Source of the DNA: Hypanus sabinus
Taxonomy: Eukaryota
Length of the DNA stretch: 64,000 nucleotides
Reading direction: 5' to 3'
Assembly (NCBI RefSeq): GCF_030144855.1
Contig: NC_082712.1
Span: forward strand, 9,672,001-9,736,000
Under the pieces are notes generated by a model, which saw only the letters and a list, made by a program, of their open reading frames with translations, was not told the DNA's origin and did not search any database. Position 1 is the first letter of the stretch. Each line of letters opens with the position of its first letter. This document shows positions 1-64,000 of the stretch, one piece after another. The position numbers and the translations under genes are program-made.

Positions 1-652
1 GAGGCACTGTTGTGCCTTTTTCACCACACAGCTGGTATGCACAGACCACGTGAGGTCCTTTGGGATATGGGTGCCAAGGAACATAAAGCTGTTTATCCTC
101 ACAACCCCAGATCCATTGATGTCAATGGGGGTGAGCCTGTCTCCATTCCTCCTGTAATCCACAACTGGCCCCTTTGTTTTTGCAACATTGAGGGAGATGT
201 TATTTTCTTGACACCACTGTGTCAGAGAGGTGAATTCTTCTGTGTTGGCACCTCATTATTATGTGAGATTAGGCCAGTTAATGTAGTATTATTAGCAAAT
301 TTAATTAACAGATTAGAGCTGTGGGTGGCAACACAGTCTTGGGTATACAGAGAGTAAAGGAGGGGCTTAGAACACAGTTCTGAGGGGCTCCTGTGTTGAG
401 GGTCAGGAGGGTAGAGGTGAGATAGCCTGCTCTTAGCACCTGCCAGCAATCTGACAGGAAGTTCAGGATCCAACTGCACAAGGCAGGGTGAAGACAAAGG
501 TCTCTGAGCTTCTTGTCTAGCCTGGATGGAATTATGGTGTTGAATGCTGAACTGTAGTCCAAGAACAGCATTCTCACATAAGCATCCTTCTTTTCCAGAT
601 GTATAAGGATGGTATGTAAAGCAGTGGCTATGCTGAGCACCCATGAACCCAT
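1..652 (-). mobile_element. Rex1/Babar-like non-LTR retrotransposon RT fragment
   Basis: ORF 305..652 LEKKDAYVRMLFLDYSSAFNTIIPSRL and LNTGAPQ motifs; frameshifted. Confidence 0.8.
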
Positions 653-1084
653 GTTGAGCTCATCAATTTAATCAACTTTGCCTTCAACTTTCACCCTGCC
701 TTTTAATTCACTTAGTTCAGTTCTTATACCTCCCTCCCCTTTCTCAATCTCCCTGTCTCCATCTTTGGAACCAAGCTGTCTACCGACATCTTTTGTAAAT
801 CAACCAGATCCCCGACTAAGACTAATAGGCACTGGAGAAGTTTTTTCCCTATTGCGGTCACTTTGCTGAACAGTTAACTGCCGGTTAACTGTCGGCTAAC
901 TATTACTTGGATTGCACTATCTGTATGTATAACCTATATTTTCATTTATGTTTATCATTATTATTGTTATGAGCAGAGAGACAACATCTGCCGGAAGTAA
1001 ATTCCTTGTATGTGCACAGGTACTTGGCGATTAAAGTCTGATTCTGATTCTGATTCTGATCCCACTGCCATCTTGACTATACCT

Positions 1085-1397
1085 CTTCCCACAGGCTTCC
1101 TCCAGTAAAAATGCAGTTCCTTTTTGTCAGTCCCTTCATCTCCACCACATCTGTTCTTAGAACGAGGCTTTCCTTTCCAGGACATCAGAGATGTCCTCCT
1201 CCTTCAAAGAATGGGCTTTCCCTTCCTCCACCATTGAGCCTACCCTCTCAAACATCTCCTCCAATTCCTAAACACTCATGCTCACCCCTTCTTTCCACCG
1301 CCTGAACAGTGACAGAGTTCCTTTCATCCCTACCTACCACTCCAAGAGCTTCCACATCCAACAGATCATGCTCCACAACTTTCGCCATCTCCTTTCC
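1085..1397 (+). mobile_element. Penelope-like element fragment (region between RT and GIY-YIG)
   Basis: DRVPFIPTYHSKSFHIQQIMLHNFRHL resembles the PLE xPLVLTYHP...IxxIIxxHFxxL motif; boundaries approximate. Confidence 0.6.
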
Positions 1398-4300
1398 TTT
1401 TTCAAAGTTTTTATTAATTTCTATGTAGAAGAACACAGAGTTCAAGAAAATACATATTATAAAACAAAAGATATAATAATACCAAATACATTATATTTGA
1501 ATCACATTAACAAACTCTTTACCCTATATTCATGTAGATTACATTAATTCATATGTTGAGATATGAATTATATATATATACACTATACCCACTACCAAAG
1601 CCAAAGTTGTTTGGTAAAGAAAAAAAAAAGGAAAAAAACCTTACCAGATAGTGAAATATGCCATTAACCAGCATCTGTACTTTAACAGGAAAGCAAAGGT
1701 TTTGAAAATAATTCAAAAATGGTCTCCACAAATTTTGAAAATCTTGGTTAGATTCAGAAATTAAACAATGAATCTTTTCTAAATGTAAGCATGCCATAAT
1801 GTCCCGTAACCATTGAGCATGATTAGGTGGAGCAGCATCCTTCCATTTAAGCAATAGCACCCTCCTAGCCATAAGAGAGATAAAAGCCAAAATGTGCAGG
1901 TCAGGTGTCTTCAAAACGACATCTTCCCCTCCAACAATACCAAATAAGGCAGTCGAAGGATTAGACTTAAAATTTACTTTAAAAAGTACAGAAAAAGTTT
2001 GGAATTCTTCCTTCCAGTATTTTTCAAGACTTGGACATGTCCAAAACATATGAATGAATGAAGCTTCTCCATTGTTACACCTATCACAGTAGGAAGATAT
2101 ATCCATTTAAAAAAGAGATAGCTTATCCTTGGTCATATAAGCCCCATGGACCACTTTAAATTGTAGGAGGGAATGATGGGCACATAACAATGAAGTATTA
2201 ACCAGTTTAAAAATTTCATTCCAAGTTTCTTCAGAAATTGAAGTCTGTATATCTTGTTCCCAAAGATTTTGTCTAAAGAATCATTTCTCATTCCCATCAA
2301 CATATCATAAATATTGGATATGGAACCATTATCAAAAGGTTTCAAATTAAGAATTTCATCTAGTAAGTTCTTATCAAGACTTTTAGGAAATGTATATAAT
2401 TGAGATTGCAGGAAGTCTGTAATTTGTAAATATTGAAAAAAGTGGGTTTTTGGTAAATTATATTTAGTTGACAGTTGTTCGAACAAAGAAAGACTTTATC
2501 CAATGAACAGATCCCAGAAACATTTAATACCAAATCTATCCCATTGTTTAAACCTACATCAGTCATAGAGGGCTTAAAAAATTAAGAAAAATGGGACTAG
2601 AAAGGGAAAATCTCAATAAACCAAAGTGTTTTCTAAATTGTATCCAGATCCTCAAGGTATGTTTAACTACCACATTTTCAGTTATTTTACTTAAAGATAA
2701 AAGAAGTGAAGATCCCAAAAGAGAGATGATAGAAAATTTATTAACAGAGTTAGCTTCTAAAGAAACCCACCCTGGACAGTCTTCATAATTAATATAATAT
2801 AACCAAAATGTAAGATTCTGTATATTAACTGCCCAATAATATAACAAAATTTGGTAAAGCTAAACCTCCATTCTTTTTAATTTTCTGAAGATGAACTTTA
2901 TTTAGTCGAGGACGTATATTTTTCCATATATAAGAGGATAAAATAGAGTCAAGAGAATCAAAAAGGATTTTGGAATAAAGATGGTAAAGGCCTGGAAGAG
3001 TTATACATTTAGGTAAGATATTCATTTTAAGAGAATTAATTTGGCCAATCAATGATAATGAAAGAGGCGACCAATTTGATAATGTTCTTTTTATATAATT
3101 GAATAAAGTAAGAAAATTTTCTTCAAATAGGTATTTATAATTCTTAGTAATTGTTACACCCAAATAAGTAAATTGGTTTCTTACAATTTTAAAAGGGAGA
3201 TTAGTATTAGTTGATACCAAATTATTCAAAGGAAAAAGTTCACTCTTATGTAGTTTCAATTTATATCCAGAAAACTGGCTAAAACTAGAGAGTAGAGAAA
3301 GTGCAGAAGGTAACAAAGTCTTGACATTAGAAATAAAAAGCATTAAGTCATCCGCATAAAGTGAAACTTTGTGGGTAGTACCCTTCTGCTAAACACCAGT
3401 GATATCACTAGATTCTCGAAAGGCAATAGCTAAGGGTTCTAAGGCCAGGTCAAAGAGCAAAGGGCTCAAAGGGCAACCTTGTCTGGTTCCACATTGAAGT
3501 TTAAATGGTTTAGAATTCTGAGAATTAGTAAGAACCCAAACAGAAGGAGATAAATAAAGTAATTTAATCCATTAAGTAAAATTGGGCCCAAAATGAAATT
3601 TTACTAAAATTTTAAATAAATAGTGCCATTCAACATGATCAAAAGCCTTCTTAGCATCTAAGGGTATCACACATTCTGATATCTCCCTAGGAGGAGAATA
3701 GATAACATTTAATAACCAGTGAATATTAAAATGGGAATATCGGTTTTTAATAAATCCAGTCTGATTGTCAGAAATGATAGATGGTAAGATATTTTCAATC
3801 CAAATAAGCCAGAACTTTAGATAGGATTTTAGTATCAACATTAAGTAAAGAAATTGGTCTGTATGAATAACATTCAGTTGTGTTCTTATTCTTTTAAGAA
3901 TAAGCAAAATAGAAGCTTCATAAAAAGATTGCAGCAAACCACCTAACTTAAAAGAATCCAAAAAGACTGAACATAAATGAGGTACAAGCAGTGAAGAAAA
4001 AACCTTATAAAATTCTCCAGAAAATCCATCAGGATCTGGAGCCTTCCCTGAGTGCAATGAATGTACAGCCTTGGCAATTTCTTCATGAGAAGTAGGTTGA
4101 TCCAACTGTTTTTGGTTATCCACAGAAAGTGTAGGAATGTTTAGTTAGTCTAAAAAATTATTCATTACAGTATTATCTTTAGGAGGGTCAGAACTATATA
4201 GTTTAGAATAAAATTCTCTGAAGGTATCATTTATTTCTAAATGATCAGTTGTCCCGACACCATTAGCTTTACAAATTTCTTTAATCTGTCATTTAGCAAA

Positions 4301-5021
4301 AGAAATTTCAATTTGGTTAGCCAATAATTTACCTGTTCTATCTCCATGAATATAAAATTGACTTTTATCTTTTAGGAGTTGATTTTCAATAGGATATGTG
4401 AATAAAAGATCATATTTAGTTTTAATTTCAATCAGTCTTTTATAAAGAACAGGATCTGAAGCCAAGGCATATTCTTCATCTAATTGTTTCAGCTGACTGG
4501 CTAAATTAATTCTCTCTTTATTAGCTTTTCTCTTAACACTTCCAGTATGAGATGATTTGTCCTCTAATATATGCCTTAAAGGCATCCCATATAACAAGGC
4601 CAGAAGTCTCCTACACCATATTCTCTTCAAAAAAGAGAATAATTTGTCTCTCCAAGAACTTAAAAAATCCTTGTCAGATAACAAAGTTAGATTAAAATGC
4701 CAGAATCTGTTTGTTTGAGGAAAATCAGGAAGATTTAAAGATAAAAGCATAGGAGCATGATCAGAGATAGCAATCGCTTTATATTCTCAAGATCAAACTA
4801 GTGGAGTCATTTGGCTAAAAATAATGAATTCTAGAATACGTATGATGAACATGAGAGGATAATGAATATTCTCTGTCTGCTGGATGTAGAAAGTGCCATA
4901 CATCAACAATACCACATTTCATTAGAAATGAATGAATAAACAAAGCTGATTATCAAGCATCACTGGTTTAAAAGATGACCGATCTAAAACTGGATCTAAC
5001 CAGCAATTAAAATTTCCTGTC
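1398..5021 (-). mobile_element. L1-clade LINE, 5'-truncated degenerate ORF2
   Basis: Collinear ORF pieces: GKAPDPDGFSGEFYK, DNQTGFIKNR, LDAKKAFDHVEW, GGLALPNF/LYYWA, C-terminal CDRC...HMFWTCPSL; A-rich 3' end near 1400. Confidence 0.9.
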
Positions 5022-8000
5022 ATCACATAGATAGATAAAACAGTACAGCACAGTTTAGGCCCTTTGGCCCACAATGTTGTGCTGACCCTCAAACCCTGCC
5101 TCCCATATAACCCCCCACCTTAAATTCCTCCATATACCTGTTTCTTAAACTTCACTAGTGTATCTGCCTCCACCACTGACTTAGGCAGTGCATTCCACGC
5201 ACCAACCACTCTCTGAAAAACCTTCCTCTAATATCCCCCTTGAACTTCCCTCCCTTTACCTTAAAGCCATGTCCTCTTGTACTGAGCAGTGGTGCCCTGG
5301 GGAAGAGGCGCTGGCTGTCTACTCTGTCTATTCCTCTTAATATCTTGTGCAACTCTATCATGTCTCCTCTCATCCTCCTTCTCTCCAAAGAGTAAAGCCC
5401 TAGCTCCCTTAATCTCTGATCATAATGCATACTCTCTAAACCAGGCAGCATCCTGGTAAATCTCCTCTGTGCCTTTTCCAATGCTTCCACATCCTTCCTA
5501 TACTGAGGTGACCAGAACTGGACACAGTACTCCAAATGTGGCCTAACTAGAGTTTTAAAGAGCTGCATCATTACACCGCGTCTTAAACTCTATCCCTCAA
5601 CTTATGAAAGTTAACACCCCATAAGCTTTCTTAATTACCTTATCTACCTGTGAGGCAACTTTCAGGGATCTGTGGACATGTACCCCCAGATCCCTCTGCT
5701 CCTCCACACTACCAAGTATCCTGCCATTTACTTTGTACTGTGCCTTGAAGTTTGTCCTTCCAAAGTGTACCACCTCACACTTCTCTGGGTTGGACTCCAT
5801 CTGCCACTTCTCAGCCCACTTCTGCATCCTATCAATGTCTCTCTGCAATCTTTGACAATCCTCTACACTGTTTACAACACCACCAACCTTTGTGTTGTCT
5901 ACAAACTTGCCAACCCACCCTTCTAACCCCACATCCAGGTCGTTAATAAAAATCACAAAAAATAGAGGTCCCAGAACAGATCCTTGTGGGACACCACTAG
6001 TCACAAACCTCCAATCTGAATGTACTCCCTCCACTATGACCCTCTGCCTTCTGCAGGCAAGCCAATTCTGAATCCACCTGGCCAAACTTCCCTGGGTCCC
6101 ATGCCTTCTGACTTTCTGAATAAACCTACCGTGTGGTACATTGTCAAATGCCTTACTAAAATCCATGTAGAACACATCCACTGCACTACCCTCATCTATA
6201 TGCCTGGTTACCTCCTCAAAGAACTCTATCAGGCTTGTTAGACAGGATCTGCCCTTCACAAAACTATGCTGACTGTCCCTGATCAGACTATGATTCTCTA
6301 AATGCCCATTGATCCTATCTCTAAGAATCTTTTCCAACAGCTTTCCCACCACAGACGTAAGGCTCACTGGTCTATAATTACCTGGACTATCCCTACTACC
6401 TTTTTTGAACAAGGGAACAAAACTTGCCTCCCTCCAATCCTCCGGTACCATTCCCGTGGGCAATGAGGACATAAAGATCCTAGCCAGAGGTTCAGCAATC
6501 TCTTCCTTTGTCTCGTGGAGCAGCCTGTGGAATATTCCAACAGGCCCTGGGGACTTACCTATCCTAATGTATTTTAACAACTCCATCACCTCCTCTCTCT
6601 TAATATCAAGATGCTCCAGAACATCATCCTCACTCATATTGTCCTCACCGTCATCAAGTTCCCTGTCAGAGGTGAATAACAAAGAGAAGTATTCATTGAG
6701 GACCTCGTTCACTTCCACAGCCTCCAGGCACATCTTCCCACTTTTATCTCTAATCAGTCCCACCTTCAGTCCTGTCATCCTTTTGTTCTTCACATAAGTG
6801 AAGAATGCCTTGGGGTTTTCCTTTACCCTATTCACCAAGGCCTTCTCATGCCCCCTTCTTGCTCTTCTCAGCCCCTTCTTAAGCTCCTTTCTTGCTACCC
6901 TATATTCCTCAATAGACCCATCTGATCCTTGCTTCCGAAACGTCATGTATGCTGTCTTCTTCCTCCTGACTAGATTTTCCATTTCACTTGTCACCCATGG
7001 TTCCTTCACCCTACCATTCTTTATCTTCCTCACCGGGAAGAATTTATCCCTAACATCCTGCAAGAGATCCTTAAACATCGACCACATGTCCATAGTACAT
7101 TTCCCTGCAAAAACATCATCCCAATTCACACCCGCAAGTTCTAGCCTTATAGCCTCATAATTTGCCCTTCCCCAATTAAAAATTTTCCTATCCTCTCTGA
7201 TTCTATCCTTTTTCATGATAATGGTAAAGGTCAGGGAGCGGTGATCACTGTCCCCCAGATGCTCACCCACTGACAGATCTGTGACCTGACCCAGTTCGTT
7301 ACCTAATACTAGATCTAGTATGGCATTTCCCCTAGTCGGCCTGTCAACATACTGTGACAGGAATCCATCCTGGACACACTTAACAAACTCTGCCCCATCT
7401 AAACCCTTGGAACTAATCAAGTGTCAATCAATATTAGGGAAGTTAAAGTCACTCATGATAACAACCCTGTTATTTTTGCACCTTTCCAAAATTTGCCTCC
7501 CAATCTGCTCCTCGGTATCTCTGCTGCTACCAGGGGGCCTATAGAATACCCCCAGTAGAGTAACTGCTCCCTTCCTGTTCCTGACTTCCACCCATACTGA
7601 CTCAAAAGAGGATCCTGCTACATTACCCACCCTTTCTGCAGCTGTAATAGTATCCCTGACCAGTAATGACACCCTCCTCCCCCTTCCCCCCCTCTATCCC
7701 TTTTAAAGCACTGAAATCCAGGATAATTGAGAATCCATTCCCGCCCTGGTGCCAGCCAAGTCTCCGTAATGGCCACTACATCATAATTCCATGTGTGTAT
7801 CCAAGCTCTGAGTTTATCACCTTTGTTCCTGATGCTTCTTGCATTGAAGTACACACACTTTAGCCCTTCTACCTTACTACATTTATACCCTTTGTTCTGC
7901 TGCTCTTTCCTCAAAGCCTCTCTATATGTTCGATCTGGCTTTACTCCATGCACTTCTTTCACTGCTCTATCTCTCCAGGTCCCATCCCCCTTGCAAATTA

Positions 8001-9130
8001 GTTTAAACTCTCCCGAACCATGCTAGCAAACCTACCAGCAAGGATATTGCTCCCCCTTGAGTTCAGGTGCAACCCATCCAATCTGTACACGTCTCACCTT
8101 CCCCAGAAGAGATCCCAATGGTCCAAAAATCTAAAACCCTGCCCCCTGCACCAACTCCTCAGCCACACATTCAATTGCCATCTCCTCCAATTCTTACTAT
8201 CACTATCACATAGTACTGGCAGCAATCCTGAGAATGCCACCCTTGAGGTCCTGTTCTTCAGCCTTCTGTCTAGTTCCTGAAACTCACACTTCAGGACCTC
8301 ATCCCTCTTCCTGCCTATGTCATTGGTTCCAACTTCTGGTTGCTTTCCCTCTTGTACCAGGATGTCATGCACCCGGTCAGGGACATCCTGGACCCTGGCA
8401 CCTGGGAGGCAACAAACCATGCAGGTTTTCTTCTCATGTCCACAAAATCTTCTTACTGCACCCCTGATTATAGTCTCCAATGACGACAGCCCTCCTCTTC
8501 TCTATCCCATCCTTCTGCACCACAGGGTCAGACTCAGTGCTGGAGGCCCTGCCACTGTGGCTCACACCTGGTCGGTCGTCCTCGCCAACAGTATCCAGGA
8601 TGGTAAACTTATTATTCAGGGAATGGCTACAGGGGTGCTCTGTACTACGTGCCTACTCTCCTTCACTTTTCCCCCTCAGACTTTCACCCAACGACCTGCT
8701 TCCGGCAGCCTAGGTGTGACTACCTCCCTATTGCCCTCATCTATGACTGCTTCATTCTCCCTTATGAGTCAAAGGTCATCCAGCTGCTGCTCCAGATTCC
8801 TCACACGGTCTTCCAGATCACCCAGCCACATGCACTTCTGGCAGATGTGACTCTGCAGGACAGGGGAGTTCATTGGTGATGAAAGCAGCCAGTGAGTGAG
8901 TGGCCAGTGAAGGAGTGGAGATTTGAGGCTTTGACTCGAGAGATTCTGGCAGTTTTGGCAGTTGGACTATGCAATCAAGTCAATCAAGATTTGAATAGCT
9001 CAGCAGAAAGCCGTTGATTAGACAATCAAGAATTGAAAAGCTCAGACTCAGCAGAAAGCAGCTGATTGGGCAATCGAGGTCAGGTGACCAAGCAGTTTGA
9101 AAAGCTCAAACAAATAAATAGAGGGTTACC
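5022..9130 (-). mobile_element. Near full-length CR1 LINE (SGNH-esterase ORF1; APE endonuclease + RT ORF2), frameshifted
   Basis: ORF1 GARVQDV...VGTNDIGRK (8094..8480); EN CVYFNARSIRNK, VAITETWL, GVFYRPP; 607-aa RT ORF 5597..7420 with GVPQGSVLGP; RPHLEYCVQFWSP C-terminus. Confidence 0.93.
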
Positions 9131-9409
9131 TCAAGCAGAGCGGCCTGTGGAAAGCTTTTCAAATCCTCTCCATCGGCTAAAAAGGCATGAATTATGTACA
9201 TGAGTTTCTTGTAAAAAGATAATTGGGACCTTAAGTTTTTTAATATAGGCAAAAATCTTATTTCATTTCACAGGGTGATTTAACCCTTTCATGTTAAGAC
9301 TAAGTAAGTTAGTAGTTAAATCCATTTTAATACTAATTAAAAGAAAAGTTAGAGGGATAATCCCTGAAATGATTAATAAAACTAAACAATGACCTTTGAG
9401 ATAAGGTAA

Positions 9410-10240
9410 CCAAGCAACAGATTTGGCTAAGAGTCTAAAACCCTGCGGAACACCACTAGTCCCTGGTAGCCAACCAGTAGAAGATCCTTTTATTCCCACT
9501 CACTGCCTCCTACCAATCAGCCAATGCTCTAACCATGCCAGCAACTTTCCTGTAATGCCATAGGATTTTATCTTGTTAAGCAGTCTCATGTGTGGCATCT
9601 TATCAAACACCTTCTGACATCCACTGCCTCTTCTTTGTCCATCCTGCTTGTTACTTCCTCGAAGAACAGATTTGTCAGGCAAGATTTCCCTTTACAGAAA
9701 CCATGCTGACTTTGACTTATTTTATCATTAGTCACCAAGTACCTCAAAACCTCATCCTTAATAATGGACTCCAACACTTTCTCAACCACTGAGGTTGGGC
9801 TACCTGGCCTACAATTCCCTTTCTTTTGCCTTCCGCCCTTCTAAAAGAGTGCAGTGACACTTGCAATCTTCCAATCCTCTGGGACCATGCCAGAATCAAG
9901 TGATTCTTGAAAGATCATGATCAATGCACCCATTATCTCTTCAGCAACCTCTCTTAGGACTCTGTGATGTAGTCCATCTGGTCCAGGTGACTTATCCACC
10001 ATAAGATCTTTCAGCTTGCCTGGCACTTTTCCATTGTAGTAGTAATGACGCTCACTCATGTTCCCTGACACTCACAGACCTCTGGTACACTGCCAGTGTT
10101 TTCCACATTGAAGTCAGATGCAAAGTGCCCATTAAGTTCATCTGCCATTTCTTAGTTCCCCATAACTACCTCACCAGCATCATTGTCCAGTGGTCCAATA
10201 TCAACTCCCTCTCAAATTGCAGTATGAACTCATTCATGTT
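9410..10240 (-). mobile_element. CR1 RT fragment with deletions
   Basis: KSPGPDGLHHRVL, QHGFCKGKSCLTNL, FDKMPHMRLL. Confidence 0.85.
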
Positions 10241-10249
10241 ATGATCACT

Positions 10250-11410
10250 GCCTCCTTTGGAGTTCTGGGAGACTAATGATAAAATAAGTCAAAGTCAGCT
10301 TGGCTTCTGTGAAGGGAAATCTTGCCTGACAAATCTGTTAGAGTTCCTCGAGGAAGTAACAAGCAGGATGGACAAAGGAGAGGCAGTGGGTGTCATTTAC
10401 TTGAATTTTCAGATGGCATGTAAGGGTTCCTTTACATAAGGCTGTTACAAAATCAAAAGATAGATAGTGTTGACGTGGATAGGCTTTTTCCATTGAGAGT
10501 GGGGGAGATTCAAAGAAGAGGACATGAGTTGAGAGTTAGGGGGCAAAAGTTTGTGGTAACACAAGGGGGAATTTCTTTACTCAGAGAGTGGTAGCTGTGT
10601 GGAATGAGCTTCCAGTGGAAGTGGTAGAGGCAGGTTCAGTATTGTCATTTAAAGTAAAATTGGATAAGTATATGGACAGGAAAGGAATGGAGGGTAATGG
10701 GCTGAGTGCGGGCTATTGGGACTGGGTGAGACTAAGCGTTCGGCATGGACTAGAAGGGCCAAGATGGTCTGTTTCCCTGCTGTAATGGTTAAATGGTTAT
10801 ATATGGTTACCTGATGGCAGCAGCGAGAAAAGAACATGGTCTGGGTGGTGAGGACCTTTGATGATGGATGCTGCTTTTCTACGGCAATGTTTCATGTAGA
10901 TGTGCACAATAGTTGGGTGGGTTTTACCTGTGACGTACTGGGCCAAATCCACAAGTTTTGTAGGATTTTCTGCTCAAAGGCATTGGTGTTCTCATACCAG
11001 GCCATAATGCAACCAGTCAGAACTCACCTATAGAAGTTTGTCAAGGCTTCTGGAAGGCCTAGATAGAGTGGATGTGGAGAGGATGTTTCCTGTGGTAGGC
11101 AAATCTAGAACCAGAGAACACAGCCTCAGAGTCGAGGGACATTCATTTAGAACAGGGATGAGGAGAAGTTTCTTTAGTCAGAGGGTGGTGAATCTGTGGA
11201 ATTAATTGCCTGCAGATGGCTGTGGACACCAAGTCATTGGGAATATGTAAGCAGAGACTAATAGGTTCTTGATTAGTCAGAACATCAAAGATTGTGGGAG
11301 AAGGCAGGAGAATGGGGCTGAGAGGGAAAATAAGTCAGCCATGATGGAATGGTGGAGCAGGTTCAATGGGCCAAATGGCCTAACTTTGCTCCTATGTCTT
11401 ATGGTCGTAT
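10250..11410 (+). mobile_element. Patchwork of CR1 RT and 3'-end fragments with a minus-strand Rex1-like piece (about 10800..11040)
   Basis: EGKSCLTNLLEFLEEVT; FFTQRVVAVWNELP-type 3' coding end; boundaries approximate. Confidence 0.7.
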
Positions 11411-11429
11411 GGTTTTACAGACTTATTTT

Positions 11430-11690
11430 ATTGAGAATAGGCCCTTCTGACCCTTCGAGGCGCACCACCCAACATCCCCCCTATTTACCTAGCCTAAACA
11501 CAAGACAGTTTACAATGACCAATTAAGCTACCAACCATACAACTTTGGACTGTGGGAAGAATCTGCAGCACCTGGAGGAAACCCATGTGGTCATGGGGGA
11601 GAACATATGAACTCCTTACAGGCAGCGGCGTGAATTGAACCTGGGTCACCTGTACTGTAAGCGTTGTGCTATCCATATGCTACTGTGCCA
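11430..11690 (-). mobile_element. V-SINE/HE1-like SINE
   Basis: tRNA-like head (ggttcaattc box B) followed by gtaaggagtt...ttctccc...gggtttcctcc core; similar copies near 12600-12880, 33170-33360, 44650-44920 and 51050-51140. Confidence 0.6.
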
Positions 11691-12289
11691 CTCTGTATGG
11701 TCTTATACAAAATACAATGTGGATGTTTTATCTACTCAGAAGTCTTCAGCATAATGGTTTTCATTTTGGCAAAATACTCTAACCACTGAACTTCAAAAAT
11801 TAATTATGAATGTCCAAATTCTGCTTCTATATCATATAGTATTATGATTGAGGCATGGCGTAGAAAACCATTAAAGTGTCTAGCTTGACAGTGAAGTGAA
11901 AAAAGCATTTTATTTAAATAGAGTCATAGAGTTGTACAGGAGGGAAAAAGGCCCTTCGGCCCATAGCTGTCCATGCTGACCGAGATGTACTCAATTTCCA
12001 AGCTAATCCCATTTCTCAGGACTTGATCCCACATCCCTCGGAATTCTTATCATCCATATGCTGTGCCTGTCCACATAATTCTTCAGTGTACCTGTGGTAA
12101 GCTATGTATACCTGTCTGGACACGCCCCTCTGCTGACTGCTGCTGTGGCTCCTCCCACAGACCCCTGTATAGAGGCGATTGGGGCACTGCTCCTCCCTCA
12201 GTCTCCGAAATGCCTTGCTCCCTTTTTGATGCTAATAAAGCCTATCATTCACTTCCAGTCTCTGAGAGTCATTGATGGTGCATCAGTAC

Positions 12290-12520
12290 CTGCCTCTGCC
12301 AACACACACAGAATTCTGGAGGAACACAGCAGGTCAGGCAGCATCTATGGAGGGAAGAAACAGTCAACATTTTGGGCCAACACCCTTCATCAGGAATGGC
12401 CACTCTCAGCCCAAGACATCGACTGTTTATTCCGCTCCATAGACGCCACCTGACATGCTGAGTTCCTCCAGCACTGTGTGTGCTTTACTCTGGATTTCCA
12501 GCATCTGCAGAATCTACTGT
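12290..12520. mobile_element. Palindromic Penelope-derived short element with degenerate hammerhead core
   Basis: Inverted arms acacacagaattctggaggaacacagcagg / ctgagttcctccagcactgtgtg; minus strand ctgatgaagggtgttggcccaaaa. Confidence 0.65.
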
Positions 12521-13749
12521 GTTTATGATTTGCACTTCCACATATCTGCCACCTGCTGTTTTTTTTTAAAAAAAGTTCCCCCTTTGGCTTTTTATTTAGC
12601 TGACTTGTTTTTTGTTAAGTTTAGATACACGGTGTGGAACTGGCCCTTCCGGCCCAATGAGTCACACTACAACCCAACTATTTAACCCTCACCTAATCAG
12701 AGGAGAATTAACCTGCTAACCAGTGTGCCTTTGGGTTGTGGGAGGGAAGTGGAGCACCCAGAGGAAACCAACATGTTTTACCAGTTGAATGTGCAAGCCC
12801 TTTACAGACAGAAGCAGACTTGATCTCCGAACTCCGCAGCACCCTGAGCTGTAATAGCACCCTGCTATCGTGGTGCACTGTTAAACTTTACACCTTTAAC
12901 CTTAAAATTACTGTATGTCCTCTGGTTTTTGATTCACCAACCCTAGAAAAAAGACATTTTGTCCAAGCTATGTCCCTCATAATTTTTTATAGCTGTATGA
13001 GATCATTCCTCAGTCTTCCATGTTCCAAGGCCCAGCCTGTCCAACCTCTCCCTGTAACTTAATCCCCCAATTCCAGGCAGCATCTTTGTAAATCATTTTT
13101 GCAAGGCTTTCAATTCTTCCATTCTTCCAATAACAGGATAGCCAAAACTGAATACAGTACTCAAGTGTGGCCTCGCCAATGTCTTATACAATCACAACGT
13201 CTTGTAACCTCTCAATTTCTATATTCAGTGCCCTGATTCATGAAAGCCAGCATTGTCAAAAACCTCCTTCACTGCCTTGATACCTAATTCCACTTTAAGA
13301 GAACAATGCGTCCGTATTCCAAGATACCACAGTTCTAAAACATAACCATGGCCATCAGTTCAATATAAAATTCTTACCTTGGTCAGACCTTCCAAAAAAA
13401 GAGGCCATGCTGTCTTCTCTCTGCTGCCATCAGGAAGGAGGTACAGGATCCCCAGCTTCTGTACCCACAGGTACCAAAGGGGAAAACTTCACTGACTGCA
13501 TCACTGAGGTGTTCTCACAATCCAAGGGCTCACTCTCAAGGACTCCTTGTTGCGTGTTCTCAATATTTATTACTTATTTATTTAGCATTATTATGTTGTT
13601 TCTTTTGTTTCTTTTTGCATATTCACATTAGTTGTCCATCCATCTTTGTTATATACAGTCTGTCATTAATTCTATTGTGATTTTTTTTGTATTTACTGTG
13701 AATGCCCACAGGAAAATTAACCTCAGGGTTGTATAGCCTGAGGTTATAC

Positions 13750-15130
13750 AACCTGACATCATGATAGCTCTGACATCAATTGCTATGAAGTGTTTTGAGT
13801 GATTGGTTATGGCACACATCAACCATAACCTACCGGTCAACCTTGATGCTTTGCAATTCGCCTCCCGGAGCAACAGGCAGATGCATCTCTCTGGCACTAC
13901 ATTCCTCCTTAGAACACCTGGAGAATAAAGATGCATATGTAAGGCTCTTTTTCATTAACTACAGCTCTGCCTTTAATACCATCATTTCCAAATAAACTGA
14001 TTCCTAAGCTCCGGAACCTGGGTCTCAGCACTCAGATCTGCAGCTGGATCTTCAACTTCCTCACAGACAGGCTGTAAAGATAGGGGACAAGCTCTCCTCT
14101 ACAATCACTCTGAGCACCGGTGCCCCACAAGGCTGTGTACTCAGTCCCCTGCTGTACTCACTGTACACCCATGATTGTGTAGCCAAGTTTCCATCAAACT
14201 CAATATATAAGTTTGCTGATGACACCACAATTGTAGGCAGTATCTTGGGTAATGATGAGTCTGAGTACAGAGAGGAAATTAAGAACCTGCTGGCATGGTG
14301 TGAAGACAATAATCTATCCCTCAAAGTCAGCAAGACGAAGGAATTGGTTGTTGACTTCAGAAGGAGTAGTGGACAGCACGACCCCATCTACATCGGTGGT
14401 GCGCAGGTGGAACAGGTCAAAAGCTTTAAGTTCCTCGGGGTGAATATCACAAATGACCTGACTTGGTCTAACCAAGCAGTGTCTACTGCCAAGAAGGCTC
14501 ACCAGTGCCTTTACTTCCCGAGAAGCTGAAGAAATTTGTCCTGTCCCCTAAAACCCTCAATAATTTTTATAGATGCACCGTAGAAAGCATTCTTCTAGGG
14601 TGCATCACAACCTGGTATGGAAGTTGTCCTGTCCAAGACCAGAAGAAGCTGCAGAAGATCGTGAACATAGCCCAGCACATCACACAAACCAATGTTCTAT
14701 CCTTGGACTCACTTTACACCACACGCTGTCGGAGCAGTGCTGTCAGGATAATCAAGGACACGACCCACCCAGCCAACACACTTTTTGTTCCACTTCCCTC
14801 CGGGAGAAGGTTCAGGAGCATGAAGATTCGTACGGCCAGATTTGGGAACAGCTCCTTCCCAACTGTGATTAGACTGCTGAACAGATCCTGACCCGGATCT
14901 GGACCGTACCTTCCAAATATCCGGACCCGACTTGCACTATCTTACTTTCCCTTTTCTATTTTCTAATTCTCATTTATAATTTAAATTTTTATTATATTTA
15001 CTTCAATTTGTACTTCAGGGAGCACAAAGCGCAGAAACAAATTATCACTGTGATGATTGTATGCTCTAGTATCAATTATTTGGTGACAATAAAGTATAGT
15101 ATAAAAGTATATAAAGTATATAAGTATGTA
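13750..15130 (+). mobile_element. Rex1/Babar-like RT fragment through 3' UTR
   Basis: INYSSAFNTII, VSKTKELVVDFR, FKFLGVNIT, FYRCTVESIL, LPSGRR, SFPTVIRLLN. Confidence 0.85.
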
Positions 15131-15606
15131 AATATATATAGTGACACATATGTACTAAAATAATACATTACTTTGAACTTGGAAAATACCACACTTTGCA
15201 CAGTGCCATGGAGTCAGAGTTATACAGGCCTGAAACAGGTCCTTCAGCTCAATTGGTGGATACCCTGTCCAAGCTATCTTATTCTGTCCATGACATTTGA
15301 AACCTTTGCATTTCATATCCCTCTCCAACAGTCTTTTAACAGTTGTATTTGTATCTGTGTCAATCACTTCATCTAGCAGCTCAATACACATAGATACAGT
15401 ACTTTAGATATTTCCCTTTAAGCAAAACAATTGTTCCTGAAGTTCATGTTAAATCTTTCACTTCAAGATGTGTTTAAACATAAGAGAATTCCCACTTAAG
15501 ACAAGGTAAGACACTTTGTTTTGTTCTCTGAGGTCCTCAGTCTTTGGAGCTCTTTTTCCGAGTCAGTGATTATTTAAGGCAGAGGTGGGTAGATACTTCC
15601 ATCACC

Positions 15607-17230
15607 CAGTGGCCACTTTATTAGGTACCCCTGCTTGTCAAATATCTAATCAGCCAATCACATGGCAGCAACTTGACACATAAAAACATGCAGGCATGGC
15701 GAAGGGGTTCAGTTGTTATTCAGACCAAATATCAGAATGGGAGAAAGAAAGGTGACCCGGGTGACGTTGACCATGGGATGATTGCTGGTGCCAGACGGGG
15801 TTGTTTGAGTATCTTAGAAATTGCTGAACACCTGGGATTTTCACACAACAGTCTCTAGAGTTCACAGAGAATGGCACAGAAAGCAAAAAGAAATCCAGTG
15901 ACTAGGCATTCTGTGGGTGAAAGCTGGTTAATGGGAGAGGTCAGAAGAGAATGACCACACTGTTTCACGTTGTCAGGAAGGTGACAGTAAATCAAATAAC
16001 CATGTTATAGACCAGAAGACCATAAGATATAGGACCAGAATCAGGCCATTTGGCCCATCGCATCTACTCTGCCATTTCATCATGACTGATCCAATTTTCC
16101 TCTCAGCCCTAATCTCCTGCCTTCTCTCCATATCTTTTCATGCTTTGACTAATCAAGAATTATACATAAAGATTTTGCCTCCACAGATGCCTGTGGCAAT
16201 GAATTCCACAGATTCACCGACTGACTGAAGAAATTCCCCTTCATATTGGTTCTAAAAGGACACCTCTCCATACTGAGGCCATACCCTCTTGTCTTAGACT
16301 CAACCACCAAAGGAAACACTCCATCCACATCCACTCCATCAAGGCCTTTCACCATTTGATAGGTTTCAAAGACGTCAGCCCTCATTCCTCTAAATTCTAA
16401 TGCATACAGGCCCAAAGCCATCAAGCATTCTTCACATGACAAACCACACAATCCTGGAATCATTTTTGTGAACCTCCTTTAAACGCTCTCCAGCTTCAGC
16501 ACATTTTTTCTAAGTTAAGAGATCCAAAACTGCTCGCAATACTTTAAGTGAGGCCACAGCAGTGCTTTATAAAGTCTCAACATTTCATCCTTGCTTTTAT
16601 ATTCTAGTCCTCTTGAAATGAATGCTAACATTGGATTTGCCATCCTCACCACTGACTCAACCTGCAAATTAACCTTTGGGGAATCCTATAAAGGACTCCC
16701 AAATCTCTTTGCAACTCAGATTTTTTTTTTTTGTCTATTTAGAAAATAAACAACCTTTTCATTTGTTCGACCTAAGTGCATGACCATACAATTCCCAACA
16801 CTGTATTCCATCTGTCATTTCATCACCCATTCTCTAAATCTATCTAAGTCCTTCTGCAGCCTCCCTGTTTTTTCAAAGCTACCTGCTCCTCCACCAATTT
16901 TTGTATTGTCTGCAAACTTTGCAATAAAGCCCATCAATTCTATCATCCAAGTCATTGACATATAACATAAAAGGAATTGGTCTCAACACAGACCCCTGTG
17001 GAACACCACTAGCCAGCAGCAGCCATCCAGAAAAGGCTCCCTTTACTCCCACTCTTTGCCTCCTGCCAATCAGCCACTGCTTTATCCATGCTAGAATCTT
17101 TTCTACAATACCACGGGCTTGTTAAGCAGCCTCATATGTAGCACCCTGTCAAAGGCCTTCTGAAAGTCCAAGTTCACAACATCACTGTGTTACAACAATG
17201 GTGTTCAGAAGAGCATCTCTAAACGCAGAA
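15607..17230 (+). mobile_element. Tc1-like DNA transposon remnant interrupted by CR1 (about 16010..17180)
   Basis: TIR-like cagtggccactttattaggtac; GMIAGARRGCLSILEIAEHLGFS is a Tc1 HTH; the coding remnant resumes near 17185. Confidence 0.7.
16010..17180 (-). mobile_element. CR1 3' fragment
   Basis: MIPGLCGLS...ALGLYALEFRGMRAD; 3' taagaccata tail. Confidence 0.85.
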
Positions 17231-17589
17231 CTGTTATGTTTTGTAACTTCAAACATTAAACTAATTCAAAGGAAAGTGTGAGGAGCACAAAGTACAGGTG
17301 TAACCTCTGTTTACTTTAAGTGAGGTTTCCTACATATCATGTGGTAGCGTGATGACTTATGCAATTAATGTATTTTTATATGTAACCCGTAAGTAATTAT
17401 TTAAACAAACAAAAATGCTTAATCAATACATGTTTATGCAAAATTATTCAAATTACATTGAAATATTAAATACACAACATTCCTCTCTGGTTAGCTATAA
17501 ACACCAATTCAATATACACCACATCTCAACTATATAAACAACGTGCTATGTAATACAACCACTGTACACAGATGTCCACAGTATCATCA

Positions 17590-18070
17590 ATTTCTAACAT
17601 TGTCCCATTGCAGCATTCTGACAGGCTGCATCACTGTCTGGTTTGGAAGGGCTACTGCACAGGACAGAAAGTTGCTGGAAAAGGTTGTAAATTTAGTCGG
17701 CTCCATCTTGGGTACTAGCCTACAAAGTACCCAGGACATCTTCAGGGAGCGGTGTCTCAGAAAGGCAGCGTCCATTATTAAGGACCTCCAGCACCCAGGG
17801 CATGCCCTTCTCTCACTGTTACCATCAGGTAGGAGGTACAGAAGCCTGAAGGCACACACTCAGCGATTCAGGAACAGCTTCTTCCCCTCTGCCATCCGAT
17901 TCCTAAATGGACATTGAATCTTTGGACACTACCTCACTTTCTTTTAATAGACAGTATTTCTGCTTTTGCACATTAAAAAAAATCTATTCAAATACATATT
18001 TGATTTGCTTATTAATTTTTTAAATTATTATTATTTTATTTATTTATTTTTCTCTCTGCTAGATTATGTA
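17590..18070 (+). mobile_element. Rex1/Babar-like 3' fragment
   Basis: SILTGCITVWFG...LPSGRRYRSLK...SFFPSAIRFLN. Confidence 0.8.
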
Positions 18071-18444
18071 TTGTCATTGCCCTTGATTTTAAGGGTATAA
18101 GAATATGATGTACTTTGGGCTTGGGGTTTGGGAGACTCTACTGAGATGAACTCCAAGAGGAATTCTGTTTGAATAAAGACTTTCATATCCACCAGCTTCT
18201 CCAGTAACCAGGTCACAGTCACAACTAGCTAACACCTTCCAAGCAGAGAACAAGTCGAGTGTTGCTGCTCCAACTGTCTGCAGAGCATGTTGATTATGCT
18301 ATTTCACATAGCAAGCTATTTAGTGGAAGTGACGCAGGAACTAAAGCTATTTAACTTCCTCCTGGAGATGAAGCTGAATCTGTGTGAAATGATGACTGGA
18401 GGCCGCCACACAGACTGGTCAAACGACATTGCATACACACGAGA

Positions 18445-19160
18445 GATTCTGTAGGTGCTGGAAATGCAGTAACACACACACAACATGCTGGAGGAACTCA
18501 GCAGGCCAGGCAGCGTCAATGGAGGGGAACAGTCGGCGAACTTGGCTGAGACCCTTCATCAGGACTGTAAAGGAATGGGGCTGAAGCCAGGATTAGGAGG
18601 TGGGGGGAGGAGAAGGAGTACGGGCTGGCAGGTAGTAGGTGAGAGCAGGTGATGGGGAATAAGTACGAATCTGGGAGGTAAAGGGCTGAAGGAGAGAGGA
18701 CAATAGGAGAAGGGGAAGCAGGAAGGGCACCAGAGGAAGGAGATGGGCAGGTGAGGAAAAGTGGAGAATGGATAAAGAGAGAAAGGAAAAGGAAGAAAAT
18801 ATACTGGAGTAGAGAAATAGATGTTAATGCCATCAGATGGAATATAAGGTGTTGTTCCTCCAACCTGACCTCAGACTCTTTTGGGCAGTAGAGGAAACCA
18901 TGGACTGATGTGTCAGGATGGGAATGGGAAATTGAATCGAAATGGTGGGCCACCAGGAGATCCTGTCTTTTGTGGTGGTAAAGTTCATCAAGAGTGGTCC
19001 CCCAGTCTGCTTTGGGTCCATCTGATGCAGAGGAGGCCGGATACAGTGTATGACCCTGAAATACCTGAAGATGAAGTATCCCCTCATCTGAAAGGACTGT
19101 TTGGGGCCCTGATGTTGGTGAGGAAGGAGATGTAGGGGCAAGTGTAGTACTTATCACATT
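18445..19160 (-). mobile_element. Penelope-like element 3' part (GIY-YIG endonuclease remnant + pseudo-LTR)
   Basis: VAHHFDSISHSH...SVHG...RLEEQHLIFHL; pLTR contains cagtc-CTGATGA-agggtctc hammerhead remnant. Confidence 0.8.
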
Positions 19161-21309
19161 TATAAGGCTTGGTTTTGTACACCTTGCTTTGTTTTCCTGG
19201 TTTTGTGCTGGAGGTTTTCTTCATCACTGGAACACCTGGTGAGGTCCATTCACTCCAATCCACCTTTGACAGGACCTCAGTCTGCTCCAGATTCTTCAAT
19301 TCTGCCTCTACTGTTGGACAGATTGCATATGGCACTGACCTGACTTTGTGAAATTTTGGACATGCACTTTCCTCAATCTCAATCTTTGTCTTCATTCCCT
19401 GAAGTGTTCCTATTCCTTTCCTGAACACGTCCTCAGAGTCAGCAGGTATTTGTGACAGATTCTCAGATGTGGCCTTGCTGCCCTCCTTTGCTGACACATC
19501 TAGTGCCTTGATGGTGTGCCAATCCAACTGGATTTTCCTGAGCCATTCACGTCCCAGCAATGGTGGTCCTCCGTTTTTCAGTACATAGAGGTTCAGTTGC
19601 TGTTTTTTACCTTCGTGGGTCACTGTCACTTTAATTTTGCCTTCAGAACGCACTTTCTGTCCTGTGTAAGTCTTTAGCAGTAGTTTAGTTCGTTTCCGAG
19701 GTATGTGAGAAAACAGTCGCTTGTAGTCGCATACACAGATCACTGTTAAAGCTGAGCCTGTGTCCAACTCCATTTTCAGTCTCACGCCTGCCACTTACGC
19801 TTCGATCATCTGTCTCTTTCACGCTGCGAAGTGGCAGAGAAGACAATTCACTTTTGTCTGAGTCATTTTCATCAGAATTGCTTTCTTTCAATTTGTGCAC
19901 ATTGTCGTATTTTCCTTTCTGGGGTTTCTTGTTTCTCTGTATTTTGCCCTTTTCCTGCTGTTTAGCTTTGCAGACTCTGCCAGTGTGACCCAGTCTGCCA
20001 CAGTTTCAGGGTCATGTGACCTGTTCCCACAACGATAACATTTCTTTCCTTCATTTCTGCGCGGTGACATTGTACTCATAGCTCATTGCAGCGATTTTTG
20101 TTGCATCTCTGAAGCATCTCGTGCGGCTGCTTCTAATGATACGGAGATGTTCAGCACCTTCTCGAATGTAAAGTCTTTTTCACACAGGAGCTTCTTGTGT
20201 GTGGTTTCACAGTGCGAGCCGCACACTAACCTGTCCCTCAATGCGTCTGATAGACCCGCTCCAAATTGACAATATTCTGATAATTTGCGCAATTCAGCAC
20301 AATATTCAGAAATGCTAGCAACACACACAAAGTGCTGGTGGAACACAGCAGGCCAGGCAGCATCTATAGGGAGAAGTACAGGCGACCTTTCGGGCCACGA
20401 ACCTTCGTCAGGATTTCTTCCTATAGGTGATGCCTGTTCCACCAGCATTTTGTGTGTGTTGCTTGAATTTCCAGCATCTGCAAATTTCCTCGTGTTTGCG
20501 ATTCAGAAATGCTTTCATTTTTGCTCTGACTCCGATTGCAAAATTTAAATCTTTCGGTAATGACTAGTGGTTTGGGGTTTAAATGCCGTTGGAGAGTGTC
20601 CACTATTTGCTTGAACGTTTTGTCAGCTGGCTTTTCAGGGCTTAATAAGCTCCATAGTAGGCTGTATGTTTTTGCGCCCATAATGCTGAGTGATAAGTGG
20701 GCTTTCTTTCCATCACTAACACCGTTAGCATCACTGTAACTCCACCCTTTCAATGTAAGATGCCCAGTCTTCGATGCCACTATCACGTGCTGTAATGGTT
20801 CCAATTAATGCCATCCTGGATGTATTAATTTATCTTTGTAATGTTAATTTAGCCCCAGTCCCTTGTTTTCTTTTTGACTCATGTGACCTTTTCTTTGCTC
20901 GCGTTGTGAGCGCACTCTGGCTGGATGTGTGTGTTGCTCCTTTTTCTTATCTCCCTTCTGAGGCAGACAGACCCTCAACCCTGCGGTTCAGCGCCGGCTG
21001 CGGCTCCGACTGTGTCCTTCGGTTTCCCGCCTTTCCCGACTCCGGCTGAACTCCCGCTTCCTTCCGTATCAATTCAAACACGCCGTTCCCATATGATGTA
21101 GGTTCATTAACCTCATCGCCAATTTGTTGTGTGTCTGACTGGTTACACAACAAAACTATAAATAAAAACACTAGAGGCTGGAGCTAAGTTAACAGGGCTT
21201 TTTTTACTTATTGAAACTGAATTGAACACATATATACAGATCAATAAGCGCCTAATAGCGCATGCTCAATAATATTTTACTATGACATAAAATAGTTCCA
21301 TATTATACA
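19160..21309 (-). mobile_element. Gypsy LTR retrotransposon, 5' half (LTR, PBS, gag, zinc knuckle, protease, start of RT)
   Basis: LTR TG...CA 21309..21125; PBS TGGCGATGAGG 21121..21111; gag LSPEKPADKTF...LRDRLVCG; CYRCGNRSHDPE; LDTGSA protease; truncated at SEWTSP. Confidence 0.88.
20317..20500. mobile_element. Palindromic Penelope-derived element inserted in Gypsy gag, 13-bp TSD
   Basis: attcagaaatgct at 20304..20316 and 20501..20513; inverted arms; minus strand CTGACGA...GAAA. Confidence 0.85.
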
Positions 21310-22227
21310 GTAGGCTGTGTGGTACAGAACTCGTGAACATTTCCTCACTTTTTAAATATATATTATTTCTACTTTTTGCACTATTTTTAATTTATTCAAT
21401 ATATGTATAATGTAATTTATTTGTTTATTTATTAATTATATTTTTCTTCTATACTATGTATGCTTTCAACTGCTGCTAAGTTAACAAATTTCATGACACA
21501 TGCTGGTGATAACAAACCTGATTCTGATTCTGATTCTGTTTAGCTGGAAAAATAATTTTTTCTGAAGTGACTTCGTCAGGGGCTACCATCAATTGCTTGT
21601 GTGTGCTGAGGACATTCCCAAAGCTGCTGTTAAACCCTACTTGGCTTATTTGAGTTTCTGTGCATTGCATTTGGAGTGAAAAATGCAAAACAGGATTTCC
21701 AGCAACTTGTGTTAAAAGACTGAGATTCTGTTTTTGTTTACACGGACAAAACCGAACACTTATCACATCTCCACACATTTTTCAAGTGCTTAAGTCAACA
21801 GGGACTGATTATTAACCCCGTTAAATGCCATTTTGGTTTGTCTACTATTTGGGTTGCAGAGATTGGTGCAAATACTGACCACATTTTGGGGAATCTGATC
21901 ACTCGGCTGTCGTCCTACCTGCACACCATCAGGTTCAGGAACAGTTATTACCCCTCAGCTATCAAGCTCTTGAACCTAAGGGGATAACTTCACTCAAATT
22001 CACTTGCCCTGTCATTGAAATGTTCCCACTACTCTTCATCTCATGTTCTCGATATTTATTGTTATTATTATTCCATCTTTTTGTATTTACATAGTTTGTC
22101 TTATTTGGCACTTTGTTTGAATGCTCTAGTTGGGCGGTCTTTCATTGTTTCTCTTATGCTTATTATTCTATAGATTTGTTGAGTATGCCCACAAGAAAAA
22201 TGAATCTCAGGGTTGTATATGGTGACG

Positions 22228-22690
22228 TACGAGGGGTGATTGATAAGTTAGTGGCCTAAGGTAGAAGGAGTCAATTTTAGAAAAACTAGCACATTTATTT
22301 TTCAACATTGTCCCCTCCTACATGTACACACTTAGTCCAGTGGTCGTGGAGCATATGGATCCCTTCTTTATAGAAGTGGTCCACAGCAGGGGTGCTTGAT
22401 AAGTTTGTGGCCTAAGGTAGAAGGAGATGAGTTATTAACTTCAAACTTTCTGCATTATCACTCAAAGAGTTGAACTGAACATGCATGTAACAAGAGTGCC
22501 TTGGAGCTCCAGGTGGTCCACAGCAGGAGTGATTGATAAGTTTGTGTCCTAAGGTAGAAGGAGATGAGTTATCCAGCTCTTGTTACATGCACATGCAGTT
22601 CAACTCGTTGAGTGAAAATGCAGAAAGTTTGAAGTTAATAACTCATCTCCTTCTACCTTAGGCCACAAACTTATCAATGACCCCTGAAAA
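22228..22690. mobile_element. Mariner-like MITE with duplicated TIR segments
   Basis: gggtgattgataagtt(a/t)gtggcctaaggtagaagga three times on plus and once inverted at the right end; inserted in a Rex-type 3' UTR. Confidence 0.7.
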
Positions 22691-23021
22691 TGTACTTTGA
22701 TAAAACAATTTACTTTGAACTTCTGAACTTTGAAATATTGGGGGTGGTTAAAAGTTTGTAATACAATGATTGGCAGGAGTGAAGGAAAATATCACACAGA
22801 GGGAATTGTTCTTATTACGGATGGGCTTATATTTATGGCCCACCCTTAGCCGTGGACTGTGTGGCTTGCTGAAGCATTTCACAAGCACATATCAGGAAGG
22901 AGCTATCTTCACTGAATGTGTTAACTCATGCAGAGACAGCTCATTTCCTTCCACAAAAGGCACATAAGGTTCCAATTTCACAGCAATGTGGTGACTGCAT
23001 GACTTGAAGGTATGTGAGGGG

Positions 23022-23027
23022 TTTATT
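23022..23027 (-). terminator. Candidate polyadenylation signal AATAAA of the Siglec-like gene
   Basis: AATAAA on minus strand about 400 nt past the stop codon at 23426. Confidence 0.3.
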
Positions 23028-23425
23028 TCACAATGTCCCAATATTTACTTGTTATCTACTCATTACCATTCTTGAGTGGAATCCAGCTGTGTGGACACAG
23101 GAGGCTGCAGACACTGGAATCTGGAGGACGTCAGTGGGTTGAACAGCATCTGTGGAGGCAGAGGGATGGTCGACGTTTTGGGTTGAGACCTGCATCAGAA
23201 ACTTGCATTACCTTGATGACCTTCTTCACAATGATGCCTGCACTTCAGAAATGCATCACTTCAAAGAAAGTGTTCTGGGACATCCTGATGCTGTGAAAGA
23301 CAATTTTATATCTGCGGAACCCTCACAAATGCCCTGAGTCTCAAGAGTTCCAACTCTACCAAAGGTTCGCAACTCCTTCAACGTTGTCCTAAAGTAGCAG
23401 GGGTGAGGGTCCACTCACAGTGAGT

Positions 23426-23487
23426 TTAATCATTATTCAGGTCCAAAGACTGTTCAGTAGAATGGACAACTGTTGCATAAATTGCAG
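23426..23487 (-). CDS. Siglec-15-like receptor terminal coding exon (x)AIYATVVHSTEQSLDLNND*
   Basis: Acceptor ttgtttctctttcag, phase-1 entry, IYATV tyrosine motif, TAA stop. Confidence 0.75.
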
Positions 23488-23514
23488 CTGAAAGAGAAAC
23501 AATTCTGTTTTAAA

Positions 23515-24070
23515 ACCACAAGACTATAAGACATAGGAGCAGAATCAGGCCATTTGCCCCTCAAGTCTGCTCCGCCATTCCATCATGGCTGATTTTTTAA
23601 CCCTCTCAACCCTATCTTCCTGCCTTCTTGATTGACTTCCTCACTAATCAAGTACTATTAACCTCTGCTTTAAATGACTTGACTGCCACAGCCATCTGGG
23701 GCAATGAATTCCACAGATTCACTACCCTCTGGCTAAAAGAAATTCCTCCTCATCTCTATTCTAAAGTGATGTCTTTGTATTCTGAGGCTGTGCCCTCTGG
23801 TCCTAGACTCTCCCAATATTGGAAGCATCCTCTCCACGTCTGCTCTATCTCAGCCTTTCAGTATTCCATAGGTTTCAATAAGATCCTTCCCTCCAGTGAG
23901 TACAGGCCCAGAGCCATCAAACACTCCTCATGCATTAACCCTTTCATTCCTGGGATCATTCTAGTGAACCTCCGCTGGGCCCTTTTCGATGTCGGCACGT
24001 CCTTTCTTAGAAAAGGGGCCCAAAACTGCTCGCAATACCTCAAGTGTGGTCTGACCAAAGCTCCAGAATT
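23515..24070 (-). mobile_element. CR1 3' fragment
   Basis: RPHLRYCEQFWAP...MIPGMKGL. Confidence 0.85.
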
Positions 24071-25019
24071 ACACTCATTTTAGGATTTTAATGTACTTGT
24101 TGAGAGACGCTGCTGCAGGTCTCCTCGGTTTATGGTAGGATTCCGTTCCTGAGAACTACTCATAACCTGATCAGTTTACAAGTAGAAAGTGTGGCAGCTC
24201 AGCAAAATACTTAAGTAAAGATCTAGCCCAGCCTGGGGCAATGTATAGTTACACAAGGGTGTTGAACATCAGCCATGTGTTGATTGCTGCAAACTGAGTA
24301 GACATATTGCACGATATGGCTGTGGTCCTTTGCTATCTCTTATCTGATGATGTGGTCCTCCGAGTAAATTTGAGCTTCAAGCCCAGACTCCGTGCTTTAG
24401 AAATAGCTTCTTACTTTCCACCAACAGATTACTGAATAGTTCCATTAACACTATCTTGTCATTCATCTTTTGCGCTCTTTGCTTTTGTAACATTGCACTG
24501 TACAACCCGAAAGTCTTACTCTTCACAAACATCCATGAAACAGAACAAACCAAAGAATGAATAACAGAAATATCAGAACCCCAAAGCCCCCCTCCCTCTT
24601 CCATTGCACAAGCAGCAACTGAGGTATCAACCTTCCCTCTGCCCCTCGCCCCACTTGCACCAGCAAAAAAAGTTCAACCATCCCTCCTCCCACCATGCAA
24701 ACAATAGCAAAAGCCCTCAAAAAGACCTTGACCTAGAGTGCATCAAAAACTACAGTCCTATCCCATATTCCCATTGTTTTTGATACCAGCGGCACACAGG
24801 TCCCTGCAAGTTTTTTCCCTTGTCATTGTTTTTTTGACATTTTTCACTAGATTACTCTCATATTTTCCTTCCTTTTACCGATCCCTTTGTTGAATTCCAA
24901 AGTGTGCTTAGCATGGGCGGCTTCTCTGATTGGTATGAAATCCTGCCAAATGGGAACATGAACTCTCAGGGGGTATCTGCTGGTGGTTTACCACTCACTA
25001 CGTGTTTTAATTTCCTTAC

Positions 25020-25091
25020 CTGTCTCTGTGTGCCTGGGTGTTGGAAGTTGGACATTATCGTAAAGACTGTGACATGGAGAGTCGTGGGGAT
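25020..25091 (-). CDS. Cytoplasmic exon DPHDSPCHSLYDNVQLPTPRHTET (canonical ITIM SLYDNV)
   Basis: 72 nt, phase 1-1, acceptor tttgtatattttgcag, donor GTAAGG. Confidence 0.8.
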
Positions 25092-25194
25092 CTGCAAAAT
25101 ATACAAATAGTTAAAATTCATCCTTACCTCCTCCCCACTGCATTCCTTCCTTAAAGCCACCCTCACTCTACCTCTAATGAATGCCTTCAGTTAC

Positions 25195-25217
25195 CTTGGA
25201 GTGTGGAGGGAGGTGAC
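25195..25217 (-). CDS. Candidate 23-nt microexon (G)SPPSTLQ
   Basis: Acceptor ttttattagctcctagcag, donor GTAACT; phase 2 to 1; complements the 73-nt exon at 28203..28275 (sum 96 nt). Confidence 0.35.
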
Positions 25218-28202
25218 CTGCTAGGAGCTAATAAAACAAAGATGAAGGCTGTCTGCAGGCAGGTGTGATCAGTTGAAGCTGGCATCATGGTCAGCACAGG
25301 CACCATTGAGCTGAAGGCCTTGTTCCTGTGGTGTGCTGTTCTATGCTCTATAGAAGTGAGGCCGTAACGCTGAGACTTTATAAGGCATCGGGCAAACTAT
25401 ACTTGGAGTATAGTATTGTGAGCCGTTTCGAGCTTCGTATCTAAGAAAGGATGTGCCGGCATAGGAGAAGATGATTCCGGGAATGAAAGGGTTAATGTTT
25501 GAGAAGCATTTGATGACTCTGGGCCTGTACTCACTGAGTGAGGAGGGAATCTCATTGAAACATATTAATTATTGAAAAGCCTAGTTAGAATGGTGGGTGG
25601 TGGGGCAGAGATGCGTCTCTACCAAAGGAGGTATAAGGTGTTCCTTCCCTCCGCTGGCCTGCAGGTCACCCTTGGGCAAGGTGTAGCACCTGCTTAGCCC
25701 CCTGATCAGGGGCGCCTGAAGCCATGGGAGCAGGTGGTGGATGGTTGTATGAGCAGCTGGTGCAGATCACAAGTCCTGGTTATGTGACCACTGACACCAG
25801 GCAGTCAATCTCTGAAGAGTATTGATAATGGCTGGGCTCACCCGTCTTGTAAAGGCACTGCTCAGAAAAAGCCATTGGCAAACCACTTCTGCAGAAAAAT
25901 TTGCCAAGAGCAATCACGGTGAAATATCATGATCGCCTACATAATGATGATGAGATAGAGTGGATGTGGAGAGGCTGTTTCCAGTAGTGGGAGATTCTAG
26001 GTTCAGTCTGTGTTGAATATCAGCTGACAGATATAACAGGTTCAAAGGGCAAAGTGGACTAGTCACTCTTATATTTCCTCTGTTATAATGTTCTCCCTTA
26101 CATCAGAAGTCTGCTCTGAAAGAGCCTTTGCCCCCCACTCTGAAAGCCCCTTCTGTCTGTCGTCTCACACTTCTTTCCCCAGCCCTGATAGGTCCCATTA
26201 CACCTGCTTTGTCAGTCCACTCTCCCCCCCATGCCTATTCCTCTCAGATTGGCAGCTCTCACCTGACCTAACAACCCATTTTCCCTGTTCTGCTTACCTC
26301 CTCTTCCTCAGTGTTGCAGTTCCAGCTCTGCTTGCTGGTGGGAGGAAGGTCAAATCCACCAAGACCTTTGGCCTCCACGTCCTGACCTTGTAGCAGCTTC
26401 ACTGGCTTTAACCTGTCTCACGTACTCAGTCAGCCTTGAACTTTTGAGACCACCGGATTGTGGGGGTTAGTGGGAAGCCCAGTGGGTGTTGTTAGTCTAT
26501 GTGGGGCTGTTCCTGCACAATATGTCAAGGATACACTGTCCAGCCAGCTGAAGAGATGAATTTCCACTAGATACCCACAGTACAGTGGCTATATTTCATT
26601 AGGGGTTTGAGGAGATTTGGTATGTCACCAATGAATGGAAAATCCCACAAAAAGTAGCAGATATGTCCCAGTTCATCACGAGTAAGGCCCTCCCCACCAC
26701 TGAGTATATCTACATGGAGCACTGTCGCATCATGGACCCCCAATACCCAGGTCATGTTCTCTTCATGCTGCCTCCAGGAAGGAGGTAAAGGAGACTCAGG
26801 ACTCACACCAACAGTTATTAACCCTCCACCATCAGGCTCTTGAACCAGAAGGGATAACTTCACTCAACTTAACTTGTCCCATGAATGAAATGTTCCCACA
26901 ACCTCATGTTCTCGATATTGACTGCTTATTTATTTATCAATATATTTATTTCTTTTTGTGTTTACCCAGTTTGTTGTCCTGCACACTGATTGACAGCCCG
27001 GGTTGGTTTATCATTCTGTTAGGGGTTTATTGAGTATGCCTGCAAGAAAACAAATCTCAGGGTTGTATATGGTGACATATGTGGACTTTGGTAATAAATT
27101 TACTTTGAACTTTTGACTTTTAGCAAATTTCTACAGAAGCACCATGGAGAGTATCAGTGTCTGGTATGGAGGCACTGCAGTGCACTCAATGATTTAGAAG
27201 CAGCTTCTTTCTCCCATCTGATTTCTGAACAGTCCATGAACACTACATCACTATTTTGCCTTTTTTTTGCCCAACTTATTTATTTTTTATATTTCTTATT
27301 GTAACTTCTTTATGACTGCACTGCTGCCACAAAACAACACATTTTTTTGACAATGAAAATAAACCTGATTTTGACAATGGTGTTTCTCTGCTCCCACTGT
27401 TTGATGCGCCTTACCTTTCTGCTGCCCTGCTTCGGAATGTTTTTGAATCTGCACGATGCTGTAAACAGGCTGATGGGGATCCTTCCGGGGATCTGGAAAG
27501 GACACAGAGCTGCTGAACTTTCTCATCCTCTCACTACACAAATCCCTCAACCCTAGATCTAGCCTGTTACTCCCATGCCCTGAAGCCTCATGTCTCCTGC
27601 CATGTAACGGAATGTGTCCTGTCGCACAATGCCATGCATTTCTGGAAGGCAAGTTCAATGTTAGCATTCATTTTGAGAGGATTAGAATATAAAAACAAGA
27701 ATGTAATTCTGAGGCTTTATAAGGCATTGGTTAGGCCACACTTGGAGTATGCTGACCAATTTTGGATGTTGATAGGTTCTTGACTGGTAAGAGAATCAAA
27801 GATTACAGGAAAAAGGCAAGAGAATGGAGCTGAGGGGGGTAATAAATCAGCCATGATGGAATAGTGCAGCAGACTCAGTGGGCTGAATGTCCAAATTCTG
27901 ATCCCATATCTTATGGTCGTATGGGAAGCCCTCTTAAATCCTGTCCTGTCAACCCCACCGTCCCCCTCTAATACCCTGTACTTCTGACGCTTCAAACCTT
28001 CCCAAAGACTCTGATTCTCACCAGCAATTGTTGTGACAGTCTGTTTCTTTCTGATAACCCCTATTGCCTGCTGACAGGCTCCCCACCTCTTTCGATAGCA
28101 GTCTGACACCAACGTCCGCTCCCCCCATCGGCAGTCCAGACAGCTCATCCCCTCTGATTGCCCCCATCCCCTGCCTCTATCTATGACAGGCACTGCTCTC
28201 AC

Positions 28203-28275
28203 CCTATCACAAGCACACTCTCTCTGTGCTCCGAGGACCCTCCATCCGACTCTCCATTCTTTAACCTCAACTCAA
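28203..28275 (-). CDS. Candidate cytoplasmic exon VELRLKNGESDGGSSEHRESVLVI(G)
   Basis: Acceptor ttcttcattgtatccacag, donor GTGAGA, phase 1 to 2; read-through would instead stop at TGA 28201..28199. Confidence 0.45.
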
Positions 28276-28376
28276 CTGTGGATACAATGAAGAACGAGCT
28301 GATGGAAAAGTCATGGAGGCAAGGATCCTCAGAAGGCCAATGCCTTACCGCCTACCGTATGTTCACCATTACTTAC

Positions 28377-28448
28377 CCATCTTTGTCTGGCCTTCTGTTT
28401 GAAAGTTAACATTGCTGTAGAGATGCTGGTTTAGAGACTCCTGAGGAT
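28377..28448 (-). CDS. Cytoplasmic exon DPQESLNQHLYSNVNFQTEGQTKM
   Basis: 72 nt, phase 1-1, acceptor gccatttctag, donor GTAAGT; homologous to exon 25020..25091. Confidence 0.75.
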
Positions 28449-28584
28449 CTAGAAATGGCATAGACAGTTATTACTCAAGATTCAAGATTGGGTAATGCCA
28501 TTTCCGGTACACAATTGTAAAGAAGAACAAAATAATTGCTACTCCAGATCTGATGCGGAATTAAGAACTACACAGGATGAAGAA

Positions 28585-28830
28585 GCAACACGCAAAAAAT
28601 GCTGGAGGAACTCAGCAGGTCAGGCAGCATCTATAGAAAAGAGTACAGTCGATGTTTTGGCCTGAAACCCATCGGCATGATGCTAGGGTCTGCCGAAGGG
28701 TCTCTGTCCTGGTGAAGGATCTCGGCCCGAAATGTCGACTGTACTTTTTCCATAGACGCTGCCTGGCCTGCTGAGTTCCTCCAGCATTTTGTGTGTGCTG
28801 CTCTGATTTCCAGCATCTGCATATCTTCTC
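28585..28830. mobile_element. Palindromic Penelope-derived element with hammerhead-like cores
   Basis: Long inverted arms; plus strand ctgtc-CTGGTGA-aggatctcggccc-GAAA-tgtc-gactg at about 28704..28741. Confidence 0.75.
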
Positions 28831-29159
28831 TTATTTAGATGAAGAAGTCAAAAAATATAAATACATAAAATAGTTCATATTTATAGACTGATTGTGTGTC
28901 CATAAACCAAAGGTCCCCAATCTTTTATATGCCATGGATCCCCAACATTAACAATGAGCCCGTGGACCCCAAGGTTGGGAACCCCCGCCATAAAGTGATA
29001 CGACACACAGGAGTGTCTGTACATAAGGAGACTGACAGGAAATGATAAAGTCATGGTGGTTGGGGGTGTGGAAGGTGGGTCAGTGGGTGGAGGTGTTGAT
29101 CAGCCTTACTGCTTGGGGAAAGTAACTGTTTTAGAGTCTGGTGGTCCTGGCGTGGATGC

Positions 29160-30510
29160 AGTTAGCCTGACATCAGTGGTGTGGAAGATACTGGAGTCAA
29201 TTATAAAAGATGAAATAGTGGCTCATTTGAATAGCAGTAACAGGATCGGTCCGAGTCAGCATGGATTTACAAAGGGGAAATCATGTTTGACTAATCTTCT
29301 GGAAATTTTTGAGGATGTAACTAGGAAAATGGACAAAGGAGAACCAGTGGATGCAGTGTACCAGGACTTTCAGAAAGCCTTTGATAAGCACCCACATAGG
29401 ACATTAGTGGGCAAAAGTAGAGCACCTGGTATTGGGGGTAGGGTACTGACATGGATAGAAAATTGGTTGGCAGACAGGAAACAAAGAGTAGGGATTAACG
29501 GGTCCCTTTTAGAATGGCAGGCAGTGAATAGTGGGGTACCGCAAGGCTCGCTGCTGGGACTGCAGCTATTTACAATATACATTAATGATATAGATGAAGG
29601 GATTAAAAGTAACATTAGCAAATTTGAAGATGACACAAAGTTGGGTGGCAGTGTGAAATGTCAGGAGGATGTTATGAGAATGCAGCATGACTGGGCAGAT
29701 GCAGTTTGATGTGGATAAATGTGAGGTTATCCACATTGGTGGCAAGAACAGGAAGTCTGATTACTATCTGAATGGTGTCAAGTTAGGAAAAGGGGAAGTA
29801 CAACGAGATCTAGGTGTCCTTGTCAATCAGTCACTGAAAGTAAGCATGCAGGTACAGCAGGCAGTGAAGAAAGCTAATGGCATGTTGGCCTCCATAACAA
29901 GGGGAATTGAGTATAGGAGCAAAGAGGACCTTCTGCAGCTGTACAGGACCCTGGTGAGACCACACCTGGAGTATTGTGTGCAATTTTGGTCTCCAAATTT
30001 GCAGAAGGACATTCTTGCTATTGAGGGAGTGCAGTGTAGGTTCACGAGCTTAATTCCCAGGATGGCGGGACTGTCATATGTTGAAAGATTGGAGCAACTG
30101 GGCTTGTATACACTGGAATTTAGAAGGATGAGAGGGGATCTGATTGAAACATATAAGATTATTAAGGGATTGGACACACTAGAGGCAGGAAACATGTTCC
30201 CGAGATTGGGGGAGTCCAGAACCAGAGGCCACAGTTTAAGGATAAGGAGTAGGCCATTTAGAACAGAGTTGAGGAAAAACTTTTTCACCCAGTGAGTTGT
30301 GGATCTATGGAATGCTCTGCCTCAGAAGGAGGTGGAGGCCAGTTCTCTGGATGCTTTCAAGATAGAGCTCTTAAAGATAGTGGAGTCAAGGGATATGGGG
30401 AGAAGGCAGGAACGGGGTACCAATTGTGGATGATCAGCCATGATCACAGTGAATGGCGGTGCTGGCTCAAAGGGCCGAATGGCCTACTCCTGCACCTATT
30501 GTCTATGTAA
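29160..30510 (+). mobile_element. CR1 LINE 3' half
   Basis: QHGFTKGKSCLTNLL, GVPQGSLLG, KFEDDTK, RPHLEYCVQFWSP, RMRGDLIETYK; 3' UTR to 30510. Confidence 0.92.
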
Positions 30511-31292
30511 CCTCTTCCCTGATGGGAGTGGGACAAACAGTCCAGGAGCAGGGTGGGTGGGATCCTTCATGATCAGCAAAACTTGAATTCAATTTGCATA
30601 ATCCTCTGGTTTCTTTTACTCCAGAATCTATCTATTTTCTGTTCACAGATTTTCAAAATTATGTTTCCACTGGCTTTTGAGAAAGAGATTTAAGAAGACC
30701 TTAGACCAGTGGTTCCCAAACTTTTTTTTGCCATGGTCCAATAATATTTCCCTGTTCTAGACCATCTGAGAGAGAAAAAAAAATCACGTCAATCTGACAA
30801 TTTACACCCATAAGCACCCATCACCCTCTGTAAAAACTTGCCCTCACATCTCCTTTGAAATTACCCCCTTTTGTCTTAAATGCAGGAAATGAAATTCAGC
30901 GGCAGATAGTCGGAGATAGAAGAGATTCTGCAGATGCTGGCAATCCAGAGCAACACACATAAGGTGCTGGAGAAACTCAGCAGGTCGGGCAGCATCCATG
31001 GATGGGAATAAAGAATCGACATTTCAGGCCATCAAGTGGACCGTTCATTTTCATAGATGCATTCGGTGTGTGTTGCTCTCGATCACGGGTTCTCAACCCT
31101 TTTGTCTGTAAACTGGACCAGTTCAATAACCCTGAGACCTCCACCTTTCCCACCATGCTTTCCCCTATTTTAACTATTCTGTGGTGGCTGTGCATCCCAA
31201 CTACAGAATTATATGGAATACCCTTCCCGAATCTCTCCCTCCTGGCAATCCTTCTGCATGATAATATGAATGATAATGGTCATTGGACTCAC

Positions 31293-31382
31293 CATTCTGT
31301 CCCGGAATGGAAGCCACTTGGGGAATAGTCTCTGCTGTTGAATTGACGATACTGTAAATAGGGTCACTTTCAAGTTGCAAAT
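31293..31382 (-). CDS. Cytoplasmic exon DLQLESDPIYSIVNSTAETIPQVASIPGQN
   Basis: 90 nt, phase 1-1, acceptor tctttgtgcctttgacag, donor GTGAGT; IYSIV motif. Confidence 0.8.
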
Positions 31383-32624
31383 CTGTCAAAGGCACAAAGA
31401 TATCAGATGGAGATTTTAATGGAGAAACTGTCCAGCCCCATCCCTCTCCTGTGGTTGAAACTGTAATCGGGAGTGTGGGTGAATCCTGGAGAAATGACTG
31501 CAAGTGCAGAGCTTTTCAGCACTACCTGAGCCAAGTCCCTACTGGAGGTGTTACCACCGCTATATTTGTGGACAACATCTTCTGTGGATATTCTGCTTGC
31601 CACCTAAAAGACTTGAAAACTTCTACAGATGTAGCATGGAGACAATTTTGACAGGCTGGTATAGGGGTATGGGGGGCTACTGCACAGGATCGAATGAAGC
31701 TATAAAATTAGTCAGCTCTGTCTTGGGTACTAGCCTCCATAATATCCAAGATATTTTTAAGGAGCAGGATATCATGGAGTTTTTTTTATTCTATTACAAC
31801 TTGAAGCAAGTCTACAGGGAGTTTGGCCTCATTACATAGGACATCAATAGAGTAGCTCCTTAGCAGCTAGCCAGCTAGTTTAAACAATGTTAACTATGCT
31901 AATGAATGAACAACACCTGTTAAACTCACCTCAACATGTCTTTTACAGTCATTTAACCCATCAGTGAGCAACGCTGTCATTATTTTTGACCCCTATTAGG
32001 CAGGAGTACACTTTAGTGTAGTCAGCACAACATTGTGGGCTGAAAGGCCTGTACTGTACTATTCTATGCTCTATGTAGTCTGGAGCGAAGTACGTTTTAT
32101 ATTTTCTTATTTTGGAACACTCTGCCATGGCGCTGCAGGACGCTAAAATGGACTGATGGACAATGAAAGAGAGAGAGAGGTCGACTGTAAAGCCTGCCCA
32201 CAGAGAAAACTGATAGGTCTACTTAACACAAAGAGAAACCAATCAGGATGCTCCCTCTCCCTCTCAAAAAAACTGATTTCCGGGATATTGTGTTTAATTT
32301 GTGGGTGTCAGGGAGCTGCTATTAATATATGGGAGACTCCCAGAACTTCCGGGAGAGGTGGGATGTCTGGGAGAACATAAAACTCCTTACAGACCGGGAT
32401 GCTGATGCTGTAATAGCATTAAACTACCGTGCTGCCCCACAAACATACAAAATTGAGATACATTTAGTGGGCGTGACAGGAAGGCTGCTTTCTTTGACTA
32501 GGAAGTCTGGAACCAGAGTAGGCACCAGGCCAGCTGAGTCAGCTGTGCTTTTCAAGAATGTCCTCAATGTGAAGGGGGAGCTTTGGCAGGTTCCCACTCT
32601 GCCCCCCACCCCCCGCACCATTAC

Positions 32625-32696
32625 CTGGCTCTGCAGTTCCTGATTTCACACCACTCACTACACTGGAATCAACACAGTATCCACGCTGACGGGAAC
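32625..32696 (-). CDS. Cytoplasmic exon GSRQRGYCVDSSVVSGVKSGTAEP
   Basis: 72 nt, phase 1-1, acceptor ttttcacctctatgtctttgccag, donor GTAATG. Confidence 0.65.
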
Positions 32697-34382
32697 CTGG
32701 CAAAGACATAGAGGTGAAAAGCATTTCTGTGGAGGTTTTCAGTACTGGGTGTGTATCATTTGTATTTTTCTGTTTGTCAGCTGGGGATGAGTCCTCTTTC
32801 CGGCACCCAAACTGGGCCCGGTTATTCTGCTGCTGAAGTGTGGGTGGAACAGGAGCTTCAGACAACCCCACTGGACTCCTAAATCTCCCCACCCTCTAAT
32901 TCTGCTCCTTAAAATGTTCCAAATTCAACCCTCCATCACTGCTGGCTATCCATTCCCGAGTTCTGGAATTCTCTCTTTAAACCTCTCCCTTTCTCTCTCT
33001 GCAAAGATAAGTCTCCACTTCCACCTTTTGCCCTATCTATCCTAAAATCGTCTGCTGTCGGATGTTGAAGATGATTCAGCTATAGATCCTGTCAGGAACT
33101 TGGGGACGTTGTGCTGCATTGCAAGTGCCCCATTTTTTTATTTTCCTATTTTAAGTTTAGAGATACAACATGCTAACAGACCCTTCCCAGTCTGTGCAGC
33201 CCAGTTACACCCATGTCAACAATTAACCTACTAACCTGTATGACTTTAGAATGCAGGAGGAAATCAGAGCGTGTGGTCATGGGGAGAATGAACAAAGTCC
33301 TTACAGACAGTGGTGGGAATTGAACGCGTGTTGCTGACACTGTAAAACATTGTGCTACACGTGTGTGCAATGCAGGTGTTTGTTGTTGATGTTGTTACAG
33401 AAGCACAGAAAGGTCACTTTAGAGGAACAAACTGCCCAGAGGGGTTTGAGAGAGCGCTGAGTCTGAGAAAGATCCATGGGTGTGGGTTCTTGAGTGAAAA
33501 GAGTGCAGGAGTTCTGGTAGGGGAGCAGATCAGGTTCCCACTGCCATTAAATGGTGGTCAATGTAAAAATTGCATCGGTTTCTCTTACTGGAGCCCCAAC
33601 ACTAGCAGCTGAAGGATCATCTTTAGTATGTACTTAAATATTAGTATTTCTTGACTTGTAAACAAAGATGGATTTCACCATGAAAATAAGAATTTGCCAA
33701 TAAATCATTGAAAAAATATTCAATATTTTATTGCATTTTTTCCACTTGAGGTTCAATCCAAACTGATTGAGTTTGTCTAGATCCTCTTCAATACTTTCTG
33801 TTCATCCTCAGTATCAATATATTCCCATTTACTTCCAGCATCTGCAGAGTCTCTGATGATTATCTTCTAAATCTCCTTTAATCTCTTCTTTTTTCACCTC
33901 ACTGTAATATGTGTCATGTCCATTTGCCCTGGGAAAAAGAACTTTACAACCTTCTCCATCTATGCCGGTCATAATTCTACATACTTCTATCAGATTGCCC
34001 CTCGGCAATCTCTAGAGAAACATTTATAGTTTGTCCAACCTCTCTAAGAGATAATACTCTCTAATCCAGGCAGCATCCTGGCAAACCTCTTCTGCACTCT
34101 GTGCAAAGCCTCCACATACTTCCTGTAATGTGGCATCCATAACTACGTACAATTCTCCAAATATGAGCCAACCTAACTGTTCTACTCAATGTCCTGACTG
34201 ATGAAGGCAAGCATGCCTTTTACACATTCTTCGCTCTGTTGATGTAGGACCTCAAGGGTTAAATGTGAGGATACAGAAAAAAGTTTCCATTTCTAAAGAA
34301 GAATAAATGCATCAACTATGCTCCCATATCTGAAAACGAACCTTTGGTGGAGTACATAGCTAATCGGATTAATGGGGAGCAG

Positions 34383-34635
34383 NNNNNNNNNNNNNNNNNN
34401 NNNNNNNNNNNNNNNNNNNNNNNNNNNNNNNNNNNNNNNNNNNNNNNNNNNNNNNNNNNNNNNNNNNNNNNNNNNNNNNNNNNNNNNNNNNNNNNNNNNN
34501 NNNNNNNNNNNNNNNNNNNNNNNNNNNNNNNNNNNNNNNNNNNNNNNNNNNNNNNNNNNNNNNNNNNNNNNNNNNNNNNNNNNNNNNNNNNNNNNNNNNN
34601 NNNNNNNNNNNNNNNNNNNNNNNNNNNNNNNNNNN
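34383..34635. other. Assembly gap (N run)
   Basis: 253 N. Confidence 1.
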
Positions 34636-34655
34636 TTCAGATCAAATGGGAATTT

Positions 34656-34825
34656 CTATGGACCAAGGCCAGTCCATTCAGAGGCAGGAAGGGAAGCTCT
34701 TCCTCCCACAGAAGTAGGTGGACTCTTTATCATTTTATTTCTTTTCTTTGGAGATGAATTCTCTCCACACTTAATGGGAGAATATGTAAATTGTGATGAA
34801 TGGGTGTTTTCATGAGCTGATGCAT
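34656..34825 (-). CDS. Possible alternative terminal exon DASAHENTHSSQFTYSPIK...GLGP*
   Basis: Phase-1 acceptor ctgaacacag just downstream of the TM donor, open for about 56 codons; weak polypyrimidine tract. Confidence 0.3.
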
Positions 34826-34987
34826 CTGTGTTCAGAACCAAGGGGCTGATAGGAGGTAAAATAGACATGGGCCATCATACAATTGTATGGTGGAACTGGG
34901 TTAATGGACTGAATGGCCTCTGTATCCATCCCCCTCTGTGAAATGTCCCTGACCCAGGAAGAGTGGACCATTCACTGGATTACTCAC

Positions 34988-35347
34988 CTTTCTTCAGAGA
35001 CCAGACAACAAAAACAACCAAAGAAACAATTGCTAAAGAGGGCAATACAATGAAGAGGGCCAGCATCAAAGCACTTGTTCCCGTCTTGGCTAGGTGGATC
35101 TCGCGGGTGTCTCTCCTATGCTTATTCATAGCCACACAGCAGTAGCTCCCTCTCAGCCCGGGCAGAACCAGCTTTCCTACACTCTCCAGATCTCCGGTGA
35201 CTCTCATCTCGCTGCTGTTCATGGGCAGTGTGCTGTTCTCGAGGTCAATCCACGTGATGTTTGCAGGGGGCTTCCCTTCAGCCCTGCACACGAGGGTGGC
35301 TCCAGTATCATCAGTCACAAGAGATAGACTCAGGATGATGGCCGGGA
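34988..35347 (-). CDS. Siglec-15-like Ig C2-set + transmembrane exon
   Basis: 360 nt, phase 1-1; VPAIILSLSLV...LVCRAEGKPPANITW...GSYCCVAMN resembles Siglec-15 APRIVNISV...LCTAEGEPPPALAW...GRYTCTAAN; TM SALMLALFIVLPSLAIVSLVVFVVWSL then KK; donor GTGAGT. Confidence 0.9.
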
Positions 35348-37590
35348 CTTGGAGGAGGAAAGAAAATCAAATTAAGTTCATTGAATCTTTACAATTTTTA
35401 TTTTAGAGAACAGCATCATCATTATGTGATGTCGCAGGATCTGGGCGATCATGGTCTCATGATCATGACTGATCACAAATTTTTCTACAGAAATGCCTTC
35501 TTCTGGGCAGTGTCTTTACAAGATGGGTAACCCCAGGCATTATCAATACTCTTCAGAGATTGCCTGCCTGGTGTCATTGTTTGCATAACCAGGGCTTGTG
35601 ATCTGCCCCAGCCGTTTGTACTGTCACGAATCCTGTGACAAGTTGAAAAGGACCAGCAGAAATGGAATACACCTGGAGTCTGGTTTACTTTAAATTAAGA
35701 CTATATTTATTACTATTACGAATTAACATCATTAAAATTGGATAATACGATACAGTTTATAAACTATTTTATATATTGTTTTATATATATATATCCGCAG
35801 AAATGTGTGTGGATGTAATAGTCTTGGAGGTAGATATCAGAGATATCAGTCTTATGGTGTCAGGTAAGTTTAAGCAGTTCAGTTCACTATGTGTTGTGTC
35901 GAGTTGAATTGATGGAGAGAGAGAGAGTTAATTGAGTTGATGTTTACATTGGCAGATTTAGTTGTTCTTGCTTCCGGAGTCTTTAGAGTCATTTTGTGTG
36001 AACCCCGCACAGACACGGACGGACAGAGCCCCTTCTAGGGAACGGTCTACTAACCCACGGCACGGGTTCACCACCAGCAGATCCCCACAGGCAAGCTCTT
36101 ACCTGCACTGGTAATCACGGGTTAAAATTAATCGGTCCATGGCCTCCACCCTCGTGGTGGTCTTAAACTCCACCAGTGGTTTCTCGGGTAGCTTCCGCAC
36201 TTCTCCCGTGTCCTGTCTCCTCTGCCGTTATCAGACCAACGCCTCAACTTTTCATATTCCATCCGGATTTCTAACTGTCTGTTAGCTAAACCGCTCTGAG
36301 CTGTTACCATGGTGACTTCCCAGCTCGTGTCTCAGCTGGCGCCATACTCTCTCTCTCAAGGTCACAATTAAAAGTGTTATCAAAACTATGTCAGAGTCCT
36401 CTCTCTCTTTTAATTGCCTCCTGGTTCATTAAACTGCTGAATTTTCTAGCAGTTTCTCACCTGCGTGACATCTTCCCCCTTTTGGGAAAAATTTGATCTT
36501 TGAGCAAAATTTTGTTCACTCACAGATTCTACACACTAAGCACTACATTCTACTTCACAAAGTGTACCTTTAGAATTTACACAGTTCATCAGCATTTTTT
36601 TAAACAGCGGGATAGGCAATCTGCAATGACATTGTCCGTACCCCTTAAGTGTCTTATCTCTATATCAAACTGCTGTAAACACAGGCTCCAGTTTAATAAA
36701 CGTCAATTTCGACCTTTAATCTTATCTAAAAACACCAAAGGGTTGTGGTCAATGTACACCATTAATAGCTTTTGTACAGCACTGATGTAAACCTCGAAAT
36801 GTTGTAATGCAAAAATGAGGGACTGCAAGTCTTTTTCTATTGTCGAGTAATTTTTCTGGTGCACATTAAACTTTTTGGAAAAGTATGCCACCGGATGTTC
36901 AATACCATCATCTCCCCTCTGTAACAGCACCACCCCTGCAGCTTCATCGCTAGTGTCCGTCACTAAGGAGAACGGATTAGTGAAGTCCGGTGCCTTTAGC
37001 ACTGGATGGTGACACAAGATACCCTTTAACCATCTGAACGCCTTTTGGCAACTCTCATCCCACACAAATTGTTCACTCTTTCTCAACGGTTTTGTCAGTG
37101 GAAGGGCAATATCTGCCAAGTTCTTGCAAAATTTTCGATAATACCCCACCAGACCTAAAAACCTTCTCAAAACCGTTGGAATGGGTACATCAGCGATAGC
37201 CTGAACTTTCCCTTTCACAGGAACCAGTTGACCCTGGCCCACCACCTAACCCTGGCGTGACCAAACTCATTCTTGCCAAGGTTCACCATCAGATTAGCTT
37301 TAGAGAGCCGGTCAAATAATTTCTCTACTGTTACAATGTGTTCCTCCCATGTGTCGTTCCATACTACTAAACCGTCAATTTATGCCTCAGTATTCTTCAA
37401 GCCTTGAATCACAGAGTTTATTTTATGTCCCAGGGGCATTTTTCATCCTGAAAGGCATCACATTATACTTGTACAACCCTGAGGGGGTGACGAATGCCGA
37501 TATCTCTCGTGCCCTATCAGTTAAGGGAACACACCAGTACCCTTTTAGCAGGTCAATTCTTGTTAGGTACTTAGCCTTTCCCACCCTATC

Positions 37591-38990
37591 ATATAACCAT
37601 ATAACCATAATTACAGCACAGAAACTGGCCATCTCAGCCCTTCTAGTCCGTGCCGAATGCTTACTGTCACCTAGTCCCACTGACCCACACTCAGCCCATA
37701 ACCCTCCATTCCTTTCCTGCCCATATACCTATCCAATTTTACTTTAAATGACAATACTGAACCTGCCTCTACCACTTCTATTGGAAGCTCATTCCACACA
37801 ACTACTACTCTCTGAGTAAAGCAATCCCCCCTCATGTTACCCTTAAACTTTTGCCCGCTAACTCTCAACGCATGTCCTCTTGTTTGAATCTCCCCTACTC
37901 TCAATGGAAAAAGCCTATCCACGTCAACTCTATCTATCCCCCTCATAATTTTAAATACCTCTATCAAGTCCCCCCTCAACCTTCTATGCTCTAAAGAATA
38001 AAGACCTAACTTGTTCAACCTTTCCATGTAACTTAGGTGCTGAAACCCACGTAACATTCTAATAAATCTTCTCTGTACTCTCTCTATTTTGTTGACATCT
38101 TTCCTATAATTCGGTGACCAGAACTATACACAATATTCCAAATTCGGCCTTACCAATGTCTTGTACAATTTTAACATTGCATCCCAACTCCTATACTCAA
38201 TGCTCTGATTTATAAAGGTCAACATACCAAAAGCTTTCTTCACCACCCTATCCACATGAGATTCCACCTTCAGGGAACTATGCACCATTATTCCTAGATC
38301 ACTCTGTTCTACTGCATTCTTTAATACCCTACCATTTGCCATATATGTCCTATTTGGATTATTCCTACCAAAATGTAGCACCTCACACTTATCAGCATTA
38401 AACTCCATCTACCATCGTTCAGCCTAGTCTGCTAACTGGCCTAAATCTCTCTGCAAGCTTTGAAAACCTACTTCATTATCCACAATACCACCTATCTTAG
38501 TATCATCTTCATACTTACTAATCCAATTTACCACCCCATCATCCAGATCATTAATGTATATGACAAACAACGTTGGACCCAGTACAGATCTCTGAGGCAC
38601 ACCACTAGTCACCGGCCTCCAACCTGATAAACAATTATCCACCACTACTCTCTGGAATCTCCCATCCAGCCACTGTTGAATCCATTTTACTACTGCAATA
38701 TTAATACCTAATGATTGAACCTTCCTAACTAACCTTCCATGTAGAACCTTGTCAAAGGCCTTACTGAAGTCCATATAGACAACATCCATTGCTTTATCCT
38801 CATTAACATTGCTTGTAATCTCTTCAAAAAATTCAATTAGATTTGTCAAACATGACCTTCCACGCACAAATCCATGTTGACTGTTCCTAATCAGACCCTG
38901 TCTATCCAGATAATTATATATACCATCTCTAAGAATGCTTTCCATTAATTTACCCACCACTGACATCAAACTGACAGGCCTATAATTTCT
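37591..38990 (-). mobile_element. CR1 3' fragment nested in the Gypsy pol
   Basis: ORFs 38424..38969, 38124..38408 and 37671..38057 are CR1 RT; (atatggtt)n tail. Confidence 0.9.
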
Positions 38991-40582
38991 ATTCTGTTCC
39001 CTTGCCGATACCTTCCAGAATATTCACTTGGTCCATTTTTGTCTCGTCACCAAATTCTAAGACATCACTTAATATCAGTGACTGAAAGGCTCCAGTATCG
39101 CACCAGATTCTCACTGGAACTGGGGGTGACCCCTCCTTCAGAGACACAAAACCCTTGATAATAAACCACTCAATCTCTTCCTGAACTTGGCCAGACCCCA
39201 CCTTCCTTCGTGTGGTCTCAGCCGCTGGCGCACATACATCGGGGGTTTTCCCCTTTTCCCATTTCTTTCTTCCGAATAGGACAGTTGGATGCCACATGGC
39301 CAGGCAACCTGCAGTAGTAACAGGTAAAACTGGAAAACTTATCTTTGGTTGGTTTCCCCTCCTTTTTACCTCTGTCACTGGCTCCTGCCTTGTTTCCTGT
39401 GTTACTTGGCAGATTATCCAGGTATTTCTTCTGATAACCCTTGCTCGGGAAAAAATTAATCTTGTGAGTCAGGGCAAACTCATCCACTAACCTAGTGGCC
39501 GTGTAAAGAGTCTCAACCTCTTTCTCTTCTAAGTATGACCATATCTCACTAGGGACACACTCTTTTAATTCCTCGATCAGCATCAGCTGTCTACTTTGTG
39601 GTAGTCCTCGTCTACCTCTTTCGAGGCACACCACCGATCAAAGTACCTCTCCTTTTCACAGGCAAACTCTACATATGTCTGGTTCCTGGACTTCCTCAAA
39701 CCCTGAAACTTCTGTTGGTATGCTTCTGGCACCATTTCATAGACCTTAAGCACAGCCTCCTTCACAGCATCATAATTAGTCGACTCAGTCACAGACAAGG
39801 CAGAATATGCTTGCTGCACCTTCCCTTTTAACACACTTTGCAGCAATACTGCCCAGTCCTCCCTCGACCACTTCTTGTTCTGAGCAACTTTCTCAAAATG
39901 TAGGAAGTACCTATCAACGTCTCCTTTAGCAAACAGAGGTACCAACTTAATTTCCTGACTGACATTAATGGATACACCCCTCTCGCCACTCTCGGCCTGA
40001 CACTTCACCCTCTTGACGACGCATCTCCCTCTCAAACTCCCTCTGTTTTTCTCCCTCTGCAGCCTCCAACTTAAGTCTCTCCATTCTTAATTGTTCTGGT
40101 CGTAACAGGGTCTCCTCATCACCTACTGGAAACTCCTGTAGCGACTCCTCCTCAAGTAACTCTTTCCCAACACAATATTCAGCTACTTTCCTCCGAATTC
40201 CTGCCTTTGTCATACTCCTCTGTATTCCAGTAAGTTTCCATTTGTTAGCAATGTCACATAGAACCTCCTTTCGGGCTCTCCTCAAAAACAGAGGAATAGG
40301 GTTCTCTATAAATTCAATATCCTCCATTTCTGCTGTTTTCCACACACAGCTTAATTACAAGGGATTTCCCCAATTAAGACAAGCCCCCACAATTTCAAAA
40401 ATTGGCTCCGATCAAATTTGTTCAGAACCCGGACGCAGACCCCAATTTTGTCACGAATCCCAAGACAAGTTGAAAAGGACCAGCAGAAATGGAACACACG
40501 TGGAGTTTGGTTTACTTTAAATTAAGACTATATTTATTACTACTATGAAATAATATCATTAAAACTGGATAATACGATACAG

Positions 40583-40722
40583 NNNNNNNNNNNNNNNNNN
40601 NNNNNNNNNNNNNNNNNNNNNNNNNNNNNNNNNNNNNNNNNNNNNNNNNNNNNNNNNNNNNNNNNNNNNNNNNNNNNNNNNNNNNNNNNNNNNNNNNNNN
40701 NNNNNNNNNNNNNNNNNNNNNN
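40583..40722. other. Assembly gap (N run) inside the Gypsy 5' LTR
   Basis: 140 N. Confidence 1.
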
Positions 40723-40831
40723 CAAAGATAATAGTCCTGGAGGTAGATATCAGTCTTACAGTGTCAGGTAAGTTTAAGCAGTACAGTTCACTTTGTGTTG
40801 AGTTGAGTTGAATTGATGGAGAGAGAGAGTG

Positions 40832-43800
40832 TTTTTTTAAATTTTTTTTATTAGTTTTTCAAAACATTTTACAAATTAAAAACCCCAAATCCCAATGAAG
40901 AAGAATAAAACAGTGCAAAATTAAGCATACAATAACAATATGCTACAAAGGAAGAGAATTTAGCAAAAAAAAACACCTAAATTAAAGACAAGTAAGCTTA
41001 GTGTCCTCCCCAAGCCCCACAACACAAGAAAAAACAACAGCAACTCCAGACCAACCACAACACAATATAGAGAGTATAAGTCAGGACAGCCAAACTCCCA
41101 GACTGTGAATACACTCAGCAACAGAGGATAATAATACCTTCTACCAGAGAAAAAAGGAGCTGAGGTCCAAACAGGCCATGATGTCGTTAAGCCGAATGAT
41201 TGATATTAAGCCTTTACCTAGTGGATTCATGGAAAGAAATAGGTCCATAGCATTTTTTGCAGGCATTTCAGGAAAGTTAGGAATTAAAGGAGCAATAAAG
41301 TGTCGGATTTGGAGATATCTGAAAAAATGAGCATTGGGCAGATTGAACTTAACAGAGAGCTGCTGAAAAGAAGCGAAGCGATTATCAATGAAAAGATCTT
41401 CAAAATGTCTAATGCCCTTCCTATACCAAACCTGGAATGCTGAATCGTATGTAGTAGGTAAAAAAAGGTGATTATGAGCAATAGGGCTGGAAATGGAAAA
41501 CCCCTGGAAACCATAGCATTTCCTGATCTGAGCCCATATACGCAAAGTGTGTCTAACAAGAGGATTAGCTATTAATCTGGGCAGACTACTAGGGAGTGCA
41601 GAGCCAAGAAGTGCAGAGATAGATAATTCTTTAGTGGAGCTCAGCTCCATCGCCACCCAGTTAGGGCACTGGGGTTGGCCATGGAAGAAAGACCAGAAGG
41701 TAGCACAACGTATATTAGCTGCCCAATAATATAAACGAAAGTTAGGTAAAGCCATGCCACCCTCTTTTTTAGATTTTTGGAGATGGATTTTATTAATTCT
41801 AGAGCGCTAATTCTGCCACAGGTATGACAAAATAATAGAGTCTAAGGAATTAAAAAAAGATTTAGGAATAAAAATTGGGATAGATTGAAATAGGTATAAA
41901 AATTTGGGGAGAACATACATTTTAACAACATTAATACGACCTACCAAAGACATAGATAGAGGTGACCATTGTACCAGACTCTGTTTTATAGCATATGAAA
42001 GATTGGCAAAGTTTTCACGAAAGAGATCTTTAAACTTCCTTGTCACTGTAATTCCAAGATAAGTAAATTGACTATGGACTACTTTAAAAGGGAGATCATG
42101 AAATGTTAGTTCTTGTGCTTCTTTATTAATTGGGAGAAGTTCACTCTTATGTAAATTAAGTTTATAGCCAGAGATCTGGCTAAACTGGTCAAGAAGTGAA
42201 AACATTAGAGGTAAGGATGTAGACGGATTTGAGAGAAGGAGTAATAAGTCATCAGCATAGAGAGAAACTTTATGCTCAACACCCCCTCTCCAAATCCCAG
42301 TCAATTCAGGGCAGTTTCGAAATGCTATCGCCAGAGGTTCCATAGCCAAATCAAAGAGAAAGGGACTTAAGGGGCATCCCTGGTGGGTGCCATGTTTGAG
42401 ATTAAATACTTGGGATTTCTGAAAATTGGTTAAAACAGAAGCAGTAGGACACAGGTACAGCAATTGGATCCAAGAGATGAAACTTTGGCCAAGGTCAATT
42501 TTTCTAAAACTGCAAAAAGGTAGTTCCACTCTATACGATCAAATGCTTTCTCTGCATCGAGGGAAATAACACATTCAGGAATCCCAGTTGGAGGTGAGTA
42601 TAAGATATTAAATAAACGCCGAATGTTAAAAAAAGGAAAACGGTTTTTAATAAAGCCTGTTTGGTCATCAGAGATAATGGAGGGAATGCCGGTTTCTAAT
42701 CTATGAGCCAAAACTTTAGCTGAGATCTTTACATCAGCATTGAGCAGAGAGATCGGCCTATACGAGGAACACTCTGTTGTGTCTTTGCCCTTTTTTAAAA
42801 GAAGAATGTCATAGGTGCCTCACTGAAAGAGGGTGGCAATTTGCCGTAATTAAACGAGTCAGATAATACTGAGAGTAACTGAGGAGAAAGAAGAGAAGAG
42901 AATGATTTATAAAATTCTACAGGGAACCCATCAGGTCCAGGAGATTTCCCTGAGGACAGTGCAGAAATTGCAGTAGCTATTTCTTCTAATGACATAGACG
43001 CATTGGGTTTGGCTTTGAAATCAGATGAAAGTGAGGGGATATTCAGATTCTGTAAAAATTGATCAACAGAGATATTGTCATTCAGAGATTCAGAGGAATA
43101 AAGCCGAGAATAAAAATTTTTAAATGCGTCATTAATTTCTAAGTGATCTGATGTAAAGTCTCCGTTCTCCTTCCGGATCTTTGTAACATGTTGTTTGGCT
43201 TTGGAACGCCTCAGCTGATTGGCTAGGAACCTCTGCGATGTGCTTCTACAATCAGATGGTGTTTTACCTGGTATTGATGGAAGCACAAGATTACTGGTCG
43301 TGGGCGGTTGCCCAGAATTCCGGCGGGAACATGGACCCGGTGTGCCCGTTCGAGCTCAGGCGGGTTCGGAAGCAAATCTTTCCCGAATATCTCACAGAGA
43401 AACTCGGCGAAAAACTTCACTGTTGATCCCTGTTCGGTGGCCTCTGGCAATCCAAGAATTCTAAGATTGCAGCGTCTGCTGCGATTTTCGAGATCCACCA
43501 TTTTGAAAAGGAGTTTGTTACACTTTTCCTCCAAGCTGGAATAGAGAGTCTCCAAGTATCGAGCACGACTTTCTAAATCTTCAGAAGTCGAATCGATGCG
43601 AGATAAGTGTTGGGCATGCTTGCCCACCTTGTCGTTGATTTGATCAATCTTGTCCTCCAACTGTTTGAAAGCGGTTTTGAATTCCTTTAAAATTTTGTCT
43701 CGGAGCTGACTGAGCGCAGTCTGGGTCTCGTCTGAGAGAGCCGGAGCTTCCTTTCTCCCGGATTTAGAGCTCTTGCTAGACATTGTAAGTTAGATGTGTT

Positions 43801-43934
43801 CACAGGCAAGTAAGAGGTACCGAAAAAGTTCCCGACTAAGGTTTAACAAATGGAGACATTTAGTGAAAAGATAGCGACAGTAACGGAACAAAAGTTCGGA
43901 GCAGCTAAGCAATCGCCATCTTACCGGAAGTCCC
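40832..43934 (-). mobile_element. L1-clade LINE with both ends and internal deletions, inserted in the Gypsy LTR; 11-bp TSD
   Basis: TSD gagagagagtg at 40821..40831 and 43935..43945; ORF1 43223..43783 (LENRSRRCNLRILGLPE, ERAHR); ORF2 GKSPGPDGFPVEFYK, QGCPLSP, SLYADD; poly(A) at 40832. Confidence 0.93.
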
Positions 43935-45119
43935 GAGAGAGAGTGTTAATTGTGTTGATGTTTACGTTGGCAGCTTTAGTTGTTCTTGCTTCTGAAATCT
44001 ATAGAGTCACTTCGTGTGAACCCCACACAGACACGGACGGACAGAGCCCCTTCTAGGGAACGGTCTACTAACCCACGGCACGGGTTCACCACCAGCAGAT
44101 CCCCACAGGCAAGCTCTTACCTGCACTGGTAATCACGGGTTAAAATTAATCGGTCCATGGCCTCCACCCTCATGGTAGTCTTAAACTCCACCAGTGGTTT
44201 CTCGGGTAGCTTCTGCACTTCTCCCGTGTCGTGTCTCCTCTGCCGTTATCAGACCAACGCCTCAACTTTTTATAATTCATTCGAAATTCCATTTTATAAT
44301 TTCATTCGAAAAGCCGTCCGTTAGCTCAACCGCTCTGAGCTGTTACCATGGTGACTTCCCAGCTCGTGTCTCAGCTGGCGCCGTAATCTCTCTCTCAAGG
44401 TCACAATTAAAAGTGTTATCAAAACCATGTCAGAGTCCCCTCTCTCTTTTAATTGCCTCCTTGTTTATTAGACTGCTGAATTTTCTAGCAGTTTCTCACC
44501 TGCGTGACAGTACGACCATCCACCACCTGCTCCCATGGCTTCACTTGCCCCAGATGGGGGGTGGGGGGTGTTAGGGTGGCTAACCAGCTTCTACACCTTG
44601 CCTGAGGGTGATCCGCAGGCAAGAGGCTCCTCACACCTTCTTTGGTAGAGACGTAATTTTAGAGATACAGTGTGGAATAGGCCAGTCCGCCCCTCGAGCC
44701 ACACCACCCAGCAAACCAAATTTACCACAAACATAATCACAGGACAATTAACCTACTAATTGGTACAACTTTGGACCATGGGAAGAAACCAGAGCACCCG
44801 GAGGAAACCCATGCATTCCACAGGGAGGATGTACAGACTCCTTACGGAGGACACTGGGATTGAACTCTGAACTCCAACACCCCGAGCTGTAATAACATCA
44901 CACAAACCGCTACCCTGCTGTGGTATGCTGAACTGGAGGGAAATATTCCATCAGCAAACAGACTGGATCCTGATTGTGATGGATCCCAGGGTGAATGTTC
45001 ATGCTGAAGGTGGATGAAGGTTACCCAGGTCGGCTATGGACCTTGCAACATCGAGCCAGTAATCTCAGTAGTTCAATAGGGAACGGAAACACCGACTCAG
45101 CAGCAAGAAGCCCCTCCTT

Positions 45120-46410
45120 AAGCCAGGCCTGTACTCACTGGAGTTCAGAACAATAAGGGGTGATCTCACTGAAACCTATCAAATATTGAAAGGCAGAGAT
45201 AGAGTGAATGGGGAGAGGATGTTTCCTGTGGTGGGGAGTCAAGGACCAGAGGGGACTGACTCAGAATAGAGGCACATCCATTTAGATTGGAAATGATGAG
45301 TGTCTTTAGCCAGAGAGTGGTGAATCTGTGGAATTCATTAGCACAGACTGCTGTGGAGGCCAAGTCATTGGGTACATTTAGACCAGAGGAACAAAAAAGA
45401 CTGGAGCAGAATGAGGCCATTCAGCCCATTGAGTCTGCATTGCAAATTCATCATGGCTGATCCATTTGCCTTCTCAACCCCATTCTCCTGCCTTCTCCCT
45501 GTAACCTTTCATGCACTGACTAATCAAAAATCTATGAAATTCTGCCTTATGACAGAATAACTAAATGACCTAGCCTGCACATCCATTCTGTTCCCGCAAC
45601 ACTACTTGCCCCTCCACCTATCTTGATATCATCTGCAAACTTGGCCACAAACCGATCAATTCTATCTTCCAAATCATTGACATATAAAATGAAAAGAAGC
45701 AGTCCCAAAACTGACTCCTTTGGATCAACACTAGACACCGACAACCAATTTGAAATGTCTCCCTTTACTCACACTTCATTGCCTCCTGCCAATCAGCCAA
45801 TCCTCTATCCCTGCTAATATCTTTCTTGTAATACCATAGGGTCTTATCTTGTTAAGCAGTTTCATGTGCGGCATCTTGTCAAAATCCAAGTGGGCAACAA
45901 CCTCTGATTCTCCTTTGTCGACCTTGCTTCTTAGTTCCTCAAAAAATTCCTACAGATTTGTAAGGCAGGATTTCCTTTCGGTCAACCATGCAGACTGTGG
46001 CCTATTTTATCATGTGCTTCCACGTACCCTGAGACCTCATCCTTAACAATCAACTCCAACATCTTCCCAACTACTGAGGTCAGACTAACTGGTCTATAAT
46101 TTTCTTTATTCGGCTTCTCTCCCTTTTTGAAGAGTGGAGTGGCTTTGTAACTTCAGACACTCTCGAACTTCCACTGTACTGTTGGTGTCTTCCACAATGA
46201 AGATGGATGCAAAATACTCATTCAGACTCTACACCATGTCCCTGTTCCCCATTGCTATTATATAAGGTGGAGGTTGATAGGTTCTTGATTGGTCAGGCTC
46301 TCAAAGGTTATGGAAGAAGGCATGAGAATGGGGTTGAGAGGGATAATAGATTAGCCATTATGGAGTGGTGAAGCAGAGTCGATGGGCTGAATTCCCTAAT
46401 TCTGTTCCTG
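45120..46410. mobile_element. Mixed CR1 fragments on both strands
   Basis: VAKFADDIKIGG and CR1 3' ends; boundaries approximate. Confidence 0.7.
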
Positions 46411-46613
46411 TGTCTTATCCAGGGAGGGAATCTGCACCATATCCTTACCACTGGTGGTGGTACTGAGTGGGGGGGGAACGCTGGACTGAGAATGGAACCC
46501 ACGAGGGATCGAGCCAATCTCAGTCCCAGTTCCTCAGTGGGGGCTCATTTCTTCCTACGGATGTTCAATACATTTTTATCAATTACACAACACTGATGGA
46601 GCTGTTTCCTTAC

Positions 46614-46970
46614 CCATGACCTGCAGTCCAGTCTCATCCAGAGTCTCTGCCTCCCATGTGGAATTCCTGACCCAAACATGACAGAAATATCTGCTGGTGT
46701 CTTTCAGTCTGAGGTCCGTCACCCTGATGGAGGCATTTCCTTGCCCTGGATCTCCCACCAGCTCATATTGGCCTCCTTCACTTACGGTGTTGGTGTAGGG
46801 AGAACTGGCAGAGTGGAAATGAGTTTGACATAAGACAGTGGATACATTTGGAGGATTCCCCTTCATCCAGAGGATAGTGATGGAGTTGGGTTTTGTGTCA
46901 GGAGGTGTGAAGTAGCAGGACAGTGTGTCAGAATTTCGCCTTTTTACACTGTTATGAGTGCTGAACAGAC
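46614..46970 (-). CDS. Ig V-set exon V3 (first 21 nt LTR-derived)
   Basis: 357 nt, phase 1-1; TLSCYF...ILWMKG...YELVGDPGQGNASIRVTDLRLKDTSRYFCHVW; acceptor ccccatttccatcag, donor GTAAGG. Confidence 0.8.
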
Positions 46971-47566
46971 CTGATGGAAATGGGGTGCAGAGTTTACCAT
47001 TCTCCCCCTTTGAGAACAATGAACTATTGCAATTGCTATGCTGCTAATGAGAGAGAGAGAGATAAAGCACAGAGGCAGGGTCACCTGCTACAGATAAGAG
47101 CGAGAGAGACACACACTTGATTTATGTATTATGACTTCTTCACTGATTGTTTACCTTTCGCTACGTTACTTTACTCGTTAACATTACTGAGGAGACAGCA
47201 GGAGTGGCCTACTTTGATGGACATGGTCATTTTGAGTTGATGGATGGCTGATACCCTGTCAGTGGGGATAAAAGACAGGTGTGGGGAGACACCCTCAGGC
47301 ACAACAGTGGACACTGAATGAGTGTTGTACACCCACAGGAAGGTGGGGGCTTCAAGGACCGAATCAGGAGATCGGTCAACAAAGCTCACAGTGTGACAGC
47401 AGGGCCGGTGGGGGCTTGTGTGTGTCCACTCATGCCAGAGTGACGAGTCCACCATGGAAGAACAGTCTAGCTGAGAACGGAGAGGTCCTAACCGAATGAC
47501 CACAACGGTACGACGGAATAAGAAGACAACAGAAGGTTTGTCTGGTGCAGCTGTTACATCTCGCTT

Positions 47567-47618
<52 letters not shown>

Positions 47619-47912
47619 AAATTACAATACAACAACTGCAACTACTTCAGCACACATGAACTGAACTAGACTCTATATTCTCTTATGACAATTCATTTAC
47701 CCCTAGATATTGATAGAGCTTGTTTCTTATTATTGATTATTATTCTACACTTCTAGGTTTATTGTTGCTAACCTGTTTTATCTGTATATTTGCATTTTTG
47801 ATATTGTATTGCTTAGTTTACTAATAAACACCTTTAGTTTTTGGTACCACCAGACTCCAACGGATTCTTCTATTTCTGCCGGTCTGTAAACCCAGTTACG
47901 GGGTATGTAACA
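46950..47912 (+). mobile_element. Solo LTR (963 bp) inserted in the 5' end of exon V3
   Basis: TGTTA...TAACA termini; internal (TC)n and AATAAA near 47823; flanks rejoin into sequence collinear with exon V2; degenerate 4-bp TSD acac/gcaa. Confidence 0.8.
47569..47613. repeat. (TC)n microsatellite inside the solo LTR
   Basis: Perfect dinucleotide run. Confidence 0.95.
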
Positions 47913-47943
47913 GCAATCACCGATGATACTCTGACACCTTGGA
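47913..47943 (-). pseudogene. Orphaned original 5' end of exon V3 with acceptor mutated AG to TG
   Basis: Collinear with the V2 acceptor region, 23 nt to gtgattg in both; encodes VQGVRVSSVI. Confidence 0.75.
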
Positions 47944-49380
47944 CATTTTAAAGTAAGGACAATCTGGATTAGTTGAGTGTATTAATCACATTTTATTCAA
48001 CAATATTTCATCCCCATCTATGAGTTTAATTCTGCATCTCATTCCTACTCCGACTCTGATGACTGCAGTGATGACTGATTTCATGTCTGTGGACTGACTT
48101 TGGTGACCTTCAGTTCCGAATATTATTGCTGACTTCTATTGCTTGCACAATTTGTTTTTTTTTCTGCACATTGCAGGTTTGATTGTCTTTTTTTTTATTG
48201 GGTTCTGTTGGGTTTCTCTGTAAGGAGACAAATCTACAAATGTACTTTGAACTTTGTGTCTCCAAAGACTTTTGTGTTCTGTCTACATGCAGGAAACAGC
48301 ACCAATGCAGTTTTAAATATATCAGTAAAGCGGCTGAGGGACGGGTTCTCTGCGTCGGAGTGAAACAAGAAATGTTCCAGATATCCCACAGACGGACAGT
48401 CACACCGTTTGGACAATGATTCATCACTTCCCTCTGTCACAGATGTTAGCGGACACACAGACAGACAGACATACTTTATTGATCCCAAGGGAAATTGGGT
48501 TTCACCAAAACCATCGCCAGAACCAGCGGTGGAGGACAATGTCCCCAGAGGACCCCCATCAACATCCAACATTTTGTACCTTTGTCATTGCTGTTCCCCT
48601 CTGCAGATCCACCAGAAAGTGAAAGCAATCATAAGAAGGTAGACTACGTAAGTGGCAGCTCGAATGGCCAATGCAGTCAATCTCAGCTTGGGTAGGAAGA
48701 CCTGACACGTGTCTCTCATGTGTTGATTCAGAGCCACTCTGCGTAGCTTCCACCCAGGCTGGAGTGAAGTATCTCTCCCGTAGTCTGAGATCTTGTGTGG
48801 CTCTCCTCTCTGCTGCTTATGGGCCGTGAGTTGTTCCCAGCGTCGATCCACATGATGTTTGCAGGAGGTTCCCATTGACAGAGCACAGAGAGGTCCCTCC
48901 AGTTACAGTATCAGTCACAAGGGCCAACTCCAGGGTGGTGACTGTGACTTGGGGAGTGTTATTCTCAAGTGCATTGGAACAAAGTCCCTCAGCTCTAGGA
49001 AAGGTGAGGAATGGGAGAGAACCAGCAGGGGAATGGAGTGAAAATGTCATTGTGGAAACTGACTGGTGATTGTCTGTAGAAGCTTCTGGGTCTTTAATGC
49101 TGGACACAGATGTAAATATCTCAGGCCAGGCTGGTCATTCAGCAGCCAAATGAGAGTCTGAACCTCTGACCCTGCAGCAGGAAGCTCCACCTATCCTGGG
49201 TTGGAATCCACTGAGGGCAGTACTGAGTGAGGGGGTTGGGGAGCCCAGGAGCAGAAATGGAGACCACAAGGGTTTGAGCTAGTCTCGGCCCCAGCTCCTC
49301 ACTGGGAGCTCATTTGTTCTTACAGAAGTTATCAATATGTTTTTATTGTTTCCACAGCACCAATAGAGATATTTACTTAC

Positions 49381-49746
49381 CCTCTATCTGCAGAGTCATC
49401 TCATTCTGGATCACTGTCGTTTTGTTTCCCTTGCCCTTGAACCAAATATGACAGAAATATCTGCTGGTGTCATTCAGTGTGAGGTCCGTCACCCTGATGG
49501 AGGCGTTTCCCTGCTCTGGATCTCCCACCAGCTCATATCGGCCTCCTTCATTTACAGTGTTGTTGTAGGGTGGGCTGGTGGAGGAGGAACGAGTCTGATT
49601 GAAGACAATGGATACATCTGGAAGATTCCCCTTCATCCAGACGATACTGATGGAACGGGGTTTCCTGACAGGAAATGTGGAGTAGCAGGGAAGTGTAGCA
49701 GAATCTCCCCTCTTTACAATCACTGACGGTTCGCTGGCATTTTCGA
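49381..49746 (-). CDS. Ig V-set exon V2
   Basis: 366 nt, phase 1-1; GDSATLPCY...IVWMKG...GRYELVGDPEQGNASIRVTDLTLNDTSRYFCHIW; acceptor gtctttactctgaacag, donor GTAAGT. Confidence 0.9.
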
Positions 49747-51149
49747 CTGTTCAGAGTAAAGACAATCTGGATTTGTTAAGTGTATTAAACACATTTTGAT
49801 GAACAACATCTCATCCCTGTCGATGACCTGAATTCTCCATCTCCTTCCTTCTCTGACCCATCTGTCCCTGACCTCCTGCACTGTTCTATCGAAGCCCATT
49901 ATAATCTCGGGAAACAGCACCTCCCCCATGTGTGGACAAGATGGAGTGGTCGTGAATACAACCATCTCAGCTAATTTTTTCTCTTGGTTTCTATCAACAC
50001 TGGCCACTCCTGCTCTATTGGTTCAGTCGTACACTGCCTGTTCTACTGGGTAACTCGTGGAGCTCTGGGTGGCATCTTGCAGCTCCAACATCTGCCACTT
50101 TTTGTGCTCTCCCTCCAGCTTTCTCCCTTCATTCACCAACCAGAGATCTCATCAAAAACCTTCTCACCATGGCCACGCTGTACTCACCCTCACAGACATA
50201 TTCCCTCTGTCCTATCCAATCCTCTCCAGGATGGGAAAATAGGGAGCAAAGAAACTCCTTGCTCCAAAGGGAAGGATGAGGGGCATTAGAGGCAAGGAAA
50301 CTCCTTGTTCTGCCCAGGAGGAGAGGGAGTGAGGAAAGAGAGCCGTTGTACAGCTGAATAGTACTACATCCTGACTTGCCAATGGCCTTTGAGTGTTATG
50401 GACAAACAATATAACTTGTCTGTAAATATTCAATTTTTTAAAAACCAGTCATTCTGTATACATCGTGAATATCTGTTTTGGACTGACTGGAGTAGCACCA
50501 CAATCTCGTCGTCTTTGAGCAACAATACAGTTCTATTGTATTCTATTCTGGAATAGCACACACAAAATCCAAGGGAACTCAGCAGGTCAGGCTGCATCTA
50601 TTGAAAAAAAAATAAATGGTCAAGGTTTTGAGCCAAGATCCTTCATCAGGACTAGAAAGGAGGGAGGAAGTATGCAGAATAAGAAGGCGGGTTTGGGAAG
50701 GAGTAAAGTCAGCTGGAGATAGATGAGACCAGATGGAAGGGTAAATTAGGATGGTGAGAAGCTGGGAGGAGGCAGATGTAAAAGGTAAAGGGCTGAAAAT
50801 GGAATATAATAGGAGAGGAGACTGCACCATGGGAGACAGGGAAGAATGAGGGGCAGAATGCATTACCTCATGCTTATCAAATTCTTCAGTCACTGCTCTA
50901 CTAAATCTTCCAACTCATCTGTGTTCCTTCCACGGTATCCCTCTCTACATACTGCTCCACTAGCTAAGTATTATCAGTAAATTTCTTGATCAGTAACTTC
51001 CCTCAGCCATTTCACTCTGTCTCCTACAAAGCGAAGTTTGGATCCAGTTTGCCACACACAATGGCGTAGCGGTAAGTGTAACGCTGTTAATGCCAGAGCC
51101 CTGGGTTCAGTTCCACCGCTGTCTGTGAGGAGTTTGTATGTTAAGACAA

Positions 51150-53530
51150 TACGTCCATAAGATATAAGAGCAGAAGTAGGCCATTCGGCCCTTCAAGTCT
51201 GCTCTACCATTCAATCATGGGTTGATCCAATTCTTCCAGTCATTCCCACTCGCCTGCCTCCTCCCCATACCCTTTTTGATGCCCTGGCTAATCAAGAACC
51301 TATCTAGCTCTGCCTTAAATGCACCCAATGACTTGGCCTCCACAGTCACTTGTGGCAATAAATTCCACAGATTTACCACTCTCTAACTAAAGTAATTTCT
51401 CAGCATCTTTGCTCTAAATGGTTGTCGTTCAATCCTGAAGTCATGCCCTCTTGGCCTGGACTCCCCTACCATGGGAAATAACTTTGCCATATCTAATCTG
51501 CTCTGGCCTTTTAACATTCGGAATGTTTCTGTGAGATCCCCCCTCATTCTCCTGAACTCCATGGAATACAGCCCAAGAGCTGCCAGACGTTCCTCATATG
51601 TTAACCCTTGCATTCGTGGTATAATTCTCATGAATCTTCTCTAAACCCTCTCCAATGTCAGTATATCCTTTATAAAATAAGAGCGCAAAACTGTACACAA
51701 TTCTCCAAGTGTGGTCTCAGGAGGGCCTTATAGAGCCTCAACATCATATCTCTGCTCTTATATTCTATAACTCCAGGAATGAATGCCAACATTGCATTCG
51801 CCTTCTTCACCTCCAACTCAACCTGGAAGTTAACTTTTAGAGTATCCTGCCCAAGGACTCCCAAGTCACTTTGCATCTCTGCACTTTGAATTTTCTCCCC
51901 ATCTAAATAATAGTCTGCCCGTTTATTTCTTCCACCAAAGTGCATGACCACACACTTTCCAACATTGTATTTCATTTGCCATTTCTTTGTCCATTTCCCA
52001 AACTACCTCAGTCTCTCTGCAGGCTCTCTGTTTCCTCGGCAGTACCTGCTCCTCCACCTATCTTTGTATCATTGGCAGTTTAGCCATAAATCCGTTATTA
52101 CTGTAGTCCAAACAATTGACATTCCTACACTGACCCTTGTGAAGCCCCGCAGGTAACTGGCAGCCTAGCAGAATAAGATCCCTTTATTCCCACTCCCTGT
52201 TTTCTGCCGATCAGCCACTGCTCCACCCATGCTAGTGACTCCCCTGTAATTCCATGGGATCTTATCTTGCTAAGCAGCCTCATGTGTGGCACCTTGTCAA
52301 AGGCCTTCTGAAAATCCAAGTACACCACACCTACTGCATCTCATTTGTCTACCCTGCTTGTAATTTCCTCTAAAACTTGCAGTAGTTTAATCAGACAGGA
52401 TTTTCCTTTCAGAAAACTTTGGCCTATCTTGTCATGTGCCTCCAGGTACTCTGTAATCTCATCCCTAACAATCAGTTCCAACAACTTCCCAACCACTGAT
52501 GCCAGGATAACAGGTCTATAGTTTCCTTTCTGCTGTCTCCCACCCTTCTTAAATAACAGAGTAACATTTGCAATTTCCCAGTCATCTGGTACAATGCCAG
52601 AATCTATCGATTCTTGCAAGATCATTGTTAATGCCTCTGCAATCTCTCCAGCTACTTCCTTCAGAGCCCAAGGATACATTCCATCAGGTCAAGAGATTTA
52701 TTCACCCTCAGACCATTAAGCTTCCTGAGCACCTTCTCAGTCATAATTTTCACTGCACAAACTTCACTTCCCTGACACTTTTGAATGTCCGGTATACTGC
52801 AGATGTCTTCCACTGTGAAGACTGATGTTAAATATGCATTCAGTTCCTCTACCATCGCTGCATCTTTCATTACGATATCTCCAGTGTCATTTTCTATTGA
52901 TCCTATATCTAGCCTCGACTCTCTTTTACCCTTTATATACTTAAAAAGCTTTAGTATTCTCTTTGATATTAGTCACTAGCTTCCTCTAATAATTCATCTT
53001 TTCCTTTCGAATGACCTTCTTAGTTTCTTTCTGCAAGTTTTCATAAGCTTCTCAATCCTCTATCTTCCCACTGGCTTTGGCGTCTTTTGCTTTTACTTTG
53101 GGTCTGACTTTACTTGTCAGCCATGGTAATGTCCTTCTTCCATTCAAAAATTTCTCCTTATTTGGAATTTACCTGTCTGGCACTTCCCTCATTTTTCACA
53201 GAAACTCCAGCCTTTGCTGCTCTGCTGTCCTTCCTGCTAGGGTCCCTTTCCAATCAACCTTGGCCAGTTCCCCTGTCAAGCCACTGTAATTTCCTTTATT
53301 CCACCGAAATACTGACATGTTGAAATTTAGTTTCTCCTTCTCAAAATTCAAAATGAACTCGATCATATTGTGATTGCTGTTCCCTAAGGGTTTCTTAACC
53401 TTAAGCTCCGGATCAGTGCACAACAGCTAATCCAGCATAGCCGATCCCCTAATGGGCTCACCAACAAGCTGTTCTAAAAAGTCATTCCCTTAGACATTCA
53501 ACAAAATCTCTCTCTTCAGGTCCAGTACTG
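51150..53530 (-). mobile_element. CR1 ORF2 long fragment
   Basis: Successive RT ORF pieces 53196..53423, 52341..52679, 52125..52328, 51670..51975, 51383..51631. Confidence 0.9.
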
Positions 53531-55455
53531 ACTCTTTCAACCTTATTAATATCCTTCCTGTAATTCAGTGACCAAAACTGCACACAATACTCCAAGTTCA
53601 GCGTCACCAATGCCTTATACAACCTCACCATAACATTCCAACTCTTATACTCAATACTTGATTTATAAAGGCCAATGTACCAAAAGCTCTCTTTACAACC
53701 TTATCTATCTGTGATGCCACTTTTAGGGAATTTTGTATCTGTATTCCTAGATCCCTCTGTTCTACTGCACTCCTTAGTGCCCTACCGTTTACCTTGTATG
53801 TTCTACCGTGGTTTTTCCTTCCAAAGTGCAATACCTCACACTAGTCTGTATTAAACTCCATTTGCCATTTTTCAGCCCATTTTTCCAGCTGGTCCAGATC
53901 CCTCTGCAAGCTTTGAAAACCTTCCTCACCGTCCACTACACCTCCAATCTTTGTATCATCAGCAAATTTGCTGATCCAATTTGCCACATTATCATCCAGA
54001 TCATTGATATAGATGACAAATAACAATGGACCCAGCACTGATCGCTGTGGCACACCACTAGTCACAGGCCTCCACTCAGAGTAGGAATCCTCCACTACCA
54101 CTCTCTGACTTCTCCCATTGAGACAATGTCTAATCCAATTTACTACCTCACCATGTATCCCTAGCGACTGAATCTTCCTAACTAACCTCCCATATGGGAC
54201 CTTGTCAAAGGCCTTACTAAGGTCCATGTAGACAATGTTCACAGCCTTCCCTTCATCCACTTTCCTTGTAACCTCCTCAAAAAACTCTAATAGATTTGTT
54301 AAACATGACCTACCATGCACAAAGCTAAGTTGACTCTCCCTAATAAGTCCCTGTCTGTCCAAATACTTGTAGATCCTATCTCTTAGTACTCCCTCCAATA
54401 ATTTACCTACTACCGATGTCAAAATTACCAGCCTAAAATTTCCTGGATTACTTTTAGAGCCTTTCTTAAATAACGGAATAACATGAGCTATCCTCCAATC
54501 CTCCGGCACCTCACCCGTAGATACCAACATTTTGAATATATCTGCCAGGGCCCCTGCAATTTCAAAATTAGTCTCCTTCATGGTTTGAGGGAATAGCCTA
54601 TCAGGTCTTGAGGATTTATCTACTTTCATTTTCCTCAAGATAGCAAGCACCTCCTCCTCCTCAATCTGTATAGGTTCCATGACCTCACTACTTGCTTGCC
54701 TTATTTCCATTGACTCCATGCCAGTTTGCTTAGTAAATACAGATGCAAAAAAAGCACTTAAGATCTCCCCGATTTCTTTTGATTCCATACATAGCTGACC
54801 ACTCTGATCTTCAAGAGGATCAATTTTATCCCTTACTATCCTTTTGCTCTTAGTATACCTGTGGAAGCTCTTTGGATTATCCTTCTCCTTGACTGCCAAA
54901 GCTACCTTTTTTAGCCCTCCTGATTTCTTTCTTAAGTATTTTTTGCACCTTTTATACTCCTCAAATACCTTATTTGCTCCGTTTCCTATACATGTCATAC
55001 ATCTCACTCTTCTTCTTTATCAGAGTTCCAATATCCCTGGAGAACCAAGGTTCCTTATTCTTATTCACTTTGCCTTTAATCCTGACAGGAACATACAAAC
55101 TCTGCACTCTCAAAATTTCTCCTTTGAAAGCCTCCCACTTACCAATGACATCCTTGCCAGAGAACAACCTGTCCCAATCTACGCTTTTTAGATCCTTTCT
55201 CATTTCTTCAAATTTGGCCTTTTTCCAGTTTAGAACTTCAACCCGCGGACCAGATCTATCTTTATCCGTGATCAAGTTGAAACTAATAGTGTTGTGATCA
55301 CTGGAACCAAAGTGTTCCCCTACACACACTTCTGTCACCTGTCCTAACTCGTTTCCTAATAAGAGATCTAATATTGCATCCTCTCTCATTGGTACCTCTA
55401 TATATTGATTATGAAAACTTTTCTGGACACATTTTACAAACTCTAATCCATTTAG
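53530..55455 (-). mobile_element. Second CR1 ORF2 fragment (EN-RT linker + RT)
   Basis: ORFs 54970..55500 and 53841..55007 with GVPQRSVLGP and KFADDTK. Confidence 0.92.
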
Positions 55456-55680
55456 ACCAGTGGTTCCCAACCTTTTTTTGGCCATGCCCCACCTAATCAC
55501 CTCTAAAATCCTGATGCCCCCTGTGGTGATATATAATTCTTATTATTCAAAAAGTGAACTCCTATTCACCTAGAGGAAGTCTAAAAGACCATTAACTTGG
55601 TTTAAACAAGCTTCCAAAGAACATGACATTCATGAAAGAGAAAAATAAAAGAACCAAAGGACTGTTAAAGTTCTGACGAA
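55455..55680 (+). mobile_element. hAT-like MITE end (CAGTGGTTCCCAAC)
   Basis: Charlie-type TIR start; similar ends near 30705 and 28905..28990. Confidence 0.45.
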
Positions 55681-57560
55681 GAGGGTAAGAATAGGATGCT
55701 CTGGAGAATGAACAGGTGGCTGAGAAACTGGTGTAGGGGGCAGGGTTTCAAATTTCTAGATCATTCGGACCTATTCTGGGGCAGGTGGGACCTGTACAAG
55801 AGAGACAGGTTACTCCTGAACTACAGGAGGACCAATATCCTTGCAGGGAGATTTGTTAGTTCTATTGGGGGTGTGGTTTAAACTAGATTTGCAGGGGGAT
55901 GGGAACAGAGTGCCAGAGTACATAGTGGAGCTGGGGTGAAAATAAATGATGTTACAGTTTGATGTGAAGTCACAAATAGAAGGGTTGTTTGTGGTGGTAA
56001 TAATCTTCTGAGGTGTGAGGTGACATGCAAAAGTTTGGGCACACCTCCAGGTCACACTTCCAGGTCTCAACTTGACCTCCACCGTTCCTGTTAACTGCCA
56101 TTTTTTAATTACATTATGAACTGAGGAAACGGCTACCTGAAAATGCTTTGCTATCTTCTTATAGCCTTGTCCTACTTTGTGGGCATCATTTATTTTAATT
56201 TTCAGAGTGCTACGCAGCTACTTAGAGGAGCCCATGGCTGCTGATTGTTGTGACAAGGTTTGCGGAGTCAGGGTATTTATAAAGCTTTGAAATTTGCATC
56301 ACCTGGCCTTTCTTAATGATGACTGTGACCAAGCCATAGCCCTAACAAGCTAATTAAGGTCCGAGACCTTGGGAAAAGTTATCTGAGAGCTCAGATCTCT
56401 TGGGATGCCCAAACTTTTGCATGGCGCTCCTTTCCTTTTGTTCACTCTAAAATAGTACAAAACAAAAGTAATACATTGATCTTGCTTGAAATGTTGAAAA
56501 GAATGTTTCATCTTAACTTTATGACTTTTGGAGATGAGTTCATCTTCTAAACACTTAAATATTCACTGTAACAGAAATCTTGACGGGGGTGCCCAAACTT
56601 TTGCATGCCACTGTATTATTTCTTATTCCATCCCCTCTGCCTACTAACCTATCTTTCTGATACACCGTATATCCTTGGACGTTCAGCTCCCAAAGGCAGC
56701 CATCCTTTAGTCAAGTTTCAGAGATGGCCACAACATCATATTTGCCAATCTGTAGCTGAATTTCAAGATTGTCCATTTTATTTCTTATGCTGTGTGCATT
56801 CAAATATAACACTTACAGTTCAATATTTGTTGCTTTCTTTTTCAACTGCACCACTCCTCTTTTGCCCTGTAACTGGCTGTGATTATGCCTCATCTGCTGC
56901 TTGTCCTTTCTATCATCTTGTTGCATCTTTGATTTATTTATTTCTGTTTTCCCCTTCCTCAATCTTATCTTTCTGGTTCCCATCCCCCTGCCAAATTAGT
57001 TTAAATCCTCCCAGACAGCTCTATTAAACCTGCCTGCTAGGATATTGGACCCCTTTAGGTTCAGGTGTAACCCGTCCATTTTGTACAGGTCTTACCTCCC
57101 CCAGAAGAGGCCCCAATGATCCAGGAACCCAAAGCCCTGCCTCCTACACTGGTCTCTTAGCCAGCCGTTAATACACTTGATTATGCTATGCTTGTACTCG
57201 TTAGCACGTGGCACAGGCAGCAATCCTGAGATTACGATCCTGGAGGTCCTGCTTTTCAGCTTCCTACCCAACTCCCTGAATTCTCCTTCAGGATCTCCTT
57301 TTCTACCTGTGTCTAGGTGACTAGGTGAGAGTAAGTGTTCGGCAAGGACTAGAAGGGCTGAGGTGGCCTGTTTCCATGCTGTAATTGTTATATGGTTATA
57401 TATTGTATGGTTATGTCATTGGTACCACCCTCTCCCTTCAGAATACTCTGCACCTGATCCGAGACATCCCATACCATGGCACCTGGGAGGCAACACACCA
57501 TGCGGGTATCTCTATAAGGCTGACAGAATCTCCTGCCTGTTCCCTCTCACTATTGAATAC
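55680..57560. mobile_element. CR1 ORF1 esterase fragments (plus 55680..56030; minus about 56900..57560) with a Tc1-like end between
   Basis: NRWLRNWCRGQGFKFLDH; gcccaaacttttgca...cactgta. Confidence 0.65.
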
Positions 57561-58065
57561 CCTGTTCCGAGCGTAACTCTAAATACAATAAATAAGTGAC
57601 ATTTTCTCCTTCCTTATAGAGACATGTTCCAAAGGCTCAGTGTACTCTTCCCCTAACTCTCCACACTCCACATCCTTCTCTCTGGTGGAAACCAATAAGA
57701 AGTATTTATTTACATAAAACCCAGCTCATTCTCGACAGGTTTCCCTTTCAGTCCCTGAAGGAATCTTCTAATTTCTTATCCACTCTCTCACTTCCAATAA
57801 ATGAGTCAATACTTTTGGGATGTCTATTATACTGTTTGCCAACGTATCAAACCTTATTTTACTCCCTATTTCTTTCTGAAGATCTCTTTGGTAGATGTGA
57901 GTGCATTCCAATATGCTATTGTCCTCTGATGTACCCGAGCAGACTCAGGAATGGACAGCAACAACCAGCCCTGCTCGTGACAACCAGATCTCAGGAGGGA
58001 CAGAGGACACATTGCTCTCAGCAATGTGTTTATTTCAACAGATTTCAGATGCAATTGCTCCTCAC

Positions 58066-58446
58066 CTGTTACTTTGATGGTTCTATTAGCATCTGCATAT
58101 TTTTCTTGTGGTTCTTCAGTGAAATATTCTTGACAATTGAATGCTTTCCCGTCCTCTTTCTTCAGTTCTTTGACCATTATTGAAGCGTCATTCTCCCGTG
58201 GGTTCCCCAGAGGCTGGAAGCGATCTCTTTTGTTGTTCTCAATGTGATTTTTAAATTCTTGTCCTGATAGATAATTGGTGTAATTTAAAAGTGTGTCACC
58301 TCCCTTCTTGTACTTCCAGACGATGCTGATGTTCTTATTGTATTCATCGTGAGGGAGAGTGAAAAAACAGAACAGAACCAAGGAATTCCCTTCTCTCCCT
58401 ACCACCACGTCTGGGGTCTCCTTGGTCCATCTATTATTATCAGCAG
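58066..58446 (-). CDS. Siglec-15-like Ig V-set exon V1
   Basis: 381 nt, phase 1-1; RWTKETP...LVLFCFFTLPHDEYNKNISIVW...DRFQPLGNPRENDASIMVKEL resembles Siglec-15 RWSMQVP...VLPCTFTHPHRHYDGPLTAIW...GRFRLLGNPRRNDLSLRVERL; acceptor ctctgtcttcacag, donor GTGAGG. Confidence 0.88.
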
Positions 58447-58659
58447 CTGTGAAGACAGAGGTGTGGTGTTAATGCTGAGCTGAGGCCACAGACACTACAG
58501 GAGTCATGCCCTAAGACCATAAGACCCAGGAGCAGAATTAGACCATTTGTCCCATTGACTCTGCCCCACCATTCCATCATGGGTGAATCGTGTGCCCACC
58601 CTGTGTCTCTGCCCTGTTGAAAGGGGACTGAACTATGACAGTGTTGTGTTGCGTCATAC

Positions 58660-58736
58660 TGAACAGATGGTAAATGCAGAGAAATAAAATGAGAGAGATT
58701 GCGGCACCCAAGGAGGTTCTTCTTGACCGGAGCCAT
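58660..58736 (-). CDS. Candidate leader (signal peptide) exon, 1 nt out of phase
   Basis: accATGg Kozak; hydrophobic LGAAISLILFLCIYHLF lies in the +1 frame ending at phase-1 donor GTATGA, 213 nt above V1. Confidence 0.5.
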
Positions 58737-59329
58737 GGTTCTCACAGCTCTAAGCTGAGGAGAAAGAGAAACATCGCATTTACATCACTTTCTTCAACGC
58801 TCCATCCAATGAATTACCTGACAGTAAGACATGGCTACGCACAGTGGACCAGCTGTTAGACGTAAACCCACAAAATGCCAGAGGACCTCAGCAGGTCAGG
58901 CAGCATCTATGGAAATGAATAAGCTTAGTTGATGCTTCAGGCTGAGACTTAACATCAGGACTGGTAGAGCTGCTGTCTGAGAGCTCCAGGGACATGGGTT
59001 GCCCCGACAACTGGTGCTGTCCATTTACTTTACATGCTCTCTCTGTGACCACATGGGTTTCTCCTACACAGGCCCTCCACACAAATCCAGAAGGAGACGG
59101 TTGTTAATTAACTGGCCACTGTAAACTGCGTGTTTGTAGGTGAGAAATGGAAACTGGGAGAATTGTGGGGAATGTGAGGAAAATGAATCGTGATCAATAA
59201 AGAATTAATGTCAGTGGGTTCATACTTTTTTGGCATGAACTTGATGGGTGAGGAGTAAGTTTCCCAGTGAAGGGGAGCAGAGATTATTTAAGAAAGGGAG
59301 TAGAGATTATTCGAGGAGGGGTGTAGAGA

Positions 59330-60480
59330 TAGACCAGGAAATTATACACCAGTGAGTCTTACTTCAGTGGTTGTTAAGTTGATGGAAAAGATCCTGAGAG
59401 GCAGGACTTATGAACATTTGGAGAGGCAAAATATGATTAGGAATAATCTACATGGCTTTGCCAAAGGCAACTTGTATCTTACAAGCCTGATTGAATTTTT
59501 TGAGGATGTGACTAAACACATTGATGAAGGTAGAGCTGTAAATGTAGTGTATATGGATTTCAGAAAGGCATTTGATAAGGTACCCCTTGCAAGGCTTATT
59601 AAGAAAGTAAGAAGGCATGGGATCCAAGGGCACCTTGCTTTGTGGATCCAGAACTGGCTTGCCCACAGAAGGCAAAGTGTGGTTGTAGATGGGTCATATT
59701 CTGCATGGATATCGGTGACCAGTGGTGTGCCTCAGGGATCTGTTCTGGGACCCCTTCTGTTGCGATTTTTATAAATGACCTGGAGGAGGAAGTGGGGGGA
59801 ATGGGTTAGTAAATTTGCTGATGACATTAAGGTTGGAGGTGTTGTCGATAGTGTGGAGGGCTGTCAGAGGTTACAGCGGGACATCGATGGGATGCAAAAT
59901 TGGGCTGAGAAGTGGTAGATAGAGTTAAGCTCAGATAAGTGTGAGGTGGTTCATTTTGTTAGGTCAAATACAATGACAGATTATAGTATTAATGGTAGGA
60001 CTCTTGGCAGTGTGGAGGATCAGAGGGATCTTGGGGTCCGAATCCATAGGACGCTCAAAGCTGCTGCAGAGGTTGACTCTGTGGTTAGGAATGCATCCGG
60101 TTCATTGGCCTTCACCAACGTGACATTGTGTTTAAGATCAAGAGGTAATGTTACAGCTAAATAGGACCCTGGTCAGATCCCACTTGGAGTACTGTGCTCA
60201 GCTCTGGTTGCCTCACTACAGGAAGGATGTGGAAACCATAGAAAGGGTGCAGAGGAGATTTACAAGGATGTTGCCTGGATTGGGGAGCATGCCTTATGAC
60301 AAGAGGTTGAGTAAACTTGGCCTTTTCTGCTTGGAGCGACAGAGAATGAGAGGTGACCTGATAGAGGTGAATAAGATGATGAGAGGCATTGATCGTGTGG
60401 ATAGTCAAAGGCTTGTTCCAGGGCTGAAATGGCTATCATGAGAGGACACAGGTTTAAGGTGCTTGGAAGGTCCTGTATTG
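59330..60480 (+). mobile_element. CR1 RT 3' fragment
   Basis: LTSLIEFFEDVT, GVPQGSVLGP, RSHLEYCAQLW. Confidence 0.9.
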
Positions 60481-61619
60481 AGCTGCAGTTTTTCTATGTT
60501 TCTACAGTGTGACAAGAGACTGTGGTGAGGATGGCTTGGATCCAAGTGCTGGAGTTGCTGAGACTAGAATTGACACACGACATGGGACTGAGACAAGGAC
60601 AGGGTTCTAAGTGAGATGCCAGATAAGAATCCAAAGTTGAACTGCTGATTGAGCACTGAAGCTCAATTCAAGTGCTCTTTAAATATTAAAATCCTGGCAC
60701 CAATACGCAGCCACCAATTAGCGGGGCAGCCCTGAGTCTTTAAAGGGGCCATGCAAGCTAGCGTCAGAGAGTCGGAGCGTCTACTCTCCAAAAACAAGCA
60801 TGGTCAATTGTGTACCGTAACAGACGTGACTCCATGACTCTCGGGTATGGGCTGGGAGGTAAATCCATCATCAGTTTCCACTCTTTGGAATGTCTAAAAA
60901 TTTACATTCCCATAAGTTGTTGGGTGTATTTAAGGCAGAGATAAATAGGTTCTTGATTAACTGGGGCATCAAAGGGTATGGGGTTAAGGCAGGGCAATGG
61001 GAATGACTGGATGAAGTGGATCAGCCCATAATTGAATGGTGGAGGAGACTCAATGGGCTGAATGGCCTACTTCTGCTCCTGAACCTTATGGTCTTATGGT
61101 CTTAAGATTGGATTATTAGTGTTTATGTTGAGTCTGCCAAAATCTCAGAAGACCATATGTCAGAATTAGGCCTTTCCACCCATTGAGTCTGCTCCATCAT
61201 AAAGATCTTTATAGCTCTTGAGGGTTCCTTGCACTGTTACTGTTCTAATTGTAGGGGCAGTGAATCAGTTCTGGGGCAGGAGAACCCCTTGAAAAATGAG
61301 CAAGTATCAGGGAGAGGGTCACTGATGTGGTGAGAGAGAGGCTGAACTAAATGGCAGGTGACAACAGAAAGACAACTAAGATGAATAAAGAATTGGGAGC
61401 GGCAGATGGAACTGGAGAAGCAAGTGTAGACACAAGGTTCTTGAGCGAGACCGGTGAGTCAAAGACAGAAACAGCTGTGTAAAAACAAGATGTAACAAAG
61501 ACTACTGGTGTCTTTTACAGTAATGGTGGGGCTGGGCTCTCGATATTCCTGGCTAAAAGATGTTCAGAAAGGAGAGAAGGAGAACAGACTGAACGGCAAT
61601 ACTGATTGAGTAAGATGCC

Positions 61620-63670
61620 ACTGTGGTGAAGAAGGAACCCCAGGGGTTCAATGTAAATTCCATTTAATGTGTTGCTTTTCAGTGGAATAAAGGAAGTTAC
61701 AATTGCATGAGAGAGGATCTGGCCGAAGTCGATTGGAAAGGGACATTTGCATGCAAGACCACAGAGCATCAATAGCTGGAGTTTCTGCGAAAAGTGAGGG
61801 AAGTGCAAGACAGATATATTCCAAATAAGAAGAAATTTTCAAATGGAAGAAGGACACTACCGTGGCTGACAAGTGAAGTCAGAGCCAAAGTAAAAGCAAA
61901 AGAGAGGGCATGCAAGGACGGCAGAGCTCGTGGGTAGACAGAGGATTGGAGAGCTTTTAAAGAATTGCAGAAGTAAACTAAGAAGGTCATTTGTAAGGAA
62001 AAGATGAATTATTAGAGGAAGCTGGCGACTAATATCAAAGAAGATACTAAAAGCTTTTTAAGCATATAAAGGGTAAAAGAGAGTCGAGGGTTGATAAAGA
62101 ACCAATACAAAATGACTCTGGAGATATCCTAATGAGAGATACAGTAATGGCAGAGGAACTGAATGTGTATTTTGCATCAGTCTTCCCAGTAGAAGACAGC
62201 TGCAGTATACCAGACATTCAAGAGTGTCAGGGAAGTGAAGTTTGTGCAGTGAACATTACGACTGAGAAGTTGCTCAGGAAACTTAATGGTCTGAGGATGG
62301 ATAAATCTCTTGGACCTGATGGAATGCACCCTTGGGTTCTGAAGGAAGTAGCTGGAGAGATTGCAGAGTCATTAAAGATGATCTTTCAAGAATTGATAGA
62401 TTCTGGCATTGTACCAGATGACTGGAAGACTGCAAGTGTTACTCCGCTATTTAAGAAGGTTGGGAGGCAGCAGATGTCACTGTTAGCCTGACATCAGTGG
62501 TTGTGAAGTTGTTGGAATCAATTGTTAGGGATGAGATTATGGAATACCTGGAGGCACCTGACAATATAGGCCAAAGCCAGCATGGTTTCTTGAAAGGAAA
62601 ATCCTGGCTGACAAACCTATTACAATTCTTTGAGGAAATTACAAGCAGGGTAGACAAAGGAGATGTAGTAGATGTGGTGTACTTGGATTTTCAGAAGGCC
62701 TTTGACAAGGTGCCACACGTGAGGCTACTTAGCAAGGTAAGAGCCCATGGAAATAGATTTGTGGCTAAATTTGCTGATGATACAAAGATAGGTGGATGAT
62801 CAGGTAGTATTGAGGATTCAGAGAGCCTGCAGAGAGACTTAGATAATTTAGGGGAATGGTGAAGAAGTGGCTAATGAAATACAATGTTGGAAAATGTATG
62901 GTCATGCACTTTGGTGGAAGAAATAAGTGGGCAGACTATTCTTTCGATGGGGAGAGAATTCAAAATGCAGAGATGCAAAGAGACTGGGGAGTTCTTGTGC
63001 AGGATACCTTAAAAGTTAACCTCCAGATTGAGTCACTTGTGAAGAAGGCAATGTTGGCATTCATTTCTAGAATATAAGAACAGGGATGTGATGTTGAGTG
63101 TCCATAAGGCACTCATGAGACCACACTTGGAGTATTGTGTGCAGTTTTGGGCTCCTTTTTTTAGAAAGGATAAACTGACATTAGAGAGGGTTCAGAGAAG
63201 ATTCACGAGAATGATTCGAGGACTGAAAGGGTTACTGTATGAGGAATGTCTGGCAGTTCTTGGGCTGTATTCCCTGGAGTTTAGAGAATGAAGGGGGGGG
63301 GGGTGTCTCATAGGAACATTCCAAATGTTAAAAGGCATGAACAGATTAGATATGGCAAAGTTATTTCCCGTGGTAAGGGATTCTAGGACAAGAGGGCATG
63401 ACTTCAAGTTTGAAGGATGTCCTTTTAGAACTGAGATGTGGAGAAATTACTTTAGTCAGAGGGTGGTAAATCTATGGAATTTGTTGTGAAGGTCAAGTCA
63501 TTGGGTGTATTTAAGGCAGACATAGACAGGTTCTTGATTATCCAGGCCATCAAAGGGTATGGGAGAAGACGGGGGAGTGGGGATGACTGGAAGAATTGGA
63601 TCAGCTCATGATTGTGTGACGGAACAGACTCAAGGGGCCAAATGGCCTACTTCTGCTCTTATATCTTATG
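61620..63670 (+). mobile_element. CR1 ORF2 long fragment, same subfamily as 51150..53530
   Basis: KSLGPDGMHPWVLKEVAGEIAESL, QHGFLKGKSWLTNLL, RPHLEYCVQFWAP. Confidence 0.9.
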
Positions 63671-64000
63671 ATCCATTGGTCTTATAATTATGCTCTGAAC
63701 ATTGGCGCTACACTTTAGTTGTTTGTCCATCTTTGCTTGTGTGTAGTTTTTCATTGATTCTATTGCATATCTTTGTATCGACTGAACCCCTGTGAATGCC
63801 TGCAAGAAAATTAACTCAGGATAGTACGTGGTGACATATTCAGTACTGTGCAGAAGTCTTATGCAAATATATATATATATATAGCTAGAGTGCCACAGAC
63901 TTCTTTGAGGTTCATAATTCACTACTCTGTGGGAGAAATCTCTTACTGAATTGTGAGCTGCCTCAGTGACTATCGATGGGTAACACTCTCATCTACAGTG

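Follow-up and report, generated by a model that had tools for sequence, protein, structure and literature searches.

The literature treats Siglec-15 as a conserved, DAP12-coupled lectin with a single V domain (PMC7226832, PMC10264397). An arginine, R143 in the human protein, is essential in its V-set domain (PMC10264397, PMC7226832), which contains a second disulfide, C95-C104, beside the B-F pair (PMC10264397). The primate paired receptors Siglec-5/14 and Siglec-11/16, in which similar ectodomains come with an ITIM tail in one partner and a charged transmembrane (TM) residue in the other, parallel the system described below, but they belong to the CD33-related lineage, have one V domain each and use the arginine to bind sialic acid (PMC4042635, PMC5701461).

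Sharks, rays and chimaeras possess an expanded Siglec-15-like family, represented by RefSeq predictions only, which has an extra V2-type domain and occurs in TM-Lys and tyrosine-tail versions; our literature search returned no paper on it. In this report, we describe a locus of the stingray Hypanus sabinus located in a window of 64,000 nt (the whole stretch of DNA that was analysed), for which an earlier note, made from the sequence alone, had proposed a three-V receptor, set against the single V domain of Siglec-15 and thought to be of an undescribed architecture. Neither the baseline nor the novelty can be upheld: the norm of the cartilaginous-fish family is V1, a distinct V2 type and C2, and RefSeq already predicts proteins with tyrosine tails and the arrangements V1-V2-C2-TM (manta), V1-V2-V2 (sevengill shark) or V1 followed by three domains of the V2 type (little skate). 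The window gene adds one member to a shark-and-ray family already predicted by genome annotation, and it leaves the picture drawn from database predictions unchanged. Its use lies in the annotation of elasmobranch immune genes: it is a clean example of the tyrosine-tail form, and it records how such a gene grows, as phase-1 exons are duplicated, a surplus TM exon dies and a V exon hit by a retroelement is either rescued or lost.

Exon organization and reading frame

Inspection of splice sites placed the V1, V2, V3 and C2+TM exons and six small tail exons on the minus strand, all with AG/GT sites and in phase 1. The features of the locus are listed below; identities refer to an uncharacterized RefSeq model of the manta Mobula birostris (XP_072113536.1).

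58580-58499 (ATG at 58580), minus strand: proposed leader exon, doubtful; its open reading frame has a hydrophobic core, and the GT is in phase 1
58446-58066, minus strand: V1 exon, Siglec-15-type V-set (Pfam V-set E 5e-8)
49746-49381, minus strand: V2 exon, V2-type V-set (Pfam V-set 1.5e-14)
48947-48598, minus strand: C2+TM pseudo-exon, dead, recognized by tblastn and DNA alignment to the live C2+TM exon
47914..47943, minus strand: original 5' end of V3, now orphaned, recognized from homology to the region upstream of V2 and sequence inspection
46950..47912, minus strand: LTR-like insertion, where the V2/V3 homology breaks
46970-46614, minus strand: V3 exon as presently readable, V2-type V-set (Pfam V-set 3e-11)
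35347-34988, minus strand: C2/I-set and transmembrane exon (Pfam Ig_3/I-set)
32696-32625, minus strand: tail exon T1 (GSRQRGYCVD.., membrane-proximal), 75% identical to manta tail residues; AG/GT, phase 1
31382-31293, minus strand: tail exon T2 (PIYSIV), 83% identical to manta; AG/GT, phase 1
28448-28377, minus strand: tail exon T3 (HLYSNV), 83% identical to manta; AG/GT, phase 1
27492-27415, minus strand: tail exon T4 (PVYSIV), 81% identical to manta; AG/GT, phase 1
25091-25020, minus strand: tail exon T5 (SLYDNV), 64-67% identical to manta; AG/GT, phase 1
23487-23426, minus strand: tail exon T6 (AIYATV), the last coding exon, which ends in the stop codon TAA (23428-23426); 67% identity to the C-terminus of manta; acceptor AG

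Pfam thus assigns V-set domains to V1, V2 and V3 and an Ig_3/I-set domain to C2, and the AATAAA nearest to T6 is found at position 23027. Together with the proposed leader, the exons (eleven in number) join into a single open reading frame of 1992 nt and 663 aa, in agreement with the earlier note, which had described phase-1 exons with canonical splice sites joining in frame and a length of about 635-670 aa; of its leader-V1-V2-V3-C2+TM-tail plan, V1, V2, C2+TM and the tail stand, and the leader and V3 are doubtful.

Two assembly gaps, 34383-34635 and 40583-40722, are both intronic and are crossed by no exon or reading frame. The first begins 352 nt 3' of the donor of the C2+TM exon, the second is more than 5 kb from both flanking exons, and alignment with the manta protein shows no absent residues at either of the junctions that hold them. 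An extra exon may nevertheless be hidden within a gap. Among the database matches to the C2+TM exon within the search length range, there were no Hypanus sabinus proteins, and region 362-874 of the manta protein, used as query, likewise matched proteins of other species and none of Hypanus sabinus. The locus is very probably a real minus-strand gene, a single unit that has been stretched to about 35 kb by retroelements.

The leader exon proposed previously is doubtful. An interspersed repeat present at least ten times in the window occupies 58509-58586, an origin that had gone unmentioned; the intron to V1 would measure just 52 nt, its donor is weak (CCT/GTAGTG), and sequence comparison reveals no likeness to the family leader (ML[CF]IL[LF]CA..). 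A leader of the family type was not found in the 5.5 kb upstream of V1 (58447-64000), in the window as a whole or in the interval between the pseudo-exon and V3. The real first exon is probably another one, and the true leader may lie beyond the window end.

Relationship to Siglec-15 and to cartilaginous-fish models

The Siglec-15-like character claimed for V1 is borne out by PDB searches with sequence and profile and by the fold of its AF2 model. In single-sequence searches, Siglec-15 was the best match of V1 (4e-10) and also of V2, and with profiles built from cartilaginous fish the human Siglec-15 structure 7zoz ranked first for V1 (E 8e-20) and V2 (E 9e-15); in the V1 profile search, CD33 came after Siglec-15 (2e-11 vs 8e-20). 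Foldseek returned 7zoz_A as the top match of the V1 model (TM 0.70). The window gene shares with the Siglec-15 of bony vertebrates the B-F disulfide, the signatures W[ST]M..P..V and FTHP..Y near the N-terminus, the order V, C2, TM and a homologous C2+TM exon. The motif LCxAEGxPP, previously cited as Siglec-15-like, is generic to I-set domains, and a specifically Siglec-15-like C2 domain was rejected, as its profile matches are generic I-set domains (titin, PTPRS, contactin).

With respect to the Siglec family at large, the gene has a V-set followed by a C2-set arrangement, a single TM and V domains nearest to those of Siglecs; the essential F-strand arginine corresponding to human R143 is missing. 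In place of CRVEF in Siglec-15, the three V domains read CQEYF (V1), CHIWF (V2) and CHVWV (V3), and the replacement of the arginine by glutamine in V1 is accompanied by loss of the same residue in manta V1. In the alignment, V1 retains the B-F cysteine pair and lacks the extra pair of the mammal, bird and lungfish Siglec-15 rows. In contrast to Siglec-15, which combines one V domain, R143, the C95-C104 disulfide, a DAP12/DAP10 TM lysine and a short tail (PMC10264397, PMC7226832), the window gene possesses neither the TM lysine nor the plan of one V and one C2 with a short tail nor the second disulfide, that is, none of the features looked for in an orthologue. By its sequence and the modelled fold of V1, the gene is a relative of Siglec-15.

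In trees, V1 grouped with V1-type domains and V2 and V3 with V2-type domains (support 99/97); V1 clustered with manta V1, and V2, which is about 70% identical to manta V2, grouped with it at 98/95 and 99/92. The manta model is colinear with the window gene from V1 through the tail except for V3, which aligns to manta V2; identities are 58-60% for V1, about 70% for V2 and 79-82% for C2+TM. Both have six tail segments in the same order, glutamine for the lectin arginine in V1 and no lysine in the (last) TM, but the manta model strings two V1-V2-C2TM units in series without a third V, whereas in the window gene a single V1 is followed by two exons of the V2 type, and one C2TM copy is dead. The plan proposed for the window, leader-V1-V2-V2-C2-TM-tyrosine tail, is predicted for isoform X2 of a sevengill shark (Heptranchias perlo) 'Siglec-12' (632 aa), of which isoform X3 (536 aa, also predicted) is a 2-V version, and isoform X3 of little skate LOC129695366 (694 aa, predicted) has V1, three V2-type domains, C2, TM and YxxV motifs. 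These shark and skate models keep the V1 arginine (CRVD, CRVE) that window V1 lacks, and their V2 copies, which are recent duplicates, are nearly identical to one another, as against 60% identity between window V2 and V3.

Transmembrane exon and tyrosine-motif tail

The live C2+TM exon is 79-82% identical to its manta counterpart. A TM lysine occupies one and the same alignment column in manta, whale shark and chimaera forms and in bird, mammal and lungfish Siglec-15; the window TM segment is devoid of lysine, as had been stated, and has alanine in this column. The search for TM-Lys counterparts suggested earlier was successful, since forms with the same ectodomain were found in manta, whale shark and chimaera.

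The tail comprises about 150 aa encoded by exons that are colinear with the manta RefSeq protein at 64-83% identity. It contains five YxxV motifs instead of the four counted before, when HLYSNV of T3 was left out. SLYDNV (T5) is the sole canonical ITIM ([SIVL]xYxx[ILV]), and the other four lack the residue at position -2; with one ITIM and no charged TM residue, the gene shows the sequence features of an ITIM receptor. Two of the five motifs are YxN, which we take to be of the Grb2 type. The gene also displays the complete character set of the long-tail subtype within the cartilaginous-fish family, namely V1-type and V2-type domains, no charged residue in the C2+TM exon and tail exons that are DP..Y..V cassettes. 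A candidate tail piece near 23857-23759 (SEYKDI) was rejected as a frameshifted LINE tail.

Internal duplication and the origin of V3

The pseudo-exon located between V2 and V3 has 71-77% nucleotide identity to the live C2+TM exon. It has suffered four frameshifting deletions (5 bp in total) and has lost its GT donor; reading in phase ends after 43 codons, the homology is spread over all three frames, and the second Ig cysteine is gone. Its position indicates that V3 arose from an internal duplication of V and C2TM exons. Homology comparison delimits a duplicated block of about 1.8 kb covering these two exons only, and 47914-48054 shares homology with 49717-49857, which lies upstream of V2. 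With its resemblance to the two strung units of the manta model, the order V1-V2-C2TM-like-V-C2TM could be read as two tandem genes, a now dead V1-V2-(C2TM) and a V3-C2TM-tail; this is very improbable in view of the extent of the duplication, the mere 650 bp or so between the pseudo-exon and the original acceptor of V3, and the absence of a leader, V1 or other family exon between 48598 and 46970, and separate genes were rejected on this last ground. V2 and V3 as recent stingray-only duplicates are weakly disfavoured by the tree, in which V3 branches as sister to the pair of window V2 and manta V2, and by an AU test (p = 0.039) for a group that was named after the tree had been seen.

V3 is split by the LTR-like insertion, which has the termini TGTTA..TAACA and a (GA)n tract at 47614-47569 and of which no second copy was found in the window. 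The original acceptor has mutated from CAG to ATG, and the insertion provides the present acceptor and the first seven codons, so that V3 may or may not be included in the mRNA. The earlier count of three V domains holds as far as an open V3 exon is concerned and fails for a native V exon; neither the pseudo-exon nor the LTR-derived 5' end of V3 had been recognized.

The fate of V3 can be read in more than one way. It may be a dying exon that is skipped, which would preserve the frame and give a V1-V2-C2-TM-tail product of about 544 aa including the proposed leader. Besides the destruction of the native acceptor and the replaced 5' end, this reading draws on the ortholog-like manta model with only V1-V2 per unit, on the 2-V isoform that exists alongside the 3-V one in the sevengill shark and on a V2/V3 dN/dS of about 1 (0.85-1.05, with differences even across codon positions), a ratio that is compatible with relaxed constraint and equally with diversifying selection. 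On the other hand, V3 is free of stops and frameshifts, retains every family-invariant residue and has a tree branch no longer than that of V2, in contrast to the decay of the C2TM exon duplicated along with it; a good pyrimidine tract accompanies the replacement acceptor of V3, the donor is strong (TGG/GTAAGG), and the AF2 model folds as Ig (pLDDT 77; 54 over the first 10 residues). We consider skipping of V3 quite plausible, a little short of an even chance. It also weighs against a used V3 that its present acceptor is LTR-derived and that chance would be expected to supply an in-frame AG a few codons upstream.

A more radical view would take the whole locus as a non-functional relic, a slowly decaying pseudogene that has lost its real leader. 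It could appeal to the repeat-derived leader and the lack of a family-type one within 5.5 kb upstream, to the dead exon inside the gene, to the disruption of V3 and to the loss of the lectin arginine from every V domain; but ten exons across 35 kb remain open and have kept their consensus splice sites, tail identity to manta is 64-83%, the leader may sit past the window end and the arginine loss in V1 is common to the manta protein, which makes a relic improbable.

Proposed history and function

In the most probable reading, the locus encodes a type I membrane receptor of the family whose normal plan is leader, V1, V2, C2, TM, and it represents the long-tail subtype with an uncharged TM, six phase-1 tail exons and five YxxV motifs. 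The V2 and C2+TM exons were duplicated in tandem within the gene in an old event. Of the two C2+TM copies, the upstream one decayed and must now be skipped, whereas the downstream V copy (V3) stayed in frame; the LTR-like insertion later deprived V3 of its acceptor and first codons. The mature protein would be V1-V2-V3-C2-TM-tail, or V1-V2-C2-TM-tail with V3 skipped, in frame either way. As the Siglec arginine is missing from all V domains, the ligand is probably other than sialic acid in the canonical pocket. Phosphorylated tail tyrosines would recruit SH2 phosphatases and thereby counter the TM-Lys (DAP12-type) relatives with the same ectodomain. In its widest form, the proposal is that V3 is spliced in via the LTR-donated acceptor, yielding a three-V, arginine-less, tyrosine-tailed Siglec-15 relative that opposes nearby TM-Lys forms, and that a multi-V system of paired receptors existed in early jawed vertebrates, with Siglec-15 starting out as one of its arms and only the activating arm surviving in bony vertebrates; we offer this tentatively, as a possible but rather doubtful reading. 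The tail itself may not be purely inhibitory, because there is one canonical ITIM among the five motifs and two are YxN.

Gene structure and reading frame

The window holds a real gene, which is encoded on the minus strand and whose family and tail type were correctly named in the earlier note. As proposed there, its immunoglobulin and tail exons have canonical AG and GT borders in phase 1, and the eleven exons joined, including the proposed leader, give a single ORF of 663 amino acids; the three-V product and the leader are unproven. The tail exons (T1-T6) were located by homology rather than by motif. The query, the C-terminal 184 residues of the manta (Mobula birostris) RefSeq model XP_072113536.1, aligns colinearly with six short minus-strand segments (64-83% identity), each with an AG before it and a GT after it, in phase 1.

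Immunoglobulin and tail exons of the Siglec-15-like gene
58446-58066, minus: V1 exon; AG acceptor, GT donor, symmetric phase 1; Pfam V-set, E 5e-8
49746-49381, minus: V2 exon; AG acceptor, GT donor, symmetric phase 1; Pfam V-set, E 1.5e-14
46970-46614, minus: V3 exon; AG acceptor, GT donor, symmetric phase 1; Pfam V-set, E 3e-11
35347-34988, minus: C2 and transmembrane (C2TM) exon; AG acceptor, GT donor, symmetric phase 1; Pfam Ig_3/I-set
32696-32625, minus: T1; manta homology, splice sites
31382-31293, minus: T2; manta homology, splice sites
28448-28377, minus: T3; manta homology, splice sites
27492-27415, minus: T4; manta homology, splice sites
25091-25020, minus: T5; manta homology, splice sites
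23487-23426, minus: T6; manta homology, TAA stop at end

Neither assembly gap is crossed by any exon or frame: the C2TM donor is 352 nt upstream of 34383-34635, and 40583-40722 is over 5 kb away from V3 as well as from C2TM. An extra exon may be hidden within a gap; the manta model is continuous from V2 to C2 and from the transmembrane segment to T1, with no residues absent at these junctions. The window is rich in retroelement debris, and most long ORFs are fragments of LINE reverse transcriptase or LTR gag-pol. LTR retrotransposon remnants at 36703-40345 (minus), comprising a gag with zinc knuckle, a protease region and an RT/RNase H fragment, occupy part of the V3-C2TM intron and border the gap at 40583-40722. 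The longest ORF of the window, 607 aa, is an open LINE ORF2 fragment (endonuclease-RT; 5597-7420, minus), and this element may be young. SEYKDI, near 23.8 kb, was considered as part of the receptor tail but is a frameshifted LINE tail and was discarded.

Family assignment and lectin site

Human Siglec-15 (7zoz) is the best PDB match of both V1 (4e-10) and V2 (8e-10). Profiles of the two V-domain classes, made from cartilaginous-fish sequences only, likewise match Siglec-15 first (V1-type, 8e-20, next CD33 with 2e-11; V2-type, 9e-15, next TIM-3 with 4e-11), and 7zoz_A is the top Foldseek match of the V1 AlphaFold model (pLDDT 76, TM 0.70). The likeness to Siglec-15 claimed for V1 and C2 is thus borne out for V1 by sequence, profile and fold; the C2 profile search matched generic I-set proteins and is not diagnostic. 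An exhaustive HMMER search yielded 81 V1 relatives, those with names being Siglec-15 from birds, mammals and lungfish, and the others being many RefSeq models of rays, skates, sharks and chimaera annotated as 'uncharacterized', 'Siglec-15' or 'Siglec-12'. In the domain tree, V1-type and Siglec-15 V domains split from V2-type domains (support 99/97); V1 of the window groups with manta V1, and V2 and V3 fall within the V2-type group.

R143 of Siglec-15 is the arginine that binds the sialic-acid carboxylate (PMC10264397, PMC7226832). This position is occupied by Gln in V1, as in manta V1, and by His in V2 and V3, whereas the arginine is kept in V1 of skate, numbfish, sevengill shark and chimaera. 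Unlike Siglec-15, V1 also lacks the second disulfide. Judged from these residues, canonical sialic-acid binding is unlikely.

Receptor type and cytoplasmic tail

The usual plan of RefSeq models from cartilaginous fish is V1-V2-C2-TM. One set has a transmembrane Lys and hardly any tail (manta XP_062903801, whale shark, chimaera), the other a long YxxV tail and no transmembrane charge (manta XP_072113536, sevengill shark XP_067838218, chimaera). In the alignment, the Lys of the former shares a column with that of Siglec-15 from birds, mammals and lungfish; the window gene has Ala there and by its sequence belongs to the tyrosine-tail type. This comparison supports the proposed paired-receptor family and the absence of a transmembrane Lys.

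Five YxxV motifs are counted in the tail (PIYSIV, HLYSNV, PVYSIV, SLYDNV and AIYATV) instead of the four tyrosine motifs first reported, and only SLYDNV matches the ITIM consensus. We infer an inhibitory role of the tail. YSNV in T3 (28377-28448) and YDNV in T5 (25020-25091) are also YxN motifs, i.e. Grb2-type SH2 sites, and could bind such domains. T3, T4 and T5 each start with DP and resemble duplicates of a single cassette.

Internal duplication and the third V exon

A second C2TM match, missed in the first reading, was found by tblastn between V2 and V3 (48947-48598, minus; 71-77% DNA identity to the live exon). Its frame is shifted by four deletions totalling 5 bp, a 9-bp deletion affects the transmembrane part, and the GT donor is lacking; the in-phase frame runs for 43 codons before a stop, and the second Ig cysteine is gone. 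Self-comparison revealed that some 1.8 kb, taking in a V exon with its short intron together with C2TM, had been duplicated in tandem. The stretch between the copies contains neither a leader nor a V1 exon, so the duplication is internal and does not mark two genes. The transmembrane-like part of the dead exon reads ..LAIRAATYVV.., and the first transmembrane segment of manta XP_072113536 likewise has an Arg (..WVLARYIVV..); the duplicated segment may formerly have been a charged one able to bind an adaptor.

The V2/V3 homology ends 23 nt within V3 and picks up about 965 bp upstream at 47914-48054. The piece between (47912-46950) contains a (GA)n tract and is bounded by the LTR-like termini TGTTA..TAACA. 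This insertion, also missed earlier, supplies the current V3 acceptor and first seven codons, the original acceptor being changed from CAG to ATG; an in-frame AG so near V3 would not be surprising by chance alone. Against use of V3 we count a V2/V3 dN/dS of 0.85-1.05, with 26/28/25 differences across codon positions. In favour of its use, V3 is free of stops and frameshifts, while its co-duplicated C2TM partner is wrecked; all family-invariant residues are present, its tree branch is shorter than that of V2, and its structure model has an Ig fold (pLDDT 77). In the tree, V2 pairs with manta V2 (98/95) and V3 falls outside that pair; the AU test of V2 and V3 as a clade, a group named after the tree had been seen, gave p = 0.039. 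Judged from this topology, the duplication probably predates the stingray-manta split, and V3 would therefore have been open for a long time. We put the odds that V3 is included in the mRNA at about even, and skipping it leaves the frame intact. Of the proposed three V domains, the third thus stands as an exon with an open frame; with its LTR-like acceptor, its presence in the product is unproven.

Leader

Nearly all of the proposed leader exon (58580-58499) falls within a 75-nt interspersed repeat (58509-58586), probably a LINE or SINE tail, of which the window has at least ten copies, oriented both ways (including 11335-11412, 61025-61099, 23520-23592, 16016-16084, 46355-46418, 27847-27924, 51155-51222 and 63607-63673). 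With an intron of 52 nt, a weak donor and no likeness to the conserved leader of the Siglec-15-like family, the proposed leader is doubtful. No better candidate was found in the 5.5 kb from V1 to the window end, and the gene probably has its real first exon farther upstream. In one frame the repeat is signal-peptide-like (..EW..R..G.NGL.LLL..), and it can mimic leader exons beside Ig exons anywhere in the Hypanus sabinus genome.

Related architectures

The architecture had been thought undescribed. A literature search found no paper on it, but public annotation already predicts multi-V forms: sevengill shark isoform X2 (632 aa) has the order leader-V1-V2-V2-C2-TM-Tyr tail, isoform X3 being a two-V form (protein search, RefSeq models); little skate LOC129695366 (694 aa) has V1, three V2-type domains, C2, TM and YxxV motifs; a chimaera form is 3xV1-V2-C2-TM, and a lungfish form has seven V domains. 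The window gene is therefore a new member of a kind already predicted in databases. Manta XP_072113536.1 differs in having two V1-V2-C2TM units in frame and a leaderless start; it gives the appearance of reading through two recently duplicated tandem units, something that the uniform 1-1 phase of the exons permits. Two further manta models (XP_072113672 and XP_072113673) have one Arg-bearing V domain, C2 and TM, followed by a tail in which 18-aa units, rich in N-x-T/S, are repeated, and this single-V type groups weakly with bony-vertebrate Siglec-15 V domains in the domain tree (84/70).
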